Assembly (NCBI GenBank): GCA_052389275.1
Contig: JBQTID010000055.1
Span: forward strand, 1-63,334
Direction: 5' to 3'
Length of the DNA stretch: 63,334 nucleotides
DNA from: Gemmatimonadota bacterium
Lineage (GTDB): Bacteria; Gemmatimonadota; Gemmatimonadetes; Longimicrobiales; RSA9
The notes beneath the pieces were generated by a model that did not search any database, had not been told where the DNA came from, and saw only the letters and a program-made list of their open reading frames with translations. Numbering within the stretch: position 1 is the stretch's first letter; the number at the start of each line of letters is the position of its first letter. The position numbers were made by a program, and so were the translations under genes. Shown here in pieces: positions 1 through 63,334 of this stretch.

Positions 1-1787
1 CACACCTTGTTGGCAAAGTTGCGGCCGTGCGAGAAGGCTTCTTCCAGATCTTCATGGTTGAGCAGCACATCCGTGCCGAGCCCCGAGCCTGCAATCACGG
101 TGTAGCGCAGCGCATCGGCACCATACAGCTCGACAACCTGCAGCGGATCGATGCCGTTGCCGAGCGACTTCGACATCTTGCGCCCCTTCGCATCGCGCAC
201 GATGCCATTCAAATAGACATCGCTGAACGGCACTTCGCCCATGAACTCGAGACCGGCCATGATCATGCGCGCGACCCAGAAGAACAGGATGTCGGGACCG
301 GTGACGAGTGTCGACGTCGGATAGAAAGCTTTCAGATCCGGCGTCTCATCGGGCCAGCCGAGTGTCGAGAAAGGCCACAGCCAGGATGAGAACCACGTAT
401 CCAGCACATCCGGATCCCGCAAGATTTCGCGTCTGCCGCACTTCGGGCAGCGGTCCGGCTCCTCGCGCGCTACGATCAGCTCGCGGCAGTCATGGTTGTC
501 GCAGTACCAGGCCGGAATGCGATGACCCCACCACAACTGTCGCGATATGCACCAGTCATGGATGTTCTCCAGCCAATTCTCGTAGACTTTGGTCCAGCGA
601 TCCGGCGTGAAACGAACGCGGCCGTCGCGCGCGGCCTGGAGCGCCGGTTCCGCGAGCGGCTTCATGCGCACGAACCACTGCTCCGACAGACGCGGCTCGA
701 CCACCGTGTCGCAACGGTAGCAATGCGGCACCGACAGCCTGTGGTCTTCGATCTTTTCGATCAGACCGAGTTCAGTCAGCTCCTTCACCACCGCCTTGCG
801 TGCCGCGAAGCGCTCCATGCCGCGGAAACGTTCCGGCACGTTTTCGTTCATATGCGCGTTCGGTGTCAGGATATTGAGCGCCGGCAGATCGTGGCGCTTC
901 ATCACCTGGAAATCATTGGGATCGTGCGCGGGTGTCATCTTCACCGCGCCACTGCCGAACTCAGGATCCGCGTACTCGTCGGCGATGATCGGAATCAGGC
1001 GCTGCGCGAGCGGCAGCTCGATGTCCGCGCCAAGCACCGCCTGGTAGCGCGCATCAGACGGATGCACGGCAACAGCGGTATCACCGAGCATGGTCTCGGG
1101 ACGCGTCGTCGCAATCGTGATGTAATTGCGGCCATCGGGCAGGGTGCGGCCATGCGCGAGCGGATAGCGCAGGTGATAGAGCTTGCCGCTGGTCTCGGTC
1201 GGCTCTGCTTCCTCATCGGCAAGCGCCGTCAAACAGCGCGGGCACCAGTTGATGATGTAATTGCCACGATAGATGAGTCCCTTCTCGTAGAGCCGCACGA
1301 AGACCTCGCGCACGGCGCGCGACAACTGCGGATCGAGTGTAAACGCGGTGCGGTGCCAGTCACACGAGCAGCCAATCGCCCGCAGCTGCTCGAGAATCGT
1401 CGAACCGGTCTCGTGCACGAAATCCCAGACGAGTTCCACGAAGACTTCGCGGCCGAGATCATCACGGGTCTTGCCTTCCTTCGCGATGATGCGCTCGACC
1501 ACGTTTTGCGTAGCAATGCCAGCGTGATCGGTGCCCGGCAGGTAGAGCGCCTGATATCCCTGCATGCGGCGCCAGCGCGTCAACACATCCTGAAGCGTGT
1601 TATTGAGACCGTGACCCATGTGCAAAACGGCGGTCACATTCGGCGGCGGAATGACAATCGTGTAGGGTGGCGCGCCCGCGAAGACGGCATCAGCAGTCGG
1701 ATGGAAGTAGCCGTGCCGTTCCCACTCTTCGTAGAGAGGTTTTTCGAATGCGGATGGATCGTATCTGGTGTCCAGCGGTTCGCTCAT
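1..1787 (-). CDS. valS: valyl-tRNA synthetase, N-terminal ~595 codons (3' end lies beyond the window edge)
   Basis: The minus frame is open from base 1 to the ATG at 1785-1787. It is missing from the ORF track because there is no stop in the window. My translation reads [65 protein letters not shown], with class I HIGH and KMSKS motifs. The plus ORF 492..1799 is its antisense shadow. Confidence 0.9.
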
Positions 1788-1822
1788 GCGGAAGGTTAGC
1801 GAACCGCTGGTTCGGCAGTCAA

Positions 1823-2500
1823 TCAAGCAGGCTGGCGCGGCTCCGATCGGTCTGCCGCCGGCGGTGGGCCCGGCTCATCGGAGGAAGGATCAGGCGAGCG
1901 CGGCGCGACGTCGCTCGTCAATGCGCCCGCGCGCGAAACACCAATGCGCACGCCGGTGCCCTCCATTTCTTCAACATCGGTGAGAACATCATCGCGATTC
2001 GGCTGAAGTGAACGCGCGCGCATTGCAATCGAATCATCAGGCTGTGGCGGATCGGTCTCGCGACTCTGACGCCGCTTGCCGATGCCGACACGGCCACCGT
2101 ACCAACGCGGACCATCGCCGTCGCGCTGTTTGCGATTGCGCTGCAGCCTCTCCTCGACTGCTGGGATTTCCAGCCGGTTCAATACGGCATGCACGCCCGG
2201 CACCGCGTCGATCAGATCGACGACGCGCCGCGCAGCATCCGCGCGCTCAACCGCGCCGGAGACCTCGATGACGCCGGGACCAACCGCCGAAATATCGATT
2301 CCCTGTGAGCGCGTGATCTCGTCGCCAAGCAGCGCCTGGAGCACGCGTTTTTCGAGTGAGCGGCTGTCCAGCCGCCGCTGCACCGGACCGGATTTGACCA
2401 ATCGCGACAAGGCGTACGCTGCGGCCGCGCCCGTGAGCGCGACCCCCGCAACGATCGCCCAAGTGGCCGTTTCGGGACGCTTCCTGCGCTTGAGCCTCAT
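1823..2500 (-). CDS. membrane-anchored BON-domain protein
   Basis: Part of ORF 1823..2635. The likely start is the internal [29 protein letters not shown] (TM anchor), preceded by GAGGAG. The core [47 protein letters not shown] looks like a BON domain. Confidence 0.6.
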
Positions 2501-2717
2501 GCCATCTCCTCGGGTTTTTGAGTCAGAAGCCGGCCCTGGATAGTCGTGCAAGTCACAGACCAGCAAACAGTTGGAGCGCATGGGTAGCCACTTCGGTGCC
2601 GGCCCCGAAGCCCGCATGAAAAGCTTGCTAATCAATCCGGCACTCGTGTAAACTTAACGCCCCACTCAATTTGACTCTCCCGAAACTTTACCGATCTCAG
2701 GACGGGATGGTAATTAC

Positions 2718-4922
2718 GTGATACAGGGTCCGGATACGCCCTGGAGTGATGTCCTGCGCAGTCAGCTTACGTGGCAGTCGCTAGCAGCGGCTTCCACGTT
2801 ATTCTCGCTTGCCATTCGTCCTCGTCTGTTCGCGAATCGCGCCGAACAAACGCCGCAGGTTGCGCCGGATCGCCTGCGCGCGCTGCTCGACAAATCGTTT
2901 TCGGTCATGTGCATTGTCGATGGCATCGGCATTGTGCGCGCGATAACGCCGAATGCTGCGCACGTGCTCGGCGAGGCGTGCGATCGCGCAGCCGAGCTGG
3001 AGCTGGCGTTCGGGGAGCTGCTCCAAGCCGACCACCCCGAAGCGGTGCAAGCTGCGCTCGATGAGTTATCGCGCGCGGATGCAGCGGAGATGCGCACCTG
3101 GACTTTCCGAACCCGCGCACCGGACGGTACGCCGCGCCGGCTGGAAGCGGTCGGCACAAATCGTTTGTTCGATGCGGATATCACCGGCTTCACATTCGAG
3201 ATCCGCGACATAACCAAATCCTACGCCGCTCAGCAGCGCAATCGCATTTCGGGCACCGCTCTCGAACAATCTCCAGACAGTGTCATCATCACCAACGCCC
3301 AAGGCTTCATCGAATACGTCAATTCTGCATTCGAGAATTTGTCGGGGTATCGTTTGCCGGAACTGCGCGGCCGCACACCGGCGCTGTTGAAGTCGGACAA
3401 GCAGCCACCCGAAGTCTTCGAGCGCATGTGGCGCATACTGAAGGCGGGCAACGTATTCCGCGGTGAAGTCGCCAACCGCAAGAAGTCTGGCGAGATCTAC
3501 TTCGAAGACCTGATCATCGAGCCGATTCACGACGACCATGGGGTAGTGACCCATTTCATCTCGATTGGCCGCGACATTACCGAGAAGAAGCGCGCCGACA
3601 CGAACGCCGAAAGCGCGGCCTTCTACGATCCGATCAGCGGCATATCGACCTTCAAGCTGCTGCGCGAGCGGTCGCGTCAGATGCTGGCGCTCGCGCGTCG
3701 CCACGGTCATACCGCGGCGCTGCTGCATATCGACTTGAATGGGCTGCAAGCCGTCAACATCAGCCTCGGCCGCGAGGTCGGTGATGAGCTGTTACGCAAA
3801 TTCGCGGAACGCTTGAAGCAGGGGCTGCGCGAGAGCGATTCGATTGCGCGCCTGCACAGTGATGAGTTCCTGATCCTGCTCAGCGATGTCGCGGAGGAAG
3901 ATGCGACTGCTCGCGTGGTCCGCCGCCTGAAGGACAGCGTGAGTCGTCCGTTCCAGATCGGCTCGCATTCCGTCAACCTGGGCGCCAGCTTCGGTGTGTC
4001 TCTATACCCACAGGATGCGACGACCTTCGACGAGATGCTCGAGTATGCTTCGCTCGCAATGAAGCGCGCGCAGAGCAGTGGCAGCGGCTACGAATTCTAT
4101 CGCAAGGAGCTGACCGAGATCACCCTCGAGCGGCTCTCACTCGAAGACGATCTGCGCTGGGCCTGGGAACGCAAACAGTTCGTGCTGCACTATCAGCCCG
4201 TGATTGCGCTCTCCACGAACCGCATGATCGGCGCGGAAGCGCTGGCGCGCGGCCACATCATCGGCGCCGAAGCGCTGGCGCGCTGGCCGCACATGGAACG
4301 CGGCGAGATTTCTCCCGCGCAATTCATCCCGGTCGCCGAGCGCACGGGCCGCATTGTCGCACTGGATCGCTGGGCGATCGCGACTGCGACACGGCAGGCG
4401 GCCATGTGGTCACAGGAAGGCTGGCAAGGCTGGGTCTCCGTCAATTTGTCGGCGCGCTCGCTGCACGACGCGGACCTCCCCAGCTACATCGCGCGCTGCT
4501 TCGAGACGCACGGCCTGGAAGCCGGGCGCCTGGTGCTCGAGGTCACCGAGAGCGCGGCGATGCGCGATATCGAGATTACCGCGCGTATTCTCACGCAGCT
4601 GAAGCAGGCGGGCGCACTGATAGCACTCGATGATTTCGGCGTCGGGCATTCCTCACTTGCATACCTCAAGCATTTCCCGGTTGATCTGCTCAAGCTCGAT
4701 CACAACTTCGTGTCGGGCATTGGCTACGAGAAAAAGCACGAGCATCTGATCGAGACCATGATTACGCTGGCGCACCGGATCGGGGCGCAGGTCGTGGCGG
4801 AAGGCGTGGAGCAGGGCGAGCAACTGGATTGGCTGCGGTGCGCGGAATGCGACTATGTGCAGGGTTATTTGCTCGGCAGGCCGCAGCCGGCCGATGTTGT
4901 TTGGGGGAGCGTGGGAACATGA
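2718..4922 (+). CDS. PAS - degenerate GGDEF - EAL signalling protein (probable c-di-GMP phosphodiesterase)
   Basis: 734 aa ORF. PAS-like blocks (SPDSVIITNAQGFIEYVNSAFENLSGY). The GGDEF position reads HSDEF. EAL-domain blocks are present: EALAR, QFIPVAERTG, LEVTES, ALDDFGVGHSSLAYLK, AEGVE, QGYL. Confidence 0.85.
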   Translation: MIQGPDTPWSDVLRSQLTWQSLAAASTLFSLAIRPRLFANRAEQTPQVAPDRLRALLDKSFSVMCIVDGIGIVRAITPNAAHVLGEACDRAAELELAFGELLQADHPEAVQAALDELSRADAAEMRTWTFRTRAPDGTPRRLEAVGTNRLFDADITGFTFEIRDITKSYAAQQRNRISGTALEQSPDSVIITNAQGFIEYVNSAFENLSGYRLPELRGRTPALLKSDKQPPEVFERMWRILKAGNVFRGEVANRKKSGEIYFEDLIIEPIHDDHGVVTHFISIGRDITEKKRADTNAESAAFYDPISGISTFKLLRERSRQMLALARRHGHTAALLHIDLNGLQAVNISLGREVGDELLRKFAERLKQGLRESDSIARLHSDEFLILLSDVAEEDATARVVRRLKDSVSRPFQIGSHSVNLGASFGVSLYPQDATTFDEMLEYASLAMKRAQSSGSGYEFYRKELTEITLERLSLEDDLRWAWERKQFVLHYQPVIALSTNRMIGAEALARGHIIGAEALARWPHMERGEISPAQFIPVAERTGRIVALDRWAIATATRQAAMWSQEGWQGWVSVNLSARSLHDADLPSYIARCFETHGLEAGRLVLEVTESAAMRDIEITARILTQLKQAGALIALDDFGVGHSSLAYLKHFPVDLLKLDHNFVSGIGYEKKHEHLIETMITLAHRIGAQVVAEGVEQGEQLDWLRCAECDYVQGYLLGRPQPADVVWGSVGT

Positions 4923-4976
4923 GAACATGGGAGCATGGGTTTCGCGTTCCCATGCTGCCATGATCCCATGATCCCC
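4903..4976. repeat. period-8 inverted-arm hairpin (GGGAGCAT family) between convergent genes
   Basis: Left arm is GGGAGCGT GGGAACAT GAGAACAT GGGAGCAT GGG, loop TTTCGCGTT, right arm CCCATGCT GCCATGAT CCCATGAT CCCC. The stem is about 27 bp with 4-5 mismatches. The left arm contains the last codons and the stop of the EAL gene. Confidence 0.85.
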
Positions 4977-5855
4977 TCATCTCTCACTGATAGGGGCGGC
5001 TTCGGCCGCCTTTTTCTTTTCTTCCCGCTCTTTTTCCTTGCGCGCGCGAATCGCTTTCACTCGCTGATTGAAGCTCTGACGTCCGATCTCGGAGCTCGCC
5101 TGCCGCTCGATCTCGGCGAAATCGCGGTTGCGCGCGTTGATCTCATCGCGCCGGCCGTCGGGTGCCTTGAACGCGACCTGCGGCAACTTGATGTCGCCCA
5201 ATTGAATCGTGCCGTCCGGATTGATGCCCCAGCGCTTGCCGTCCTTGGTCTTGATCGTCCAGTCGAATGCGCGCCTGCGCGCCTCGGCTTCCGCAGCGAC
5301 CGAGTCGTGGTAGGCTCCCAGACTTTGCGCGATACGCGCGCGCACCGCCGCAGCGGGTGATGCATCCGGAGGCAGCGTGTAGCGCGCGCTACCGCTCAGA
5401 CGTGGGTCGATCGTGGTCGGCCGCAGGCGATCCGCCAGCGAGCCGCCCCGACCGCCGCCGTCATCGGCTGGCTCGACCGTTTCGGGACCCGGCGTAGCTT
5501 CCGGAATTCCTACAACCGGCCCCGGCGTCAGAATGACTTCCTCGGCGCCGGTTCGATCGCGATCCCGGTCTCGATCCCGACTCGATGCCGGCTCGACCGG
5601 CGCCGCAGTCTGTGGCATGCTGATGATTTGTGGCTCGTCTTCGGGAACCACAATCGTGATTTGCTCGAAGAGCTTGTGTGCGAGCGTTGGGATGAACGGT
5701 CTGGTTAGAAGGATCAGCAGCCCAATCGCGACGATATGAACAAGCACCGCGAGCGCGAGGGATGTTGGAGAGCGCGTGCCGCCCGGTTTGGTCGCGAGCA
5801 GCGTCCCGAACAAGCGGGGGCTGTCGGGTCTGCGCTTCTGTCCTTCTACAGCCAT
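4977..5855 (-). CDS. hypothetical membrane-anchored protein with Pro/Asp/Arg-rich linker
   Basis: 292 aa ORF with an N-terminal TM segment (LALAVLVHIVAIGLLILL), an RDRDRDRDR low-complexity linker and a Lys/Glu-rich C-terminus. I recognised no family. Confidence 0.5.
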   Translation of the reverse strand: MAVEGQKRRPDSPRLFGTLLATKPGGTRSPTSLALAVLVHIVAIGLLILLTRPFIPTLAHKLFEQITIVVPEDEPQIISMPQTAAPVEPASSRDRDRDRDRTGAEEVILTPGPVVGIPEATPGPETVEPADDGGGRGGSLADRLRPTTIDPRLSGSARYTLPPDASPAAAVRARIAQSLGAYHDSVAAEAEARRRAFDWTIKTKDGKRWGINPDGTIQLGDIKLPQVAFKAPDGRRDEINARNRDFAEIERQASSEIGRQSFNQRVKAIRARKEKEREEKKKAAEAAPISER

Positions 5856-5899
5856 TTAGATACTAACCCCCGCTTTCAACGCGGTTCCTGGCAGCGATT

Positions 5900-7075
5900 C
5901 TACAACAGTCGCGCCAGCCTCTGCGCCGCTTCTTCCAGCCGCTCGATCGGCTGTGTCAGCGCAACGCGGAAAAATCCTTCGCCACCGGCTCCGAGTGCGG
6001 ATCCCGGCATAATTACGACACCTTGCTCGAGCAAGGCCCTGCGTGCAAACGGCCACGATAGCTGATTGCCTGGCATCGGCACCCAGAAGTACATGGCGGC
6101 ACGCGGCAACCCCACCTCGAAGCCCGCGGCATTCAGCGCGGCATGCATGGCGTCGCGACGCTGTCTGAAAGCTTCCACGTTGCGCGGCACCCACTGGTCG
6201 TAGCTTTCCAGAGCTGCTTTACCGGCCGCCTGCACCGCGAGAAACTGACCGGTATCCACGAACGCCTTGACGCGGGCGAGCGCGGCAATCACGGGCTGCG
6301 CTCCCGCGGCCCAGCCCAGGCGCCAACCCGTCATGTTGTACGTCTTCGAAAACGAATGGAATTCCACCGCGACATCCCGGGCGCCTTCGATCTCGAAGAT
6401 GCTGGGCGGACAATAACCGTCGAACGCGATCTCGCTGTACGCGTTGTCGTACACGAGCAGAATCCCGTTCTCCTGACAAAACCGCACTGCGCCTTCCAGA
6501 TACGCGCGCGGCGCTATCGCGGCAGTGGGATTATTCGGGTAGTTCAAATACAGGATGCGCGCCCTCTCGATAACGTTAGGCGGCAGCTCTTCCAGCGGAA
6601 TCAGAAACTCGTTTTCCGGGCGCAACGGTACCGTATACGCGCTGCCACCTGACAGCAGCGTTCCGCCGATATACGGCTGGTAGCCAGGATCGGGCACGAT
6701 CGTGACATCACCCGGCTCGACGTAGCAGAAAGCGAGGTGCGCAATGCCTTCCTTCGAGCCGACCAGCGGAATCACTTCGTTGAACGGATCGAGCTGCACG
6801 CCGAAACGTTTCTGCATCCACGCCGACACCGCCTCGCGATAAGCAGGCAGTCCGAGTTGAAAACCGTAACGGCTCATCGCCGGATTCTCGACCGCATCCT
6901 GAACCGCCTGCACCGCGGCCGGCGGCGGTGCGAGATCCGCATCACCCGCACCCAGATCGATCACGTCCATGCCGCGCGCGATCAAATCACGCTTGATCTG
7001 CGGAACATCTGCGAGCGGGTACTGCGGAAACGCCTTGAAGCGCTCCGCGGTGCTGATCATTTGCCCTGTTACCAT
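5900..7075 (-). CDS. class I/II PLP aminotransferase, LL-diaminopimelate aminotransferase-like
   Basis: 391 aa. Motifs NYPNNPT and SFSKTYNMTGWRLGW (PLP lysine motif). Overall it resembles DapL/aspartate aminotransferases. Confidence 0.75.
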   Translation of the reverse strand: MVTGQMISTAERFKAFPQYPLADVPQIKRDLIARGMDVIDLGAGDADLAPPPAAVQAVQDAVENPAMSRYGFQLGLPAYREAVSAWMQKRFGVQLDPFNEVIPLVGSKEGIAHLAFCYVEPGDVTIVPDPGYQPYIGGTLLSGGSAYTVPLRPENEFLIPLEELPPNVIERARILYLNYPNNPTAAIAPRAYLEGAVRFCQENGILLVYDNAYSEIAFDGYCPPSIFEIEGARDVAVEFHSFSKTYNMTGWRLGWAAGAQPVIAALARVKAFVDTGQFLAVQAAGKAALESYDQWVPRNVEAFRQRRDAMHAALNAAGFEVGLPRAAMYFWVPMPGNQLSWPFARRALLEQGVVIMPGSALGAGGEGFFRVALTQPIERLEEAAQRLARLL

Positions 7076-7719
7076 CGCGCCTCGTCTTCGTGTGCAATTA
7101 CGGGATTCTGCACGGGCTCGAAACCGGCGATTTCGACTTCGACGACGTCGCCCGGATACAATTGGCCAACTCCTTCCGGCGTGCCGGTCGCGACAATGTC
7201 CCCGGGTTCGAGTGTCATGATGCGGCTGATGTATGAGATCAGCACCGGAATGCCGAACACCATGTCGTTTGCGCGCCCGTCCTGGCGCACCTCGCCGTTG
7301 ACTCTGCTAATGACTTCGAGATCGCGCCATTGCGTCACCTTGAAGAGCGGAATGATCTCCCCGATCGGGCAGAAGGTATCGTAGCCTTTCGCGCGCGTGA
7401 ATTGAACGTCCACGCGCTGCAAGTCCCGCGCGGTCACGTCGTTTACGGGCGCGTAGCCGGCGAGCACGTCCAGCGCTTCAGCCTCGGATACATTGTGCGC
7501 GCGCTTGCCGATCACGAGGCCGATCTCCCCTTCGTAATCGACTTGTTGCGAGTCGAGCGGCAACACGATGGACTCGCCATTCGAGATCACCGAGCTCGGC
7601 GGCTTGAGGAACAGCAACGGGCGTTCCGGTAGCTCATTGCCCAACTCGCGGGCATGCGCCGCATAATTACGGCCGACACATACGATCTTGGTCGGCCTGC
7701 GTGAGTTTCTGGTTACCAT
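7069..7719 (-). CDS. fumarylacetoacetate hydrolase (FAH) family protein
   Basis: Part of ORF 7069..7761. KIVCVGRNYAAHARELGN..RPLLFLKPPSS..DYEGEIGLVIG is typical of the FAH family. The preferred start, ATG at 7717-7719, overlaps the upstream TAA as TAATG. Confidence 0.8.
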   Translation of the reverse strand: MVTRNSRRPTKIVCVGRNYAAHARELGNELPERPLLFLKPPSSVISNGESIVLPLDSQQVDYEGEIGLVIGKRAHNVSEAEALDVLAGYAPVNDVTARDLQRVDVQFTRAKGYDTFCPIGEIIPLFKVTQWRDLEVISRVNGEVRQDGRANDMVFGIPVLISYISRIMTLEPGDIVATGTPEGVGQLYPGDVVEVEIAGFEPVQNPVIAHEDEARW

Positions 7720-10196
7720 TATTGATAGAATGCGAGCAGCTGCTCGGACAATTCGATCCATGGCCCGGTGCGAGCGGGCGCCCCCGGCAGCGTCTCGAGA
7801 AAGTAGCGGCCGTAGCCCTTTTCGAGAACCCGTCGGTCCAACAGGACCACGGCACCGCGGTCCGTGTCGGATCGGATCAACCTGCCGAAACCCTGTTTCA
7901 GCCGTAGCGCCGCGTGCGGCAGAATATAGTCCATGAAGCTGTTGCCGCCGTTGCGCTCGATGGCTTCGACGCGGGCGGCGGTCAACGGCTCGGTCGGTAC
8001 TTTGAACGGCAGCTTGTGGATCACGATGCCGCGCAGCGGATCGCCTGGCACGTCCACGCCTTCCCAGAAAGAGCTCACTCCCAGCAGGATGCCGCGACCC
8101 GATGCGACGAATGCATCCAGCAGCCGCGCACGCGCCTGCTCGCCCTGCACAAAGAGCGGCCAGCGCCGTTCGACGCCGGCTCTACGAAGGTTGGTCGCGA
8201 CCGCCTTCAGCGCGCGATAGGACGTGAAAAGCACGAAGATCCCGCCATCGGTTATCTCCGCAAAATCGGACACGATCTCCGCTGTGATGCGATTCAGCTC
8301 CGGCTGCTCGTCATTACGTGGTACGGGCAGATCGGTTGGAATCGCAATCATGGTCTGCTGGTCGTAGGCGAACGGCGATGGGTACGTAGCTTCACGAACG
8401 CGCAGCCCACCCGTAATGCCGAGCCTGCCACGCACGAACGAAAAACCATCACGCGTTGCCAGGGTCGCGGAAGTAAGTATTACGGTGTCGATGCGGTCGA
8501 ACAGCGCTTCGCGCAACGAATCGGCAATTTCGACAGGCGCGGCGCGCGCGGCGTGATTTACTTCGCGACCGGCCCGCCGCTCGAGCCAGCGCACCAGCGG
8601 CGTTTCCGCGCCTTCCCCCGTGAACACGAGTCGCAGCGCGTCCGCCGCCGAGCGCAATCGCGCCGCTGCGCCGTGCAGTTCGACGAGCTGTTCGGTCAAC
8701 GGCTCGGACCAATCGCGATCCACCATGACGGTATCACGCAGCTGTTCGATTCCCTTCGCGAGCAACGAGATGCCGGTCAGCGCGTTCTCATACGCCACAG
8801 CCATCCCATGCGTCCATTCAGGCGCGGCCGCGAACTCATCGCTCAGGCGCATGACACCATCATCGACGCGCGCAGTCAGGTCAGCTACGAACTGGAAGAG
8901 CTCTACAGTTTGTTCGCGCGCCCGCTCCACCGCCGGTCGCAGCTTCGAGATTTGTTTGAGCGCATCCTGCTGGAGCAGATCCTCCTTGCCACTGAGCAGG
9001 CGGGTCTCGAACCCGCCGAGCAGACCTTGGCCACGCCGGTCGAGACGGGTCAGAATGCGCAGCAGTCCGCGTCGCGTGATGCTCGCGCCCAGATGGTCGG
9101 TCGCCGCATCTTCCACGTTGTGCGCTTCGTCGAGAATCACGCGTTTGTAAGCAGGCAGCACCGCGGGCGCGCTGTAGTTGCCTTGACTGCGCCTGACCGC
9201 AATGTCGCTGAACAGCAGCGAGTGGTTGGCGACGATGACATCCGCGGCCGCCGCGTCCCGCCTCGCTTTTTGGTAAAAGCACTGCTCGAAGTGCGGGCAC
9301 TTGGCGCGCAGGCAGACATCACTGTCGCTTACGACTTCGTCCCACAGCTCGGGACTCGGCGTGAAGGGCAGATCCTGAAGCGAGCCTTCTTCAGTCGACC
9401 TCGACCATTCGAGCAACGCGTTGAGCGAATTCTGCTGCGTGTCGTCGAAGAGCACCGTCTGCGTTTGCTCGGCGAGCTTGGCCCGCCGGATCGAAATGTA
9501 GTTGCCGCGTCCCTTTACCAGTGCGAAGCGAAACTTCTCGCCAAGCGCGCGGTGAAGGAACGGCAAGTCCTTACGTACGAGCTGTTCCTGAAGATTAATC
9601 GTGTTGGTGGATACGACTGTGCGCTCGCGATTCTTCAGAGCCCAATAAATCGCCGGGATGAGATAGGCAACGCTCTTGCCTGTACCGGTGCCGGCCTCGA
9701 GAACTGCAACACCGCCGTCGTTGTAGGCACGCGCGACCGCGCGTGTGAAGTCGCGCTGCATCGGCCGGTCTTCATACGCGCCATGCGCTTCGCTGACCGC
9801 GCCACCAGGCCCCAGCGTTGCGGCCAGCTCTTCCGGATCGAGCGGCAAGACTTCCTTCGACAGCGCCGGCTCGAGCACGACATACAGCTCGCGCGCTTCA
9901 TTGTCGGTGATCGCGAAGCCGAGACCGTTGTCGTAGAGCCGCGCCGCGACTTCCATGTCGGCGTGGGAAGGCTCGAGTGTGCCGGACGGATGATTGTGCA
10001 GCACGAGCTGGCCGGGCACCGCGTCGCGCACCGCAGCGAGCACCGCGGCCTTGTGACCGCGCGCGACTACGCGCGGCTCAGCGACACCGCCGTCATCACC
10101 GACCGATGCGACGAAGCACACTTCCCGGCCCTTGGCCTGGGCTATTTCAGCGCGTATGCGCCGGATGGCGTCTGGGGAGAGGTAAAGCGAATGCAC
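7719..10196 (-). CDS. dinG: RadC-like JAB/MPN domain fused to a DinG/Rad3-family helicase
   Basis: 825 aa with a GTG start. The N-terminal ~110 aa carry an intact JAMM motif (E..HNHPSGTLEPSHAD). Then come Walker A AGTGTGKS, DEAHN, a Cys-rich insert DVCLRAKCPHFEQCFYQ, and C-terminal helicase blocks (SATL, SFWEGVDVPG, QGFGRLIR). Confidence 0.85.
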   Translation of the reverse strand: MHSLYLSPDAIRRIRAEIAQAKGREVCFVASVGDDGGVAEPRVVARGHKAAVLAAVRDAVPGQLVLHNHPSGTLEPSHADMEVAARLYDNGLGFAITDNEARELYVVLEPALSKEVLPLDPEELAATLGPGGAVSEAHGAYEDRPMQRDFTRAVARAYNDGGVAVLEAGTGTGKSVAYLIPAIYWALKNRERTVVSTNTINLQEQLVRKDLPFLHRALGEKFRFALVKGRGNYISIRRAKLAEQTQTVLFDDTQQNSLNALLEWSRSTEEGSLQDLPFTPSPELWDEVVSDSDVCLRAKCPHFEQCFYQKARRDAAAADVIVANHSLLFSDIAVRRSQGNYSAPAVLPAYKRVILDEAHNVEDAATDHLGASITRRGLLRILTRLDRRGQGLLGGFETRLLSGKEDLLQQDALKQISKLRPAVERAREQTVELFQFVADLTARVDDGVMRLSDEFAAAPEWTHGMAVAYENALTGISLLAKGIEQLRDTVMVDRDWSEPLTEQLVELHGAAARLRSAADALRLVFTGEGAETPLVRWLERRAGREVNHAARAAPVEIADSLREALFDRIDTVILTSATLATRDGFSFVRGRLGITGGLRVREATYPSPFAYDQQTMIAIPTDLPVPRNDEQPELNRITAEIVSDFAEITDGGIFVLFTSYRALKAVATNLRRAGVERRWPLFVQGEQARARLLDAFVASGRGILLGVSSFWEGVDVPGDPLRGIVIHKLPFKVPTEPLTAARVEAIERNGGNSFMDYILPHAALRLKQGFGRLIRSDTDRGAVVLLDRRVLEKGYGRYFLETLPGAPARTGPWIELSEQLLAFYQ

Positions 10197-10203
10197 ACCG
10201 AAA

Positions 10204-10316
10204 GATAAGCGATAAGAGCGAGAAGAGCGATTAGAGCGATGGGAGCGTCGGTAACAGCGATAGTGTTTTCGTTCTCGCTCTTATCGCTCCAATCGCTCTC
10301 ATCACTTTTATCGCTA
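10204..10316. repeat. period-9 inverted-arm hairpin (GATAAGAGC family)
   Basis: Left arm is GATAAGC GATAAGAGC GAGAAGAGC GATTAGAGC GATGGGAGC. The right arm is GCTCTTATC GCTCCAATC GCTCTCATC ACTTTTATC, the reverse complement with 1-2 mismatches per unit. It includes the stop of the upstream gene and ends 8 nt before the dinG GTG. Confidence 0.85.
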
Positions 10317-11558
10317 GGTCTTCAAAGTCTTCTTCTTCGCCGCCGGGAAGAGGACGTTATTGAGAATCAGTCTGTATCCTGGCGAATGCGGGTGCAGATT
10401 GAGATCGGTCTGCTCGTCGCCGACCTGATGCTGCGGATCTTCCGGATCGTGTCCGCCCAGAAACGTCCAGGTGCCCTGGCCATAGGTACCGTGAATGTAT
10501 TTCGACCAGTTGGTGCCTTGTTCATCGGCGAGCACGATGACGCCGGGCTTCAGTCGGTCTTTGCGGAACGACGTCGTCAAGCCGTAGAAATCCGGAATCA
10601 CGTTCTCGTGATCCTGTACCAGCATGGCGGGCACGGGATCGAACTTCGGGCTGAAATCGAAGAGCGTGAACGAGCCGAGCGGCTGGCGCCAGGGTGTGTT
10701 GACCTGGTGACCGTCGATGTCGCTGAACGAGCTGATGGCCGCGTTGGTTTGAACTTCCGCATTCTGGAACGCCATGGTGCGAGCCCATTGCAACTTGCGC
10801 GATGCATTCGGATCCACGGGTGTGTCATCGCTGAAGGGCGCGGCTATGTCCACGTTGACCGCGGCGAGAGCAAGCTCGATGGTTTCGGTCGCCGTGCACA
10901 TCGCGAACAGGAAACCGCCTTCGGCAACATAACGCCGGATCTCCTCAGCAACCGACTTCTTCGCTGCCGGCACGTTCGCCAGTCCGAACTCCTGCGCGAT
11001 GGCCCGGTTCTGTTGTACCGCTTGAACCAGCCACGTCGCACCCGCGTAATTGATGTAGAACTTCGAGTACTGGCCGGTGAAATCTTCGTGATGCAGGTGC
11101 AGCCAATCGTAATTCTTCAACCGACCTTGTAGCACTTCACGATCCCATACTTTGTCGTACGGGACATCGGCGTACGTGAGGGCGAGGGTGACCGCGTCGT
11201 CCCACGGGTTCACGTTGTCGGGCGTATAAACCGCGATCTTCGGCGCCTTCTCGAGGATCACGCTCTCCATATTCGACTCGGCTACCGTGTTGCGAATCTG
11301 CGCGAGCTGTCCTGCTGTTAGCGCTTCGAAGCTGACGCCGCGCAACGCGGCTTCACGCCTGACATCAGCGCGGTCCGGCAGCAAAAACGCGCCTGAGCGA
11401 TAGTTGAGCAGCCACTCGGCGGTGAGCGCGCGGTCCAGCACCCAGTACGTCAGGCCGTAGGCCTTCAGGTGATTCGCCTGGGCGTTGTCCATTGGCACGA
11501 GCAGCTGCGCGTGCGCTCGCGTGGTCGCGGCCATCAGCGCCGCGCACACCAACATCAT
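10314..11558 (-). CDS. conserved secreted protein of unknown function
   Basis: Part of ORF 10314..11576. Signal peptide MMLVCAALMAATTRAHA. The ATG at 11558 is preferred, because the GTG at 11576 lies inside a repeat. I could assign no confident family. Confidence 0.6.
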   Translation of the reverse strand: MMLVCAALMAATTRAHAQLLVPMDNAQANHLKAYGLTYWVLDRALTAEWLLNYRSGAFLLPDRADVRREAALRGVSFEALTAGQLAQIRNTVAESNMESVILEKAPKIAVYTPDNVNPWDDAVTLALTYADVPYDKVWDREVLQGRLKNYDWLHLHHEDFTGQYSKFYINYAGATWLVQAVQQNRAIAQEFGLANVPAAKKSVAEEIRRYVAEGGFLFAMCTATETIELALAAVNVDIAAPFSDDTPVDPNASRKLQWARTMAFQNAEVQTNAAISSFSDIDGHQVNTPWRQPLGSFTLFDFSPKFDPVPAMLVQDHENVIPDFYGLTTSFRKDRLKPGVIVLADEQGTNWSKYIHGTYGQGTWTFLGGHDPEDPQHQVGDEQTDLNLHPHSPGYRLILNNVLFPAAKKKTLKT

Positions 11559-11568
11559 TATTCGTTTG

Positions 11569-11607
11569 CTTCTCACAATCTCACCTTCTCACAGCTCACA
11601 CACTCGC
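11569..11607. repeat. single-arm period-8 array (TGTGAGNN type)
   Basis: The minus strand reads GCGAGTGT GTGAGCTG TGAGAAGG TGAGATTG TGAGAAG. It fills the spacer between the TPR gene stop (11612) and the next gene start. Confidence 0.7.
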
Positions 11608-11611
11608 AACG

Positions 11612-13372
11612 TTACGACCGCGGTACGCGACCTTGCAGTCTGTCCAACTCCTGCCGCGCCTGCGGCACGAGCGCACTGCGCGGATACTCGATAATCAGCT
11701 TTTCCAGATACTGACGCGCTTCGTCTGCGGCTTCTCCTCGTTCCGTCAAACTGCGCGCCAGCGCGAGCAGTGCAGCGGGCGCTTCAATGCTGCGCGGGTG
11801 CGCCTCGACGATCACGCGTCGCGCGCGCTCGGCATCGAGCGGAAGCTGCGAGCGGTCGGCAATCGCGGCTGCGAAATCCAGAATCGAAGCGCGCTCGGTC
11901 GCGGCCAGCTCGTCGACACTCTTTTCAAGCAAGGTAAATGCTTGCTTGCCGGATCCCGCTCCCACCAACGACATCGACTTGCCGAGCAGCTCGGCTCCCT
12001 TGCGCGAAACTTTACCGAGCAGCGTGACCAGGCGGATCGTCTCCGTGGCTTCGGCGCCATGCAGCGACGGCGCGGCTGCGAGTAGCGCCGCTTTGGCCTC
12101 ATTGACGTCGCCGCGCCGCAGAGCGATTCGGCCACGAGCGATGCTGGACCTGGGACCGCTCACGCCGGCCAGACTTTGCTCCGCTCGCTCAGTCTCGTCC
12201 TTTTCGATATATGCACTCGCCAGCGTCGCTGCGACAGCATCCAGTTCCCGCGCGTTCGGAAATTCGCCGCGAAATGCGGCGAGATCCTGTTCGGCCTGCG
12301 CGAGCCGCCCTTCCTTGGCCATCAGCTGAATGCGCAACGCGATCGCCTGCCGTCTCTGCGGCGAGCTTGCGGCCAGCGAATGCTCGAGCTCCCGGTAGCT
12401 GCGCGCAGCACTCGCCGTATCACCTACCGCGAGGGCCAGCTCGGCCGTGCGCGCCCGGATAGCAAGCATCTGATCCGCGCTCATGTCGACCGGCGTAAGC
12501 TGCGAATACGCCCACAGTGCGACGCGCGGCAGCTGCGCCGCATCCGAGCGCCGTGCCATCTCGACCAGAAAAGATTTACGCTCGGCGCCTCGCAAATCGC
12601 TCGCGACCTCGCGCACGACCTGCTCCGCGCGCTGCGAAAGACCGGCATCGATCGCGAGCTGAGCCGCGGCGCGTTTGCGCGCATGTGATGCTGGTGCCCG
12701 CATTAGCGCGTCCACTAGTCCGGGCAATACCTGGGCGCCCCCATCCTGCAAGGTGGCGAGCCGTCGTTGCACCAGCAGCAAGCCGCGCGCTTCCGCTCCG
12801 ATCGCGCGGTCCCATTCGCGCACTGCACGGCTGTACTCCTCGAGGCCAGCATATGCGTCACCGAGCTCCAGCGCGAGCGCATCGCCGCGACCAACGCGCG
12901 AACGGCCGAGCTCGAGATACTGCAATGCCCTTGTGAACTCGCCGCGCTGCTGCCACACACGCGCGATCTCGCGATATGGCGTCTCGATCTTCGGCGTTGC
13001 CCGCACCCACAGCTCACCGGCGCGCTCGAGATCACGAATCTGGTCCAGCGATGAGAACGCGCGCACCAGCATCTGATGCCCAATGGCGGATGTCTGGTCT
13101 GCCTTCAGATGCGCTTCGACAAACGGAATCAGATCCGCGAGGCGACCTTCCATGCGCAGCACACGCTCGTACGAGAGCAGTGCGCTCAACGACTGCGGGT
13201 TCAGTTTGAGTATACGCTCGAGAATCAGCCGGGATCCCGCGAAGTCGCCGGCCACCTCGCGCGCACTCGCATCGCGCAGCAGCGCCAGCTCATCCGTGAC
13301 CGGCTGCTCCTGAGCGAAAGCTACTGCCGGCGACAGAAGCAGAAGCGAAAGCAACACCCCTCTGACGCTCAC
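11612..13372 (-). CDS. secreted TPR-repeat protein
   Basis: 586 aa with signal peptide MSVRGVLLSLLLLSPAVAFA and repeated Ala/Leu/Arg-rich helical TPR-like units. Its start overlaps the upstream stop (ATGA-type overlap at 13369-13372). Confidence 0.7.
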   Translation of the reverse strand: MSVRGVLLSLLLLSPAVAFAQEQPVTDELALLRDASAREVAGDFAGSRLILERILKLNPQSLSALLSYERVLRMEGRLADLIPFVEAHLKADQTSAIGHQMLVRAFSSLDQIRDLERAGELWVRATPKIETPYREIARVWQQRGEFTRALQYLELGRSRVGRGDALALELGDAYAGLEEYSRAVREWDRAIGAEARGLLLVQRRLATLQDGGAQVLPGLVDALMRAPASHARKRAAAQLAIDAGLSQRAEQVVREVASDLRGAERKSFLVEMARRSDAAQLPRVALWAYSQLTPVDMSADQMLAIRARTAELALAVGDTASAARSYRELEHSLAASSPQRRQAIALRIQLMAKEGRLAQAEQDLAAFRGEFPNARELDAVAATLASAYIEKDETERAEQSLAGVSGPRSSIARGRIALRRGDVNEAKAALLAAAPSLHGAEATETIRLVTLLGKVSRKGAELLGKSMSLVGAGSGKQAFTLLEKSVDELAATERASILDFAAAIADRSQLPLDAERARRVIVEAHPRSIEAPAALLALARSLTERGEAADEARQYLEKLIIEYPRSALVPQARQELDRLQGRVPRS

Positions 13373-16300
13373 TTCTTCGCCGCCTCCGCTGTATTCAACC
13401 TTTGGAAGTAGTCCAGGATCAAGCGCCGATATGCCGGCGGCAAATCCCGCAGCTGTTCGGCGGTCGGCGTCGCGTAGCGATCCGCATGGTCGAACAATCC
13501 CGGCTTGAGCGCGCGCACTATCGAAGGCGGCAGCGGCTGCGCCGCATCCGCTTTGCGCTGCTCGCTGACTTCGTCTCGTTCCATGGTGCGACCCGCATCC
13601 AGCAGCTTGTGGAACAGCTCCGATTGACGCTGCACTGTCTGCGCCGTCAGTCGTCCGCCCTCGAGATCTTTCGCGATCTGATCGGCTTCCTTGACCAGTT
13701 CGTCGAGGCGGCCCAGCAAGTCGTCGCGCGCGCCGCCCTTGTTCATGCCGCCCAGCTTCTGCGCGATGTCGCGTTGCTCGCGCGCCATGGCTCCGAGCTG
13801 CTGGGCCAATGTCTTCGGTCCGAGATTGAGCGGCAGAAGCGAATTCGACTTGCCGCTCAGGTTGCCTTGCTGTTTGGCCAGCTCGGCCAGCTGCTCGAGT
13901 GCTTGCTGCAGCCCGGTGCCGGTTTCGGATTGGTCGATCTGCTGTCCGTTCTTGAGCAGTTCCAGCGCAAGACGATTCAGCGCTTCGACGGTTTGCTCCG
14001 CTTCCTTGTCCGGCATGTCTTGTTGCGACGCATTCTGAAGCGCGCGCATGGTTTCAGCCATGCTCATGTTTGCGCGCGCGAGCGCGGCGCCGACATCCTT
14101 GTTGACCATCGCCGAGCGCTGACTCGCATCCGACAAATTCTTCCCGAGCTGCTCCAGCCCCTGCTTGACCGCCGCCTGGTCGGCGCGGATTTGCTGAAGC
14201 TGCCCTTGCGAGCCACCCGGCTGACCGCTGCTCGATCCGGAGCTACCCTGCTCGCCGGCTTTCTGTCCTTGACCTTTTTGACCCGCCTGGCCGCCCTGTT
14301 GTTTGCCGTTCTCCTTGCTCTGATTCGATTGCTGATCGCCCTGTTGTCCACCCTGCTGAGCGGGTGTAGCCGCCTGCTCGCCCTGCTGTTGCTGCGGCTC
14401 CTTATTGCCCGCCTGCGCAGAGGCGTTCGGCTGCGGCTTCATGCGATCGAGCAGCTCTTTTTGTTTTTCTGCAAGGTTGATCGCGTCCTGCGTCGCATTG
14501 TCGACCGTCTCCTGTACCTCCTTCTTCCAGGAAGCCGACATCTGCTTGCGTGCCGCGTCCAGCGTTTCCGCCGCGTCGCTCAACTTGTCGGACGCTTCCT
14601 GTGCGGATGCGGCGGCCTTCTCCTTGTCATTTTGCAATGCCTGTTTGCCCGCTTGCGACATCGCGTCTTCCGCTTCCTGCGTCTGTTCCTGCGCCTTACC
14701 CGTCTTCGCCGACGCGTCCGCCTCGCCCTGCTCGGACAGCTTCTTCTTCAGTTTGAGCAATGATGAGCCGAGCTCATCCGTCTTTTTCTCGAGCTCCTTC
14801 TCTTGTTCAGCGGTTTGCTTCGGATCCGCCTCGTCCTCCTTCAACTGATCCGCCAGCGCTTCCTGCTGCGCAGAGAGCTCCTTTGCCTGCTGTGCCAGCT
14901 TGCTCATCTCCTGCTCGGCTGCCGCGCGCCGCATCAGGTCGAGACTCTGATCGAGTTTCTCGCGCAGCTGCTCCTGTTGCCTGGCCAGCTCCTCCAGTGC
15001 CTTCTGCACCTGCTCCGGATCGAGCTTCTCGAGCGCCTTGCGCAGCTCGTCCATCTGCTTCTTCAGCTCGGGCGAAAGCAGCTGGTCGTAGAGTTGTCTT
15101 AGTTCCTCGAGCCGCTTCTCGATTTCCGGATCCTGCAGTCCGGCTTGCTCGGATGCGCGCTGCAGGCTCTCGATGCGGTCACGCAGCTTGTCGATTTCGC
15201 CAGCCATAGCCTGCTGCCGCTCGAGTATCTGCCTGGCTTGCTCAGCCTGTTCGCTGCCCAGCTGTTTGTCGCTGCCGCCAGGCGAGCCGCCACTGCCGCG
15301 TTCGCCCGCACGGGCGCCGCTCACGGACTTCCGCTGGAGGTCGCGCGTGCGCGTTTCGAGCTGTTTCATGGCGCGCGCTATGGCATCCGCATCCTTGACC
15401 AGCTCGTTCGCCTGCTCCTGCGCACGTTCGCGCATTTCTTCCATGCCCGGCACACGCAGCGTATACGTGCGCGACACCGCCGACTGCCGCATCGGCGAAT
15501 TGTCGGTGACGCGAATGAAATAACTGAGTGTGTCGCCCGGAAGCAGGCGGTGCGTCGCCGCATCGAGCACGCCCCGTACGAGCTTGCGATCCGCCTCGCC
15601 TTCGAGAGACAGCGGCTGCTGGCTGGCTGCATCCCGCTGTCCCGTCATGCTGGTGCGCCAGCTCACGATCACTGCGCTGGTGATGCCGTGATCGTCCTGC
15701 GCATCTGCAACCAGCAGCTGCTTCATGTCGCCGGGCAGTAGTGTATCGACACCCGGATACATGATCTCGATCGCGGGTGGTGCATCGGCAATGACGGTGA
15801 TGTCGAGGGGCGCGGGGGCCGCGGTCTGATCGACCGGCACGGCGCCGGCAAGCTGCCATTCGTAACTGCCGCTCACGCGCGGCCGCAGGGTCCCCGCGAA
15901 CGCGCTGCCACGGACCGTCAGTCTGGTCAGCTCGGTTTCGCGTGCAATCGTAACGGCGCTCAGCTCACGCGTGCTGCGACCCCTGATGCGCAGCTCACTG
16001 CCGGCCGGCAGCTCCAGTGGCGGCACATCCTTCTCGAAGTGTTCGGACGTGCGATTCAGATAGCCGGGGTAGACTACGTCGATCGACAATGCCGAAACCA
16101 GCAGCGGGTCGATCGGTGTAATCGTGAAGGTGTCGCTCACTGCGCCGTCCGGCGCGCGCACCCAATAGCGCACCGCGGCGTCGATCTCGGTAATGCGGGT
16201 CGTCGCGCGTGCATCGAGCACGGGCAACGCCTGTTCGTGCAAAACATCGCCGCGTGCACGCCAATACACAGTGACCATGTCTCGCTGCGGCGCGCCGACG

Positions 16301-16950
16301 CTGACTGCGAGCGAGCCGCCGCGTGCGACGCTGGCATTGCCGGGTTGCACTTCGAGAGCCGGCAGCGCGGACTCGGCGATCGCGGCTACTGGTCTCAGCA
16401 ACGGTGACCAGGCTGCGCGCGACCGCTCCGGCGACGCGAATGCAACGATGGCGACCAGTCCGCACAGCGAGCCCGCCACCGTCAACATGCGGAGTCGTCG
16501 CGTGTGCGTGCGACTGCCAAGTGCGCCGGCAATCTCGAGCGGCTGCGCACCGGCCAGGCGCTTCGCCAGATTCTGTTCGGCCCGACGCAGCAGCCCCTGC
16601 GAGGTGCCGGCGGGCGCGACCTCGTCCATCTCGAGCACGCCGCGCAGCTCGCCTTCGGCGAATCCGAGCTGCGTCTCCGCACTCGCTGCGATCTCGCGAT
16701 CCGTGACGCGTGAAATCCACCGCCTGAAAGCGGTAATCGCGATCGCGATTGCCATGGCGATCGCAATCGCGTCCAGCGTGAGCGGCAGCGTGCGCGTGAT
16801 GCTCGTTGCGAATCCGAGCAGATAGGCGACCAGCAAGACTGCGGGAACCACCGTGAGCACAGCTGCGACCGTCGCGATGGCTGCGTCTCTACGCACCGCC
16901 TCGCGGGCAGTGCGGATGATCGAGCGGAGCGGCGAACCGGACGGACTCAT
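13369..16950 (-). CDS. large membrane-anchored coiled-coil protein (DUF4175-like)
   Basis: 1193 aa with N-terminal TM segments and a long E/K/Q-rich coiled-coil and low-complexity centre (GQQGDQQSNQSKENGKQQGGQAGQKGQGQK). It is translationally coupled on both sides. Confidence 0.65.
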   Translation of the reverse strand: MSPSGSPLRSIIRTAREAVRRDAAIATVAAVLTVVPAVLLVAYLLGFATSITRTLPLTLDAIAIAMAIAIAITAFRRWISRVTDREIAASAETQLGFAEGELRGVLEMDEVAPAGTSQGLLRRAEQNLAKRLAGAQPLEIAGALGSRTHTRRLRMLTVAGSLCGLVAIVAFASPERSRAAWSPLLRPVAAIAESALPALEVQPGNASVARGGSLAVSVGAPQRDMVTVYWRARGDVLHEQALPVLDARATTRITEIDAAVRYWVRAPDGAVSDTFTITPIDPLLVSALSIDVVYPGYLNRTSEHFEKDVPPLELPAGSELRIRGRSTRELSAVTIARETELTRLTVRGSAFAGTLRPRVSGSYEWQLAGAVPVDQTAAPAPLDITVIADAPPAIEIMYPGVDTLLPGDMKQLLVADAQDDHGITSAVIVSWRTSMTGQRDAASQQPLSLEGEADRKLVRGVLDAATHRLLPGDTLSYFIRVTDNSPMRQSAVSRTYTLRVPGMEEMRERAQEQANELVKDADAIARAMKQLETRTRDLQRKSVSGARAGERGSGGSPGGSDKQLGSEQAEQARQILERQQAMAGEIDKLRDRIESLQRASEQAGLQDPEIEKRLEELRQLYDQLLSPELKKQMDELRKALEKLDPEQVQKALEELARQQEQLREKLDQSLDLMRRAAAEQEMSKLAQQAKELSAQQEALADQLKEDEADPKQTAEQEKELEKKTDELGSSLLKLKKKLSEQGEADASAKTGKAQEQTQEAEDAMSQAGKQALQNDKEKAAASAQEASDKLSDAAETLDAARKQMSASWKKEVQETVDNATQDAINLAEKQKELLDRMKPQPNASAQAGNKEPQQQQGEQAATPAQQGGQQGDQQSNQSKENGKQQGGQAGQKGQGQKAGEQGSSGSSSGQPGGSQGQLQQIRADQAAVKQGLEQLGKNLSDASQRSAMVNKDVGAALARANMSMAETMRALQNASQQDMPDKEAEQTVEALNRLALELLKNGQQIDQSETGTGLQQALEQLAELAKQQGNLSGKSNSLLPLNLGPKTLAQQLGAMAREQRDIAQKLGGMNKGGARDDLLGRLDELVKEADQIAKDLEGGRLTAQTVQRQSELFHKLLDAGRTMERDEVSEQRKADAAQPLPPSIVRALKPGLFDHADRYATPTAEQLRDLPPAYRRLILDYFQRLNTAEAAKK

Positions 16951-17579
16951 TTGGTCACCTGCGCAATCGCGTAGAGGAAAAGATTCACGCCCATGCGCAG
17001 CGCATTTTCGCGCGCCGCTGCTGAATCGTTGTAGCGCTCGGCATCTTCCCAGCCGTTGCCGAGGTCCGACTCGAAACTGTAAAAGACAACGACGCGTCCT
17101 TCGTGAATGATACCTAGACCCTGCGCGGGCTTGCCTTCGTGCTGATGAACTTTCGGCAGGCCATTCGGAAAGTCGTACAGCACGTGATAGATAGGATGAC
17201 TCGCCGGCAGCTCCACCAATTCGTTGTCAGGAAACACGCGCTTCAGCTCGCGGCGGAAACTCTCGTCCAGTCCATAATTGTCGTCGGCATGCAGGAATCC
17301 GCCGGACGTCAGATATTTCCTGAGGATCTGCACTTCCTCTTCCGTGAAGCGGATGTTGCCGTGCCCCGTTATGTAGATGTACGGATGACTCCAGAGGTTG
17401 GGATCGGTCAATTTGAGCTGGAGCGGCCGATCCACGACATCGAGCCCGGTGCGTTCACGAATCGCGCGCAGCAGGTTGGGCAGACCCGATGGATTCGCAT
17501 ACCAGTCACCACCGCCGCCGTACTGCAATTGCACGATGGCCAGCTTCGCGGCGAACAGGAGTGCGATGAGCGTGTTCAC
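16947..17579 (-). CDS. DUF4159-like (GATase1-like) membrane protein
   Basis: C-terminal 210 aa of ORF 16947..18218. VNTLIALLFAAKLAIVQLQYGGGGDWYANPSGLPNLL..ITGHGNIRFTEEE..GGFLHADDNYG matches my recollection of DUF4159. The GTG at 17577-17579 overlaps the rsmI TGA as GTGA. Confidence 0.7.
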   Translation of the reverse strand: MNTLIALLFAAKLAIVQLQYGGGGDWYANPSGLPNLLRAIRERTGLDVVDRPLQLKLTDPNLWSHPYIYITGHGNIRFTEEEVQILRKYLTSGGFLHADDNYGLDESFRRELKRVFPDNELVELPASHPIYHVLYDFPNGLPKVHQHEGKPAQGLGIIHEGRVVVFYSFESDLGNGWEDAERYNDSAAARENALRMGVNLFLYAIAQVTK

Positions 17580-18424
17580 GAATCGGGCGACCCTTCTGCT
17601 GCAATACCCTGTGTAATTTCGTAGGCGCGGTTGCGAGCTACGTTGAGTGACCTGGCGATCTGTTTGGCGGCGTCGCGCGGCGAGGCGCCGGTCGCAAGCA
17701 GTTCGCGCGCCATGACCAACGCGGCGGTCTCCTGGTCTTCCGGCTTTGCCTCGGGTGCGCCCGCGAGCACAACCGCTACTTCTCCGCGAACCTGCTGATC
17801 CTGGTAATAGGCATACGCCTCTCGCAGGGTTCCGCGCACGAATGTCTCGTGCAGCTTTGTAATTTCGCGGCCGACTGTTACCCGCCGTTCGTCTCCGGCC
17901 ACCGCGATCAGATCCTCCAGCAGCTTGGCCACGCGGCCCGGCGCTTCGTAGATCACGACCGTATGCCGCAGCGTGGCAATTTCCGAGAGCCGTTGCTTTC
18001 TTTCGCGCCCGGAGCGCGGCAGAAACCCGAAGAACGTGAATGGCTCGGGGTCGACGCCGGAGGCGACCAGCGCGGCCAGCAGCGCGGAGGCGCCTGGTAT
18101 GGGAACGACGTCGTGTCCGGCTTCTATGACAGCTTGCACGATGCGTGCGCCCGGATCGGACAGCAGCGGCGTACCCGCATCGGAAACAATTGCGAGATCT
18201 TCGCCGGCCGCCAGCCACGACAGGATCTGCGCAACGCGCGCGGCTTCATTGTGTTCGTGCGCGGAAATCAGCGGAGTCGAGATGCCATGATGCTTGAGCA
18301 GAATGGCAGTCCGGCGAGTGTCCTCCGCAAGCACCCTGCGCGCGGCGCGCAGCGTGTCGATTGCGCGGTGCGTCATGTCGGCCAGGTTGCCAATGGGTGT
18401 GCTTACAATATAGAGGGAGGACAT
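17576..18424 (-). CDS. rsmI: 16S rRNA (cytidine1402-2'-O)-methyltransferase
   Basis: 282 aa. MSSLYIVSTPIGNLADMTHRAIDTLRAARRVLAEDTRRT..VSDAGTPLLSDPG is typical RsmI (tetrapyrrole methylase fold). Confidence 0.85.
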   Translation of the reverse strand: MSSLYIVSTPIGNLADMTHRAIDTLRAARRVLAEDTRRTAILLKHHGISTPLISAHEHNEAARVAQILSWLAAGEDLAIVSDAGTPLLSDPGARIVQAVIEAGHDVVPIPGASALLAALVASGVDPEPFTFFGFLPRSGRERKQRLSEIATLRHTVVIYEAPGRVAKLLEDLIAVAGDERRVTVGREITKLHETFVRGTLREAYAYYQDQQVRGEVAVVLAGAPEAKPEDQETAALVMARELLATGASPRDAAKQIARSLNVARNRAYEITQGIAAEGSPDS

Positions 18425-18454
18425 CTCAGAATTGAACCCCTGAGTTACAGATTC

Positions 18455-18632
18455 GGTCGCGGGCGCGGACGCTGGCGCGGGCCGCGGGAAACCTGCGGGC
18501 GCGGGGCGCGGGCGCCGGCGCGGGAATGCCGGGTAGCGGGCGCCCGCTATCCCGGTTTGCCACGCCCGCGCCCGGAACCCGCGACCCGCTTAGTTTCCCG
18601 CGCCCATGACCGCGCCCGCGACCGCGCCCGCT
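18455..18632. repeat. GC-rich palindromic element (GCGGGCGC / GGGAA family)
   Basis: The left half is rich in GCGGG/CGCGGGAA and the right half in CCCGC/TTCCCGCG. A perfect palindromic centre, TAGCGGGCGCCCGCTA, sits at 18534-18549. It shares GGTCGCGGGCG with the elements at 43154 and 50938. Confidence 0.8.
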
Positions 18633-18660
18633 AAAAAAAGGGACCGAAACGCATGGTCTC
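18632..18660 (-). terminator. candidate rho-independent terminator of trxA
   Basis: The minus strand reads GAGACC AUGCGUUUC GGUCCC followed by UUUUUUU, about 35 nt downstream of the trxA stop. Confidence 0.55.
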
Positions 18661-18693
18661 GGCCCCAATCTGATTCGGCGCTAGCGCGTCGGC

Positions 18694-19035
18694 TCAGGCC
18701 GCCGCCGTGTGCTCTTGAATCTTTCTTTCGAGGAATGCCTTCGGCACGGCCCCGACCACCGTATCGATGTGCTTCCCGTCCTTGAAGAACAGGATGCTTG
18801 GAATCGAGCGGATGTTGAAACGCATCGCAGTCTGCTGGTTCGCGTCCACGTCCAGCTTGCCGACCTTGAGCGTGCCCTCGTATTCACCAGCCAGCTGCTC
18901 TACGACCGGCGCGACCATGCGGCAGGGCCCGCACCAGGCCGCCCAAAAATCCACGAGCACCAGACCCGAGTGCTTCTCGATCTCGTCCCCGAAATTGCCA
19001 TCCGTCACCGTTACGGTCTTGCCGTTCTCGGCCAT
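18694..19035 (-). CDS. trxA: thioredoxin
   Basis: 113 aa with the WCGPC active site (FWAAWCGPCRM). Confidence 0.9.
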   Translation of the reverse strand: MAENGKTVTVTDGNFGDEIEKHSGLVLVDFWAAWCGPCRMVAPVVEQLAGEYEGTLKVGKLDVDANQQTAMRFNIRSIPSILFFKDGKHIDTVVGAVPKAFLERKIQEHTAAA

Positions 19036-19131
19036 TCCATCTCCTTGCTGTGGGCTCCGCCGTGACGATTACGCCAAGCCCATGTTACTTTCCGGGCCCC
19101 AAAGTAGCAAAAAACCGGCCGGAGAAGACCC

Positions 19132-19530
19132 TTGGAACTCCCTATCGATCACATAGCGGTCGCGGTGCCGTCCATCACCGACGTTCTGCCGATATTCGAA
19201 CTCATCACCGGGGGCCGCAGTTCCCCGATCGAGCGCGTCGAGTCCCAGCACGTCGCGGTTGCATTCGTCGGCTCGGGTGAGACGCGCGTCGAGCTGCTAG
19301 AGCCGACCAGTCCAGCTTCTACGGTGCAGCGCTTTCTCGACCGGCGCGGCTCCGCGCTGCACCACGTCGCTTATCGGGTGTCCGACCTCGACGCGGCGCT
19401 GTCACGACTTGCTCAAGCAGGAATTCGTCTGATCGACGAAACGGGCCGGCCGGGCGCCGGCGGTCATCGCGTCGCCTTCCTGCATCCCGCGAGTACTGCC
19501 GGCATCCTGATCGAGCTCGTGGAAGGATGA
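19132..19530 (+). CDS. methylmalonyl-CoA epimerase / glyoxalase-family protein
   Basis: 132 aa with a TTG start preceded by GGAG. IDHIAVAV..VELLEP..FLDRRGSALHHVAYRV..HRVAFLHP..GILIELVE is typical of the VOC/epimerase family. Confidence 0.75.
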   Translation: MELPIDHIAVAVPSITDVLPIFELITGGRSSPIERVESQHVAVAFVGSGETRVELLEPTSPASTVQRFLDRRGSALHHVAYRVSDLDAALSRLAQAGIRLIDETGRPGAGGHRVAFLHPASTAGILIELVEG

Positions 19531-20216
19531 GTCTCAGCTTTTCCCTGATCATACCCACTCTGAACGAAGCGCGCCGGCTCGCGGGCACGCTGGTCTTTGC
19601 GCGGCTCGCGTTCGGCAATGATACCGAATACATCGTGAGCGACGGCGGCAGCACCGACGCCACGCTCGACATTGCACGCGCCGCGGGTGCCACCGTCGTG
19701 CGCGGCGCCGTCGGTCGGGGTGAGCAGCTTCAGCGCGGCGTGGTCGAGGCGCACGGAGACATCTGCGTTTTTCTGCACGCGGACACCACGCTGCCGGCCA
19801 CCGCGCGCAGCGCGATCGAGCATATGCTCGACGATCAAACCGTGGTTGGCGGGGCCTTCTCGATCGAGTTTCCGGATTCGGGTAAACGGCTTCGCATGCT
19901 GCAGCGCGCGATCAATTTCCGCTCGCGGCTGCTGCACAATGCAACCGGCGACCAGGTGATTTTTGTGCGCCGATCCGTATTAGACTCAATCGGGGGGGTG
20001 CCGAACGTGCCGCTCTTCGAGGATGTTCGGTTGTGTCGCGCGCTCAAGCGCAGGGGGCAGTTTGCGATTCTGGAGGAAAAAGTGACAACTTCGCCGCGCC
20101 TCTGGCATGAGGTCGGCACTACGCGCGGAATTCTGCTGCATCTGTCGCTGCGTGCCCTGCACGCACTCGGCATCTCACCGCTGCTGCTCGCACGCTGCTA
20201 TCCGCAACCTCGTTAA
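19527..20216 (+). CDS. family 2 glycosyltransferase
   Basis: 229 aa. [22 protein letters not shown] are GT2 signatures. Its start overlaps the upstream stop. Confidence 0.75.
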
Positions 20217-20659
20217 TTGCGAGGCGCGGTAATCACTTCCAGGTCAATCTGCTCGACCAGCCAGCTGTTTTCCTTGTAGCGCACCAGCGTAAACGGAACG
20301 TGGTAATCCCTGCTTTCGATCGTGAGTTTGACAACGAGACGGGTGGCGTCTTCGGTGCGACCGGGCACCATCTGCTCGCTCGTGATCTGGAAATCCTGAT
20401 GCGTCAGCTCGCGCGCGATAGCAAACATGCGCTGCTCGACTTCGGCGCGCGGCCAACGCCCGAGCACCGGACCTTCCCTGGTACCAAAGAGTCGCCCCAT
20501 CGCAGCGAGATCCTTCGCGTTCGCCGCGCGCAGGAATTGTTCTACCACCAGCGTTGCGCCCACACTGCCCGTGGTTGTAACCACCTGCCCGGTCACGCAG
20601 GCCGCGGCGCTCAGCGTGATCGTGCCGGTCACGATTAACGTCTTCATTAGTCGAGTCAT
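20213..20659 (-). CDS. in-frame lipoprotein-like NTF2/SnoaL-like module (possible independent gene nested in the clpB frame)
   Basis: An internal ATG at 20657-20659 gives [25 protein letters not shown].. (signal peptide plus Cys) followed by ~125 aa ([22 protein letters not shown]..). There is no stop codon between it and the ClpB core. Confidence 0.5.
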
Positions 20660-23302
20660 GGTCTCAAGTGTTGCTCCGCGCGGTGCCGCGTGTCCAGCCA
20701 CCGCGCTTTCCTGGGCGCGCTTGTGGAAGACGATGTGGTCGCCTTCGCGATCAATGCTGACTACATCGCCCTCCTCGAAATCGCCATTGAGCAATTTGAT
20801 TGCGAGAGGGTTCTGCACCAGTCGTTGAATCGCGCGCTTGAGCGGTCGTGCGCCGAATAACGGGTCGTAACCACTTTCCGCGATCAGATCCTCGGCCGAC
20901 TCGGTGAACTCCAAAAAGATCTTTTTCTCGACCAGCCAGCGCTTCACCCGCTCGAGCTGCAGCTCGACGATCTGGCGCAAATCTTCCTTGCCCAGCGGAC
21001 GGAACACGATGATGTCGTCGACGCGGTTCAGGAATTCGGGTCTGAAATGCCGACGCATCTCCTCGAGCACGACCGCTTCGACGTCGTTCCACTGGGTGCT
21101 GCCTGCGCGCTCGAGTATGTAGGGGCTGCCGATATTGGACGTCATGATGATGACCGTATTGCGGAAATCCACCGTACGCCCCTGCGAGTCGGTCAGCCTG
21201 CCGTCATCGAGGATCTGGAGGAAGATGTTGAAGACGTCGGCGTGCGCCTTCTCGATTTCATCGAACAGAATCACGGAGTACGGTCTTCTGCGCACTCGTT
21301 CGGTCAGCTGCCCGCCCTCTTCGTAGCCGATGTATCCCGGTGGCGCGCCGATCAACCGCGCGACCGAGTGCCGCTCCATGTACTCCGACATGTCGATGCG
21401 CACCATCGCTTCTTCATTGTCGAACAGAAATTCCGCCAGCGCGCGCGCCGTCTCCGTCTTGCCTACGCCGGTCGGTCCCAGGAAGATGAAGCTGCCGATC
21501 GGCCGGTTCGGGTCGTGTAACCCGGCCCTGCTCCGCCGCACCGCATCGGCCACCGCCTGCACCGCTTCGCTTTGTCCGATAACGCGCCGCGCGAGCTGCT
21601 CGTGCAGATGCGTCAGGCGCTGCTTCTCCGACTCGAGCATGCGCGTGACCGGAATGCCCGTCCATTTCGAGACGACATCCGCAATGTCTTCCGCCGTGAC
21701 TTCCTCTTTCAGGAACTTACTTTCTTTCTGAAGGTCGTGCAGCCGCGCAGCCGCCGCGGCGATCTCCTTCTCGAGTTTGGGAATCTCACCGTACTGGATT
21801 TCCGCGGCGCGATTGAGATCTGCTGACCGCTGCGCGCGCTCCAGCTCGAGCCTGAGCTGATCGGCGCGCTCCTTAAGCTCGCGAATTCTCTGGATCTGCT
21901 CTTTCTCTGCCTGCCACTTCGCTTTCATCGAGTTCGACTTCTCGCGCAAGTCGCCGAGCTCCGCCTCGATACGCTGCCGCCGCTCGACTGCATCCCGCTC
22001 ACGCTCGGATTCGAGCGCAGTCCGCTCGATGTCGAGCTGCATGATGCGGCGTTCAACTTCGTCGATCTCCTGCGGCATTGAATCGATCTCAATGCGCAGC
22101 CGCGATGCGGCTTCGTCGACCAGGTCGATCGCCTTGTCGGGCAGGAACCGATCGCCGATGTAGCGGTCTGACAGCCTGGCCGCGGCGACGATCGCACCAT
22201 CGGTAATCTTCACGCCGTGGTGAACCTCGTAGCGCTCCTTCAGACCCCGCAGAATCGCAATGGTATCCTCCACCGTCGGCTCGCCTACGAAGACGGGCTG
22301 GAAGCGCCGCTCGAGCGCCGCATCTTTCTCGACGTGCTGGCGGTATTCCTCCAGCGTCGTCGCGCCGACTACGCGCAACTCGCCGCGCGCGAGCGCCGGC
22401 TTCAGCATGTTGCCCGCATCCACTGCCCCCTCGGCAGCGCCCGCGCCAACGATCGTGTGTAGCTCATCGATGAAGACGACGTATTTGCCTTCCGCCTCCG
22501 TCAGCTCCTTCATTACCGCCTTCAGCCGTTCCTCGAACTCGCCGCGATATTTGGCGCCGGCCAGCAGCCCGCCGATGTCGAGCTGGATCAGCTTCTTGTT
22601 GCGTAGCGGCTCGGCCACATCACCGCTCACAATTCGTTGCGCGAGCCCTTCGACTATCGCCGTCTTGCCGACCCCAGGCTCGCCGATCAGCACTGGGTTG
22701 TTCTTCGTGCGCCGACTCAGCACCTGGACGACGCGGCGGATTTCCTCGTCACGACCAATCACCGGATCCACTTTGCCATGCCGTGCCAGCTCGGTCAGAT
22801 CGCGTGTGAAACGCTCGATCGCGCGATACTTTTGCTCGGGCTCCTGATCCGTGACCCGGTGCGAGCCACGCACGGCTTCCAACGCTTCACGCAGCAGCTT
22901 CGCGTCCGCGCCCTGCGCGCTCAGCAGGTCACGCGTGCTCGAGCCTTTATGCCCCGCCAGCGCGAGCAGCAGATGCTCGGTCGAGACGTATGCGTCCTTC
23001 AGCTCGCGGGCTTCGCGATCGGCCTCATCCAGGATCTTGTTCAGCTCGCGGCTTACATTGGGCGCACTGCCCCCCGATTGCTTCGGCAATCGCTTTACGG
23101 CCCCCGCCAGATCGTCACGCAGCCGCGCGATGTTCACGCCCACCTTCTGAAGCACCGGCACCACAACGGTTTCTTCCAGCTGGAGCAGCGCGTCCAGCAG
23201 GTGCAGGTCTTCGATGGATGGGTTACCGCGTCTCTGGCTTGCCGAGGCGGCCGCCTGGATGGCCTCAGCCGCCTTGATGGTCAACCGATCACCGCTGAGC
23301 AC
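20213..23302 (-). CDS. clpB: ClpB disaggregase reading through into a C-terminal lipoprotein-like module
   Basis: 1029 aa with a GTG start. Two AAA+ modules ([16 protein letters not shown]) flank a coiled-coil middle domain. ClpB homology ends near ..[14 protein letters not shown], but the frame continues for another ~160 codons. Confidence 0.9.
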
Positions 23303-23312
23303 GATTACCGCC

Positions 23313-23367
23313 TAAGCATGGGAGCATGGGAGCATGGGAGCATGGGAGCATGGGAGCGTTGGTGAGC
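23313..23367. repeat. tandem octamer array (GGGAGCAT) x4 perfect plus degenerate flanking units
   Basis: The sequence reads TAAGCAT GGGAGCAT x4 GGGAGCGT TGGTGAGC. It lies in the divergent region between the clpB start (23302) and the lipoprotein gene (23431). Confidence 0.9.
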
Positions 23368-23395
23368 AAGCGATAGGCCTTTGGTACCTGCCATA

Positions 23396-23424
23396 TTGAC
23401 ACAGCTTTACGGTGCGAATACGGT
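23396..23424 (+). promoter_or_regulatory. candidate sigma-70-type promoter giving a leaderless lipoprotein mRNA
   Basis: TTGACA (23396-23401), 17 nt spacer, TACGGT (23419-23424), then 6 nt to the ATG at 23431. Confidence 0.35.
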
Positions 23425-23430
23425 AGCGGC

Positions 23431-23739
23431 ATGAATTTCATTCGCATACTGGTCGTGCTTGGCACCCTTTCGGTCGCGGCTTGTCAGCAATCCGGCACAG
23501 TCGACCCTAAAATTGGCCTGACACGCTCCGAATTCATCGGCGTAATGAGCGATCTTCAGCTGGCGCAGCCCGAGCACCGCGCGGCCATTCTCAAAAAGCA
23601 CCGCACGACCGAGGCCGAAATCCGGGCATTCGTGCAGGCGCTGGCCGCGGATCCCATCGCCCTGAGCGCGACGCTGGACAGCATTCAGAACCGGGTAGAG
23701 CGTGGCCGCACGTTCCCCGTGCAGCCGCCTCCCCAGTAG
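23431..23739 (+). CDS. small lipoprotein, unknown function
   Basis: 102 aa. MNFIRILVVLGTLSVAAC has a lipobox (VAAC). Codon usage is consistent with the neighbouring genes. Confidence 0.6.
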   Translation: MNFIRILVVLGTLSVAACQQSGTVDPKIGLTRSEFIGVMSDLQLAQPEHRAAILKKHRTTEAEIRAFVQALAADPIALSATLDSIQNRVERGRTFPVQPPPQ

Positions 23740-23750
23740 CGGCGTAGAGC

Positions 23751-24005
23751 TTGCACTTTCGTGGGATCGTACATGATTGGTCGAGGATTACAATGGAAGT
23801 GCTTGGACATATAGAGACGGATTGCACCGGCAATTGGCGCCTGATCGGTAGTGGGGAGCATCGGCAGATACGTTGCGACCGGTGCGGCTCCCAGTTTGCC
23901 GCGACGCCCGAGAATCGACTGGCTGCGATCGACGAAAACTATGCCGGGATCTACTTGCGGCGTCTAACGGCCGAGGGCATGACGCACCTGGAATCGGAAG
24001 GCTAA
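23751..24005 (+). CDS. hypothetical small Cys-containing protein (possible zinc-ribbon; start may be 23793)
   Basis: 84 aa ORF with Cys residues at C..CDRC. I saw no recognisable family and support is weak. Confidence 0.3.
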   Translation: MHFRGIVHDWSRITMEVLGHIETDCTGNWRLIGSGEHRQIRCDRCGSQFAATPENRLAAIDENYAGIYLRRLTAEGMTHLESEG

Positions 24006-24014
24006 AGAACGGTA

Positions 24015-24092
24015 ATTGGGAGTATGGGATCATGGGAGCATGGGTGTGTGTTCGTCATGATCCGATGTCTCCCATGCTCCTCACCATTCCCA
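24015..24092. repeat. period-8 inverted-arm hairpin (GGGAGCAT family)
   Basis: Left arm is TGGGAGTA TGGGATCA TGGGAGCA TGGG. Right arm is CATGATCC GATGTCTCC CATGCTCC TCACCATTCCCA. Several pairing registers are possible. Confidence 0.8.
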
Positions 24093-24172
24093 CTCGATGG
24101 TCGCTGGCAGCTTCAGCTGATGTCGTAGCACAACACAACGGAAGCTCACGCGCTTATTCGTGAATGGAAGCT
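24083..24172 (-). pseudogene. decayed duplicate of the guaA 3' end
   Basis: CCATTCCCACTCGATGGTCGCTGGCAGCTTCAGCTGATGTCGTAGCACAACAC aligns with the true guaA end at 24245-24300 (CTATTCCCATTCAATTGTAGCTGGCGGCTTCGAGCTGATGTCGTAACACACAC). It carries substitutions and a 1-nt indel. Confidence 0.75.
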
Positions 24173-24239
24173 GGGAACATGCCATGCTCCCATGCTCCCA
24201 TGCTCCCATGCTCCCATGCTCCCATGCTCCCATGATGCC
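24173..24239. repeat. tandem octamer array (ATGCTCCC) x6 perfect, preceded by one inverted unit GGGAACAT
   Basis: 24184-24231 holds six perfect ATGCTCCC units, the exact reverse complement of the array at 23320-23351. The array ends 5 nt before the guaA stop codon. Confidence 0.9.
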
Positions 24240-24244
24240 CGGTA

Positions 24245-25792
24245 CTATTCCCATTCAATTGTAGCTGGCGGCTTCGAGCTGATGTCGTAACACACACGAT
24301 TGACTCCACGCACCTCATTGATAATGCGTGACGAGATGCGCGCGAGAACATCGTGAGGGAACGGGTACCAGTCGGCCGTCATTCCATCCCTGCTCGTCAC
24401 GGCACGCAACGCCACCACATTTTCATACGTCCGCGCATCACCCATTACACCCACGCTGCGCACCGGCAGCAGCACCGCGAATGCCTGCCAGATGTCGTCG
24501 TATAAACCGGCGGCGCGAATCTCTTCGAGGTAGATCAAGTCGGCACGCCGCAGCACGCGCAGCCGTTCCTCGCTGATGGCGCCCAGCACACGAATCGCGA
24601 GTCCCGGGCCGGGAAACGGATGCCGACCGACCATCTCCTCCGGCAACGCCAGCTCGCGACCCACGTTTCTGACTTCGTCCTTGAACAGCTCGCGCAATGG
24701 CTCGACCAGCTCGAATGGCATGTCTGCCGGCAGTCCACCCACATTGTGGTGCGTCTTGATGGTCACTGCCTGACCAACGACTGCGACCGATTCAATGACG
24801 TCCGGATAGACCGTGCCCTGCACCATGAATTTGGCGTCGGAGCCGGCGGCGCGCGTCGCACGCTCGAAAACGCGAATGAACGTTTCGCCAATGCGACGAC
24901 GCTTCTCTTCCGGTTCTTCAATGTTCTCCAGCCTGCGCAGGAAATCAGCGCTCGCATCTATGACCACCAGCTTGATGCCGAGATGCTGGCGAAAAGTTCG
25001 CTCGACGCTCTCGCGCTCGCCTGCTCGCAACAGCCCTGTATCGACGAACACGCAAGTGAGCTGATCGCCGACCGCGCGCTGAACCAGCGCCGCCGCGACC
25101 GACGAATCGACGCCGCCGGACAGGCCGCATATAATCTGCGCGCTACCCACTTGCGCTTGAATGCGCGCAACCGCGTCGTCTATGAACGAGCCCGGCGTCC
25201 AGGTCGGCTCGCAGCCGCAGATCGGAAACAGAAAATTCGAGATGATCTCGTCGCCGCGGGGTGTGTGCGCGACTTCCGGATGGAACTGCACGCAATGAAT
25301 CGGTAATTCGACGCCCCTCATTGCCGCAACCGGCAACGTTGCTGTCGATGCGATGCGCACAAAGCCAGGTGGCGCCTCGTCCACATGATCGCCATGACTG
25401 GCCCAGACGGTGATCGTCTCGCCGGTCTTGAAACCCGCGAACAGTCCGTCCGCAGCTTCGATTTTAAGCTCGGCGCGGCCGTATTCGCGAATGCCGGGAA
25501 TCACCTTGCCGCCGCGCAAATACGCGACGTTCTGCATGCCGTAGCAAATGCCGAGAACCGGAACGCCGAGATCCAGGATCTCGTTGTCAACGCGCGGCAC
25601 GCCTTCATCGTAAACCGATGTCGGGCCACCCGATAATACAATGCCCTTCGGCTGCCACCGCTCCACGAAATCCGCCGACACCGTGCCGGGATGGATCTCG
25701 CAGTACACGCGCTCCTCGCGGATACGGCGCGCGATCAGCTGCGTGAATTGTGATCCGTAATCGAGAATCAGGATGCGGTTGACGGTATCCAT
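24245..25792 (-). CDS. guaA: GMP synthase (glutamine-hydrolysing)
   Basis: 515 aa. GATase domain ([27 protein letters not shown]), ATP-PPase SGGVDSSV, and a C-terminal ..KPPATIEWE. Confidence 0.95.
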
Positions 25793-27051
25793 TAATCGAG
25801 CAGTTCGACCTCGCCGCGCACGAGATCATCCAGCGTTTCCCGCCGGCGGATCAAACGATGTCTGTCACCTGACACGAGCACTTCCGCCGGACGCGTGCGC
25901 GCGTTGTAGGTGGACGCCATCGAGAAACCATAGGCGCCGGTGGTGTGCAGGGCGAGCAATTCGCCATCCTTCGGCTCCCGCAGCACGCGATCGAGCGCGA
26001 GGAAATCACCCGTCTCGCAGATTGGTCCGACCACATCCACGGCGAGCTTGCCACGACCGGGATACAAATGCGCAGGCTCGACGTGGTGATAGCTCGCGTA
26101 GTGACTCGGCCGCAAAAGATCGTTCATGCCCGCATCGGTAATGACGAAGGTTTTGCCGCCGCCCTTCTTCACATAGACGACGCGCGTCAGCAGAATACCC
26201 GATGGGCCCATGATGAAGCGGCCCGGCTCCAGTACGAGCCGCAAGCCGCTTCGTTTCAAATCCGGCAGCAGCGCCCGCGCGAAATCCGCAGCTTTGGGCT
26301 CACCCTCGCCTTCGTACGACACGCCGAAACCACCACCCAGGTCGATGTACTCTAGCTCGATGCCAGCTTTGCGCAGCTCGTCGACCAATTGCAGCGTGCG
26401 CTGAAGCGCCAGCTTGTATGGTTCGACTTCGAGAATCTGGCTGCCGATATGCACATCCACGCCGCGCACATGCAGTCCTTTTGCCTCCTTCGCGAATTCG
26501 TACAGGCGCGGCGCGGCGTCGATCGGAATTCCGAACTTGGTAGCCTTGTGCCCCGTACGCGTGTAGTGGTGCGGCGTCGGCGTCTCAATGTCGGGATTCA
26601 CGCGCAGCGCGATTGGCGCGCGCTTGCCGGTGGCTTCACCGAGATCGGCCAGCGCGCGCAGCTCGCCTTCGCTCTCCACGTTGAAGCTGTAAATGCCCGC
26701 ATCGAGTCCGGCGGCCAGCTCGGTGACCGTCTTGCCGACGCCGCTGAACACAATGCGTTCGGGCGGAATACCGGCGAGGCGTGCGCGGTGCAGCTCGCCC
26801 GCGCTCACAATGTCGGCGCCGGCACCCTGTTCGGCGAGCAGTCTGAGAATGGCGAGATTGCCGTTCGCCTTGACCGAGTACGCGATCAGGTGATCGATGC
26901 CTCCAAACGCTCCATCGAAATCGTGGTAGCGCTCGACAATCGCGTTCTCGCTGTATACGTACAGCGGAGTGCCGTACGCGGCCACCAGGTCTTCCGCAGT
27001 AACTCCTTCCGCGAAGAGCTTGTCACCGTGATAGTGAAATTGCGATGCCAC
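25792..27051 (-). CDS. lysA: diaminopimelate decarboxylase
   Basis: Part of ORF 25792..27141. [17 protein letters not shown] and CETGD motifs. The GTG at 27049-27051, just after the proS stop, is preferred. Its stop overlaps the guaA ATG (TAATG). Confidence 0.9.
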
Positions 27052-27052
27052 G

Positions 27053-28516
27053 TCAGTATGCTCGCGCCCAGATTGCTTCGTGCTGCGCGGGCGCGCCGCA
27101 GACCACGCACTTTTCCGGCGCCTGCTGTGAGCGGAATTCATCGAACGGCAGGCAGCGAATCGTAGCCTTTGTCTCTTCCTTCACCTTCGTCTCGCATGCC
27201 TCCGAAGCGCACCAGCCCGCGAACACGAAACCGGCGTCGGCTTCGACCAGCTCGCGCAGCTTCTTGTAATCGGTGATGCCGCGGTGCGAGTTCGCTTCCC
27301 TGCGCGCGACCGCGGCCGCGCGCAAGGCGCGCTGATACTCCTCGAGCCGCTCGGGCACGGTAGCCAGCCCGACCGCTGCGTCCATGATCTCCTTGCGCTG
27401 AAGCCCCGCTACCTCGGTGCGTAGCACGACGACGAGCTTTTGATTGGCAACGTCCTTGGGGCCGATCTCAATGCGCATCGGTACGCCCTTACGCTCCCAT
27501 TCGTAGTACTTCGCGCCGGGCTTCAGGTTGTCGCGGGCGTCGATGTGCGTGCGCACCTGTGATGCACGCAGCGTCCGTGAGACCTGATCTGCTTTCGCAA
27601 GCACGAGCGTGCGCTCCTCGTCGCTGCGATAGATCGGCACGATCACTACCTGGGTCGGCGCCAGCCATGGTGGCACCACAATGCCGTTGTCATCGCCGTG
27701 CGTCATGACCAGTCCGCCGACCAGGCGCGTCGACACACCCCACGATGTGTTGTATGCGTAATCCTCGCCGCCGGCTTCGGTCTGAAATTTCAGATCGAAC
27801 TGTTTCGAGAAATTCTGTCCCAGCATATGTGATGTGCCCGCCTGAAGCGCCTTGTTGTCCTGCATCAGTGCTTCCACGCTGTACGTGCGCACCGCACCGG
27901 CAAACCGCTCGGAGTCGGTCTTGCGTCCCACGATCGGCGGCATGCACAGCCACTGCTCCTGAAACTCGCGGTAGATGTTGATCATGCGGACCGTCTCTTC
28001 CTCCGCCTCCGCTTCGTCCTTGTGCGCGGTGTGTCCTTCCTGCCACAGGAATTCCGCGGTGCGCAGGAACAGCCGCGTCCGCATCTCCCAGCGCACGACG
28101 TTCGCCCACTGGTTGATCAGCAGCGGCAGGTCGCGGTAGCTCTGCACCCACTTCGCGAACATCGCGTAGATGATCGTTTCGGATGTGGGCCGAATGGCGA
28201 GCGGCTCCTCCAGCTTCTTGCCGCCCGCGTGCGTGACGACCGCGACTTCAGGCGCGAAGCCTTCGATATGCTTCGCTTCGCGCTCGAGAAAGCTCATGGG
28301 AATCAGTAGCGGGAAATAGGCGTTCTGGTGGCCGGTCGCCTTGAACATGTCATCCAGCGCGCGCTGCATGCGCTCCCAGATCGCGTAGCCCCATGGCCGG
28401 ATAACCATGCTGCCCTTCACTGGCGAGTAGTCCGCCAGCTCCGCGCGCACTACGATCTCGTTGTACCACGCGCTGAAATCGTCCGAGCGCTTCGTTAATG
28501 CCTTGTCGTCTGCCAT
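27053..28516 (-). CDS. proS: prolyl-tRNA synthetase (archaeal/eukaryote-like type)
   Basis: 487 aa. MADDKALTKRSDDFSAWYNEIVVRAELADYSPVKGSMVIRPWGYAIWE plus class II motifs and a C-terminal Zn-binding-type tail. Confidence 0.9.
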   Translation of the reverse strand: MADDKALTKRSDDFSAWYNEIVVRAELADYSPVKGSMVIRPWGYAIWERMQRALDDMFKATGHQNAYFPLLIPMSFLEREAKHIEGFAPEVAVVTHAGGKKLEEPLAIRPTSETIIYAMFAKWVQSYRDLPLLINQWANVVRWEMRTRLFLRTAEFLWQEGHTAHKDEAEAEEETVRMINIYREFQEQWLCMPPIVGRKTDSERFAGAVRTYSVEALMQDNKALQAGTSHMLGQNFSKQFDLKFQTEAGGEDYAYNTSWGVSTRLVGGLVMTHGDDNGIVVPPWLAPTQVVIVPIYRSDEERTLVLAKADQVSRTLRASQVRTHIDARDNLKPGAKYYEWERKGVPMRIEIGPKDVANQKLVVVLRTEVAGLQRKEIMDAAVGLATVPERLEEYQRALRAAAVARREANSHRGITDYKKLRELVEADAGFVFAGWCASEACETKVKEETKATIRCLPFDEFRSQQAPEKCVVCGAPAQHEAIWARAY

Positions 28517-29791
28517 TTATAGCTCGTCCATTTTGACGCGCCGTTCTTCGCCACTGCCCATCTCGCGAACAACGACCACGCCTTCTGCGACTTCGTTTGG
28601 TCCGATCACGACAGCGCGGCGCGCCCCGCGCGCATCCGCGTCCTTGAACTGTTTACCGACCGCGCTCGCCTTGAAGCCGTAGGCTACGCTATGACCCGCA
28701 TCACGCAATCTGCGAGCAACCTGCTTCTGGGCGTCGCGCTCCGCGTCGGTGACCGCAATTATGTAATAGTCGATGGTCTGGTCATGCGGCGGCAGCAGTC
28801 CACGGCTTGCGAGCAACTCCGCGAGGACGACGTCGCCCATACCGAAACCGAGCGCCGCTAGATCCGTCTCACTGACCGTCTTCAGCAGATTGTCGTAGCG
28901 GCCGCCACCGCAAATCGCGCGCAGCTCGCCGGCACGGTCGAAAATCTCGAAGACGACGCCGGTATAGTAGGCGAGGCCTCTAACAATGCGTGGGTCGTAA
29001 CGCACGAATTGCGCGAGCCCGAGGCTCGCCAGGTTCGCGAAGTAGTCACGAAGCCTGTCTAGGTCCGGCTGAATCTCCGGCACACCTGCATACGCAGATG
29101 CCAGGGCTTCGAAGTTCTCGAAGTTGAAGATCTCGAGAGCTGCGCGGACCTGGGGCTCGGCGAGCGCCACGGCATTCGCGAACTTGTCGTGCGTCGACGA
29201 GGCAGGCTCGCGACCGATCTTGTCGATTACGGCGAATGCCACAGCCAGCCTCTCACGCGCAACACCCGCGTGCAGCAGGAGTCTTTCGAGAAGGCGCCGG
29301 TCGTTCACGCGCGCTACGACGTCGTGCTCCGTCAGACCCAGCATGCGCAGCCCGTCTATCGCAACGGCCAGCACCTCCGCATCGGCGCTGATGTCGTCCT
29401 CGCCGACAATGTCCACATTCCACTGGAAATGCTCGCGCAAACGGCCGCGCTGCGTGCGCTCGTAGCGGAACAGCTGCGGAATCGAGAACCAGCGGATCGG
29501 CTTCTTCAAGCCGCCCGCGCGCGCGCCGACCATGCGCGCGAACGTCGGCGTCATCTCCGGCCGCAGTGCGACCGCCCGGTTTCCCTTGTCGACGAAAGTG
29601 TAGAGCTGCCGCACGATTTCCTCGCCGCTCTTTTCCGTATACAGCTCGAGCGGCTCGAGTGGCGGCCCGTCGTATTCCTCGAAACCGTACCGGCGTGAAA
29701 CCTCGCGCCAGGCGTTCATGATGTGAGAACGGATGCGGAATTCAGGCGGATAGAAATCTCGGAATCCAGGCAGGCTCGTAAAGCTTGGCAT
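28517..29791 (-). CDS. hisS: histidyl-tRNA synthetase
   Basis: 424 aa. LPGFRDFYP, ALRPEMT, FRYERTQRGRLREHFQ and CGGGRYD motifs. Confidence 0.9.
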   Translation of the reverse strand: MPSFTSLPGFRDFYPPEFRIRSHIMNAWREVSRRYGFEEYDGPPLEPLELYTEKSGEEIVRQLYTFVDKGNRAVALRPEMTPTFARMVGARAGGLKKPIRWFSIPQLFRYERTQRGRLREHFQWNVDIVGEDDISADAEVLAVAIDGLRMLGLTEHDVVARVNDRRLLERLLLHAGVARERLAVAFAVIDKIGREPASSTHDKFANAVALAEPQVRAALEIFNFENFEALASAYAGVPEIQPDLDRLRDYFANLASLGLAQFVRYDPRIVRGLAYYTGVVFEIFDRAGELRAICGGGRYDNLLKTVSETDLAALGFGMGDVVLAELLASRGLLPPHDQTIDYYIIAVTDAERDAQKQVARRLRDAGHSVAYGFKASAVGKQFKDADARGARRAVVIGPNEVAEGVVVVREMGSGEERRVKMDEL

Positions 29792-29802
29792 TTAGAGCGA
29801 AT

Positions 29803-31137
29803 CTATCCGGAAATTGTTATGTGCGGCAAGACCAAATCGCTACCAAACGGCGCGCGCCCGAGCGCGATCAGCGCATCACCGACAGTGTGAAATGAACCTG
29901 TCACCAACACAGTGCCGTCACCGGCAACCTCGGCCGCTCTCTCGAGGGCCGCGCTGAAGTCGCATATCACTTCGGCGCGCTCAGATGGCACTTCGCGCAA
30001 TACACGATCGGGATTCCATGCGCGATTGCGCGGCGCCGTGGGCGGCACGGTCAGCAGCGCGACATCGGCGGCGCCGAACAGTGGCGGCAGCATTGCCTGC
30101 CAGTCCTTGTCACCCAGAATGCCAATTACCAGGACCAGCGGTCGCTCGAGCTTCAGCCGTGCCACGGTGTCGACGAGTGCGTGAACACCGGCAGCGTTGT
30201 GCGCGACATCGAAAATCCAGGTCTGAGAGCCCAACCGCTCGATCTGCATGCGGCCGGGCCAGCGCACCTGCCGCACACCGCTCACGACCGCATGCTCGGC
30301 GGGTCGGAAGGCGTCCGGCAGCAGCGCAGCGGCGTGCACGGCAAGCGCGGTGTTGACGGCCTGGTGCGCGCCGATCAATGGGGTCGCGAGTTGCTGCTCC
30401 CCATATTGCGACGTCGTCACGGACAGCCGCGTGCCCTTCTCGTCGTAGCTCACATTGGCCGGCTGATCGGGCGGCAGAACATGCAGAGTGGTGCCGGCCC
30501 TGGCTGCGTGCTCCTCGAAAATTCGCAGTGGCAGTGCGCCCCGTTCGGCCGTGATCAGCGGCCCGGAGGACTTGATTATGCCCGCCTTCTCGCGCGCGAC
30601 CGATTCGATGGTGTTGCCGAGGTAATCGGCGTGATCGAGCGCGATGTTGGTGATTACCGCCAGATCGGGGATGATCACGTTGGTCGAATCCAGACGGCCA
30701 CCCAACCCGACCTCGATGACCGCAGCGCGCACGCCCGCTTCCGCCAGCGCGAGGAATCCCAGCGCAGTGGTCGCCTCGAAGAACGATGGTTTTAGACTTT
30801 GAACAGCAGGCCAGAGCCGGCGCGCGGCATGCACGAGCTCGGCTTCGCCGATGGCGGCACCATTGATCTGAATACGTTCACGGAAAGTGCAGAGATGCGG
30901 CGACGTGTAAAGGCCAGTGTGATGTCCTGCGCTTTGCAGAATCGCAGCAAGCGTAGCCGCGACCGAGCCCTTGCCGTTAGTACCGCCTACGTGAATGGCG
31001 TGAAATGAATGCTGCGGATTGTCGACCGATTCGAGTAGCGCCTTCGTACGCTCGAGACCCCATCGGATTCCGCCGGTGAGACGCGGAAACAGCTCGCGTG
31101 TCAGCTCCTCATAGGTCAGGCCGCTAGGCTCCGTCAC
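29803..31137 (-). CDS. folC: dihydrofolate synthase / folylpolyglutamate synthase
   Basis: Part of ORF 29803..31191. HVGGTNGKGS P-loop and Mur-ligase-type blocks. The start is uncertain (GTG at 31137 or ATG at 31191), and both overlap the accD end. Confidence 0.85.
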   Translation of the reverse strand: MTEPSGLTYEELTRELFPRLTGGIRWGLERTKALLESVDNPQHSFHAIHVGGTNGKGSVAATLAAILQSAGHHTGLYTSPHLCTFRERIQINGAAIGEAELVHAARRLWPAVQSLKPSFFEATTALGFLALAEAGVRAAVIEVGLGGRLDSTNVIIPDLAVITNIALDHADYLGNTIESVAREKAGIIKSSGPLITAERGALPLRIFEEHAARAGTTLHVLPPDQPANVSYDEKGTRLSVTTSQYGEQQLATPLIGAHQAVNTALAVHAAALLPDAFRPAEHAVVSGVRQVRWPGRMQIERLGSQTWIFDVAHNAAGVHALVDTVARLKLERPLVLVIGILGDKDWQAMLPPLFGAADVALLTVPPTAPRNRAWNPDRVLREVPSERAEVICDFSAALERAAEVAGDGTVLVTGSFHTVGDALIALGRAPFGSDLVLPHITISG

Positions 31138-31999
31138 CGTTCGTTTCTGCCGGTAACGGCTGCCCGAGCATGTGGCGCAGGAGGCGGGCAATCGTGTTCT
31201 TCAGCTCGCGGCGATCGACTATCGTGTCGACCATGCCGTGCTCGAGCAGAAACTCCGAGCGCTGGAATCCTTCCGGCAGCTCCTGCTTGATCGTTTGCTC
31301 GATGACCCGTGGTCCCGCGAAGCCGATGAGCGCGCCCGGCTCCGCGAGATGCACGTCGCCAAGCATGGCGTACGATGCGGTCACCCCGCCGGTAGTTGGA
31401 TCCGTCAGCACCGAAATGTAAGGAATGCCGGCTTCGTGCAATTGCGCGAGCAGCGCGGACGTCTTCGCCATCTGCATAAGGGAGAGGATACCTTCCATCA
31501 TACGCGCACCACCCGAAGCACTGACAATGACCAACGGTTGTCTCTCCTCGAGCGAGCGTTGCGCCAGACGCGTGATCTTCTCGCCGACGACCGAGCCCAT
31601 GCTGCCACCGATGAACTCGAAATCCATTACCGCGAGACTCACGGGAATGCTCTCGATCTCGCCCTCGACAGTACGGACCGCGTCACCGGCGCCGGTCTTA
31701 CGTTCCGCGGCTTCCAATCGCTTTCCGTAAGGTTTGAGATCGACGAACTTCAACGGGTCGCCGCTGCGCAGCTCGGCAAAACGCTCGATGTATTCACCCT
31801 CGTCGAGCAGCAGCTGAATGTAATCTTCCGCGCCGATGCGATTGTGGTGGCCACACTCCGGACACACGAAGAGATTCTGCTCGAGCCGCGCGCGATACAG
31901 AATCTCGCCGCAGCTCGGACATTTCTCGAAGACATCGGTCGGCAGCTCACGCCGGTCCGTTGCCGTAAGCTTCTTCTTCGGTTTCTTGAACCAGGTCAT
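31124..31999 (-). CDS. accD: acetyl-CoA carboxylase carboxyltransferase beta subunit
   Basis: 291 aa with the N-terminal zinc ribbon CPSCGEILY..CPECGHH and a carboxyltransferase domain (GGSMG, GGARMMEG). Confidence 0.9.
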   Translation of the reverse strand: MTWFKKPKKKLTATDRRELPTDVFEKCPSCGEILYRARLEQNLFVCPECGHHNRIGAEDYIQLLLDEGEYIERFAELRSGDPLKFVDLKPYGKRLEAAERKTGAGDAVRTVEGEIESIPVSLAVMDFEFIGGSMGSVVGEKITRLAQRSLEERQPLVIVSASGGARMMEGILSLMQMAKTSALLAQLHEAGIPYISVLTDPTTGGVTASYAMLGDVHLAEPGALIGFAGPRVIEQTIKQELPEGFQRSEFLLEHGMVDTIVDRRELKNTIARLLRHMLGQPLPAETNGDGA

Positions 32000-32011
32000 A
32001 ATGGGAGCATT

Positions 32012-33259
32012 TCAGATCCTTCCCTGTTCACTAGCCACACGCTGGGCAACTCCAAGGGCCAAGAAAGTCGCAAGTAAGAAGCTGCCGCCGTAGCTGAGGA
32101 ACGGCAAAGGAATGCCGGTAATCGGCATCAGGCCGACCGTCATTCCGATGTTCACGATTATGTGAGTAAACCAGGCCCCGAAGATACCGAAGACGACAAT
32201 ACCGGCAAAGGGGTCGGGCAGCTTCTCTGCAAGCTTGATCAGCCGCCAAAGAATGACACCGTACGCGGTTATGACGAGCAGCGTGCCGAACAGAAATCCC
32301 ATTTCTTCGCCGATCACAGCGAAAATAAAGTCGGTGTGCTGTTCCGGCAGGAATGCCAGGCGCTTCTGCGTGCCGTCCATGTAACCCTTGCCGAATACGC
32401 CGCCGCTGCCGATAGCGACCTTCGACTGAATGACGTTGTAGCCGGCGCCACGTGGATCTTTGAGTGGATCGAGGAACACGAGCAGCCGGTTCTTCTGGTA
32501 TTGCTCGAGAGAATTCCAAAGCGGTTTGCCGACTGTCCCGGCGGCGAGGTTCAGGATCACGACGATCGCACCCTCCCAGAAATAGGCGCGGTAGAAATAC
32601 AGAAACGCGACCAGCGCGACCATATATATGCTGAAGAGCCACGGCACGATCGCTACGAACAGCGCAACCAGCGGACTCACCAGCATGAACATCAAACCGA
32701 GCGGGGTGCCGGCCCAGTACAGTGTCGCGATCATTACTCCGCCAAACACCATCGCGGTGCCGAGGTCCGGTTGCACGAACACGAGCGCCATCGGCACTGC
32801 CACGATTGTGAGCGGCTTCCAAAGATCGAAGAGCGTCGTCGGTCGCTCGCGCCAGCCGCCCATCAACCGCCCGACCATCAGAATCGTCGCGAGGTTCGCG
32901 AACTGCGATGGCTGCACCATCATCGGGCCAATGCGCAGCCAGCTCTTGGTGCCCTCGGCTGTGCCTGCGCCTGTGCCGATCACGAGCGTCAATACGAGAG
33001 TGATCAGTCCGAGCACGTACAGTGGCAGGGCGAGCCACTCGATCCAGCGCACTTGTACGCGCGCTACGACGACCATCGCAACCAGCGAGATGATGAACCA
33101 CATGATCTGCTGGCGCCATGCGTTCGCGACACCGGGCTTGGGCGCGTCGAGCACACCGGCCGAATAGATCATCGCGATGCCGAACATGCTGAGCCCAATG
33201 ACGGTGAGAGCCAGCGTCGGATCGCCGAAGAATCCCCGCAGCCGACGTCCTATTGCCAT
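32012..33259 (-). CDS. rodA: SEDS-family peptidoglycan polymerase RodA
   Basis: 415 aa polytopic FtsW/RodA/SpoVE family protein (PEQHTDFIFA, LPFLSYGGS), directly downstream of mrdA. Confidence 0.85.
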   Translation of the reverse strand: MAIGRRLRGFFGDPTLALTVIGLSMFGIAMIYSAGVLDAPKPGVANAWRQQIMWFIISLVAMVVVARVQVRWIEWLALPLYVLGLITLVLTLVIGTGAGTAEGTKSWLRIGPMMVQPSQFANLATILMVGRLMGGWRERPTTLFDLWKPLTIVAVPMALVFVQPDLGTAMVFGGVMIATLYWAGTPLGLMFMLVSPLVALFVAIVPWLFSIYMVALVAFLYFYRAYFWEGAIVVILNLAAGTVGKPLWNSLEQYQKNRLLVFLDPLKDPRGAGYNVIQSKVAIGSGGVFGKGYMDGTQKRLAFLPEQHTDFIFAVIGEEMGFLFGTLLVITAYGVILWRLIKLAEKLPDPFAGIVVFGIFGAWFTHIIVNIGMTVGLMPITGIPLPFLSYGGSFLLATFLALGVAQRVASEQGRI

Positions 33260-35088
33260 TTGACCCAGCTGGTTGACCGGCCGACCATCAAATATTCGCG
33301 CAACGTTTGAATCGTGTCAGTCTGCATCCCATGCCGGAGCCGCAAGTAATAATCCGCGGTCTTGGCCGCGTATTGCGCGGCAGCGCTGCCATGCTCGCCG
33401 AATTCTATCAGCGCGGCCACCACGACTTCCGGCGCGCCACCGCGGGGTCCCGCCATGCCGACAAACCAGCCGTGGTCGGCGCCATGCGGATTCTGCGCGG
33501 TGCCGGTCTTGCCGATCCAATCCCAATGCTCCAGCGCAGACATGCCGGCAGTGCCACCCGGTGCCGTAACCCGACGCAAGCCTTCACGCAGCCATTCGAG
33601 ACTCTGTTTCGAGAGGTGCAGATTCCACGCGCGCGCAGTATCGCCGGGCAGCTTCGCGATGCGAGGCGGTCCGACCCGACCATCGGCAGCGAGAGCGGAG
33701 TAGAACTGTGCCATCTTGAGCGGAGTCTGATCGTTTGGGCCCTGTCCGATCGCGAGGCTGAGCACTTCCGCCGGTGTCGGCTTCCAGCCGAAGCGCCGGC
33801 GATACCAATCCGGTTCATCCGGAAAATTACCTGCGCGCTCGATCGGAAGGTCCACACCTGATTTCGTCGCGAATCCAAGACGAGTGCCTTCAGCGAGCAA
33901 GCGGTCGAGTCCGATCTTGAGTCCCAGCTGATAGAAGTAAACGTCGCACGAATACTTGATCGCATCAGCAAGGTTGAGATAGCCATGACCTTTGGGCTCC
34001 CAGCAACGGAAGTAGCGATTGCCGTACTGCATGCCGCCGCGACAGGGCATCGGGAAATACGCGTTCGGCTCGACCGCGTTCAGCTCCAGCGCAATCGCAG
34101 CAGTTGCCAGCTTGAATGTCGAGGCCGGCGGATACGCTCCCAGAATCGAGCGATCGAGAAGCGGCTTGGCCGGATTTGTGTTGAGCTCCTGCCAGAGTGA
34201 GCTGGAGATCCCGCCCACGAAGCGGTTCGGATCGAAGGCCGGATTCGAGTAGACTGCGAGCACGTGTCCGGTGCCCGGCTCCATTGCTACCACAGCACCG
34301 CGCATTGAATCGGGAAAGATACGGCTGACGAATTTCTGAAGCTCGAGGTCGAGATAAAGGGAAAGCGGCTCGCCTGCGATCGGCGGCACCGTCGCGCGCG
34401 CGTCGGGGTCGAGCCCGCTAATGATGCGGCCAAATGCATCTACTTCGACGTAGCGAATTCCTGGCTTGCCACCAATACGGCGCTCGTACTGACGCTCGAG
34501 CCCCGCCTTGCCGATGATCTGCCCCTGGGCGTACGAGAGGAATTCCGGCCGCTGCAATTCCTGTTTGCTGATCTCCGAGACATAGCCGATCAGGTGCGCA
34601 ATCGCCTTGCCGGCCGGATAGTCGCGTTTCGGCCGCATGTCGATGATGACCCGTGGAAACCGGTATAGTTGTTCTGCGATCGCGGACCCCTGCTCGAAAG
34701 TAAGATTGTCACTCACGATCAATGGCCGTGACCGTTCCTCGCGATGTTTCAGCAGCAGCCCTCGAATGCGCGCTTCACTCAGGTCGAGCAGCGGCGCGAT
34801 CTGCTCGAGCGCATCGCGCATGGTATCCTCGGCCGCGGGCAGCAGCGCGAGCGCATAGCCGGGCCGATTGCCGGCGACAATCCGCCCTGCCCGGTCAAAG
34901 ATCGTGCCTCGCGCAGCGGGAATCGGCAGCGGCCGCAGCCGGTTCTGATCGGACTGAACCGTGTATGCGGAGTTGTCGATGACTTGTGTGTTGAAGAACG
35001 CCGCCGACAGCAGCGCGAACACAATCACCAGGACCGCGGCCGCGCCCCTGGCTCTGCGGCGGCGCGCATGAAGATGAAAAACTTGCAT
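33250..35088 (-). CDS. mrdA: penicillin-binding protein 2
   Basis: 612 aa. Transpeptidase motifs STFK and KTGTA. It sits in the mreBCD-mrdA-rodA context. Confidence 0.9.
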   Translation of the reverse strand: MQVFHLHARRRRARGAAAVLVIVFALLSAAFFNTQVIDNSAYTVQSDQNRLRPLPIPAARGTIFDRAGRIVAGNRPGYALALLPAAEDTMRDALEQIAPLLDLSEARIRGLLLKHREERSRPLIVSDNLTFEQGSAIAEQLYRFPRVIIDMRPKRDYPAGKAIAHLIGYVSEISKQELQRPEFLSYAQGQIIGKAGLERQYERRIGGKPGIRYVEVDAFGRIISGLDPDARATVPPIAGEPLSLYLDLELQKFVSRIFPDSMRGAVVAMEPGTGHVLAVYSNPAFDPNRFVGGISSSLWQELNTNPAKPLLDRSILGAYPPASTFKLATAAIALELNAVEPNAYFPMPCRGGMQYGNRYFRCWEPKGHGYLNLADAIKYSCDVYFYQLGLKIGLDRLLAEGTRLGFATKSGVDLPIERAGNFPDEPDWYRRRFGWKPTPAEVLSLAIGQGPNDQTPLKMAQFYSALAADGRVGPPRIAKLPGDTARAWNLHLSKQSLEWLREGLRRVTAPGGTAGMSALEHWDWIGKTGTAQNPHGADHGWFVGMAGPRGGAPEVVVAALIEFGEHGSAAAQYAAKTADYYLRLRHGMQTDTIQTLREYLMVGRSTSWVKWQ

Positions 35089-35091
35089 TTC

Positions 35092-35574
35092 CTAACGTTC
35101 GCCGGTGGCGGCGCGGTATAGCATGATTGCGATCATCGCCGCAATCGCGGCGAAGACCGCAGCAATCGGAGCGGCCGTGATCAGCATGCTCCACGACTCG
35201 GCCTGGGCTGAGCGCGTCAGCCCGAAATAGAGCGCATCGCGCAGCCATTTACCAAGAAATATATACACCGCGACGAACAGAAGGCTGTCGCCCTCGAACA
35301 GATCGCGCGAGCGCGCGCCGAAAAAGCCGATCACCGCGTTGACCAGCGCGAGCGCGCCAAAGGTCGTGAGTGACAGTGCATCGGTTAGTACGCCGAGCAG
35401 CAGTCCAAGAGCGGCCGCCGCCGCTCCTTGCAGCCGGCGCGCGGCCAGCAGCACGGCCACGGTCATCAAGTCCGGCGCGCTGGTGGTGAGCCCGATCGCC
35501 ACGTGCAGGACCAGGTGGGCGATCACGAGCACGGCTATGAAGATCCAGAATGGGAGACCGGTTCTCACCGCCAT
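35092..35574 (-). CDS. mreD: rod shape-determining protein MreD
   Basis: 160 aa polytopic membrane protein immediately after mreC. Confidence 0.75.
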   Translation of the reverse strand: MAVRTGLPFWIFIAVLVIAHLVLHVAIGLTTSAPDLMTVAVLLAARRLQGAAAAALGLLLGVLTDALSLTTFGALALVNAVIGFFGARSRDLFEGDSLLFVAVYIFLGKWLRDALYFGLTRSAQAESWSMLITAAPIAAVFAAIAAMIAIMLYRAATGER

Positions 35575-36471
35575 CTAGAAGCTTCCCGTGGTCGATGCAG
35601 CCAGCGAATCGGTGGTGGCGGTGTCGGGGGGGACCGCGGTGTTCCAGAATCTCGAAACATCGCTTTGACGCGCGCGCGTTCCGACCAGCACGTGTATTAC
35701 GGCTTCGGGTCGAACCGCGGCGCGGATCAGGTAGCTTTTGCGCCAGCCGGTGTCGGCTTCCTCGATGCCCAGCACCTGCCCGAGCGGAATGCCGCGCGGA
35801 TAAACGCCACCACGGCCGGATGTCACGATCGGCGTGCCAGGTTGCAGGTCGCTGTGGAACGGTGCGCCCGTCAGAGCAAGCAGATCTTCCTCGCGGTAGC
35901 GACCGCGCCGCGGCTCGACGATGCCATACGCCTGTCCGTCCGCCGTCATCGCGCTCGCGCGAAAATCAGGATGCGTCCAGTCGCGCGCGTGCGCGGTCTT
36001 TGCCTGTACATCGACGATGACGCCGACCAGTCCCTCGGGCGCGAGCACCGGGCTGTCGACCTCCACGCCATCAGCGCGGCCCACATTGAGCATGAACGTG
36101 CTTTCGGCGCCCGAGACACCGAGCTTCAAGACTTCCGCCGGCACAAAGGAAGTGCCCGTGCGTGCGCGCAGCCCGAGCAGCGCGCGCAGCCGCGCGTTCT
36201 CTTCGCCCAGCGTCGCTTCCGCTGCCACCAGGGCTGCCAGCGAATCACGTTGTGCGCGCAAATCGTTAACATCGACTGAGGTCGCACGGCGATTTGCAAT
36301 GGTGGCTTGCGCGGTAAGAAACGGCCTCAGCGCGGTGTCGCGAATCGCGTGCTGAATCGGCCGCTGATAGTGTGCGGGAAGTACAAACAGAATCAGCGCG
36401 CCCAGCGCAAGACCAACGGCTATGGCGGTGTCTTTCCGTCTGGCTTTGCGGGTTCCATCGAAGTCAAGCAC
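35575..36471 (-). CDS. mreC: rod shape-determining protein MreC
   Basis: 298 aa with a GTG start, an N-terminal TM, a coiled-coil and a beta-rich C-terminal domain (VTSGRGGVYPRGIPLG). Confidence 0.85.
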   Translation of the reverse strand: MLDFDGTRKARRKDTAIAVGLALGALILFVLPAHYQRPIQHAIRDTALRPFLTAQATIANRRATSVDVNDLRAQRDSLAALVAAEATLGEENARLRALLGLRARTGTSFVPAEVLKLGVSGAESTFMLNVGRADGVEVDSPVLAPEGLVGVIVDVQAKTAHARDWTHPDFRASAMTADGQAYGIVEPRRGRYREEDLLALTGAPFHSDLQPGTPIVTSGRGGVYPRGIPLGQVLGIEEADTGWRKSYLIRAAVRPEAVIHVLVGTRARQSDVSRFWNTAVPPDTATTDSLAASTTGSF

Positions 36472-36506
36472 GCGCTATCGCTATCGCTATCGCTGTCCCT
36501 ATTCGC
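36472..36506. repeat. tandem hexamer array (GCTATC) x3 plus variants filling the mreB-mreC spacer
   Basis: GCGCTATCGCTATCGCTATCGCTGTCCCTATTCGC. The minus strand reads (GATAGC)n directly abutting the mreC GTG. Confidence 0.8.
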
Positions 36507-36507
36507 T

Positions 36508-37548
36508 TTACGTAGTCAGAACGTTCCGGAAACGATCGAAGTCATCGAGAATGCGGCCGGCTCCTCGAACCACACAGGTCAGCGGCTCCTCGTCGACATG
36601 GATCGGCAGATTGGTCTCATGCGCCAACAGCATGTCGAGCCCTCGAATCAGTGCGCCGCCACCCGTCATCACGATACCGCGATCGACGATATCCGATGCC
36701 AGCTCCGGCGGCGTGATCTCGAGCGCGCGCCTGACTGCATCGACGATCTGCTGCACCGGCTCCTGGATACACTCGCGGATTTCCTGCGAGTGAACGCGCA
36801 CCGTCTTGGGGATGCCGCTGACGAGGTCGCGCCCCTTGACTTCCATCTCCCGTTCGTCGCCGGCATTGAACGCCGAGCCGATCTGAATCTTGATGGCTTC
36901 CGCGGTCGGCTCACCGATCAGCAAGTTGTAGTTCTTGCGCAGGAACGTCACGATCGCGAGGTCGATCTCGTCACCACCGACCCGGATCGATGTGTCCGAC
37001 ACGATGCCGTTCAGCGCAATGACCGCGATCTCGGTCGTGCCACCGCCAATGTCGATGACCATGTTGCCGGTCGGCGTGTCTACCGGCAGACCGACGCCGA
37101 TCGCCGCAGCCATCGGCTCCGCCACCATGTAGACTTCTTTCGCGCCGGCCGCGGCCGCGCTCGAACGCACCGCGCGGCGCTCCAGCTCGGTAATGCCCGA
37201 GGGCACGCCGACTATGACGCGAGGCTTCATGCGAAAGATGCGCTTGTTGGTGACCTGGCGAAGAAAATGGCGCAGCATGATCTCGGTGATGTCGACGTCG
37301 GCAATCACACCATCCTTCAGCGGCCGCACCGCCATGATTCCTTCCGGCGTCCGGCCGAGCATGCGCTTGGCTTCCAGGCCGATCCCCTTGATGCGCTGGC
37401 TGCCACGCTCGACCGCGACTACCGATGGCTCGTTCAGCACGATGCCTTCGCCCTTGACGTACACGAGCGTGTTCGCTGTGCCGAGATCGACGGCGATATC
37501 GTTGACCGGCAACAGCCGGCCGCCGCTGAACAGATCCGCTAAAGCCAT
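36508..37548 (-). CDS. mreB: actin-like rod shape protein MreB
   Basis: 346 aa. DLGTANTLVY, DIGGGTTE and other typical MreB blocks. Confidence 0.95.
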   Translation of the reverse strand: MALADLFSGGRLLPVNDIAVDLGTANTLVYVKGEGIVLNEPSVVAVERGSQRIKGIGLEAKRMLGRTPEGIMAVRPLKDGVIADVDITEIMLRHFLRQVTNKRIFRMKPRVIVGVPSGITELERRAVRSSAAAAGAKEVYMVAEPMAAAIGVGLPVDTPTGNMVIDIGGGTTEIAVIALNGIVSDTSIRVGGDEIDLAIVTFLRKNYNLLIGEPTAEAIKIQIGSAFNAGDEREMEVKGRDLVSGIPKTVRVHSQEIRECIQEPVQQIVDAVRRALEITPPELASDIVDRGIVMTGGGALIRGLDMLLAHETNLPIHVDEEPLTCVVRGAGRILDDFDRFRNVLTT

Positions 37549-37551
37549 TAC

Positions 37552-37585
37552 TTTAGATCATCCACTGCATGTCGTTTTCTGTCAA
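37552..37585 (-). promoter_or_regulatory. candidate promoter for mreB with a very short or no leader
   Basis: On the minus strand: TTGACA (37585-37580), ~17 nt spacer, GATGAT, then ~10 nt to the mreB ATG at 37548. Confidence 0.3.
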
Positions 37586-37590
37586 GCAAA

Positions 37591-37811
37591 TCGAGAACCT
37601 CGGTTTAGAACTTCGGTTTAGAACTTCGGTTTAGAACTGCGGATTAGAACTGCGGATTAGAACTTCGGTTTAGAAAGGCGGCAAAACCGGTAATCCGGTT
37701 TTCTAATCCGATTTTCTAAGCCGGTGTTCTAATCCGGTGTTCTAAGCCGGTGTTCTAATCCGGTTTTCTAAGCCGGTGTTCTAATCCGGTTTTCTAATCC
37801 GGTGTTCGAGA
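37591..37811. repeat. 220-bp inverted-arm hairpin built from 13-nt tandem units (TTTAGAACTTCGG)
   Basis: Left arm has 7 units (37591-37681), the loop is CAAAA, and the right arm has about 9.5 units of CCGGTGTTCTAAT/CCGGTTTTCTAAG (37687-37811). Units pair at 11 of 13 positions with a recurring 2-nt mismatch. Confidence 0.9.
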
Positions 37812-37813
37812 TC

Positions 37814-38281
37814 CTAGTGCCGCCCCGTACTTCCAAAGCCGCCTTCGCCCCGTCCGCTGGCCGGCAAACTATCGCGTTCCTGCCAACCGATACGTAGCAC
37901 GCGCGCGATCAACAGCTGCGCAATACGCTCACCATGCGCGATCTCCTGCGGTTCCGCATCGAAATTGATGAGCGGAATGCGCAGCTCGCCTCGATAGTCC
38001 GCATCGATCGTGCAAGGCGTGTTGATGATGCTGATGCCACGCCTGAGCGCCAATCCCGAGCGCGGTCGCACCTGCGCCTCCATGTCGGCCGGCAACGCAA
38101 TCGCGAGACCCGTCGGGATCAGCTGCCGTCCGAGCGGCGGTATGACCACCGTTTCGCCCGCGTTGCGCAAATCCACGGCCGCCGAGAGCGCGGTGCCGTA
38201 CTGCGGCAGCTCCCAGTCGGCGGGATAGTTGGCGAGGCGCTTGACCAGCACCCGCACAGTCTCAGCCTCGCCCCGGCTCAC
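37814..38281 (-). CDS. dut: dUTP diphosphatase
   Basis: 155 aa. AVDLR, RSGLALR, IDADYRGE and GGFGSTG motifs. Confidence 0.9.
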   Translation of the reverse strand: MSRGEAETVRVLVKRLANYPADWELPQYGTALSAAVDLRNAGETVVIPPLGRQLIPTGLAIALPADMEAQVRPRSGLALRRGISIINTPCTIDADYRGELRIPLINFDAEPQEIAHGERIAQLLIARVLRIGWQERDSLPASGRGEGGFGSTGRH

Positions 38282-38289
38282 ACGATCGC

Positions 38290-39402
38290 CTAAAGAACCT
38301 TCTCGACCGCCGTGTAGTCGAGCCCGAACGCCTCTGCCACTGCCTCATACACGACCTTACCGGCGACGATGTTCAGACCGAGCATCAGCGCGCGATCTTC
38401 CTTGCATGCATCCTTCCAGCCCCGATTCGCGAGCTTCAGACCGTACGGCAGCGTCGCATTCGTCAACGCGAAGGTCGACGTGCGCGGCACGCCGCCGGGC
38501 ATGTTCGCGACCGCATAGTGAACTACGTGATCGATGATGTAGATCGGGTCCTCGTGCGTGGTCGGCTGAATCGTCTCGACGCAGCCGCCCTGGTCGACGG
38601 CGACATCGACGATTACCGAGCCCGGTTTCATGATGCTGAGGTCTTCGCGCCGCACCAGTTTGGGTGCTTTCGCGCCCGGCAGCAGCACACCGCCGATCAC
38701 CAGATCGGCCGTGGCGAGCTGATCGAGCAGGTTTTGGCGATTCGAGTAGAGCACCGTCACGTTGGCTGGCATGACGTCGGATAGATAACGCAGACGTGGC
38801 AGTGACGTGTCGAGAATCGTAACGCGTGCGCCCAGCCCCGCGGCCATCTTCGCGCTGTTCGTTCCGACGACGCCGCCACCGATGATCAACACGTGACCAT
38901 TCTCGACGCCAGGCACGCCGCCCAGCAGGATGCCACGACCGCCATAGAACTTCTCGAGGTATTTCGCCCCCTCCTGCACCGCCATGCGGCCGGCCACTTC
39001 ACTCATCGGTGTAAGCAGCGGCAGCTCGCCACTCGGCAGCTGGACCGTCTCGTATGCGATGCAGATCGCGCCGGACTCGATCGACGCCTTGGTCAGACCT
39101 TCATCGGCCGCGTAATGGAAGTACGTGAAGATGACCTGGTTCTTGCGCATGAGCGGCCATTCGCGCGCGATCGGCTCTTTCACCTTCATGATCATGTCCG
39201 CGCGCCCCCACACAGCCTCCGCCGTCGCTGCGATCTTGGCGCCGAACGACTCGTACTGCGCATCATCGAAGCCGCTGCCGTCACCTGCGCCGCGCTCAAT
39301 GAGCACGGTGTGACCGCTGTTGACCAACGCCTCCGCGCCGCCCGGTGTCAGTGCGATGCGGTTCTCGTTGGTTTTGATTTCCTTGGGAACGCCGACAATC
39401 AT
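38290..39402 (-). CDS. ald: alanine dehydrogenase
   Basis: 370 aa. MIVGVPKEIKTNENRIALTPGG plus the NAD-binding motif VLIIGGGVVG. Confidence 0.9.
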   Translation of the reverse strand: MIVGVPKEIKTNENRIALTPGGAEALVNSGHTVLIERGAGDGSGFDDAQYESFGAKIAATAEAVWGRADMIMKVKEPIAREWPLMRKNQVIFTYFHYAADEGLTKASIESGAICIAYETVQLPSGELPLLTPMSEVAGRMAVQEGAKYLEKFYGGRGILLGGVPGVENGHVLIIGGGVVGTNSAKMAAGLGARVTILDTSLPRLRYLSDVMPANVTVLYSNRQNLLDQLATADLVIGGVLLPGAKAPKLVRREDLSIMKPGSVIVDVAVDQGGCVETIQPTTHEDPIYIIDHVVHYAVANMPGGVPRTSTFALTNATLPYGLKLANRGWKDACKEDRALMLGLNIVAGKVVYEAVAEAFGLDYTAVEKVL

Positions 39403-39410
39403 GTCAGTTC

Positions 39411-40646
39411 TCAGTTATCTGGTCCGAGTCTGACCACAACCTGCTGGTCAGGGTCAAAGTATTCTTCGGCCAACGCCTTAACATCGGCCTGCGTTACCGC
39501 ATCGACGCGCCGCATCATCTCGTCGATCGTGAGATACGGCTCATCGTAGAGCGCCGTACCGGCGAGGCGGTGCAGCCGGCTGCCGGGCCCTTCGAGTGAA
39601 AGCACGATCTGGCCTTTCACCTGTCCCTTCATATCCGCCAGCTCTTCGTCGGTCAGACCGAAGGCGGCGAGCTTCGCGTATTCTTCGCGAATCACAGCAG
39701 CTGCCTTGTCAGCCCACTCCGGCCGCGTGCCAACGTAAACGCCGCTGATGCCGCCCTCCTTGTAGAAGGACTGAAACGAATAGACCGCGTATGCGAGGCC
39801 CAGCTCTTCGCGCACCCGCTGGAACAAGCGCGAGCTCATGCCGCCGCCGAAGGCGTTTGACAGCAGCACGAGCGGATAGCGGCGAGCATCGCCGTGCCCG
39901 AATGTGCGCGTGCCGACCACGATATGCGTCTGCGCGGTCGGACGCGTGATCCGCTGCTCCTGCGGCCGCATCTGCGTGCTCGCCAGCACCTGCGCGGGCG
40001 CCGCGCCGTTGGGCGCCGCGTTGAACAGACCAGAGCTGCGATCGACAATTTGCTCGTGGCGTACGCTGCCTACGGCGGCAATCACCATGTTCGGCCTGCG
40101 ATATTCGCGGCTATGCACCCGCTTCAGGTCGTCGTCACTCAGGCTGCTGACGGTGTCGCGGGTGCCTAGAATCGAATAGCCGTAGGGATGATCGCCCCAC
40201 AACAGCTCCGCATGCAGATCGAAGATGAGATCATCCGGCGTGTCTTCGACCGTCGAGATCTCTTCGAGTACGACTTCGCGCTCGAGCTCGAGATCTTCGC
40301 GCCGCAGCAGCGGATCGACGACCATGTCGGCAAGCACATCGAGTGCGGTATCCAGATGCTCGTCGAGCACACGTGATTGAAAACACGTGTGCTGGCGCGT
40401 TGTGTTTGCATCCAATGAACCGCCCAGCCGTTCGGGCACCCGGGCGATCTCGCGGGCACTGCGCTTGCGCGTGCCCTTGAACACCATGTGCTCGAGCAGA
40501 TGACTCACGCCCATCTCGGCAGGCTGCTCGTGAATCGACCCGGTGCGAACCCAGACGCCGATCGATGCGGACCGCAGCGTCGGAATCTCCTCGGTCAGGA
40601 CCAGCAGGCCGCCAGCCAGCTCGGCCCGTTCGAACTGATCCGTCAC
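39411..40646 (-). CDS. M16-family zinc peptidase (insulinase-like)
   Basis: 411 aa with the inverted zinc motif HLLEHMVFKGT. Confidence 0.85.
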   Translation of the reverse strand: MTDQFERAELAGGLLVLTEEIPTLRSASIGVWVRTGSIHEQPAEMGVSHLLEHMVFKGTRKRSAREIARVPERLGGSLDANTTRQHTCFQSRVLDEHLDTALDVLADMVVDPLLRREDLELEREVVLEEISTVEDTPDDLIFDLHAELLWGDHPYGYSILGTRDTVSSLSDDDLKRVHSREYRRPNMVIAAVGSVRHEQIVDRSSGLFNAAPNGAAPAQVLASTQMRPQEQRITRPTAQTHIVVGTRTFGHGDARRYPLVLLSNAFGGGMSSRLFQRVREELGLAYAVYSFQSFYKEGGISGVYVGTRPEWADKAAAVIREEYAKLAAFGLTDEELADMKGQVKGQIVLSLEGPGSRLHRLAGTALYDEPYLTIDEMMRRVDAVTQADVKALAEEYFDPDQQVVVRLGPDN

Positions 40647-42757
40647 GACTGCTTTGCCTTCGCCTCTTCAGCGATAACCGCTTTGCGCGACAGCCGCATC
40701 TTGCCTTTCTCGTCGATCGAGAGAAGCTTGACGCGAATGATGTCGCCCTTTTTGACCACGTCTTCCGTCTTCTCGGTCCGCCCTTCCTGCAGCTCCGAGA
40801 TGTGCACCAATCCTTCGGTGCCCGGCATGATCTCGACGAATGCGCCGAACGTCGTGGTCGACTTGACCGGTCCTTCGTAGACGCGGCCGACTTCCGGCTC
40901 CTGCGTCATCTCGGCAATGCGCTGACGCGCACGCTCCGCGCCTTCGCCCGAAACGCTCGCGATCGTGACCACGCCGCTGTCCTCGATCGAGATGGTCGTG
41001 CCGGTCTCTTCCTGGATCGCGCGAATCGTCTTGCCCTTCGGCCCAATCACCTCGCCGATCTTTTCCGGATTGATCTGCATGGTCGAGATGCGTGGCGCCC
41101 ACTGCGACAACTCGGCGCGCGGCGCCGGCTGCACCTGGTCCATGATATCGAGAATGTGCATGCGGCCCTTCTTGGCGCGCTGCAGCGCATCCTTCATGAT
41201 CTCCAGCGTGAGACCCTGGATCTTGATGTCCATCTGAATCGACGTCACGCCATTGCGCGTGCCGGCGACCTTGAAGTCCATATCCCCGAGCGCGTCCTCC
41301 ATGCCGAGGATGTCGGTCAGGACCGCGATCTGGTCGCCCTCCTTGATCAATCCCATGGCGACGCCGGCGCACGAGCCGCGCAGCGGCACGCCTGCATCCA
41401 TCAGCGCGAGCGACGCCGCGCAAACCGATGCCATCGATGAGCTGCCATTGGACTCGAGGACTTCGGAAACCACGCGAATCGTGTAGGGAAACTCGTCGAA
41501 CGCGGGCAACAACGGCTGGATCGCGCGCTCGGCGAGTGCGCCATGACCGATCTCGCGTCGTCCCGTGCCTCTGACCGGTTTGACTTCGCCGGTCGAGAAA
41601 GGCGGGAAGTTGTAGTGCAGCATGAAGGACTTGGTCGTTTCCTGCTTCACGTTGACCGAGTCGATGCGCTGTTCATCCGCGCTGGTGCCGAGCGTAGCAA
41701 CACCGAGCGCCTGCGTCTGACCGCGCGTGAAGAGCGCGGAGCCGTGAGTTCTCGGCAGCACGCCGACTTCGACGCTGATTGGACGGATGTCAGCGACCTT
41801 GCGACCATCAGCGCGCACACCCTTTTCGAGGATCTGCCTGCGCATTGCATGGTACTCGTGCTCGTCGAGCAGGTTGCCGGCAACCGACATCTGCTCGGGA
41901 TACTGCTCGGCGACATGCGATTTCACTTCTTCGCGAACCGCGCCGAGCAATGCCTGGCGCTCCGCCTTGTCGGCTACCGTCATGGCGAGCTCGACACGAC
42001 CGGCAATCAAATCGGCGACGGCCTGCTTCACCTGATCGCTGACTTCGCTCGGGCTCCACGACATGGTCGGCTGCTTGAACGCATCCGCGAATTCCTTCTG
42101 AATCGCGACCAGCTCCTTGATGCCGGCGTGTGCGGCCTGGAGACCTTCCGCGATCTCTTCTTCGGAAATCTCGACACAGCCGCCCTCGACCATGAGGATC
42201 GCTTCGGCCGTGCCGGCGACTACGATGTCGACATCACTGAACTCGAGCTGTGGGAATGTCGGGTTCAGCACCCACTGACCTTGAATGCGGCCAATGCGCA
42301 CGGCCGCGACCGGATTATGGAACGGGACCTTCGACATGTAGAGCGCAACCGATGCGCCCATGATCGCGATCACATCCGCGTCGTTCTCCTGGTCGGCGGA
42401 CAGCACGGTCGCAAAAATCTGCGTCTCGTGCATGAAGCCTTCAGGAAAGAGCGGACGCACGGGACGATCGATCAGACGCGAAGACAGAATCTCGGTATCG
42501 CTCGGCCGCGTCTCCCGCTTCACGAAGCCGCCCGGGAACTTGCCCGCGGCATACGTGCGCTCGCGGTATTCCACGGTAAGCGGAAAGAAGGGCAGATGGG
42601 TCGGCTTGTCCTGGGTCGTCGCGGTGCAGAGGACGACCGTCTCGCCGTATTGAATCAGACAGGCACCATGCGCCTGCTTTGCCATCCGTCCCGTTTCCAG
42701 GATCAGCGGACGGCCCGCAAATGTCTTTTCTATTCTGTGCATAAGTTCTTTCCCCAC
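40643..42757 (-). CDS. pnp: polyribonucleotide nucleotidyltransferase
   Basis: 704 aa with two RNase PH domains followed by KH and S1 domains (GRVYEGPVKSTTTFGAFVEI). Confidence 0.95.
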   Translation of the reverse strand: MGKELMHRIEKTFAGRPLILETGRMAKQAHGACLIQYGETVVLCTATTQDKPTHLPFFPLTVEYRERTYAAGKFPGGFVKRETRPSDTEILSSRLIDRPVRPLFPEGFMHETQIFATVLSADQENDADVIAIMGASVALYMSKVPFHNPVAAVRIGRIQGQWVLNPTFPQLEFSDVDIVVAGTAEAILMVEGGCVEISEEEIAEGLQAAHAGIKELVAIQKEFADAFKQPTMSWSPSEVSDQVKQAVADLIAGRVELAMTVADKAERQALLGAVREEVKSHVAEQYPEQMSVAGNLLDEHEYHAMRRQILEKGVRADGRKVADIRPISVEVGVLPRTHGSALFTRGQTQALGVATLGTSADEQRIDSVNVKQETTKSFMLHYNFPPFSTGEVKPVRGTGRREIGHGALAERAIQPLLPAFDEFPYTIRVVSEVLESNGSSSMASVCAASLALMDAGVPLRGSCAGVAMGLIKEGDQIAVLTDILGMEDALGDMDFKVAGTRNGVTSIQMDIKIQGLTLEIMKDALQRAKKGRMHILDIMDQVQPAPRAELSQWAPRISTMQINPEKIGEVIGPKGKTIRAIQEETGTTISIEDSGVVTIASVSGEGAERARQRIAEMTQEPEVGRVYEGPVKSTTTFGAFVEIMPGTEGLVHISELQEGRTEKTEDVVKKGDIIRVKLLSIDEKGKMRLSRKAVIAEEAKAKQS

Positions 42758-42765
42758 CCAGCCGA

Positions 42766-43026
42766 TTAGTGACGGAGTCCGAGATCGTCAATCAACGAGC
42801 GGTAACGGTCGAGATCCGTCTTTTTGAGGTATTCCAACAGGCGACGTCGCTTGCCCACCATCATGAGCAGGCCGCGGCGGCTGTGATGATCCTTCGGATG
42901 CTTGCGGAAGTGATCGGTGAGGTCGTTGATGCGCGTTGTCAAAAGCGCGATCTGGACGGGAGCGCTGCCGCGATCATTCTCGTGCAGCTGGTATTTCTTG
43001 ACGATGTCGTTCTTGTCGGTGACCAT
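42766..43026 (-). CDS. rpsO: 30S ribosomal protein S15
   Basis: 86 aa. [48 protein letters not shown]. Confidence 0.95.
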
Positions 43027-43108
43027 ATTGGCCCGCCTCCTCGAAAGTCGATGCTAAAGAGGAAGCCAAGGCGCCTCGTGCGCTCTCAGCTATCGTAAAC
43101 AGCCTTTA

Positions 43109-43137
43109 AGTTTACTGGCTTTTGGGGTTTAGGACAA
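43109..43137 (-). promoter_or_regulatory. candidate promoter for rpsO
   Basis: On the minus strand: TTGTCC (43137-43132), 17 nt spacer, TAAACT (43114-43109). This leaves a ~80-nt leader ending in GAGGAGG before the ATG. Confidence 0.3.
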
Positions 43138-43153
43138 CCGGCCTGGAACGAAT

Positions 43154-43329
43154 GCGGGCGCGGTCGCGGGCGGGGGCGCGGGCGCGGGAACTAACTCGGG
43201 CGCGGGTGGCGGGCGCGGGCTGCGGGCGCGGCCCGCTGCCCAAACCATGACCACGACCCGCGCCCGCGACCCGCTAACCGCGAACCGCGTCGTTTCCCGC
43301 GCCCGCGCCCCCGCCTGCGCCCCCGCCCG
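43154..43329. repeat. GC-rich palindromic element (GCGGGCGC / GGGAA family) overlapping the ribF 3' end
   Basis: The left half is GCGGGCGCGGTCGCGGGCGGGGGCGCGGGCGCGGGAA.. and the right half is its imperfect reverse complement (..TTTCCCGCGCCCGCGCCCCCGCC). Bases 43156-43190 are 34/35 identical to 50978-51012. Confidence 0.85.
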
Positions 43330-44239
43330 AGAGAATTCGGCGCGCAGCCTGCCCATCGTTCCGCATCGCGGCCGCCAACTCAGCCATCGAGTCAAACCTC
43401 TCGATGCCTCGAATCCGGTCCACGAACTCGACCTTGAGCATCTGGCCGTACAGATCACCGGAAAAATCGAAGAGGTGGACCTCGATGCTAGGCAGAGCCT
43501 GTTCGAACGTCGGGCGCGGGCCCAGATGCGCCACGCCCGGCCGACCGTTTGCGCGCACGGCGTAGATGCCTTCGAGCGGAATCAGCTTGTCCGGATCCGC
43601 GACCTCGAGATTGGCGGTCGGCATGTCCAGCTCCCTGCCACGACCGTCCCCACGCACCACGGTGCCGCGCAGCGAGTAGGCTCGCCCCAGTCCGGCGGCC
43701 GCCGAAACGACGTCGCCATGAAGCAGCGCTTTCCTGATCTTCGAGGATGAGACGTTATCGCCATTCAGCCGGTACGGCTTCACAATGTCGACCTCGAATC
43801 CAATTTCAGCGCCAATCCGCTTGAGTGTCTCGACATCGCCGCGGCGGCCACGCCCAAAGCCGTGATCGTAACCGATGACGAGATGGGACAAGCCGTAACG
43901 GCCGATCAGGATTTCGCGGACGAAGCGCTCCGGCTCGTATTGCGACAACTCGTATGTGAAGCGCACGTGCGCAATCACATCGATGCCGTATTGAGCGATG
44001 ATCTCCTCTTTCTCGTGGGGCGTAGTCAGCAGCTGCGGCGCATCGACTGGTCGCACGATCTTCACGGGATGCGGGTCGAACGTCACCAGCACGCTGCGCT
44101 CGCCGCGCTCGCGCGCGACGCTCACCAGCTCATCGAGCACCTCCTGATGGCCGCGATGCACGCCGTCGAACGTGCCGACCGTGACTGCGCTGGGCTCACT
44201 CAATGGGAAACACCTTTTTCGGCTTGATGCGCTCGCCAT
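43274..44239 (-). CDS. ribF: bifunctional riboflavin kinase / FAD synthetase
   Basis: 321 aa. VGTFDGVHRGH and a C-terminal riboflavin kinase block (PTANL, YAV, GPRPTF). The last ~20 aa (SGGGAGGGAGAGNDAVRG) are encoded by the GC-rich repeat. Confidence 0.9.
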   Translation of the reverse strand: MASASSRKRCFPLSEPSAVTVGTFDGVHRGHQEVLDELVSVARERGERSVLVTFDPHPVKIVRPVDAPQLLTTPHEKEEIIAQYGIDVIAHVRFTYELSQYEPERFVREILIGRYGLSHLVIGYDHGFGRGRRGDVETLKRIGAEIGFEVDIVKPYRLNGDNVSSSKIRKALLHGDVVSAAAGLGRAYSLRGTVVRGDGRGRELDMPTANLEVADPDKLIPLEGIYAVRANGRPGVAHLGPRPTFEQALPSIEVHLFDFSGDLYGQMLKVEFVDRIRGIERFDSMAELAAAMRNDGQAARRILSGGGAGGGAGAGNDAVRG

Positions 44240-45074
44240 CCGACTCGGCTATTGCAACGAGCTGAGTAGCGCGCGTAACGGCCACTATTCCTGGCGGCGC
44301 TGCCGCGCTCACAATCTGTCCGAAGCGGAGCGCTCGTTCGTCCGCCTCAGCAACGTCCAGGCGCGGCAGATGCGCTATCGCCGCAACCATCGACAACCGC
44401 GCCGCAGTGACCTGCTCCACATCGGTCAGCGCCTCCGGCGCGATTGCCTGAGACCCATCGAACTTGCCGATCGCCAGCCGTCTCAGCTCCTTCAAATGAC
44501 CGCCGGTTCCGAGCGCGGCGCCCACGTCGCGCGCAATTGCGCGCACGTATGTGCCGCTCGAGCAATCGACTTCGAATGCAACTTCCGGCAGATCCATCGC
44601 AAGTATACGGATATCGTAGATGGTGACTTCGATGGGAGACAAGTCCACCTGCTCGCCGCGCCGCGCAATCGCATAAGCGCGTTCGCCCGCGATCTTCTTG
44701 GCGGAATAACTCGAGGGACGCTGGCTAATCACGCCGCCCTGGCGCTCGAAAGCGTCGCGCAGCGCGCGTTCGTCGAGCGCACGCCAGCTATCCGACGTCG
44801 AAATGAAATCGCCAGTGCAATCGTCGGTCGTGGTCGCACCGTCGAAGCGCGCAAGCGCGCGATATCTCTTGGGTAGATCCGTCAGGTATTCGGCGAGGCG
44901 GGTCGCGTTGTTGATGCAGAGGAGCAGCAGACCGGAAGCGAATGGATCGAGCGTGCCGGTGTGACCGATTCGGCGCGTACCGAGCGCGCGGCGCGCAATC
45001 GCAACAATGTCGTGAGATGTAGGCCCGACCGGTTTATCGACCGGTAGTACGAAAGAATCGGCCTGTACCGCTAT
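44196..45074 (-). CDS. truB: tRNA pseudouridine-55 synthase (start codon unresolved)
   Basis: The ORF track gives only 44196..44732. The same frame continues upstream without a stop and encodes FVLPVDKPVGPTSHDIVAIARRALGTRRIGHTGTLDPFASGLLLL, the catalytic N-terminal domain. There is no ATG, GTG or TTG in that frame upstream of 44732. Confidence 0.75.
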   Translation of the reverse strand: MAVQADSFVLPVDKPVGPTSHDIVAIARRALGTRRIGHTGTLDPFASGLLLLCINNATRLAEYLTDLPKRYRALARFDGATTTDDCTGDFISTSDSWRALDERALRDAFERQGGVISQRPSSYSAKKIAGERAYAIARRGEQVDLSPIEVTIYDIRILAMDLPEVAFEVDCSSGTYVRAIARDVGAALGTGGHLKELRRLAIGKFDGSQAIAPEALTDVEQVTAARLSMVAAIAHLPRLDVAEADERALRFGQIVSAAAPPGIVAVTRATQLVAIAESDGERIKPKKVFPIE

Positions 45075-45421
45075 TGGTCCTCCGCCTTCTTGATCTCGCT
45101 CAGTAGCTTCTCGATGTGCAGCCCGTAATCGAGCGCCTTGTCGGCCTCGAAGCGCAGCTCCGGCACGGTCCGAACCTTCAACCGCTTGCTGAGCTCGCGC
45201 CGCACGTACGGCGAAGCCGCCGCCAGTCCTTCGAGCGCCGCTTCCTGTTCCTTTTCATCACCCATCGGCCGGACGTACACGCGCGCAATCGAGAGATCCG
45301 GCGCGACGCGCGCTTCGGTGACTGTCACGATGCCGACGCGCGGATCGCGAACCTCCGAACGCAGAATATCGGAGACCTCGCGCTTTACCTGCTCATTCAA
45401 CCGTTCGATTCTGCGGCTCAT
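45071..45421 (-). CDS. rbfA: ribosome-binding factor A
   Basis: 116 aa. RIERLNEQVKREVSDIL..DPRVGIVTVTEARVAPDLSIARVYV. Confidence 0.9.
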   Translation of the reverse strand: MSRRIERLNEQVKREVSDILRSEVRDPRVGIVTVTEARVAPDLSIARVYVRPMGDEKEQEAALEGLAAASPYVRRELSKRLKVRTVPELRFEADKALDYGLHIEKLLSEIKKAEDQ

Positions 45422-45699
45422 TGGAAATATCTCTGGCTGTCGATGATTCGGGCGCGGTCTTCTGTGCCCACCAGATCATCCGCGTTCTGCAATACTGATT
45501 CCGCTACCCTTTTGTCCGAGGCAACCACGCATGCACTGAGCTCGGCGCGCTGCCAGAGATCCTGGTGGCCGGTTTCCGCGGCTGAAACGTTGAATCGGTC
45601 GTGGAGACGGTCTTTAAGACTCTTCACCACAGACCGCTTCTCTTTTAACGATTGCGCACCCAGGATTTCCAATTCCCAGCTGATTACGCCTATAACCAT
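45418..45699 (-). CDS. DUF503 (YlxP-like) protein
   Basis: Part of ORF 45418..45738. The preferred start is the ATG at 45697-45699 (MVIGVISWELEILGAQSLKEKRSVVKSLKDRL). The longer TTG-start version begins inside the repeat. Confidence 0.75.
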   Translation of the reverse strand: MVIGVISWELEILGAQSLKEKRSVVKSLKDRLHDRFNVSAAETGHQDLWQRAELSACVVASDKRVAESVLQNADDLVGTEDRARIIDSQRYFQ

Positions 45700-45776
45700 G
45701 AGAGAATGTGGGATTGTGGGAGTGTGTGAGTGTGGCAAACATCCATCTCACATTCCCACATTCTCACACTCACTCC
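45700..45776. repeat. period-8 inverted-arm hairpin (GTGAGTGT/GGGAGTGT subfamily)
   Basis: Left arm is GAGAATGT GGGATTGT GGGAGTGT GTGAGTGT GG. Right arm is CTCACATT CCCACATT CTCACACT CACTCC. It contains the infB stop (45770-45772) and abuts the DUF503 ATG. Confidence 0.85.
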
Positions 45777-48436
45777 TGTGCCGAGGCCGCCAGGGAACGT
45801 GCCACACTTTCCACCTTGAACGTTTCGATATGATCGCCAATCTTCAGATCATTGTAGCCTTCCACGCTCATACCACACTCGAAGCCTTCACGGACTTCCT
45901 TCACGTCATCCTTGAAGCGGCGCAGGCTCGACAAACCACCCAGATAGACCTGCACGCCGTCACGCACTACGCGCACCTGGCTCTTGCGATCGATGACGCC
46001 TTCGGTAACCATGCAGCCCGCGACCGTGCCGAACTTCGGCACCTTGAACAGCTGGCGGACTTCGGCAACGCCGACCAGCACTTCGCGCTCTTCCGGTGCG
46101 AGCATGCCTTCCAGCGCGGAACGGACTTCTTCGATCGCCTCGTAGATGATGTTGTACTGGCGAATGTCCACGCCTTCACGCGCTGCGGTCGCCCGCGCTT
46201 CCGCAGTCGGCCGCACATGGAACCCGATGATGATCGAGCCCGAGGACGCCGCGAGCAGTACGTCGGACTCGTTGATCGCGCCGACACCGCGGTGAATCAC
46301 GTCGACCTGAACTTCATTGGTCGAGAGTTGGCCCAGTGCGTCGGACAGCGCCTGAACCGAGCCATCCACGTCGCCCTTGATGATCAGGTTCAGATACGCA
46401 GTCTGACCCTGCGCGAGCAGCTTGCTGATATCCGTCAGCTTGACACCGCGGCTCTTGACGCGCAGCTGCTTCTCGCGCTCCAGGCGGTGGCGCGTCTGCG
46501 CGATCTCGGCAGCCTTGACCGCATCCATGACCAGCAGCACATCGCCGGCCTGCGGCACACCCGGCATGCCGAGCACCTGAACCGGCACGCCCGGACCCGC
46601 TTCCTTGACCGTCTTGCCGCGCTCATCTAGCAGTGCGCGCACGCGTCCGTCGTAATGGCCGCACACGAACGCATCGCCGACGCGCAGTGTGCCGTTGGTC
46701 ACGAGCACGGTTGCGACCGGGCCCTTACCAATGTCGAGCAGCGCTTCGACCACGATGCCGTTCGCCGGCCGATCCGGATTCGCCTTGCGGTCGAGCACTT
46801 CCGCCTGTAGCAGCACCTTGTCGAGCAGATCGCTGATACCGTTGCCCTTCTTCGCGCTGACTTCCGCGGACAGCACGTCACCACCGAAGTCTTCAACGAC
46901 GACGCCATGCTGCAGCAATTCCTGTTTCACCTTCGATGGATTCGCCGCCGGCAGATCGACCTTGTTGATCGCGACGATCATTGGCACGCCTGCGTTCTTC
47001 GCGTGACTAATCGCTTCGACCGTCTGCGGCATGACCGAGTCATCCGCTGCAACCACGAGGATTACGATGTCGGTGACTTCGGCGCCGCGCGCACGCATTG
47101 CGGTGACCGCCGCGTGACCCGGCGTATCGAGGACCGTGATCGAACGGCCGTCCTCGAGCTTCACGTGATACGCACCGATGTGCTGCGTGATACCGCCGGA
47201 TTCACCCGCGATGACGTTGGTCTTGCGCACATAGTCGAGCAGTGACGTCTTGCCGTGGTCTACGTGGCCCATGACCGTAACGATCGGGGGACGCGGCTTG
47301 AGATCTTCCGGCTTGTCTTCTTCGACCGCGCTGTCGGCTGCCTCGGACGTGTATTCCGTCTCGCGCACCGCGCGGAAACCGAATTCGTCGAGCAGCAGCT
47401 CGATTTGATCGAAGTCCAGACGCTGGTTGATGGTGACCATCAGCCCCAGATTCTTGAACGCGCTGCCAATGATCTCGGTCGGGCTGTGGTCGATCAGCTC
47501 CGCGATCTCCGCAACCGTGAGGAATTCGTTGACGCGAACCGTCTCCGCTTCCTCGACTGCACGCCGCTGGCGCTCGGCCTCCATCTCGACGCGGCTCGGA
47601 GCTTCTTCGCGGCGGTGCTTCTTCTTCTTGCCGCCGCCCTTCAGCTCCGCCAGCACGCGATTGATGTTCTCCTGAACTTCTTCCTGATCGACCTTGCGCT
47701 GCTTCTTCTTTTTCTTATCGGGCTTGCCGCCGGCGCCGACCGCGGGCTTTGCGCCCTGCGTCGCCTTGCGGCCATCGGAAGTGAAGCCTTCCGCCTGGAT
47801 GCGCACGTGACCACCCGGACCCGCGCTGGCAGCCGGACGTTGTTCGGTGGGCCGCTGCGGCCGCGCCGGCCGATCCTGCCGCTGCTGAACCGCACGTTGC
47901 GGCGGCGGCGGCGGCTGGCGCGGCTGCGTCCAGCCCAGGACTTCGGCGGCTCGCCGCAGCTTGGGTTTTTGTTCAGCCGTGATCTCGCGCTTCGCCGGTG
48001 CTGCTGGCCCCTCTTCGGTCGGCGCTTCCGCGCCAGCTTCCGCAGCAGGTGCCTCGATCGGCTCGGGCTTCTCGGGGAACAGGTCTTCCAGCTTCGGCTT
48101 TTCGGCGAGCGGACCGGTGAAAATGTCCGTCTTTGCAACCGGCTCCGCGACCGGCTCGGCCTCCGCCTCCGCGACCGGCTCGGGTGCCGGCGGCAGGTCT
48201 TCCTTCCTGCGACGACGCCGCTTGGTGGGCTGCGCATCCTCGATCACCGTATCGATCGCTTCGGCTTCGTCGTGGCCGGCTCGGCGCTCGCGCTCGAAAC
48301 GCGCACGCAGCTTGGCAACAGTTGCGTCGTCGACAGCGGTTGCTTCGCTGCGGATGGCGACGCCCATGCTGCGCAACAGCTGCGTCAGCTTTTCGGGATC
48401 GATCTTGAATTCTCTTGCTACTTCGTAAACGCGCAT
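45770..48436 (-). CDS. infB: translation initiation factor IF-2
   Basis: 888 aa with a low-complexity N-terminal region, a GTPase domain ([21 protein letters not shown]) and conserved C-terminal domains. Confidence 0.95.
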
Positions 48437-48451
48437 ACCCTAAACAAAACA

Positions 48452-48523
48452 GAGATTATGGGAGTGTGTGAGTGTGAGAGGGTGTGATCCCACACTCTCA
48501 CTTTCCCGTGTTCTCAAACTCCC
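48452..48523. repeat. period-8 inverted-arm hairpin (GTGAGTGT/GGGAGTGT subfamily)
   Basis: Left arm is GAGATTAT GGGAGTGT GTGAGTGT GAGAGGGT GTG. Right arm is CACACTCTCACTTTCCCGTGTTCTCAAACTCCC. The right arm encodes the last ~8 codons and the stop of the L7Ae-like gene. Confidence 0.85.
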
Positions 48524-48851
48524 TTGCCATTTCTTGTACCCGCCCGGCCAATTTTCTATCCGTAATGCCGAGCGCGCTCAGCGGTGACTTCCCAATGGCT
48601 GCGCCCAGCGCATTCCGATCGAAAACGACAGCGTATGGAATCTGCCGCGCATTCAGCAGCGGCAAAAGCTTGTCCCGGCTATTGTCGGATGCGTCCTTCG
48701 CGACCAGCGCGAAGTACAAAGAACTCGAACGCGCCGCGTCGCGTACACGCTCGGTGCCGGGCAGGACCGCGCCTGCACGCGCGGCCAGCCCCAGCATCCT
48801 GAGCAGCGCGTCAGGATCGGCCGGCTTCCGGTCTCTCCCGCTCGCGCTCAC
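48498..48851 (-). CDS. L7Ae-family RNA-binding protein (YlxQ-like)
   Basis: 117 aa with a GTG start (an alternative ATG lies at 48797). LLRMLGLAARAGAVLPG..LYFALVAKDASDNSRDKL resembles YlxQ, and it sits between nusA and infB as YlxQ does. Confidence 0.65.
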   Translation of the reverse strand: MSASGRDRKPADPDALLRMLGLAARAGAVLPGTERVRDAARSSSLYFALVAKDASDNSRDKLLPLLNARQIPYAVVFDRNALGAAIGKSPLSALGITDRKLAGRVQEMAREFENTGK

Positions 48852-50244
48852 GTACGCCTTCGGGTAGCGGCAAGCCGAGAATATCAGCGGCTAATTCGCG
48901 TGCCTCGGCCAGCTCTTCGGCCGTTGGACCGCCCGCTTCGGTTTCGTCTGAGGCGCCTTCTTCGACGGTGAGCGACTCGATCAGACGAAGCAGGGCATCT
49001 GCCTGCTCCTCACTGATGTTCGGAACCCGCAGAAAATCTTCGCGTTCGAGGTCGATGATATCGAGAAAGCTAGTATAACCAGCGCTCTCCAGCGCGGCCA
49101 GAGTTCCGAGTGGCAACTCGAGCTCGCGCAGCGGGAAATCTGCAACCTCGTAATCCGGCTCGCCGCCGCCGAACAATGCTGCGTCGGCACCGCGCTCCAA
49201 CCACTCTCTGCTGCCGTACAAGTCGATCTGCCAACCGATGAGCTGGCTCGCGAGCCGTACGTTCTGGCCGTTGCGGCCGATCGCGAGCGACAGCTGATCT
49301 TCATCGACGATCGCCGTGATCACGCGCTTCGACGAATCGCTCAAAACTTTGGCGACTTTCGCCGGCGCCAGTGCGCGGCGCGCATAGATCTCCGGGTCCG
49401 GATGCCACGGCACAATGTCAATGCGCTCGCCACCCAGCTCGCTCACGACCGCCTGCACGCGCGAGCCCTTCAGACCCACGCACGCGCCGACCGGATCGAT
49501 GCTGTCATCGCGTGAAGCGACCGCGACCTTGGTCCGGCCGCCGACTTCCCGCGCAATACCCTTCACGTCGACGATGCCCTGATAGATTTCCGGCACTTCC
49601 AGCTTGAACAGCGCAGCTACGAAGAGCGGATCGGCGCGCGAAAGCACCAGGCGCGGCCCCTTCGGCGTTTCCTCCACGCGCTTCAGCACGGCACGGATTG
49701 GCTCGCCCTGCCGGAAACGCTCACGCGGGTTCTGGTCCTTCCACGGAATGATGGCTTCGGCTTCGCGCGACTTGTTCAGCATGACTACGATCTTGCCGCG
49801 CTCGACCTGCTGCACTTCGCCGGACAGCAGCTCGCCTACCTTGGTCGCATACTCATCGCGAATCTTGTTGCGCTCACCCTCGCGCACGCGCTGAATGATG
49901 CGCTGCTTGGCGGCCATCACCGCATTGCGGCCGAAATCGTTGAAGTCGACCGGAATCTCGAGCACGTCGCCGACCTCGAAGTCCGGATCGTCCCACTGCG
50001 CTTCTTCCAGCGAAATCTGGCGTGATGGATCTTCGACCTCGGCGGCCACTTCCTTGAGCACCGTGATCTTGATGTCGCCGCCCTCTTCGTCGATGATGAT
50101 TTCCGCGCCTACGTTGGGACCATACCGACGGCCGAGCGCAGCCATGATGCCATCCTTGATGAGGTCGTGCAGATCCTCTTTCGAGATGTTCTTGGCCCCG
50201 ATCATTTCGCGAAATGCGCCAACGATGTTCGTAGCGTTACCCAT
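48811..50244 (-). CDS. nusA: transcription termination/antitermination factor NusA
   Basis: 477 aa with N-terminal, S1 and two KH domains (DPVGACVGLKGSRVQAV, LAIGRNGQNVRLAS) and an acidic C-terminal repeat region. Confidence 0.95.
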   Translation of the reverse strand: MGNATNIVGAFREMIGAKNISKEDLHDLIKDGIMAALGRRYGPNVGAEIIIDEEGGDIKITVLKEVAAEVEDPSRQISLEEAQWDDPDFEVGDVLEIPVDFNDFGRNAVMAAKQRIIQRVREGERNKIRDEYATKVGELLSGEVQQVERGKIVVMLNKSREAEAIIPWKDQNPRERFRQGEPIRAVLKRVEETPKGPRLVLSRADPLFVAALFKLEVPEIYQGIVDVKGIAREVGGRTKVAVASRDDSIDPVGACVGLKGSRVQAVVSELGGERIDIVPWHPDPEIYARRALAPAKVAKVLSDSSKRVITAIVDEDQLSLAIGRNGQNVRLASQLIGWQIDLYGSREWLERGADAALFGGGEPDYEVADFPLRELELPLGTLAALESAGYTSFLDIIDLEREDFLRVPNISEEQADALLRLIESLTVEEGASDETEAGGPTAEELAEARELAADILGLPLPEGVRERERERPEAGRS

Positions 50245-50732
50245 TATCTCTTTTCCTTGTTATCCCAGCGGAAGACGAGGTGCGCTTTCTTGATGTCGTC
50301 GCGCGGAATCTCGACGGTCCTGCCGTTTACATCGATCTGCACGCGATCGCCGGCGCTGATGCCGCGCAGCACGCCATCGACGCGCTTGCCGAGCTCGCCA
50401 ACCGGATGGCTCGTCTTGACCGTGACTTCCTTGCCGGCGAAACGCTCGAAATCGCGCTGTTTGACGAGCGGCCGCTCCACGCCCGGCGAGGATACTTCGA
50501 GCACGTAGCGCTCACCCAGATCCGCACGCTCATCCAGAAACGCTTCGACAGCGCGGCTCACGCGCGTGCAATCCTCGAGCGTGACACCGTGCTCGGGCGT
50601 CGAGTCTTCGCGGTCGATACGCAGCCGCAAAATCGGCCGGGTCGAAGAACCCGCGCGCTCCAGCTCGACCAGCTCGAATCCCAGCGCTTCGACGCGCGCC
50701 TCGATCGCGCGATCCAATGCCTGATCGGACAT
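50244..50732 (-). CDS. rimP: ribosome maturation factor RimP
   Basis: Part of ORF 50244..50825. The start at the ATG 50730-50732 is preceded by GGGAGGG. MSDQALDRAIEARVEALGFELVELE..LEVSSPGVERPL is typical RimP. Confidence 0.85.
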   Translation of the reverse strand: MSDQALDRAIEARVEALGFELVELERAGSSTRPILRLRIDREDSTPEHGVTLEDCTRVSRAVEAFLDERADLGERYVLEVSSPGVERPLVKQRDFERFAGKEVTVKTSHPVGELGKRVDGVLRGISAGDRVQIDVNGRTVEIPRDDIKKAHLVFRWDNKEKR

Positions 50733-50821
50733 GATCCCTCCCGCCTGTCCCTGCCCCACGAACCCTGCTGCAAAACGAATGCGGTCACCGCACGGAGCTG
50801 ACCACGCTCCGCAGGCGTACC

Positions 50822-50855
50822 GCAAATAAAAAAGTGGGGGCGCGTCCCCCCACTT
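50822..50855 (-). terminator. strong rho-independent terminator / leader attenuator upstream of rimP
   Basis: The minus strand reads AAGTGGGGGGA CGCG CCCCCACTT followed by TTTTTATTT. Confidence 0.7.
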
Positions 50856-50899
50856 GTCACAGTTATCAATATGTAGGAAGACGGCGGAAAAGGCAAGTG

Positions 50900-50927
50900 T
50901 TTATATGGCTAAACTACGTACTTCCAA
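50900..50927 (-). promoter_or_regulatory. candidate sigma-70-type promoter in the AT-rich patch upstream of the leader terminator
   Basis: On the minus strand: TTGGAA (50927-50922), 16 nt spacer, TATAAA (50905-50900). Confidence 0.35.
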
Positions 50928-50937
50928 CGATTTAAAT

Positions 50938-51168
50938 GCGGGCGAGGGCTTGGGCGAGCAACTCGGGAAACAAACTCGGGCGCGGTCGCGGGCGGGGGCG
51001 CGGGCGTGGGAAGCAACGCGGTCGCGGGAGGCGGAGCGCGGGTCGAGGTCGTGGGCAAGGGTGGCCTGTCCAGCGCGACCGCGCCCGGGACGCGCAACCC
51101 TCGATCCGAAAGTGTCCCGCGCCCGCGACCACGCCCGCGACCGCGACCGCGACCGCGACCGCGACCGC
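50938..51168. repeat. GC-rich palindromic element (GCGGGCGC / GGGAA family) ending in (GACCGC) x6
   Basis: The left half has GGGCGCGGTCGCGGGCGGGGGCGCGGGCGTGGGAA. The right half has TCCCGCGCCCGCGACCACGCCCGC followed by GACCGC x6. It starts directly after the stop codon of the OsmC-like gene. Confidence 0.85.
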
Positions 51169-51624
51169 TCAAATCTCGCTAATGTCCGCCGTCCAGGAGA
51201 CTTCGACAGCGCCCCGAAGCGAGGCCGCTGTCGGGCATTTCTCCTGATGCTTGGCCAGCAGCCGATCCACGGTTTCCCGCGTGCCGATCGGAATGCGCAA
51301 CCGGTAGTTCACTGTGATGCGCGTAAGTACGGGCAGGCCATCGCGAATTTCGTTGTCACCAACGACATCCGCGGTAATTGCATCGCCGCTCAACTTCACC
51401 CCGCGAGCTTCCAGCCCGCCGCTCAGTGTGCCGAGCATTCAGGCACCAGTCGCACCCACGATGTAGTCCACCGGCAGCGGCAGGTCCTTTTCCTTATCCA
51501 GTTTGTAGTGCGCCTTGATCGCGCCGTGCACGCCGGTATCGAATACATCACCGGTTTCGAGTGTGATGCGACGCTGCGTGCCCTCGATTTTTACGACGCG
51601 CGCCCGGGATTCGTAAAAGCTCAT
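51169..51624 (-). CDS. OsmC/YhfA-like protein interrupted by an in-frame TGA at 51439-51441 (candidate selenoprotein, or nonsense-split gene)
   Basis: ORFs 51439..51624 and 51169..51438 are contiguous and in the same frame. The joined product reads ..PLPVDYIVGATGA[TGA]MLGTLSGGLEARG..HQEKCPTAASL. The TGA sits where OsmC-family proteins have their first conserved Cys, and the second conserved Cys (CP) is present. Confidence 0.6.
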
Positions 51625-52673
51625 GGCAGTTCTTTCCAGATGTTCGGATCCTCTGGTCCGAGAACCCAGACGCTGAAGCCGCGCAGATTCTTCCTGCGCA
51701 TCAAGTCGAGTTTTGCCGCGAAGCTGCGCGCGTCCTCCACGAACAGATACTCGAATGTGCCTGCGACCGGATAAAAGGTATAGGAGACCTTGTGCTCGTC
51801 GTGCCAGGTCAGCTGCGCGCCGTTTCGTTCGGCGAGGTGGCGCGCCCAGTTGTAGCTGACGTTCTGGCTGTAGGAGCGCGCCAGCTCCGGCGTGATACGG
51901 TCTTCCTGCGAGGTGTACCAGTGCATGCTGCCGACGGGAATCCCGAGCGACAGCTTCCCCGCAGGCATGAACTTCAGAAAGTAGTCGACGACGTCTTCCG
52001 CCCAGGGCAACGCCGAACTCGGCCCGGGTGGCGTGCGGCGCGTGTGCTGCGAGTAGCTCATCACCGAAATGAAATCACCGGCGTCGGCAAGTGCCTTCAG
52101 GTCGTAGCCGCCGCGCCAGTCCGCCATCATCCAGGCGTGATACTGTGACACGCCCGCGACTTCTTCCGGCCGGTGCACGACCGCAATGCTGATGATCCTG
52201 CCGGCCGCATGCATCGCGTTAGCAGCCTCGCGGTAGAACGACGTCAAGGCATCACGATCGTCGATGCTGACGTTCTCGAAATCGATCTGCATGCCCCAGT
52301 AGTCGTGTCGTTTGCTCAGCTCGACCATCGAAGCGATCGCGCGTGCGCGCGCGGCCGGACTGCTGAGCAGCTGATGCAGCAGGTCCTTGTCGAACGGCCG
52401 GTTCACGAGCAGTGGCATGACGCGCACGTTGTGGTGTCTGGACAGCTCGAGGACTTTCGGATCGACGTCGCCCCAGACAATGCCCTGCTCATCGACTCCG
52501 TAGGACGAGGGCGCAATCACACTGATTTGCGAGGCGTGCTGGACGAAGCTGTTGTAGGCGTCTTCGCGGTCGACGTAGTAGAAGATGCGCTCGAAACCCT
52601 GCGCTTGAGACACCGCGGTCCCGCCGGCGGCGAGAGCCAGCAGGACCGTGGCGATGCGTAGTTCAATCCGCAT
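51621..52673 (-). CDS. secreted glycoside hydrolase family 18-like protein
   Basis: 350 aa with a signal peptide (MRIELRIATVLLALAAGGTAVSQA). GMQIDFENVS matches the D-x-E end of the GH18 catalytic motif. Its stop overlaps the OsmC-like start (ATGA). Confidence 0.7.
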   Translation of the reverse strand: MRIELRIATVLLALAAGGTAVSQAQGFERIFYYVDREDAYNSFVQHASQISVIAPSSYGVDEQGIVWGDVDPKVLELSRHHNVRVMPLLVNRPFDKDLLHQLLSSPAARARAIASMVELSKRHDYWGMQIDFENVSIDDRDALTSFYREAANAMHAAGRIISIAVVHRPEEVAGVSQYHAWMMADWRGGYDLKALADAGDFISVMSYSQHTRRTPPGPSSALPWAEDVVDYFLKFMPAGKLSLGIPVGSMHWYTSQEDRITPELARSYSQNVSYNWARHLAERNGAQLTWHDEHKVSYTFYPVAGTFEYLFVEDARSFAAKLDLMRRKNLRGFSVWVLGPEDPNIWKELP

Positions 52674-52677
52674 AGCG

Positions 52678-53994
52678 TCAGGTGGTCGTTTGCGGTTGGC
52701 AAAGCTCGGCTGGCGCGTTCGGGTTGTTCTGGCATTCCGGACGCGACACCATCATGAACCGGTACTTGAGAGGCTTGCCGAATCGCCTTGCATCAGCCCA
52801 GTGCAGCCCCTGCAGATACAGCTCATACTGACGCTCGCGGAAGATCGCCTCGAGCATTGCCGCCTGGGTCGGCACAGCGAGCAGCGTCAGCGCCGGCAAG
52901 CAGGCAACCGGCTCGTTCAACGTAGATGTGCACTGCGTCCGCACATCATTGAGCAGCGTGAGCGCTTCCGTCAAATTGCCGGCACGGGCGGCAACTTCCG
53001 CCCGAATCAGCAGCATCTCGTCCGGCAGGTACGCCGGGAAGCTCTCCTCGCGTGTCGAGTACCGCACGAAATCATCGAGCGGCGATGCTGGATTGGACGC
53101 GATGTTGCCGGTCGAAGCGCGCACGAAATAATCCACGCGTCTATCGCCAGGTTGCGCGCTGGTCCGGAAGCGGTCCTCCGGTCTCATGCGCCAGGCATTG
53201 CCGGAATTGAACCAGAGGTTCCAGAGCGGGTTCACGTCGGAGGTCGAGAACCGGTACTCGGATAACACATTGCGCGGAACGCGCGCGGCCGCAGTGGCCG
53301 CCGCATTGAGATCACCCGCGATGAGCGAGAAGCGAGCGATCATCGCATCAATGGTGGTCGCGAGATTGAAACCGGGCGCGGGCACGACACTCGTGAATTC
53401 CGCCGATACTGACGTGGTCAGGAGATGCTGCCGCGCCTCGTTCAGGAGCTTGAGCACTTCGGCATACGCTTCCTGCCGCGTCGCAAACGGTGGATCGAGA
53501 TTGTCGATACCCACATCGAGCGGAATGCGCTCGTAGATATTCAGCAGGTTCCCGAATGCCATCGCCTTGTGCAGCTTGGCCAGCGCGAGCAGCCCACTCG
53601 CGGTACCGTCCGCCATCGGCACGTTCGGCACATTGTCGAGCAATACATCGGCGACCTGTACCACATCGAACATCGCCGCCCACGGCTCTGTTGACGGCCC
53701 TTCGCTGTTATTGACCGGCAGGCCGGCATCCGCGTTTCGGAAACTCTCGAATGCCTGCGAGATCGCCCCGATGTTGTCGGTCACCAGTGCATCGGCATAC
53801 ACAGGGTTGACGAGTGCGTTGCCCCATTCTCCCTGCAAGCCAACGCCGACCTGCATCAGGCCGAGTGTGGTCGTCGTCGCCAATTCTTCGGGCGGGTTGA
53901 TCGGATCGGTGAAATCCATGTCGCAGGCACTGACCACGAGCGCAGCGACCATAGCGATGCTCAACCCGAGCTGACGTGTCGTCTTCATCATCAT
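52678..53994 (-). CDS. SusD/RagB-family outer-membrane lipoprotein
   Basis: 438 aa with lipoprotein signal MMMKTTRQLGLSIAMVAALVVSAC. It is helical and TPR-like, and lies immediately downstream of a SusC-type TonB-dependent transporter. Confidence 0.7.
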   Translation of the reverse strand: MMMKTTRQLGLSIAMVAALVVSACDMDFTDPINPPEELATTTTLGLMQVGVGLQGEWGNALVNPVYADALVTDNIGAISQAFESFRNADAGLPVNNSEGPSTEPWAAMFDVVQVADVLLDNVPNVPMADGTASGLLALAKLHKAMAFGNLLNIYERIPLDVGIDNLDPPFATRQEAYAEVLKLLNEARQHLLTTSVSAEFTSVVPAPGFNLATTIDAMIARFSLIAGDLNAAATAAARVPRNVLSEYRFSTSDVNPLWNLWFNSGNAWRMRPEDRFRTSAQPGDRRVDYFVRASTGNIASNPASPLDDFVRYSTREESFPAYLPDEMLLIRAEVAARAGNLTEALTLLNDVRTQCTSTLNEPVACLPALTLLAVPTQAAMLEAIFRERQYELYLQGLHWADARRFGKPLKYRFMMVSRPECQNNPNAPAELCQPQTTT

Positions 53995-54001
53995 CCTCGT
54001 G

Positions 54002-57000
54002 TCAGTAGGTGAGCCGCACGCCGAAGCCGATCGTGCGCGCGTTCGGGTACACGGCGAAGTCGGTGCCGCGCTCGACGGTGCTCAGGCCGAACATGTTGAT
54101 TTCCGGATCGTAGCCGCCGTAATCCGTCCAGGTCTTCAGGTTGCGGCCAACCAACTCGAACTCCGCGCGGCTCGCGCCCACCGCACGCAACCAGGGCGCG
54201 GCCGTGCTGTAGCGGACGGTTATATCGCGCATTTTGATATAGGAAGCATCCTCGAGGTAATTCTCCCAGATGCTCTGAAGCCGTGTGCGCTGGGCTGGCG
54301 TCGCCTCGCCACGCAGCACCTGATCGAACAGCGGACCCGCGCCGAAGATGTCCTGATTGCGGCGTGTCTGATTCCACAGCTCTGCGCCAAACGAGCCATC
54401 CAGCAGGAACGAAGCACTCCAATTGCTGCCGAACCTGAACTCATTGAAGAGCGAACCGGTCCAGTCCGGCCACGGATTGCCGACAATACGCGAAGTCGAG
54501 TTGGGCAGACAGAACTGCGGCTCCGGGCACGTGGTGCCGAGGCGGTTCTCGAGCCGCGGTCCGTCGATGGCGGTATCCATTACGATTTGCCCACTCTCGT
54601 CACGCATGAAAGCAGGCATGAAGTGCACGCCAACCGGCTGACCCTCGATCACGAGGTTCGTGTAGCCGGCTGTGAAAGGCAGCACATTGAGCTTCTCGAT
54701 CCTGTTCTCGTTGCGTGAATAAATGACCCGCGAATTCCAGCTGAAGCTCCCGCGTGTCAGGTTTTGCGTATTCAGCTCGAGCTCGATGCCTCTGTTACTC
54801 AGCTCACCGACGTTATCGAGAATGCTACCAAAACCCGCGCTCGGTACGAACGGCCGCACCAGGAGCAGGTCTGTCACGTATTGATCGTAATAAGTGAAGC
54901 GGGTGCCGATGCGATTGTTCAGCACGGCGAAGTCGACACCTGCCTCCCATTCGCGCTGACGCTCTGGCTTGAGCTCGGGGTTGCCCGGCGAGTTCAGCGG
55001 CACCAGCCCCAGGCGTGTAACGTTTGTTATCGACCCGAAGCGAGATACGCGCGCGAATGCTTGTGAGAGCGGCGGCTGGTTACCGGCATACCCGAGTGCA
55101 CCGCGCAGCCGGAGCTCGGAAACCCAAGGCACGGCGTCGCGTACGAATGATTCCTCTGAGGCCACCCACGATGCGCTCACCTTCGGGTAAATTTGCCAGC
55201 GCTCGTCTTCGCCGAATGTCGAGGAAGCATCCCAGCGCAGAGCGCCGGTCAGGTAGAGGCGATCATCGAACGACAGCTGCTGCTGGCCAAAGAACCCGAG
55301 CGTCACAAGCTCGATGCGTGCCTGGTCGGCGCGGTGTACGGCGCCACTCACCAGATCGGTCTGCGGAACCAGGTCCGTGGCCGATGCGTTGAGCTGATCC
55401 AGACGCTGATACGTGTGATTCAGTCCCGCGGATGACGTGAAGCGCAGCTGCTGCGAGCCGAAGTCGTAGCTTGCAGCAAGGTCGTTGTTCAGCAGGATAT
55501 TGCGCCGATTGGCGGAAGTCGCACTACCAAGCGGCGTGCCGACGGTGCCGCGCGGAATCGACAGCATCGTTTCCATCGCATACTGGTCATAGCCGAGAGT
55601 GTAATTCAAACGAAGCGAGCCGAACGGATTTGACCGCGCCTGAAATGACCCGACGAATCGGTTAATGTCCTGCGGACTCGAGAACGTCTCGAGCACGTAC
55701 AGCGGATTCAGGAACACACCTGCCTGTCTATTCACGAACTCGCCCGTGACCGGGTCGCGTGCCGTCAAGTCAATCGTGGTCGGTGCAAACACCGCCGCAG
55801 TAAGCAGACCGCCCGAGCCTTGCTCGCCGTTGATGACCAGATCGGTATGCGAGCGAATGTAATTCGCACCTGCGGCGAGGTTCAGCCAATCCGCGACCTT
55901 CTGGTCGATATTCATCCGGACATTCAGCTTCCTGTGATCGGAGCCACGCATGATGCCGTTTTCGTTCGCGAGATTGCCGGAGATGTAGTACTGCGTCTCC
56001 GGGCTGCCGCCGGAAACGGACAAATACGTGTCGGTGCTCCAGGGCTCACGGAAGAGCAGCGGCTGCGGGTCGAAGCGCGGCGCGCTAATGGTACCCGAGT
56101 TCAAGCACGTCGGACACAGTCCCAGGTCCAGATTGGTCGGGGTCAGCGCAAATTCAATTGTGCGCTCGAGGTCATTGCGCGTCATCCGCGTGCCGGCCAC
56201 CACGCGATTAATGCCTGCTCTACCGCGCTTGGTGAAGATCTGCACGACGCCGTTGTTCGCGCGCGAGCCATAGAGCGCAGCTGCGGCTGCCCCTTTGAGG
56301 ATCTCTACACGTTCGACGTCGTCGGGATCTAGATCTGCGAGACGGTTCGACGGATTCGAGCGATAACCGAAGTTGATCTGCTGATCGGCGTTATTGTCTA
56401 TGATGACGCCGTCCACAATGATCAATGGTTCTGCGCCCGCGACGATCGAGCTGGTGCCGCGCAAACGCATGGACACGCCGCCACCCGGATTGCCGGTGTT
56501 GCTGGTAATCGTGGCGCCCGCAACTTTGCCCTGAAGCGCCTGGTCGATGGTAGTCGCGGTCGCTTCCGAGATCTGTTCACTCGAGACGGTCGATACCGCG
56601 TTTCCCAGTGCGCGCCGAGCAGTCGGCGCGGCCGTACCGGTGACCACCACTTCTTCTAGTGCAAGCACAGCCTGACCGAGCTCGAAATCGGGAACGTCGA
56701 CGACACGCGCAGCGCCAAGCGTGATCGATCGCCGCTGTTGCTCACGTCCGATCATCGTCGCTTCCACGACGTACTGGCCGGGATTCAGCTGCGCCACTAT
56801 CGAATACACGCCATCGGCATTGGTCAGTCCGCCATAGCGCGTGCCCCGGATCGCAACCTGCACGCCCGGGATCGGCGCGTCACCTTCGACCGCAAGCGCA
56901 CGACCCGTAATCGTGTAGGTCGCCTGCTGCGCGCTGGTCGGGTCTGCCACGATAACGCTCCCCAAAATGCACAGCATCAGGCACGCGAATGTCACGCGAC

Positions 57001-57007
57001 GACTCAT
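54002..57007 (-). CDS. SusC/RagA-type TonB-dependent transporter with CarboxypepD_reg-like N-domain
   Basis: Part of ORF 54002..57214, with the start at the ATG 57005-57007 (MSRRVTFACLMLCILGSVIVADPTSAQQ). ITGRALAVEGDAPIPGVQVAIRGT, a plug domain (EEVVVTGT..ILKGAAAAALYGSRANNGVVQIFTKRG) and a C-terminal ..FGVRLTY. Confidence 0.85.
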   Translation of the reverse strand: MSRRVTFACLMLCILGSVIVADPTSAQQATYTITGRALAVEGDAPIPGVQVAIRGTRYGGLTNADGVYSIVAQLNPGQYVVEATMIGREQQRRSITLGAARVVDVPDFELGQAVLALEEVVVTGTAAPTARRALGNAVSTVSSEQISEATATTIDQALQGKVAGATITSNTGNPGGGVSMRLRGTSSIVAGAEPLIIVDGVIIDNNADQQINFGYRSNPSNRLADLDPDDVERVEILKGAAAAALYGSRANNGVVQIFTKRGRAGINRVVAGTRMTRNDLERTIEFALTPTNLDLGLCPTCLNSGTISAPRFDPQPLLFREPWSTDTYLSVSGGSPETQYYISGNLANENGIMRGSDHRKLNVRMNIDQKVADWLNLAAGANYIRSHTDLVINGEQGSGGLLTAAVFAPTTIDLTARDPVTGEFVNRQAGVFLNPLYVLETFSSPQDINRFVGSFQARSNPFGSLRLNYTLGYDQYAMETMLSIPRGTVGTPLGSATSANRRNILLNNDLAASYDFGSQQLRFTSSAGLNHTYQRLDQLNASATDLVPQTDLVSGAVHRADQARIELVTLGFFGQQQLSFDDRLYLTGALRWDASSTFGEDERWQIYPKVSASWVASEESFVRDAVPWVSELRLRGALGYAGNQPPLSQAFARVSRFGSITNVTRLGLVPLNSPGNPELKPERQREWEAGVDFAVLNNRIGTRFTYYDQYVTDLLLVRPFVPSAGFGSILDNVGELSNRGIELELNTQNLTRGSFSWNSRVIYSRNENRIEKLNVLPFTAGYTNLVIEGQPVGVHFMPAFMRDESGQIVMDTAIDGPRLENRLGTTCPEPQFCLPNSTSRIVGNPWPDWTGSLFNEFRFGSNWSASFLLDGSFGAELWNQTRRNQDIFGAGPLFDQVLRGEATPAQRTRLQSIWENYLEDASYIKMRDITVRYSTAAPWLRAVGASRAEFELVGRNLKTWTDYGGYDPEINMFGLSTVERGTDFAVYPNARTIGFGVRLTY

Positions 57008-57210
57008 TTGGGCTCCTATCGGTGGAAATACAACGGTCGCACGACCTTCGTGCTGGCCGCGGCTGAAATGGAGGATAAACATATGGTAGGGCGCGCCGCC
57101 CAGCAGCGCAATCACTCCTGGCGATCGACCCGAATCGGCACATAGCCGGCACACCGCAGGACCGGCAGCGGCGGGTATTTGGGAAAGCGCGGATCCGTCT
57201 TCGATAGCTC

Positions 57211-57244
57211 GCAAAGCAAAAAGCGCGAGCCGCGCTTATTTTCG
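57211..57244 (-). terminator. candidate bidirectional hairpin terminator after pgeF
   Basis: AAGCGCG AGC CGCGCTT (57221-57237) is flanked by a T/A-rich run on each strand, about 50 nt downstream of the pgeF stop. Confidence 0.5.
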
Positions 57245-57288
57245 ATCACACGGACGTTCACGCACGATGCGCACAGCCCCGCCTCCAT

Positions 57289-58005
57289 CTATCTGACTCC
57301 GATCACGCCGGCCTGCCGCTCCGGCTGACCCGCGCGATGAGAGTAAAATGGTGGATCGCCGCAACGGGTGCAGAAGGACGACGTCGTCATATTTCGCTCC
57401 GGAATGCCCAGCTCGCGGCATTGCCCGGCCAACACCGCACGCAAATCCACGGGCGTGTTGCGGTCCGGTCTCGGCAGCTCGAGTGCTGCATGCACCTCCG
57501 CACCGACCTCGTAGCACTCGCCGCAAATGCCGGGACCAAAATGCACGTGCACCTCGCTGCCCATTATTTCAATACAATTGCGAACTATGCCGGCGGCCGT
57601 GCCGCGCCAGCCGGCGTGCAGCACCGCGACGCGTCTGCGCTCGGCAGCGACCACGAAGACCGGCACACAGTCGGCGACGGAAACCGCGAGCAGCACGCCC
57701 GCGGCAGCAGTGGTATGACCATCGGAATCATCCGCGAGCAGCAATCCTGGAGATTGCGGTCCGTGTTCCAGCACGTGTGCGCCGTGCACTTGGCGGCCGA
57801 GAATGCTGGTCCGCATCGCCGTTGCGCGCCGCAGATTTCTCCATTGAGCGTGCAGTGCTTCGGCGCTCTGCTCGCCGAAGCTCGCGAAATTGCCCGCCTC
57901 GCGGCCGGTCGTTCCCTGCACCAGCCAGGGGAACGTCCGCTGCCATTCCGGGTGAACGAAGAGCGGCACGTCGCCGCGCCGCTCTTCAGTTACCCTCCGT
58001 ATCAC
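57289..58005 (-). CDS. pgeF: peptidoglycan editing factor PgeF (YfiH/DUF152 laccase-domain protein)
   Basis: 238 aa. ADCVPV, HAGWRGTAAGI and CGECYEVG motifs. Confidence 0.85.
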   Translation of the reverse strand: MIRRVTEERRGDVPLFVHPEWQRTFPWLVQGTTGREAGNFASFGEQSAEALHAQWRNLRRATAMRTSILGRQVHGAHVLEHGPQSPGLLLADDSDGHTTAAAGVLLAVSVADCVPVFVVAAERRRVAVLHAGWRGTAAGIVRNCIEIMGSEVHVHFGPGICGECYEVGAEVHAALELPRPDRNTPVDLRAVLAGQCRELGIPERNMTTSSFCTRCGDPPFYSHRAGQPERQAGVIGVR

Positions 58006-58039
58006 GCCCCATCTCCGCGCCCGTCACTCGATATCGACC

Positions 58040-58390
58040 TTAGAAGCTGTCACCAGCGGCAGCGCCGCCGTGCGGGCCGCTGTGCTGCGTTTCCAGGGTA
58101 GCGATGCGAACGCGCAGCGCTTCCAACTCGGCGCGCAAGGCCTCGAACTCCTTGCGTGGCACGAAGTCGACCCGCTCCTTCATATCCTCGAATGCTCCTT
58201 CCGCGCGATGCATGGTATCCTTCGCTGCCTGCTTGACGCGCCCCGGATCGAGGTCGCCGCGCTGCTTGATGTCGTCAATGGTCTCCTCGATCGCATCCTT
58301 CAGGGCGGCGAGAATGCCGGTCACCGCGCGAACGCCTTCCTTGATGCCTTCCCTGGCTTCGTCAACCGGTCTGCGTGTGCCGTCTGTCAT
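58040..58390 (-). CDS. small coiled-coil protein (phasin/UbiK-like)
   Basis: Part of ORF 58040..58528. The start at MTDGTRRPVDEAREGIKEG avoids overlapping murA. The C-terminal part is FVPRKEFEALRAELEALRVRIATLE. Confidence 0.5.
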   Translation of the reverse strand: MTDGTRRPVDEAREGIKEGVRAVTGILAALKDAIEETIDDIKQRGDLDPGRVKQAAKDTMHRAEGAFEDMKERVDFVPRKEFEALRAELEALRVRIATLETQHSGPHGGAAAGDSF

Positions 58391-58400
58391 TTTTGTCTCC

Positions 58401-59696
58401 CTATCGATCTGTATCGCGCGAATCGCCTCGTGAAATGACCGCTCCAAGTGCGCGCAGCCGGTCATCGATCTTTTCGTATCCGCGCTCGATCTGTCCAATG
58501 TTATAGATGTGGCTCTCGCCTTCTGCACCGAGGGCCGCGATCAGCAGTGCCATGCCTGCGCGAATATCCGGGCTTTCGACCGCCGTCGCGTGCAACCGTG
58601 AGGGCCCGACCACTACCGCGCGGTGCGGATCGCACAGCACGACTCTGGCGCCCATGCTGATGATCTTGTCGGCGAAGAACATGCGCGACTCGAACATCTT
58701 CTCGAAGATCAGAATGGTGCCGCGCACCTGGGTCGCGACCACCAGGGCGATCGACGTCAGATCCGCCGGAAACGCCGGCCAGGGTCCGTCATCGATCTTC
58801 GGGATGTGTCCGCCCAGATCCATGCGAACTTCACGTTCCTGGTCCGCCGGCACGAACAAGTCCTTGCCGCGCGCTTCACAGCGAATCCCCATCCGCTCGA
58901 AACCGAGCAGCGTCGAGTCCAGGTGTTCGATCGCCGCATCCTCAATCAGCAGCTCGCCGCGCGTGACCGCAGCCAGTCCGATGAACGATCCGACCTCGAT
59001 ATGGTCACTGCCGATCCGGAAACGGGTGCCATGAAGCCGTGCCACCCCCTCGAATTCGAGCGTACCCGTCCCGATGCCCGAGATTTTCGCGCCCATGCCG
59101 ACCAGCATGTTGCACAAATCCTGTACGTGCGGCTCGGCCGCTGCGTTTCGAATCCGGGTTTTGCCCTTCGCCAGAACGGCCGCCATGACCGCGTTTTCGG
59201 TGGCCGTGACGCTGGGCTCGTCCAGGAACATGTCCGCGCCGCGCAGGCCGCTGGTCTCGAGATGGTAGCCGCCGGAGGTCTCGACTACGGCGCCGAGCTT
59301 CGATAACGCGAGAAAGTGGGTGTCGACGCGACGTCGTCCAATCACGTCCCCGCCGGGCGGCGGCAACAGCATGCGACCGACGCGCGCGAGCATCGGGCCG
59401 GCCAGCAGGATCGACGCACGGATTTTCGCGGCCGCTTCGACTTCGACTTCATTCGCGCTCAGGTTCCTGGCGCGCACGCTGACTGTATTGTCACCCAGCC
59501 ACTCGATATCCGCGCCAAGCGTGCCCAGCAAATTGAGCAATGTCTTCACGTCACGAATAGCCGGAACGTTATCCAGAATCACTTCTTCATCGGTCAGCAG
59601 CGTCGCCGCGATGCACGGCAGCGCCGCGTTCTTATTGCCTGCTGGACGGATCGTGCCGGTAAGTGGATGTCCGCCCTCAACGATAAATTTCGGCAT
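58401..59696 (-). CDS. murA: UDP-N-acetylglucosamine 1-carboxyvinyltransferase
   Basis: Part of ORF 58401..59750, with the start at the ATG 59694-59696 ([27 protein letters not shown]). It has typical MurA blocks throughout. Confidence 0.9.
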
Positions 59697-59751
59697 CCAG
59701 AGAACATACGGGGCGCTTTCCGTGGGCGGCAATACTGCGCAGATTGGCAAA

Positions 59752-60612
59752 ATGGCTTTGGAAACAGTCCGTGTCGGGGTTTACCAGTTCGCCCCGGAAC
59801 TGCGCAACATCGCGCGCAACGTTGCACATGTTTCGCGCGCGGCGGCAATGGCCGCCGCCGACCTGCTCGTAACACCCGAGCTGTCGCTGACCGGCTACGA
59901 CCTGCGCGACGACGTGCATACCTTTGCTCGACCGGTCGTGCCCGGCGCGCGCGCGGCGGAAGTGTTCGAGACGAGTTTCTCCGACCATACAATGCTGATT
60001 GGCGCGGTTGATCGCGCCGATTCCGCGGTTCCTTACAACAGCGCCGCGCTGGTACAGAACGGCACGATCAGCTTCGTGCAGCGCAAGGTGTACCTCCCTA
60101 CCTACGGCATGTTCGACGAAGGCCGCTACTACGGTCGCGGCCGCCGCATCGAACCGCTCACGCTGAATGGCTGGCGCTTCGGCGTGCTGGTTTGCGAGGA
60201 CTTCTGGCATCCGCTGCTCGCATACCTGCACACTCTGCAAGGGGCGCACGCGCTGATCGTGATGGCGGCGGCTCCCGGTCGTGGCGTGTGGACCGGTGGT
60301 GAGGAAGGCGCCTTTTTCGCGTCGACGGATGCATGGGAGAGAATCGCACGCACGTATGCGCAGCTGTACGGCGTTTACGTGATTATCTGTAATCGGACAG
60401 GCGTCGAAGGAGGCGTCACCTTCAGCGGCGAATCGCTGGTCGTCGCGCCCGACGCATCGGTCAGCGCGCGCGCCGGCATCGATGAAGAAATTCTTCAGGT
60501 GGAGCTGGACCCGTCGGCGATTGCGGCCGCGCGCACACCATACGCGCACATTCGGGATGAAGACGCCGCCTTCGCGCTCCACGAGCTACAGCGCATCGTG
60601 AGCGGCGCATGA
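59752..60612 (+). CDS. carbon-nitrogen hydrolase (nitrilase-superfamily) protein
   Basis: Part of ORF 59320..60612, with the start at the ATG 59752 ([15 protein letters not shown]). The Glu (TPELSLTGY), Lys (RKVYLP) and Cys ([10 protein letters not shown]) triad context is present. Confidence 0.8.
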
Positions 60613-61130
60613 GCGCTGTCGTGCGTCAACGTGTGGAGCGCATCATCGTTGCGGTATTGCGGCAAACCTTCGCGGCTGCGCGCACTGTCCATTTCACGCT
60701 GATTGGAGACGGTGCTGATGCACGCTTCGCCGCCGCGTTGTGTGAGCTGGCCGGCGCGAGTCCGGGTCCGGGTTTGACCGTCGCCGGCGCGAGCAAAACG
60801 GCGCTGCTGCTAGGCACCGCCGGCTCAGCCGATGTCCTGCCGCTCGGCGATCTATATCATTCCCAGCTGGTCGTGCTGATTGGCGCGGTGCCGCTACCGC
60901 CAGTGGTTGCGGAACTTGCGCACGCGTGTGGCGGCGCCGAGACTCTGGACCATGCGCTTCAACGCTTCTTCGATGAGCGACGGGATTGGGCTGCCGCCAC
61001 CAATGAGCTCGCACCGGCAGCACGCCACATGCTCGAGCATCAGCTCGACGCGGCACGTTTCCGGCGAGCACGCGTAGGCATTGTGCCAAAGCTGGGCGCA
61101 CGCACGCTCGGCATCGATTTGTATGCCTGA
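60609..61130 (+). CDS. truncated, degenerate NAD+ synthetase-like protein
   Basis: 173 aa. LPLGDLYHSQLVVL..PPVVAEL resembles the NadE PIGDLYKTQV..PPSAEL blocks. The position of the SGGxDS PP-loop reads IGDGADA. Its start overlaps the CN-hydrolase stop. Confidence 0.5.
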   Translation: MSAVVRQRVERIIVAVLRQTFAAARTVHFTLIGDGADARFAAALCELAGASPGPGLTVAGASKTALLLGTAGSADVLPLGDLYHSQLVVLIGAVPLPPVVAELAHACGGAETLDHALQRFFDERRDWAAATNELAPAARHMLEHQLDAARFRRARVGIVPKLGARTLGIDLYA

Positions 61131-61172
61131 AGCTGTAACGGGACGGAACCTGGGAACTGGGGGGAGGATTAT

Positions 61173-61697
61173 GTGATTGCAGCTGCCGCGATAGCCATGC
61201 AGGCGGATCCAGCGCTCGTGCAACAGCTCGACAAACTGGCCACGGCACAGGTGGTGATCGCCATCTCGCTGGCCATCGTCGCGCTGGCGATCCTCGGCGT
61301 CGCGGTCGGCGCATTGCTCGCCGCGCGCAAGCTGACCGTGTTGCTGGACCGGACCATGGCGCAGCTCACGCCTAAACTGGATCCGCTGTTGTCGAGTGCT
61401 TCCCGCATTGCCGATGATGCGCAAGACATGAGCTCCGCGCTGAAGTACCGGCTGAACAACGTCCTCGAGACTGTCGATGACATCAACGCACGCGTAAAAG
61501 CAGGCGCCGATGCGGTCGAGGACCGCGTCAAACAGTTCGGCACAGTGGTCGACGTCGTCCAGTCCGAGACCCAGGAGATTCTGCTGGACGCCGCGGCTAC
61601 GGCGCGGGGCGTGCACACGGCTTCGGAAGTATTGCGCTCCGGCAAAGCCGAGCGCATGCCGAAAGGACTTGCCGATGATGACGTTTTCACGGAATGA
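61173..61697 (+). CDS. DUF948-like membrane-anchored coiled-coil protein
   Basis: 174 aa with a GTG start after GGGGAGGA. One TM (VVIAISLAIVALAILGVAVGALLAA), then a helical region. Confidence 0.55.
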   Translation: MIAAAAIAMQADPALVQQLDKLATAQVVIAISLAIVALAILGVAVGALLAARKLTVLLDRTMAQLTPKLDPLLSSASRIADDAQDMSSALKYRLNNVLETVDDINARVKAGADAVEDRVKQFGTVVDVVQSETQEILLDAAATARGVHTASEVLRSGKAERMPKGLADDDVFTE

Positions 61698-61707
61698 GGA
61701 GACCGGC

Positions 61708-61932
61708 ATGAGCGATGAAAGACGCGATTATTTCACGGCCTTTGCGATCGGCGCTATCGTCGGTGTGGGCGCGACCTTGTTGCTCACGAAGCGCGAGACA
61801 GGCGCGCAGCGAATTCTCTACGAGCTGGAGCCGGCGCTGAAACGTGCGCGCAGACAAGCGCGCAAGTTCGGCAGGAGCGCAGGCAAACGCGTGCGCCGCG
61901 GTGCACGGCGCGCATTGCGCGATTGGCGCTGA
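61708..61932 (+). CDS. YtxH-like small membrane protein
   Basis: Part of ORF 61510..61932, with the ATG at 61708 preceded by GAGGAG. MSDERRDYFTAFAIGAIVGVGATLLL followed by a basic tail. Confidence 0.55.
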   Translation: MSDERRDYFTAFAIGAIVGVGATLLLTKRETGAQRILYELEPALKRARRQARKFGRSAGKRVRRGARRALRDWR

Positions 61933-61939
61933 GGCAGCA

Positions 61940-62860
61940 TTGCGCGCTCTGGTGCTGGTGGGCAGCGCCGCGCTGATGGTTCTGCTTCTGCCGGACGCTG
62001 CACTGGCGTTCGGCCCCGCGACCCACGTCTACCTGGGCTCTCACCTGCTGGACACGCTGACGCTGCTGCCGCGCACACTCGCCGATCTGCTGCGTGCGCA
62101 TCCACAGAGCTTTCTATACGGCTCGATGGCGGCCGACATCTCGTTCGCAAAGAAGTACGTGCCCGCAGGGCGGCACTGTCATTTCTGGCATGTCGGCGAG
62201 GAAATTCGCGAAGCCGCGCCCAACGACCGCACGCGCGCCGTCGCCTTCGGCTACCTCGCGCACCTCGCGGCCGACACCATTGCACACAACTACTTCGTGC
62301 CGCGCCAGCTGCTGCTGACCAGCAGCACGAAAGCACTTGGCCACGCGTACTGGGAGCATCGGCTGGACGTACAGCTCGGCGCGCCCTACACAACGCTGGC
62401 CCGTGAGGTCGTGCTCGATTACGATCACTCAGAAGCAGACCATCTGTTCGACAGCGTTTTGAGCGGCACCATTTTTTCCTTCGAGACGAACCGTCGAATC
62501 TTCCGAGGTATGATCCGCTTTCAGGACAACGACCGCTGGCATGCCATTCTCGGCCGCACCATCCAGAGCTCCCGTTGGGGACTCACCGATGCGACCATGG
62601 AAGCGTACCTGTCGCGCGCGTTCGAGTTTATGGTCGATTATCTGCTGCGCGGCCGCGACTCGATGGCCGCGGCGTTCGATCCGGTCGGTGATTTCAATCT
62701 TCAGCTCGCCAAAAAAGTGCGCCGCCTCGCTATGCGAGAAGGCGCTCTGTCTCAGCCACAGCTACTGCACGAGATGGCAGACGACTTCTTTCCATTGCCG
62801 ACTCCCACCACGAGCTATTGGAAGGATGCGGCCAAAGGTGTCGGCGTCTCCAAGGTTTAA
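61940..62860 (+). CDS. zinc-dependent phospholipase C-like family protein (start uncertain: 61940, 61952 or 61976)
   Basis: Part of ORF 61844..62860. Signal-like ALRALVLVGSAALMVLLLPDAALA, then FGPATHVYLGSHLL..YGSMAADISF..FGYLAHLAADTIAHN..GHAYWEH with His-rich metal-binding motifs. Confidence 0.55.
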   Translation: MRALVLVGSAALMVLLLPDAALAFGPATHVYLGSHLLDTLTLLPRTLADLLRAHPQSFLYGSMAADISFAKKYVPAGRHCHFWHVGEEIREAAPNDRTRAVAFGYLAHLAADTIAHNYFVPRQLLLTSSTKALGHAYWEHRLDVQLGAPYTTLAREVVLDYDHSEADHLFDSVLSGTIFSFETNRRIFRGMIRFQDNDRWHAILGRTIQSSRWGLTDATMEAYLSRAFEFMVDYLLRGRDSMAAAFDPVGDFNLQLAKKVRRLAMREGALSQPQLLHEMADDFFPLPTPTTSYWKDAAKGVGVSKV

Positions 62861-62863
62861 TTG

Positions 62864-63203
62864 TCACCGCAGAGCACGCAGAACACGCTGAGACGCTTCG
62901 GTGCATCCGCAAATGCGCCGTACATACTGTCATTCAGATTTTGGCGATGAGGGGATGGAAACGGCGATATTGGCGATGCATCGTCGGCGGCCGGTGACTC
63001 TCTGTGCATACCTGCTTCAGTTTTTATTGTATTTACCGCTGCGCGGGCTTCTATGATCTAGCGATACCTGGAACGGTTTTCAAACTCAAGTAAAGATGTT
63101 TGCCGCGCGGGCATGCGGCGGATTTACGACACAGCATCGCCATAATCGCCGTTCAAATCCCCTTATCTCCTATGCTCTGCGAGTTCAGCGGGCTCTGCGG
63201 TGA
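62864..63203. repeat. compound nested inverted repeat with AT-rich ~150-bp core (MITE-like or structured-RNA-like)
   Basis: Outer arms are TCACCGCAGAGCACGCAGAACACGCTGAGAC and its imperfect reverse complement ..GCTCTGCGAGTTCAGCGGGCTCTGCGGTGA. Inner arms are GGCGATGAGGGGATGGAAACGGCGATATTGGCGATGC and GCATCGCCATAATCGCCGTTCAAATCCCC. Both arm pairs show 9-nt periodicity. The core at 62981-63133 is visibly lower in GC. Confidence 0.8.
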
Positions 63204-63213
63204 AAATAACGCG

Positions 63214-63334
63214 TTATAGCTCTTTCTGCAGATTCGCATACCGCACTACGACTTTCTTCCGCCCGACGCCCTCGAAATCGATCACCGCTTTGAGATCCTG
63301 TCCGAAGCCGGACAGCTCGCGGATGGTGCCGCGG
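63214..63334 (-). CDS. 3' end of an unidentified gene (5' part beyond window edge)
   Basis: The minus frame reads ..RGTIRELSGFGQDLKAVIDFEGVGRKKVVVRYANLQKEL then TAA at 63214-63216. I recognised no family. Confidence 0.4.
   Translation of the reverse strand, partial: RGTIRELSGFGQDLKAVIDFEGVGRKKVVVRYANLQKEL

Follow-up and report, generated by a model that had tools for sequence, protein, structure and literature searches.

Intergenic hairpins with arms of short tandem units in a Longimicrobiales (Gemmatimonadota) genome segment

Intergenic spacers in a genome segment of a Longimicrobiales bacterium (Gemmatimonadota) contain hairpins in which both arms consist of short tandem units. The segment analysed, hereafter the window, is a 63,334-nt stretch of contig JBQTID010000055.1; its host is a soil bacterium. 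The architecture is confined to one lineage and has bloomed in one Longimicrobiales subclade, and the elements represent a richer variant of the repeat hairpins already published for Xanthomonas and cyanobacteria.

Tandem arrays and their mirrored arms

TRF detected tandem arrays at each of the 14 sites to which an initial annotation had ascribed a single construction, and all 14 are located in spacers (Table 1). The ascription was correct for 10–11 of them, at which the array is accompanied by a mirrored inverted arm, whereas three (11569, 23313 and 36472) are direct arrays for which no inverted arm was found. In the mirror test, the reverse complement of each array was aligned within 200 nt, giving scores of 26–77 at 4912/4948, 10208/10275, 18461/18598, 24017, 37594/37691, 43154/43254–43329, 45707/45749 and 50978/51117; arrays outside the list scored 19 or less, except for one infB-internal array with a score of 24. 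With the exception of one inside infB, the 18 longest inverted repeats of the window were all found at seven of the listed sites, often in several registers, as expected of tandem arms. Strict detection yielded 8 mirrored pairs, versus a mean of 0.1 (maximum 1) in 30 dinucleotide-preserving shuffles.

Table 1. Repeat elements of the window, with one adjoining terminator, and their position relative to genes.
Site	Coordinates	Strand	Element	Position relative to genes
4903	4903..4987	.	Octamer hairpin; 5' arm units GGGAGCGT/GGGAACAT/GAGAACAT/GGGAGCAT, 3' arm units CCCATGCT/GCCATGAT/CCCATGAT; 12-nt loop	5' arm contains last 6 codons and stop (4920-4922) of PAS-GGDEF-EAL gene
	4992..5020	+	Canonical hairpin and T-tract terminator, separate from repeat	Directly after 4903 hairpin
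10204	10204..10318	.	Period-9 hairpin, GATAAGAGC units, 4-5 per arm	Stem holds stop TAG (10314-10316) of upstream minus-strand gene; ends ~8 nt ahead of DinG-like helicase ORF start (10196)
11569	11571..11611	-	Direct-only array GTGAGAAG/GTGAGATT x2.9	Whole 35-nt spacer between two minus-strand genes
18455	18455..18631	.	GC-rich palindromic family copy, GCGGGC/GCGGTC units	Behind thioredoxin terminator (18666-18640, minus strand), ahead of TP_methylase start (18424)
23313	23315..23357	.	Direct-only perfect (GGGAGCAT)x5.4 array	Divergent spacer, 13 nt upstream of clpB GTG start
24015	24015..24092	.	Octamer hairpin GGGAGTAT/GGGATCAT/GGGAGCAT versus ~3 inverted units	After degenerate duplicate of guaA 3' end (24078-24140)
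24173	24165..24236	-	Perfect (GGGAGCAT)x6.6 array on guaA sense strand, then ~1 inverted unit	Starts 13 nt past guaA stop codon
36472	36473..36507	-	Direct-only (GATAGC)x5.7 array	Full spacer from mreB stop to mreC start
37591	37590..37812	.	Period-13 hairpin, 6.3 versus 9.0 units	Between dut and mreB; dut stop at 37814
43154	43154..43329	.	GC-rich family copy	Between ribF and rpsO; overlaps last ~19 codons of ribF (tail GGGAGGGAGAG...)
45700	45697..45778	.	Octamer hairpin GTGAGAAT/GTGGGAAT...	infB-ylxP spacer; stem runs from infB last codons and stop (45770-45772) to ylxP/DUF503 ATG (45699-45697)
48452	48455..48500	.	Short hairpin, GAGTGTGT-type units	At ylxQ (L7Ae-like) stop, ~20 nt before infB ATG
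50938	50975..51168	.	GC-rich family copy	(GCGGTC)n adjoins OsmC-like stop (51169-51171); conserved canonical terminator (50855-50832, minus strand) further downstream
62864	62864..63203	.	Composite nested element	Flanked by convergent ORFs, one PLC-like (stop 62858-62860), one on minus strand (stop 63214-63216)

Units are 6–14 nt in size (most commonly 8), elements reach ~190–340 nt with stems of 25–90 bp, and every strong array whose period is not divisible by 3 is located in a spacer. RNAfold predicted long hairpins for the folded segments (−27 to −224 kcal/mol), in line with the annotated hairpins, with the qualifications that 48452 is short, that 24173 has about one inverted unit, and that 62864 is a nested long-range inverted repeat rather than a simple hairpin, its outer arrays of 9-mers (CGCAGAGCA) and its inner arrays of the GGCGAT type each being mirrored around ~120 nt of unique sequence. 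The annotated placement was confirmed: the elements are non-coding and lie near stop and start codons in the nusA-ylxQ-infB-ylxP-rbfA-truB-ribF-rpsO and mreB-mreC operons, beginning at or inside a stop or the last codons at 4903, 10204, 36472, 43154, 45700 and 50938 and running to or near the next start at 36472, 45700 and 11569.

The G/purine-rich arm comes first (5' arm with G>C) in 18/18 pairs, on both strands. A purine-rich 5' arm had been annotated as a transcript-sense property; the polarity itself is strand-symmetric, and the plain terminators of the same lineage are G-first as well. No sense-strand RNA signature was present by G.U pair count (44 on the sense strand versus 61 on the antisense strand), and the order of unit variants between arms paired no better than random permutations. 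Perfect arrays (5.4, 6.6 and 10 copies) adjoin degenerate partner arms, and some arms have surplus unpaired units. At 37591, each arm is homogenised to its own variant, with a 26-nt super-period in the 3' arm. The unequal copy numbers of the arms (37591 and 24173), together with runs of identical units, fit the slippage-type expansion suggested previously. Small, nearly perfect hairpins occupy the centres of 18455, 37591 and 43154, that of 37591 being a perfect AAAACCGG TAAT CCGGTTTT.

Canonical hairpin-plus-T terminators stand beside 4903, 18455 and 50938, indicating that the repeat hairpins are not themselves terminators, as at 4903, where the terminator follows right behind; none of the sites was flagged as terminator-like.

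Dispersal, distribution among relatives and unit turnover

The GC-rich sites 18455, 43154 and 50938 hold copies of a single ~190-nt dispersed element. Together with positions 1–215 of the relative L083, they align over ~200 nt with variant units in the same order (58 nt at 90% identity, E 1e-12) and have common internal landmarks (GGGAA-CTAAC), and thus form a family of scattered copies that share one conserved palindromic element. The GGGAGCAT unit recurs at 4 sites, GATAAGAGC is present both at site 10204 and in the infB-ylxP spacer of L083, which is not orthologous to it, and the 48452 and 45700 elements have 23 nt in common at 96% identity. The units had been described as locus-specific, in contrast to the single palindromic unit of REP/BIME elements; they are not strictly so. 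Most units are nevertheless unique to one locus, and no other copy of 37591, 62864 or 10204 was found in any sequence fetched. Local slippage alone would not account for the dispersed family or for the reappearance of a unit at loci that are not orthologous.

Relatives whose NusA is 89–95% identical (L081–L088) have the same architecture. In L141–L143 (NusA 84–87%), no such elements were found in 64 kb, and plain hairpins or terminators follow infB; positions occupied by repeat hairpins in the subclade have a plain G-first hairpin in the outgroups, and the elements were not found in six Gemmatimonadaceae loci (~130 kb). Three independent assemblies of one relative (L084–L086, ~99.7% identical) contain identical arrays, which argues against an assembly artefact and, given three near-identical populations without copy-number polymorphism, indicates that slippage is not fast. 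Although short reads assemble repeats and palindromes poorly, the same architecture recurs in independent assemblies from NCBI, ENA, JGI and Logan, most arrays are below read length, and synteny and reading frame are intact in the flanks, making it extremely improbable that the arrays are artefacts.

Positions persist while units change. The infB-ylxP hairpin occurs in six lineages (the window, four close relatives and one Gemmatimonadaceae MAG) with six different units, and every subclade relative whose contig reaches this spacer (n=4) has it occupied, as does the window. The hairpin after the trx terminator has GCGGGC/GCCCGC arms in the window versus GAGGGC-AAGGGC/GCCCTC-GCCCTT in L144, where mirrored octamer arrays surround a canonical terminator placed in the loop; the array is absent from L144 at the place equivalent to 23313. 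Elsewhere, at the ylxQ-infB and OsmC-rimP spacers, close relatives differ by presence or absence: spacers of just a few nt in L082 and L083 are occupied by an element in the window and in L084 and L088, and the OsmC-rimP spacer, with conserved flanks, contains an element in the window, L083 and L087 but none in L081, L082 and L088.

Such filled and empty spacers, the ~200-nt homology of the GC-rich copies, and the recurrence of GGGAGCAT and GATAAGAGC would be expected of miniature mobile DNA (REP/REPIN- or MITE-like), inserted into spacers by a transposase encoded elsewhere, with the tandem units being secondary. However, neither array-distinct terminal inverted repeats nor target-site duplications were seen, a transposase or RAYT domain was detected in 0/20 flanking proteins scanned (window only), and a hairpin that changes its unit at a fixed position would need repeated replacement at the same spot. 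With the majority of units limited to a single locus and 37591, 62864 and 10204 lacking a second copy among the sequences fetched, we regard this explanation as unlikely.

The same polymorphism could instead reflect functionless by-products, if the subclade fails to remove long palindromes or arrays (e.g., through altered hairpin processing or repair) and these accumulate where selection allows. The lack of both G.U strand bias and fine inter-arm compensation, the surplus unpaired units, the placement of elements both before and after canonical terminators, the overwriting of the last codons of genes and the sharp one-lineage restriction are consistent with this. It accounts less well for the occupation of infB-ylxP in every covered subclade genome with a different unit each time, and for the trx-site arms changing in step, and the uniform polarity needs an explanation of its own, which might lie in descent from G-first seed hairpins. 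We consider this a possible, tentative alternative.

Relation to described repeats

REP/BIME/REPIN elements of Proteobacteria are extragenic imperfect palindromes found as dispersed copies in 3' UTRs and between cistrons, where REP-type elements stabilise upstream mRNA against 3' exonucleases; each family has one conserved 20–40-nt palindrome and is linked to RAYT transposases. The GC-rich family resembles them in its dispersed copies, whereas most arms in the window are microsatellite-like with differing units, and no RAYT is known to accompany them. Intrinsic (Rho-independent) terminators likewise are G-first hairpins directly after genes, from which the elements probably grew, yet the repeat hairpins have stems of 25–90 bp and no T-tract and stand beside separate canonical terminators.

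The class had initially been considered undescribed, but published precedents exist. Xanthomonas genomes each contain 70–75 convergent inverted GGGAATC array pairs, which are intergenic, near stop codons and stem-loop-capable (Rehm et al. 2015, PMC4692102). The GGGAATC and GGGGA(C/T)T heptamers of Xanthomonas and Nostoc are similar to the present units as 6–9-nt tandem units with a strong non-coding bias, and are transcribed; the Xanthomonas pairs also lie on opposite strands and converge with the G-rich arm first, the same polarity, and retain their pair type among close species despite varying in length and sequence (PMC4692102). In those genomes, however, one heptamer dominates and 4 copies are preferred, which was argued to reflect G4 formation (PMC4692102), whereas here many 6–14-nt units coexist, about half of which are not G4-capable, elements reach ~190–340 nt, and one family consists of dispersed composite palindromes. 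The host phylum also differs (Gemmatimonadota). Similar cases were observed in Bacteroidota, with AT-rich units.

G4/hairpin-type switching has been proposed for the GGGNATC repeats of Xanthomonas and Nostoc (PMC4692102), and the present elements might analogously be switches acting on transcription or translation through G-quadruplexes in their G-rich arms. The G3+N1-7 x4 pattern occurs in (GGGAGCAT)n, (GCGGGC)n, (GGGGAAAC)n, (GGGGTAGA)n and (CGGGTGT)n, and related heptamers form G4 in vitro (PMC4692102). Against this, the incapable units include GATAAGAGC, GATAGC, TTTAGAACTTCGG, GTGAGAAT, GAAGATTT, TCACAGGATCGCAG and the AT-rich Bacteroidota units, G-tracts are sequestered once the hairpin is paired, and no regulatory role was found for the Xanthomonas repeats (PMC4692102); such a function is thus highly improbable.

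Cyanobacterial STRR hairpins between genes (e.g., hupS-hupL), termed "not unusual", also combine short tandem units, an intergenic or intercistronic location and hairpin capability (PMC2670836). They comprise few genome-wide heptamer families, whereas here units turn over at fixed positions, periods span 6–14 nt and arms are very long. A minisatellite-bearing MITE of Porphyromonas gingivalis is reported to be similarly small, non-coding, from the FCB group and composed of inverted repeats and tandem units (PMC4596501). In that element, defined MITE ends enclose a direct minisatellite, whereas in the window both inverted arms are built from the tandem units themselves.

Proposed origin and consequences for transcripts

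We favour, at about even confidence, the reading that the sites are hairpin-forming inverted tandem arrays (inverted SSR / STRR type) that grew at the DNA level on ordinary hairpins, with stable RNA stem-loops as a consequence. The seed would be a plain hairpin between genes (the stem of a terminator or attenuator, G-rich arm first), as suggested by the plain G-first outgroup hairpins, the loop terminator of L144 and the small central hairpins. Replication slippage would then multiply a stem-sized piece inside each arm, to which the perfect arrays beside degenerate arms, the unequal copy numbers and the separately homogenised arms of 37591 point. In quasi-palindrome template-switch mutagenesis, the arms of imperfect inverted repeats are copied from each other, and polymerase "hairpin elongation" lengthens repetitive palindromic oligonucleotides in vitro. 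These are mechanisms rather than element families, and we infer their action at the window loci: arm-to-arm switching would keep complementarity as the unit drifts, as the six infB-ylxP units and the change of both trx-site arms suggest. This DNA-level route is the most likely origin. Segmental duplication would supply further copies, with the GC-rich family also spreading to new loci, and elements would persist only where nothing is encoded, hence filling spacers from the stop codon to the next start.

STRR hairpins have been assigned possible roles in transcript stability, translational coupling and pausing or termination (PMC2670836). In a coupling role, pairing of the stop region with the next start region would hold the terminating ribosome near a start lacking a Shine-Dalgarno sequence. 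In the window and four relatives, the infB-ylxP stem begins at the infB stop and either ends just short of the ylxP ATG or covers it, which would suit this, as would the lack of a Shine-Dalgarno-like sequence before that ATG (rimP has GGAGG). But many elements are flanked by convergent or divergent genes or stand beside terminators (4903, 18455, 23313, 62864), the mreB-mreC array is direct only, and infB and ylxP of L141 are coupled through an 18-nt hairpin-free spacer. A coupling role is highly improbable.

A possible RNA-level role of the elements cannot be universal, since 18455 lies behind a terminator and the loop terminator of L144 would prevent both arms from being part of one transcript. 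Where transcribed, the elements would form very stable stem-loops in 3' UTRs and operon spacers, which would most likely serve there as insulators and as barriers to 3' exonucleases rather than as terminators.

Mirrored arrays in the spacers of the window

TRF detected tandem arrays at all 14 non-coding positions at which the initial annotation had placed them, with periods of 6, 7, 8 or 9 at most sites, 13 at 37591 and 14 in the relative L081. The units are contiguous, 6-14 nt long and without spacers between them, and thus do not resemble the 24-48-nt repeats with unique spacers of CRISPR arrays. When the reverse complement of each array was aligned to 200 nt on both sides, eight strict sites gave mirror scores of 26-77 (see table), and the other window arrays scored at most 19, save 24 for one array inside infB. 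A complementary convergent second array was also present at 24173, 48452 and 62864; the proposed inverted arms were thus found at these and the strict sites, and were missing at 11569, 23313 and 36472, which carry direct arrays only. The arms are asymmetric at 24173 (6.6 units versus about 1), the hairpin at 48452 is short, and 62864-63203 is a nested, long-range structure.

In an independent inverted-repeat search, the 18 longest inverted repeats of the window all fell at seven of the 14 sites, except one within infB; the recovery of several repeats in multiple registers is expected of tandem arms. For the segments folded with RNAfold, the predicted structures were hairpins, long and imperfect, at -27 to -224 kcal/mol. 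The eight mirrored pairs compare with a mean of 0.1 and a maximum of 1 in 30 dinucleotide-preserving shuffles of the window.

Coordinates and units of mirrored arrays, canonical terminators and infB-ylxP spacer hairpins
Feature	Sequence	Position	Strand	Unit or context
Strict mirrored site	window	4912/4948
Strict mirrored site	window	10208/10275
Strict mirrored site	window	18461/18598
Strict mirrored site	window	24017
Strict mirrored site	window	37594/37691
Strict mirrored site	window	43154/43254-43329
Strict mirrored site	window	45707/45749
Strict mirrored site	window	50978/51117
Canonical hairpin-plus-T terminator	window	4992-5013	plus	after 4903 hairpin
Canonical hairpin-plus-T terminator	window	18666-18640	minus	before 18455 element
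Canonical hairpin-plus-T terminator	window	50855-50832	minus	after 50938 element
infB-ylxP spacer hairpin	window			GTGAGAAT-type, period 8
infB-ylxP spacer hairpin	L083, NusA 95%			GATAAGAGC, period 9
infB-ylxP spacer hairpin	L081, NusA 92%			GGGGCG-type
infB-ylxP spacer hairpin	L087, NusA 90%			GGGGAAAC
infB-ylxP spacer hairpin	L088, NusA 89%			GGGGTAGA / CTCCACTC
infB-ylxP spacer hairpin	L009, Gemmatimonadaceae MAG			CGGGTGT, period 7

Searches with InfB and NusA assigned the window, whose GC content is 62%, to Longimicrobiales (Gemmatimonadota); its minus strand carries most genes. Pfam scans and synteny identified the flanking genes as encoding a PAS-GGDEF-EAL protein, a DinG-like helicase, thioredoxin, TP_methylase, ClpB, GuaA, MreB, MreC, dUTPase, RibF, S15, IF2, DUF503/YlxP, L7Ae-like YlxQ, NusA, RimP and an OsmC-like protein. 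Every mirrored array is located in a spacer, in many cases next to or across a stop codon. The placement described at gene borders was confirmed: arrays supply the final codons of the EAL gene and ribF, touch or contain the stop codons of the OsmC-like gene, infB, mreB and the gene at 10314, and run up to the ylxP and mreC starts. Strong arrays of period 7, 8, 13 or 19 occurred only in spacers, and arrays within genes had a period that is a multiple of 3 or merely about two copies. The sole exception is an 11-mer in 3.3 copies at 5560-5596, within ORF 4977-5855 (minus strand, 292 aa). This ORF, a doubtful gene call, has no Pfam match, carries 11-nt tandem repeats also at 5420-5447, and overlaps with its 3′ end a canonical terminator of the plus strand.

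Other features of the region were recorded. Synteny with L081 assigned a PUL-like (SusC/SusD/GH18) cluster of a TonB-dependent receptor, a SusD-like protein and GH18 at 51621-57214, adjoining the rimP-nusA operon. The clpB ORF (20213-23302, minus strand, 1029 aa) continues in frame into what is an independent gene in L144, a relative reached through GuaA; its last ~135 residues are 53% identical to that 144-aa gene, reflecting a fusion, a lost stop codon or a sequencing error. A conserved rpsO leader (window 43027-43150; L081, L087, L088, L141-L143; GGCTTCC...GACT.TCGAGGAGGC.GGCC..ATGG) may be an S15 autoregulatory structure; it had no Rfam match at gathering score. Between ribF and rpsO, L081 alone carries an opposite-strand ORF of the PDDEXK_3 nuclease family (17069-17386). 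Rfam gave no match anywhere in the window at gathering score and none in 62800-63334 at E≤1, and no tRNA or tmRNA was detected in the window.

Unit families and their distribution among relatives

The units, originally regarded as locus-specific, are not strictly so. One family comprises the GC-rich elements of 18455, 43154, 50938 and L083: over ~200 nt they can be aligned, their variant units follow one order, and they have an internal landmark in common (BLAST: 43154 versus 50938, 58 nt, 90% identity, E 1e-12; 43154 versus L083, 37 nt, 97% identity). The unit GGGAGCAT recurs at 4903, 23313, 24015 and 24173; 45700 and 48452 have 23 nt in common at 96% identity; and GATAAGAGC is common to 10204 and the non-orthologous infB-ylxP spacer of L083. 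No other copies of 37591, 62864 or 10204 were found among the window and the fetched relative sequences. At least eight unrelated units coexist within 63 kb, and orthologous spacers differ in unit.

Such dispersal could point to mobile REPIN- or MITE-like DNA. Within the sequences compared, the GC-rich family, with three window copies and that of L083, fits the REP-type pattern of one conserved imperfect palindrome in dispersed copies, and the other sites do not. No RAYT (Y1 transposase) domain was found in the 20 flanking proteins scanned, and filled and empty spacers compared by eye showed no obvious target-site duplication, their boundaries being blurred by low-complexity sequence. Insertion of 62864 between gatB and a PLC-like gene, the relatives' arrangement, was rejected, as the right-hand ORF is not gatB. 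A function as G4 switches would fit the GGGAGCAT and GC-rich arms, in which at least four tracts of three or more G lie 1-7 nt apart; this pattern, read from the sequences, is absent from GATAAGAGC, GATAGC, the 13-mer and the arms of 45700 and 48452.

Syntenic loci were compared in relatives reached via NusA and GuaA protein searches (NusA identity 95-84%; one GuaA relative at 86%); an infB scan of GTDB genomes yielded relatives at ≤67% identity and Bacteroidota, which served as outgroups only and not for fine comparison. The infB-ylxP spacer carries tandem-arm hairpins of differing unit (see table), which in the five Longimicrobiales sequences reach as far as the conserved start of ylxP, ATGGT(C/T)AT, stopping just short of it or covering it. 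The ylxQ-infB spacer consists of a few nt without an element in L082 and L083, and holds elements with unrelated units in the window, L084 and L088; the OsmC-rimP spacer is filled in the window, L083 and L087 and unfilled in L081, L082 and L088. No such element was present in 64 kb of the outgroup relatives L141-L143 (NusA 84-87%), where infB is followed by an 18-nt spacer, a canonical terminator or a plain hairpin with its G-rich arm first, nor in six Gemmatimonadaceae loci (~130 kb). The bloom is thus confined to one subclade, with an onset between about 87% and 89% NusA identity. Within this subclade the density is roughly one element per 5-10 kb, at positions where outgroups carry ordinary hairpins.

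Tandem-arm hairpins of the same construction, with AT-rich units such as AATTGAGAGCTGAG and AGTTTATG, were observed at five Bacteroidota loci (L024, L026, L062, L068, L071); they are mostly G-arm-first, and that of L062 lies directly 3′ of infB. A metagenome scan for (GGGAGCAT)x3 returned 52 contigs of mixed origin (GC 0.32-0.68), only a few of them with a mirrored arm (L110, L121, L126); it was uninformative as a guide to the window genome.

Changes within the arms

Perfect arrays (5.4, 6.6 and 10 copies) adjoin degenerate partner arms. At 37591, each arm is homogenized to its own variant, with a 26-nt super-period in the 3′ arm. The 3′ end of guaA (...PATIEWE), ~63 nt, is duplicated downstream together with the following octamer array (24078-24140 versus 24236-24300, ~80% identity), and the two copies have since diverged in arm copy number. 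In the window (18455-18631) and L144 (8205-8445), the thioredoxin terminator is followed by a large orthologous hairpin: GCGGGC/GCGGTC pairs with GCCCGC/GACCGC in the former and GAGGGC/AAGGGC/AGGTCG with GCCCTC/GCCCTT/GACCTC in the latter, so that the unit has changed in both arms with complementarity kept. A small, nearly perfect hairpin lies at the centre of 18455, 37591 and 43154, a candidate seed of the element, as is the terminator within the guaA arrays of L144 (below). Seeding of units from a gene's own final codons, inspected by eye at infB, was unconvincing.

Three independent assemblies of one population (~99.7% identical) showed no copy-number polymorphism; the arrays are identical and are thus neither artefacts nor hypermutable.

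All 18 mirrored pairs in the window, the subclade loci and L009 have a purine-rich 5′ arm with G>C and a 3′ arm of the opposite composition. This upholds the polarity claimed in the initial annotation, and not its assignment to the transcript sense, since a hairpin retains G-first polarity when reverse-complemented and the polarity holds on both strands, giving no information on which one is transcribed. G-first order is also seen in the plain terminators of this lineage, and the repeat hairpins may therefore derive their polarity from seed hairpins. Exposure to Rho of a C-rich, G-poor arm emerging first is a possible selective reason for the G-first order. Sense-strand G.U pairs were not enriched (44 sense versus 61 antisense), and in a unit permutation test the actual order of unit variants paired no better than permuted orders. 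Intrastrand-triplex motifs (PMC4666352) were rejected, the arms being neither homopurine nor homopyrimidine.

The repeat hairpins do not have the short GC-rich stem (5-20 bp), small loop and T/U tract of intrinsic terminators, and a consensus terminator scan listed none of them as terminator-like. Strong canonical terminators lie beside three elements (see table). After guaA in L144 (3246-3450), the loop between octamer arrays (GCGTTTGG, GGCGTAGA) and the arm that mirrors them contains a canonical bidirectional terminator, which, if it works, would keep the two arms off a single transcript. The terminator upstream of rimP (AAGTGGGGG...CCCCCACTTTTTT) is kept in all relatives, with or without a repeat hairpin. 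In the relatives, the ~110-130 nt between it and the rimP start (L081, L082, L083, L087, L088; compare window 50700-50830) hold a conserved leader hairpin (GCGGTG.CCG...CGGTGACCGCAT) followed by a strong GGAGG site, and the window rimP ORF call (TTG at 50825) probably starts ~30 codons too early. An extra repeat hairpin with GGGGATACA-type units lies between terminator and leader in L084 (about 7230-7330); insertion positions in one spacer therefore differ among relatives.

Origin, precedents and significance

These observations fit best with a DNA-level process. Ordinary hairpins would serve as starting points, slippage would expand units within each arm, and the arms of the resulting quasi-palindromes would be copied from one another; selection would restrict expanded elements to spacers, and duplication, with dispersal of at least one family, would add further copies. 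The elements could instead be a pure by-product, which the lack of an RNA signature in the G.U and permutation tests would suit. The elements may plausibly act as stable RNA stem-loops, in favour of which stand the occupancy of the infB-ylxP spacer and the coordinated arm changes. If there is an RNA role at all, the hairpins would likely act as 3′-exonuclease barriers or insulators. Translational coupling, another rival to the DNA-level process, possibly operates at ylxP, whose start is without a Shine-Dalgarno sequence; elements also lie after or around terminators, so an RNA role cannot be universal.

The initial annotation did not recognise a described class in the elements; the architecture is, however, already known. 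In Xanthomonas, Rehm et al. 2015 reported GGGAATC arrays, with 70-75 per genome in convergent inverted pairs of stem-loop potential; they are intergenic and near stop codons, variable in length among close species, and transcribed, with function unknown (PMC4692102). Hairpin-forming STRR repeats between cyanobacterial genes are "not unusual", with proposed roles in transcript stability or translational coupling (PMC2670836). A Bacteroides transcriptome paper makes no mention of such hairpins (PMC7366714). The window shares with the Xanthomonas pairs and STRR its head-to-tail short units (6-9 nt in those systems), convergent mirrored arrays and spacer location, and its architecture is thus of a known kind; whereas those systems use one or few units genome-wide, the window has at least eight unrelated ones. 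New here are the phylum, the many coexisting units, mostly octamers, the very long composite elements, the sharp phylogenetic onset, the turnover of units at a fixed position and the coordinated change of both arms.

Such arrays distort gene calls through spurious ORFs, array-supplied C-terminal codons and start codons called within arrays, and may hinder metagenome assembly. Cyanobacteria and Xanthomonas have long been known to carry hairpin-forming short tandem repeats. For the function and origin of such repeats, the present lineage is a sharper natural experiment, in which a comparison of sister genomes that have the bloom with those that lack it could reveal the repair or replication genes responsible. 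The sharp onset, the unit differences at infB-ylxP and the in-step change of arms make the persistence of structure separable from that of sequence, and a model of seed hairpin plus slippage testable.

We consider it rather unlikely that an active mechanism renews intergenic hairpins by arm expansion and arm-to-arm copying, with the hairpins serving as lineage-specific operon punctuation; its scope would be one Longimicrobiales subclade and, more sparsely, may include other FCB-group bacteria. If this were true, structure and G-first polarity would persist at fixed operon positions while sequence is replaced within roughly 5% divergence of the conserved protein NusA, and the punctuation would consist of exonuclease barriers whose C-rich arm is also hidden from Rho. 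The hairpins would then be cis-elements of a self-maintaining, structure-defined class, beyond mere microsatellite accumulation.

Follow-up and report, generated by a model that had tools for sequence, protein, structure and literature searches.

A lineage-specific palindromic pair of 13-nt tandem arrays between dut and mreB in an uncultured Gemmatimonadota bacterium

Our analysis identified a large hairpin-capable element, composed of two inverted tandem arrays of one 13-nt unit, in the spacer between dut and mreB of an uncultured member of the order Longimicrobiales (Gemmatimonadota). The element is absent from the corresponding spacers of the closest relatives. It represents a class of inverted-array hairpins that is specific to the clade, turns over quickly and accounts for most long intergenic spacers of the contig. 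It adjoins a conserved and credible mreB promoter and carries no terminator, Rfam or plasmid signatures. With moderate confidence we regard it as a lineage-specific palindromic minisatellite that was gained after the split from the nearest sequenced relatives. A device built specifically for regulation or protein binding is improbable.

Architecture and folding of the dut-mreB element

The window, that is the whole stretch of DNA analysed, is a single metagenomic contig of 63,334 nt, and the unit counts given below rest on its assembly. The MreB protein encoded on it is 97% identical to that of the MAG SAR201, and the best homologues of Dut are 85-89% identical. On the minus strand, which is the leading strand according to GC skew, the genes are arranged in the order ald, dut, element, mreB, mreC, mreD (Table 1). 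The distances of the element are 2 nt to the dut stop codon and 42 nt to the mreB ATG.

Table 1. Coordinates of the dut-mreB element, of the adjoining genes and promoter-like site, and of the sister elements in the window
Feature	Position	Strand	Description
Left arm	37591..37681	+	7 tandem 13-nt units, consensus TTTAGAACTTCGG (TRF, inverted-repeat and unit analysis)
Right arm	37695..37811	+	9 tandem 13-nt units CCGGT[G/T]TTCTAA[T/G], 26-nt superperiod
Hairpin apex	37683..37702	.	perfect 8-bp stem AAAACCGG / CCGGTTTT, tetraloop TAAT at 37691-37694
TCGAGA, left copy	37591..37596	+	bordering 6-nt direct repeat
TCGAGA, right copy	37806..37811	+	bordering 6-nt direct repeat
dut	37814..38281	-	dUTPase, PF00692; TAG stop at 37816..37814, 2 nt from element
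mreB	36508..37548	-	followed by mreC (35575-36471) and mreD (35092-35574)
mreB promoter-like site	37557..37585	-	TTGACA (37585..37580), 17-nt spacer, GATGAT (37562..37557), 8 nt, ATG
E1	4912-4975		unit 8 nt
E2	10205-10315		unit 9 nt
E3	18454-18631		unit 6 nt, GC-rich
E4a / E4c	23315-23357 / 24182-24234		unit 8 nt
E4b	24017-24079		unit 8 nt
E5 (dut-mreB element)	37591-37811		unit 13 nt
E6	43154-43329		unit 6 nt, GC-rich
E7	45707-45775		unit 8 nt
E8	48459-48510		unit 8 nt
E9	50977-51168		unit 6 nt, GC-rich

The first-pass annotation had described an array at 37591-37811, and tandem 13-nt units were indeed detected there in both arms by TRF, with degenerate copies included. TRF reported 6.3 copies of period 13 with 92% matches in the left arm (37594-37675) and 9.0 copies with 87% matches in the right arm (37691-37807), for which a period of 26 nt provided a better fit (93%). 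Seven units are followed by the apex, an 8-bp stem closed by TAAT, and then by nine units of imperfect complement. The left arm consists of the units TCGAGAACCTCGG, TTTAGAACTTCGG (twice), TTTAGAACTGCGG, ATTAGAACTGCGG, ATTAGAACTTCGG and TTTAGAAAGGCGG, and the last unit of the right arm is CCGGTGTTCGAGA. Read on the gene (minus) strand, the right arm becomes the 5' arm, (ATTAGAACACCGG)n, and the left arm the 3' arm, (CCGAAGTTCTAAA)n. The unit pattern TTAGAACNNCGG with at most one mismatch was matched 16 times in the window as compared to 2.3 expected matches, and 14 of these matches were located inside the element. With a GC content of about 0.44 versus 0.62 for the window, the element is AT-richer than its surroundings, as had been noted from the sequence. 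The apex is AT-rich as well, with just 4 G-C pairs in its stem. A CAAAA loop reported for the apex was not recovered, since the loop is formed by the TAAT tetraloop.

The two arms are inverted repeats of 88-93 nt which are 74-77% complementary (23-26% mismatches) in at least 8 alternative registers. Instead of a uniform pairing of the units at 11 of 13 positions, as had been assumed, Watson-Crick complementarity varied from 9 to 11 of 13 positions and typically amounted to 10. The terminal units had been taken for inverted counterparts; their TCGAGA motifs are direct repeats. These may derive from a target-site or microhomology duplication, or may merely reflect a diverged terminal unit. The single-stranded DNA fold of the element reached -62.3 kcal/mol versus -27.8 +/- 3.4 kcal/mol for shuffled sequences (z = -10), and none of 200 shuffles folded as well. 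The description as a large hairpin-capable element of 13-nt units is supported.

The periodic mismatches along the stem had been interpreted as a lattice for recognition by a protein or an RNA. This interpretation was not supported, as two independently homogenised arrays produce mismatches of this kind. The consensus is arm-specific (CTTCGG vs CACCGG), the 26-nt superperiod is present in the right arm and missing in the left arm, and unit variants are not mirrored between the arms. Hence, the mismatch recurs every 13 nt because differences between the two consensus sequences were homogenised separately in each arm.

A DNA-level device, either a cruciform or a 13-bp lattice of binding sites for a protein in the manner of iterons and centromeres or for an RNA, is very improbable. 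It would account for the strict periodicity of the 16 units, and the AT-rich perfect apex would favour nucleation of extrusion. Similar 13-nt units are also arranged as short direct arrays in L084 and in the Microcystis phage MaAM05, two sequences that are unrelated, although external matches of this kind are no more than would be expected when a 20-base pattern is compared with very large collections. Elsewhere on the contig, however, the unit does not occur, and it is likewise missing at the orthologous sites of all relatives; other elements with this architecture are built from 6-, 8- and 9-nt units unrelated to it. Moreover, the many near-equivalent pairing registers leave the element without a unique structure. 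Plasmid iteron and centromere arrays, such as parC of R1 and the omega-binding heptads of pSM19035, consist of contiguous short direct or inverted units beside a promoter. In contrast, the neighbours of the element are ald, dut and mreBCD, a chromosomal housekeeping context without partition or replication genes nearby and without similarity to plasmids, and the unit is not reused elsewhere.

Energetic considerations also count against a cruciform. DNA parameters gave -297 kcal/mol for the duplex and -62 and -58 kcal/mol for the two hairpins, which together regain no more than about 40% of the energy of the duplex, so that full extrusion is estimated to cost about +177 kcal/mol. This cost is at or above the supply from supercoiling, for which the standard free-energy relation yields a rough estimate of about 80-160 kcal/mol for the removal of 21 turns. 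In these calculations a full cruciform appears unlikely. Thus, of the label cruciform-capable given in the first-pass annotation, the capacity to form hairpins stands and the cruciform itself is doubtful.

Gain of the element and turnover of related arrays

In about 70 of 80 Gemmatimonadota loci dut is located upstream of mreB. The dut-mreB spacers of the closest relatives comprise 33 nt (L001), 41 nt (L086, L090), 47 nt and 89 nt, and none of them contains the array, which characterizes the element as a lineage-specific insertion or expansion. The 45 nt adjoining mreB in the window align with the entire 41-nt spacer of L086 and L090; about 224 nt were therefore added exactly at the dut stop codon. 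No other array copy of the 13-nt unit was found in the 63-kb contig. A scan of 241 million metagenome records for two consecutive units yielded 5 unrelated matches and no meaningful recurrence, a scan of a viral collection for the same pattern yielded no match, and neither did a search of a plasmid collection with the element. The phage search resulted in one 47-nt match to a 13-nt direct array in Microcystis phage MaAM05, which is probably a chance match. When the spacers of L001, L086 and L090 were inspected for an ancestral local seed of the unit, only weak resemblances were observed. The first-pass annotation had named unstructured spacers in relatives, together with a lack of recurrence elsewhere, as the observation that would speak against its proposal, and this is what we observed.

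Searching Rfam family models at the gathering thresholds resulted in no match. In E-value mode only miRNA-precursor models, with 20-36 bits versus cut-offs of 100-105 (generic noise from long hairpins), and the sRNA model RT-12, with 19.8 bits versus a cut-off of 44.2, were reported. A search for tRNA genes found none.

Similar elements occur in the window, and the one between dut and mreB exceeds all others in size, in agreement with the first-pass annotation. In total about 10 inverted-array hairpins with units of 6, 8, 9 and 13 nt were found on the contig. These 63 kb contain 9 inverted array pairs, whereas about 4 were counted in related loci totalling 637 kb, and the density of arrays with units of 6-16 nt was 0.27 versus 0.025 per kb, a roughly tenfold difference. 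Relatives represented by long reads also lack arrays near mreB, so this contrast is not only due to assembly bias. Almost all of the hairpins start 0-12 nt past a stop codon, and the stop codons of ten genes are involved; some arrays include the stop codon, and one encodes a low-complexity C-terminal tail of ribF. Elements are located inside conserved operons, as in rimP-nusA-ylxQ-[E8]-infB-[E7]-DUF503-rbfA-truB-ribF-[E6]-rpsO-pnp. All ten elements have the same polarity, with a G/purine-rich array on the left and a C/pyrimidine-rich array on the right, and are thus convergent on both strands. The GC-rich elements E3, E6 and E9 are homologous copies with 74% column identity, and arrays of the CATGGGAG type occur at 4-5 loci. 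The sister elements with 8-nt and 6-nt units contain a GGG run, whereas the dut-mreB unit TTTAGAACTTCGG does not. Direct-only half arrays were also found after stop codons.

Comparison with related genomes revealed a rapid turnover. The spacer after infB, which carries E7 with 8-nt units in the window, contains a hairpin (AGCGATAAG)4.4 / (TCGCTCTCA)4.6 in the SAR201 MAG (L093), and in L094 and L095 there is no spacer. The unit AGCGATAAG belongs to the unit family of E2 in the window, hence to a non-orthologous locus. In the orf2-guaA spacer E4b and E4c with CATGGGAG units correspond to a GAGCGCGA / CTCTCGCG hairpin in L092. For the DUF503-rbfA spacer no array was noted in the window; L097 has a 150-nt (AACCGTG) / (GGTTAC) hairpin and L093 a spacer of 1 nt at this site. 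The ylxQ-infB spacer, occupied by E8 in the window, has a length of 7 nt in L093. Since orthologous spacers contain other units or none and E3, E6 and E9 are homologous, we conclude that the architecture is shared across the clade, that each element lasts only a short time, and that certain unit families are dispersed. A small gene of the PDDEXK_3 nuclease family is flanked on both sides by inverted arrays in L096 and L097. A reading of E4a/E4c as a foldback transposon with cargo was rejected, as the two small ORFs between them are resident and syntenic in L092.

Similar architecture was found in six independent assemblies of related organisms (L018, L063, L074, L092, L093 and L097). This argues against an assembly artefact, that is a mis-joined or collapsed repeat, which we consider extremely improbable. 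The contig is the single metagenomic source, exact-protein look-ups with its Dut and MreB had no match, no second assembly of the organism is on record, and unit numbers are error-prone in tandem arrays. However, about ten elements of the same design are placed precisely in intergenic gaps, flush with the stop codon and without disruption of any gene, and the flanks of the dut-mreB element are collinear with relatives on both sides.

The element, a recent gain, occupies the one tolerated point of a very compact operon junction, where it directly follows the dut stop codon and closely precedes the conserved mreB promoter. For its growth as a palindromic minisatellite we infer the following course. 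A short hairpin or fold-back seed may have been lengthened by replication slippage inside each arm, while hairpin-templated (quasi-palindrome) strand switching would have carried changes between the arms. Separate homogenisation of each arm would then have left arm-specific substitutions, visible as a mismatch every 13 nt. The element probably persists as a nearly neutral sequence, with no sequence-specific reader.

Several observations do not fit purely local growth. The dispersed unit families (E3/E6/E9 and the CATGGGAG arrays within the contig, AGCGATAAG at non-orthologous sites in the window and the SAR201 MAG) suggest copying or mobility, and the direct TCGAGA borders and the AT-richness would fit an insertion from elsewhere. 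Furthermore, the convergent G/purine-rich polarity of all ten elements is not predicted by simple slippage. The element may therefore be the transposed copy of a non-autonomous foldback-type (MITE-like) element which has short-unit arrays as inverted terminal repeats and was mobilised in trans by an enzyme from another part of the genome, its arms drifting and changing in length by slippage later on. We consider this a real though doubtful possibility. In addition to the dispersal of the unit families, the low GC content (0.44 within a genome of 0.62) and the 6-nt direct repeat at both borders, it is supported by the precise insertion relative to close relatives, by a 7-nt direct repeat flanking the L097 element (p about 0.01), and by the inverted arrays around the PDDEXK_3 gene in L096 and L097.

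Drosophila foldback (FB) transposons carry long inverted terminal repeats made of short tandem subrepeats; their arms are unequal and a central loop may be absent. They provide the best structural analogy, although FB elements are eukaryotic. With about 220 bp the dut-mreB element is also within the size range of MITEs, its inverted termini being present trivially and TCGAGA being found at both borders. Unlike MITE and FB elements, it has no further copy of the 13-nt array in the contig or in the metagenome, viral, plasmid and phage collections, no consistent target-site duplication and, among the window proteins scanned, no cognate transposase. A test for target duplications at the borders of 15 elements gave no general signal, with the exception of L097. 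No transposase family was matched by Pfam among the 20 window proteins scanned, and tblastn found no PDDEXK_3 gene anywhere in the window. The termini of the families are unrelated, so that one sequence-specific transposase cannot serve all of them. The genes between E4a and E4c are resident rather than cargo, and the occurrence of direct-only half arrays after stop codons likewise disagrees with transposition of a foldback-type unit.

A further proposal, which we consider quite improbable, is that the Longimicrobiales clade has an active, not yet known process that writes palindromic minisatellites at gene ends. A G/purine-rich array located 5' on both strands would fit two 3' ends at a break or hairpin that were each extended with the same short unit and joined head to head. 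The recurrence of unit families at unrelated loci and across genomes would fit such repeat writing as well, as would the arrays that bracket the PD-(D/E)XK nuclease-family gene in relatives. If true, the dut-mreB element would be the footprint of an enzyme-driven templated repeat addition or of structure-specific mobility and not of passive slippage.

The mreB promoter and possible effects on transcription

The location of the element between dut and the mreB promoter was corroborated by the comparison with the closest relative. The arrangement TTGACA-17-GATGAT-8 nt-ATG recurs at the orthologous site in L001, where the hexamers are kept, the 17-nt spacer has diverged, and the -35 box overlaps the dut stop codon. 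Conservation of the hexamers despite a diverged spacer is a good sign of a real promoter. Judged from the sequence, the mreB promoter is thus credible and would give rise to a near-leaderless mRNA. The TTGACA box described outside the left arm is present at a distance of 5 nt, not of 6 nt. In front of a small lipoprotein gene at 23396 there is an analogous arrangement, TTGACA-17-TACGGT-6 nt-ATG, which is conserved in L092.

RNA folding resulted in -113 kcal/mol for the plus strand and about -99 to -102 kcal/mol for the gene strand. The more stable fold of the plus (antisense) strand relative to the mRNA strand is explained by the G.T mismatches, which are located on the plus strand. Used as a test of function at the RNA level, the strand asymmetry of G.U pairs did not favour the mRNA strand.

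Rho-independent terminators are defined by a GC-rich stem, a loop of 3-8 nt and a U-tract within 0-2 nt of the stem. Like these, the element forms a stem-loop right after a stop codon. In contrast, its stem of about 90 nt contains 23-26% mismatches, has no adjacent U-tract, and ends about 12 nt before UUUGCUU. A scan of the region 36400-38400 found no terminator-like site at the element, in line with the earlier view that it is not a canonical terminator.

A selected transcription barrier could nevertheless act in other ways, either as a dut terminator or insulator which keeps read-through from ald-dut off the mreB promoter, or as a barrier to RNase III or 3'-exonucleases which uncouples the mRNA levels of dut and mreB. 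We consider such a role unlikely. The precise position of the element, flanked by the dut stop codon on one side and the -35 box of a conserved promoter on the other, and the very stable hairpin of the gene-strand RNA agree with such a barrier, and REP/BIME elements in E. coli operons act likewise. On the other hand, all close relatives lack such an element, and in L001 the -35 box and the dut stop codon even overlap. In addition to the missing U-tract at the stem base and the G.U pairs, which favour the antisense over the mRNA strand, the sister elements contradict a barrier function. Canonical terminators with U-tracts occur separately, adjoining E1, E3 and E9, and are in use there rather than replaced by the elements. 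Inside operons the gap to the next start codon is sometimes only 8-19 nt, as for E2 and E8 upstream of essential cistrons such as infB; such elements must be read through and cannot be full terminators.

For the dut-mreB element, regarded as a palindromic minisatellite, we infer a single physical effect: single-stranded DNA, and dut read-through RNA in its 3' part (about -99 kcal/mol), would fold into a long imperfect stem-loop. At most, the element may play a role of the REP/BIME type, be it as an insulator before the mreB promoter, as a site of pausing or processing, or as a barrier at 3' ends.

Relation to known repeats and significance

REP, BIME and REPIN sequences are intercistronic hairpin repeats of proteobacteria located at the 3'-ends of genes. 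They usually are not terminators, and can stabilise the upstream mRNA or bind gyrase or IHF. REPs are imperfect palindromes of 20-40 nt with one conserved sequence and GTAG/CGTC heads, are spread by RAYT transposases, and have no tandem subunits. By analogy, REP/BIME elements may be the nearest functional model for the dut-mreB element, although they constitute a different family. The latter is composed of tandem 13-mers, is single-copy in our data and has no conserved head, and no RAYT-like or transposase-like Pfam match was obtained among the 20 window proteins scanned.

The closest precedent appears to be found in Xanthomonas. In X. campestris and X. axonopodis 183-186 arrays of the heptamer GGGAATC per genome have been described, of which 89-93% are intergenic (Rehm et al. 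2015, PMC4692102). The average distance of these arrays is 28 nt to the upstream ORF and 160 nt to the downstream ORF, and 70-75 convergent inverted pairs, the lengths of which differ between species, are able to form stem-loops (PMC4692102). Like these pairs, the dut-mreB element combines two convergent inverted tandem arrays of a short unit that exceeds microsatellite length (here 7 and 9 units of 13 nt), is intergenic and is located nearer to the upstream ORF (2 nt from the dut stop versus 42 nt from the mreB ATG). In both systems copy number varies among related species and the G-rich array is located 5' on both strands.

Differences are also evident. Xanthomonas has one genome-wide family of a G-quadruplex-capable unit, whereas several unrelated families with units of 6, 8, 9 and 13 nt are present on the contig. 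The dut-mreB unit of 13 nt is AT-rich and contains no G-tract, and no second array of it was found in the 63-kb contig. The arms of the element adjoin each other with just a 4-nt loop between them, and they greatly exceed those of the Xanthomonas pairs in length. Finally, most sites in Xanthomonas are conserved between species, while the orthologous sites of the contig elements are empty or contain other units.

Abundant lineage-specific intergenic arrays of 7-nt units with a patchy phylogenetic distribution are also known as the STRR heptamers of cyanobacteria and TAACTGA of the Beggiatoaceae (MacGregor 2015, PMC4679880). Nearly all of these are direct arrays with one unit per genome, and TAACTGA is typically located just upstream of start codons; in contrast, the dut-mreB element is an inverted pair following a stop codon (PMC4679880). 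Our literature search for repeats of this kind in Gemmatimonadota found no specific report.

An individual element such as that between dut and mreB is probably of little consequence for either gene, because every close relative does without it. It is a new form of a known, poorly understood type of repeat and not a dedicated regulatory lattice. The class is of greater interest. In the packed conserved operons ald-dut-mreBCD and rimP-nusA-infB-rbfA-truB-ribF-rpsO-pnp nearly every long spacer is a short-unit hairpin, and these hairpins combine a fixed strand polarity with a quick turnover of sequence between species. This extends to the Gemmatimonadota a phenomenon which, as far as we found, has been reported only for Xanthomonas, and indicates that it does not depend on G-quadruplex units. 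Three points deserve particular note, namely the convergent polarity, the unit families common to several genomes and the nuclease gene bracketed by arrays. In practice, caution is advised with repeats of this type, because they break assemblies of short reads and give rise to low-complexity tails at protein C-termini, of which ribF is an example. The class offers a tractable system for the origin and spread of palindromic repeats, for the tolerance of long hairpins in bacterial chromosomes, and for a possible influence of such hairpins on the processing of operon transcripts.

Inverted-array hairpins in the window and its relatives

Besides the dut-mreB element with its 13-nt units, the window contains nine more hairpins built from short tandem units in inverted orientation (see table). 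Their units comprise 8, 9 or, in GC-rich form, 6 nt. Nearly all of the nine adjoin stop codons, and in every one it is the G/purine-rich arm that lies 5', whichever strand is read. An array element also directly adjoins three of the four canonical GC-stem and U-tract terminators of the window (50832-50855, 18640-18666, 4992-5013, and 57221-57237). Direct-only 'half' arrays occur after two stop codons, namely, as read on the gene strand, (GCGATA)x4 after that of mreB (36473-36507) and GTGAGA-like 8-mers after that of a TPR gene (11577-11611).

Among the relatives' loci, the hairpin following infB in L093 belongs to the same unit family as E2 at a different locus, and in both cases TAG is flush with the start of the hairpin. 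In L096 and L097 inverted GGGGAG-type arrays lie on both sides of a PDDEXK_3 gene; at the same site the window carries array E6 and lacks this gene. The second L097 feature is flanked by the 7-nt direct repeat GTTTTAT, a duplicate of the ancestral stop/start junction.

Arrays resembling the dut-mreB unit occur in direct orientation in two unrelated sequences. These short arrays of 13-nt units, GGTTTAGAACTAT x4 in Microcystis phage MaAM05 (L091 401-452; phage positions 78173-78224) and CCGAAGTTCTAAG x3 in L084 (1364-1404), are probably chance matches.

Positions of inverted-array hairpins and an associated gene
Feature	Position	Context
E1 hairpin	4912-4975	
E2 hairpin	10205-10315	
E3 hairpin	18454-18631	
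E4a and E4c hairpin arrays	23315-23357 and 24182-24234	
E4b hairpin	24017-24079	
E6 hairpin	43154-43329	
E7 hairpin	45707-45775	
E8 hairpin	48459-48510	
E9 hairpin	50977-51168	
Inverted hairpin (AGCGATAAG)4.4 / (TCGCTCTCA)4.6	L093 3635-3716 (MAG SAR201, JBQTJO010000378)	directly 3' of infB TAG stop codon
PDDEXK_3 (PF13366) gene, 125 aa	L096 2143-2571; L097 2520-2957	antisense, between ribF and rpsO
150-nt hairpin, arrays (GAACG), (AACCGTG), (GGTTAC)x10	L097 261-409	between DUF503 and rbfA

Promoters and small ORFs

A leaderless-type promoter, TTGACA-17-TACGGT-6 nt-ATG (23396-23433), lies upstream of a 102-aa lipoprotein ORF, an arrangement kept in the relative L092 (10-46). The next ORF (23751-24005) is Cys-rich, conserved and 70-84 aa long; neither ORF matched Pfam. 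In more distant Longimicrobiales (L014, L018, L006, L008, L007, L019, and L017) a conserved promoter-like motif, CTTGCA/CTTGCC-17-TAACTT/TAGCTT, which differs from that of the window, is located about 100 nt upstream of mreB.

GC-rich repeats and the ribF C-terminus

When the regions of E3 (18440-18650), E6 (43120-43350), and E9 (50945-51185) are aligned, column identity is 74%, and long stretches are almost the same in all three. Judged by this similarity, the three are mutually homologous copies of one dispersed repeat family. The right arm of E6 encodes the final ~17 codons of ribF (GGGAGGGAGAGNDAVRG; 43274-43330, minus strand). The C-terminus of ribF has been extended or replaced by the E6 repeat.

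Follow-up and report, generated by a model that had tools for sequence, protein, structure and literature searches.

Catalogues of prokaryotic selenoprotein families have included an 'OsmC-like protein' (PF02566, COG1765, motif UxxT) ever since Zhang et al. analyzed the Sargasso Sea data in 2005 (PMC1088965). The OsmC-like selenoprotein recurs in the GOS analysis of 2008 (PMC2398784), and a review from 2026 lists a single OsmC-like form (PMC13188914). The RNA element associated with such genes has likewise been modeled: the bacterial SECIS (bSECIS) is described as a hairpin with a loop of 3-9 nt, a stem of 4-16 bp, and a G among the first two loop nucleotides, with a spacing of 16-37 nt from the UGA, an MFE of -7.5 kcal/mol or lower, and an apical N1-G[G|U]-N-N2 arrangement (PMC13188914). 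The closest systems to the gene described here are the catalogued selenoprotein family, represented among curated models by NF041052 ('OsmC-related (seleno)protein'), together with the OsmC peroxiredoxins and the Ohr proteins.

The gene in question lies on the minus strand of the window, the whole stretch of DNA that was analyzed, which is an entire contig of 63,334 bases. The first-pass annotation of this DNA had reported two ORFs of 61 and 89 aa in the same frame, parted by a single TGA and joining into a protein of 151 residues, and these coordinates were confirmed. The 61-aa ORF runs from 51624 to 51439, its last codon being the TGA at 51441-51439, and the 89-aa ORF (51438-51169) opens in the same frame at the next codon, giving a joined product of 61 + 1 + 89 = 151 residues. 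The complete candidate OsmC-family selenoprotein gene therefore spans 51169..51624 (-) and consists of 151 codons (M1..I151, with U62 as the putative selenocysteine, Sec) followed by a terminal TGA at 51169..51171. The N-terminal 61 codons (51442..51624) are either called as a small ORF of their own or left out by gene callers, and databases list the C-terminal 89 codons (51172..51438) by themselves as an 89-aa 'OsmC family protein'. The peptide context that had been described around the TGA, ..PLPVDYIVGATGA-TGA-MLGTLSGGLEARG.., was found as reported, as was the stretch containing the second Cys, ..AKHQEKCPTAASLRG, in which C130 is intact (TGC codon at 51237-51235) within the invariant motif HQEKCPTA. 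The gene contains neither frameshifts nor extra stops. The start codon shares bases with the stop (TGA) of an upstream GH18 gene (ATGA, 51624-51621), and TGA terminates both the OsmC gene itself and this GH18 gene; it is thus also an ordinary stop in the host organism, and the GC content of the window is 62%. Confirmation of the internal TGA in sequencing reads, which had been proposed at the outset, was obtained in part: a contig piece (X1) from an independent public run reproduces it with 0 differences over 51329-51479, although the depth there is only ~2x.

Membership in the OsmC family, also proposed in the first pass, was borne out by profile searching. With a profile HMM, Pfam PF02566 (OsmC) matched residues 47-144 of the joined protein at 47.2 bits, well above its gathering cutoff of 27.5 (E = 3.2e-12). 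In a profile alignment to the OsmC of T. thermophilus (1UKK), the TGA column falls on the first of the two catalytic Cys residues (AG-C-FS) and C130 matches the other (EG-C-P), in agreement with the earlier proposal that the TGA occupies the first redox Cys position. The in-frame UGA at 51439..51441 (-), residue 62, accordingly falls on the first (peroxidatic) catalytic Cys position of OsmC/Ohr. Both of the aligned Cys residues of OsmC are ones that we take, from the published OsmC literature, to be catalytic. The two redox residues by which the OsmC superfamily is recognized, one at the N-terminus of helix 1 and the other in the C-terminal helix, correspond to U62 and C130, and C130 is invariant among the 13-14 full-length sequences aligned. 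The fold was assessed on an AlphaFold model of a natural Cys form (P0002, 68% identical to the window protein) rather than on the window protein itself; this model scored a pLDDT of 85.7 and a pTM of 0.82. Its top 50 PDB matches were all OsmC/Ohr or OsmC-like structural-genomics entries (Foldseek, probability 1.00), with E values of 2e-7 to 1e-6 against the OsmC proteins of E. coli and T. thermophilus and weaker matches (E ~1e-5) to Ohr structures. An OsmC/Ohr fold is thus predicted for the family to which the window protein belongs.

The OsmC peroxiredoxins (E. coli 1NYE/1QWI; T. thermophilus 1UKK) are the best structural matches, and both of their catalytic Cys columns align with the window protein, whose chemistry would by analogy be a two-residue reduction of hydroperoxides like that of OsmC. 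Sequence identity to them is nevertheless only 17-20%, and the corresponding model, TIGR03562, gave 15.9 bits against a cutoff of 85.8. Further differences are that the peroxidatic residue of the window protein is predicted to be Sec and not Cys, and that the N-terminal region of the window branch carries invariant motifs of its own (GVHG and PLPxDY). The Ohr proteins (TIGR03561; 6ECY, 1N2F, 1ZB9) share the fold and the same two-Cys arrangement, but the TIGR03561 score of 16.3 bits likewise falls far short of the cutoff of 88.85.

Comparison with the catalogued selenoprotein family reveals a parallel in architecture and a clear separation in sequence. Shared features are the OsmC fold (PF02566), one Sec (predicted in the window protein) in the place of the first catalytic Cys, located at the N-terminus of a long helix, a retained downstream Cys, and a bSECIS directly after the UGA. 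BLASTP aligned the U62 column with U40 of the Sargasso protein AACY01145085, although identity over the 47 residues reached only 26%. Among NCBIfam models, NF041052 gives the window protein its highest score, but this amounts to 24.8 bits against a cutoff of 95; Cys-form relatives of the window protein scored 31-37 bits, whereas the Sargasso protein, serving as a positive control, scored 157.4. The redox motifs differ as well: the window protein has U-M-L-G-T, with Thr at +4, and so lacks the UxxT spacing seen in the U-L-L-T of the Sargasso protein (...AGIGF-U-LLTQL...). The second Cys is embedded in HQEKCPTA in the window branch and in KQGCFAE in the catalogued family, and the hosts are GC-rich Gemmatimonadota/Eisenbacteria in the former and low-GC marine plankton in the latter. 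Because the window protein lies so far below the NF041052 cutoff, it is placed in a separate branch of the OsmC superfamily, outside the curated family. The first-pass remark that OsmC-like selenoproteins have been reported in surveys is thus accurate as far as it goes, but the catalogued proteins belong to a different OsmC branch.

Searches for relatives of the joined protein showed that the TGA recurs across the branch. In a protein search, 13 full-length homologues (~153 aa, 60-68% identical to the window protein) were recovered, as well as >100 listed matches of 88-101 aa, 70-89% identical, that are confined to the C-terminal 58% of the query. Cys occupies precisely the TGA column in 12 of the 13 full-length homologues (ATG[GA]-C-MLGTL), and its codon was confirmed as TGT/TGC in the DNA of three loci (L084, L085, and L090). 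The thirteenth homologue (P0013) shows 'W' at this column; its DNA (L086) reads TGA followed by a perfect hairpin, and the JGI gene call behind it, made under code 4/25, also overran the true terminal TGA. In a scan covering one genome per GTDB species, a relative was found to be encoded in 206 species, of which the best 80 were kept. The tblastn matches in these 80 genomes span the internal TGA (query residues about 3-150). Most of the best 80 of 206 belong to Gemmatimonadota (Gemmatimonadales, Longimicrobiales, and Ca. Palauibacter), accompanied by six Ca. Eisenbacteria and a few bins labeled Acidobacteriota, Gammaproteobacteria, or Multivoradales. A scan of metagenomes by peptide patterns contributed only eight short contigs, which were used as close relatives and controls; the TGA forms added from metagenomic genes number eight.

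At the column of interest, TGA was present in 83/83 scorable sequences (the window and 82 loci), with TAA, TAG, TGC, and TGT each at 0, and in all 78 scorable GTDB species loci drawn from the best 80 of 206. When the window, the GTDB species loci, and the metagenome contigs are taken together, the internal stop is TGA in 84/84 distinct related genes. The terminal stops of the same family are mixed (TGA 60, TAG 13, TAA 10), and the difference from the internal codon is significant (Fisher p = 1.8e-8). Downstream of the TGA (88 codons), nucleotide diversity at the three codon positions is 0.27/0.22/0.51, and upstream of it (30 codons) 0.30/0.32/0.51; this excess of variation at third positions on both sides indicates that both halves are translated under purifying selection. 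Two of the checks suggested in the first pass, for a Cys in the TGA column of homologues and for TGA rather than TGC/TGT in relatives, were thereby answered in favor of a coding UGA, with Cys confined to one subclade.

A second line of evidence is provided by the RNA downstream of the UGA. The hairpin GCGGGC-UGGAA-GCUCGC that had been noticed at 51403..51419 (-) is present as described, with its loop 26-30 nt past the A of the UGA. It can be drawn in two ways, either with a GGA loop on a stem of 7 bp, of which one is G-U and the closing pair is U-A, or as 6 bp with a UGGAA loop. In the former, 51419-51413 pairs with 51409-51403 around the loop GGA at 51412-51410; the stem begins 22 nt beyond the U of the UGA, and with this U counted as 1, nucleotides 23-29 pair with 33-39. 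The hairpin is short and lies inside a conserved coding stretch. With its U-GG-A-R apex, a UGA-to-loop spacing of 25-26 nt, and an MFE of -9.0 kcal/mol, it agrees with the published bSECIS model in all four respects, and its loop of 3-5 nt and stem of 6-7 bp fit the bSECIS consensus. The hairpin is less elaborate and shorter than the SECIS of E. coli fdhF, and no bulged U is evident in it. The same model is passed by 80/83 Sec forms, and the three exceptions (L006, L008, and L013) constitute one clade without the canonical hairpin; in these, its place seems to be taken by a longer stem whose inner loop is of the GUUC type, an alternative that is less well supported.

Folding of the single sequence (73 nt) was no better than that of its shuffles (z = -0.86), and the case for the hairpin thus rests on comparative data. 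In an alignment of 64 distinct 60-mers (A2), standard pairs occupy 98.4% of cells, a level reached in 0/500 column shuffles, and sliding the partner strand by 1-3 columns lowered the value to 18-70%. RNAalifold independently predicts the same helix. Compensatory (double) changes were observed at three of the seven pairs; for example, pair 27-35 occurs as A-U (35), G-C (23), and G-U (5), and pair 26-36 as C-G (58), U-A (3), and G-U (2). The alternative pair states are scattered across several clades of a rough NJ tree. Read as codons, the covariation links the third position of an Ala codon (GCA/GCG) to the second position of a Val/Ala codon (GUG/GCG) four codons on, a relationship that is not predicted by protein-level selection alone. 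The conservation and covariation of the hairpin favor the SECIS element that had been suggested in the first pass. An Rfam search of the window found no family matching the hairpin, and a permissive threshold added one chance-level sRNA match only.

The Cys forms offer a natural control for this structure. Over the hairpin, the peptide of the window subclade is GGLEARG, and all nine of its Sec forms (the window, L017, L087-L089, and L091-L094) encode it as GGC GGG CUG GAR GCU CGC, which retains 7/7 pairs. The three Cys-form genes available as DNA controls (n=3 only) encode GGLEARG, GGLAARG, and GGLQARG with other codons, keeping 5/7, 5/7, and 3/7 of the pairs, and the GGA loop is absent from two of the three. 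The hairpin is thus conserved in TGA relatives and broken in these three Cys-form genes. Of the refuting outcomes named in the first pass, neither homologues lacking a Cys in the TGA column nor a TGA lacking a conserved hairpin was observed. The Sec and Cys forms share the gene order EPSP synthase, Cu-oxidase_4, OsmC, rimP, nusA, and infB, and are therefore positional orthologues. In a rough NJ tree drawn without support values, the 12 Cys forms make up a single clade, with the window and L017 as its nearest Sec neighbors and all other sequences in the Sec form. The position of a single Cys clade amid Sec forms suggests that Sec is ancestral and Cys derived.

Several other explanations of the internal TGA have to be weighed against decoding as Sec. 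One, already raised in the first-pass annotation, is that a TGC/TGT codon has mutated to TGA, or that the TGA stems from a sequencing or assembly error, such that the locus is a pseudogene consisting of two dead ORFs. The annotation of 88-101-aa 'OsmC family protein' fragments by gene callers and NCBI would be in keeping with such a view, as would the absence of Sec machinery from the 63-kb contig. A simple nonsense mutation that splits the gene is, however, ruled out for practical purposes by the conservation of the TGA and its hairpin: the same TGA is found in each of the 84 distinct genes, from ~80 species at 57-89% identity; the third-position bias in variation is kept in both halves, without a frameshift or an additional stop; and the hairpin is maintained through compensatory changes. 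The recovery of the TGA in an independent run speaks against a sequencing error, and the 84 genes are distinct sequences rather than assembly copies of one. A dead gene is consequently given almost no weight here. A functional but divided gene would instead require that translation stop at the UGA and re-initiate at the adjacent AUG, the 61- and 89-aa chains then forming an OsmC fold without the first catalytic residue. A UGA-AUG junction is the classic arrangement for termination-reinitiation, and it is present in 77 of the 84 genes; G-rich Gly codons just upstream could, in addition, mimic a Shine-Dalgarno sequence. Yet the Cys forms conserve a Met behind their Cys just as well (C-M-L-G-T), which marks the AUG as a feature of the protein and not as a start signal, and the remaining seven genes have CUG (four) or CUA (three) in its place. 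A plain stop should, moreover, vary between TGA, TAG, and TAA in the way seen at the end of these genes (p = 2e-8). Re-initiation also leaves unexplained a covarying hairpin that is restricted to the TGA forms, and it supposes the deletion of a catalytic residue whose partner, C130, is invariant. Two separate chains are thus considered very unlikely.

A similarly small chance is accorded to the reading of the UGA as a standard amino acid without any involvement of Sec, be it through a reassigned code (Trp or Gly, as under codes 4 and 25) or through near-cognate suppression aided by the hairpin (Cys or Trp). The Trp in the JGI gene call for P0013 might be cited in its favor, along with the lack of Sec machinery genes on the 63-kb contig, but that code-4 call ran past the true stop, and TGA normally terminates the OsmC gene and the upstream GH18 gene, as it does 60/83 orthologues. 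Genetic codes 4 and 25 are known from low-GC lineages, which the window, at 62% GC, does not resemble; together with the ordinary use of TGA as a terminator, this argues against a reassigned code. The column is occupied by the catalytic Cys in homologues, which is a signature of Sec and not of Trp or Gly, and the geometry and GG loop of the hairpin fit the SelB-dependent bSECIS model. Recoding of the UGA to something other than Sec under the control of this hairpin is therefore much less likely than Sec insertion.

The features by which selenoprotein genes are recognized were found together at this locus, namely a UGA aligned with Cys in 12 homologues, retention of the UGA with coding conservation on both sides, and a bSECIS. 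Since 80+ related species keep the same TGA with a matching hairpin, the apparent stop is almost certainly read as selenocysteine. Judged from comparative sequence evidence, we place the probability at about 0.9 that 51624-51169 (-) is a single intact OsmC-family gene of 151 residues in which codon 62, UGA, is decoded as Sec. On this reading, the hairpin that starts 22 nt downstream (7 bp, U-GGA-R) would act as a bacterial SECIS when the ribosome reaches the UGA, recruiting SelB-GTP with Sec-tRNA(Sec); Sec would then be inserted in place of termination, and the remaining 89 codons would be translated. The product is predicted to be a hydroperoxide reductase of the OsmC/Ohr type that depends on thiol/selenol chemistry at two residues (Sec62/Cys130), in which Sec would replace the peroxidatic Cys and C130 would serve as the resolving residue. 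For the window protein, we infer both the peroxidase function and the incorporation of selenium.

Decoding of this kind presupposes a set of factors whose genes were sought in and around the locus. ARAGORN found no tRNA genes in the 63-kb window and no tRNA-Sec in 60 related loci, and Rfam gave no match in the window. Searches for selA, selB, and selD by tblastn, using approximate E. coli SelD/SelA/SelB probes, were negative across the window and ~0.55 Mb of related loci, the sole matches there being to the GTPase domain of infB. On long metagenomic contigs, no sel genes were present among the Pfam-labeled neighbors within 10 kb. The presence of selA/B/C/D elsewhere in the host genome is one that we infer. 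Further selenoprotein genes were also considered in the window, at 4410-4979 (-) and elsewhere. The composition of these candidates is typical of antisense frames, and they sit opposite a 734-aa gene (2718-4922); on both grounds they were rejected.

As both UGA/SECIS recoding and OsmC-like selenoproteins are established, no new mechanism is involved. What may be new is the branch itself: the balance tips slightly toward a second, separate Sec-containing OsmC branch (ATG[GA]-U-MLGTL...HQEKCPTA), in which Sec is ancestral and a soil subclade beside the window lineage has acquired Cys and lost the SECIS. If so, Sec decoding would be common in Gemmatimonadota and Eisenbacteria, a trait for which the searchable literature yielded no documentation, and no paper describing it in Gemmatimonadota; the gene would then provide a convenient marker for widespread Sec decoding in these phyla of soils and sponges, which have received little study. 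The branch also constitutes a natural experiment, with positional orthologues that carry either Sec with a SECIS or Cys without one. Such a pair is useful for studying Sec/Cys exchange and the birth and death of a SECIS inside a coding sequence, and the branch could show how a selenol affects peroxide reduction of the OsmC/Ohr type.

The same reading corrects a recurring annotation error. Records of the window branch at NCBI and JGI are fragments of 88-101 aa, labeled 'OsmC family protein' or 'organic hydroperoxide reductase OsmC/OhrA', from which it follows that current pipelines at both do not recognize the branch as a selenoprotein; >100 listed entries consist of the last 89 of 151 residues and lack the catalytic residue. 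Directly upstream of the OsmC gene, a TonB-receptor/SusD/GH18 cassette is found both in the window and in one related locus, L095.

Homologues of the OsmC-family selenoprotein that carry Cys (TGC/TGT) rather than Sec (TGA) at the catalytic column all derive from metagenome assemblies (DNA loci L084, L085 and L090, and the contigs encoding proteins P0001-P0012), and the names of the two ENA contigs indicate farmland and forest samples. In a tree without support values, these Cys forms fall in a single clade adjoining the lineage of the window. Such a distribution suggests that Sec was replaced by Cys in one soil lineage.

Among the Sec forms, one clade (loci L006, L008 and L013; positions 3178-3237 in each) has lost the canonical SECIS-type hairpin with its 7-bp stem and GGA loop. 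Here, the hairpin region encodes the peptide GALAVR, and the loop reads CGC. These loci seem to use a longer stem instead, located approximately 21-49 nt past the UGA and bearing a GUUC-type inner loop, and may represent remodelling of a SECIS element inside coding sequence.

Selenoprotein genes can also prompt gene calling under the wrong genetic code, as illustrated by homologue P0013. In the JGI gene call for this protein (L086, positions 89-613), the Sec-TGA is rendered as Trp and the real terminal TGA of the gene is read through, giving a 174-aa product with a spurious C-terminal tail; genetic code 4/25 apparently lies behind this call.

A further selenoprotein candidate was considered on the minus strand of the window at 4410-4979, where ORFs of coding-like composition are parted by three consecutive in-frame TGAs in Cys-rich surroundings (..EVCK*GMPDAEIIECYQCAR..). 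This candidate was rejected, as it is an antisense frame of a 734-aa plus-strand gene (2718-4922).

In the window and in locus L095, a SusD/GH18 cassette (approximately 51621-57000 in the window, 4530-9572 in L095), which in L095 also includes a TonB-dependent receptor, separates OsmC from EPSP synthase and Cu-oxidase_4, the genes bordering OsmC in other relatives. GH18 adjoins OsmC in none of the 80 GTDB loci. In the window, the OsmC start overlaps the GH18 stop (ATGA), an arrangement that suggests co-transcription of the two genes.

On its other side, OsmC is separated from rimP by an interval (51168-50977) in which 8.7 tandem copies of the hexamer CCGCGA occupy 51117-51168, starting directly past the OsmC stop codon, and an imperfect inverted counterpart is located at 50977-51042 (66-nt arms, 71% complementary). 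The repeat may represent a large terminator-like structure or a dispersed repeat family. In two public runs, word depth across the repeat stretch was 36-63, compared with approximately 2 in the flanks, indicating that the repeat is either multi-copy or common to many contigs.
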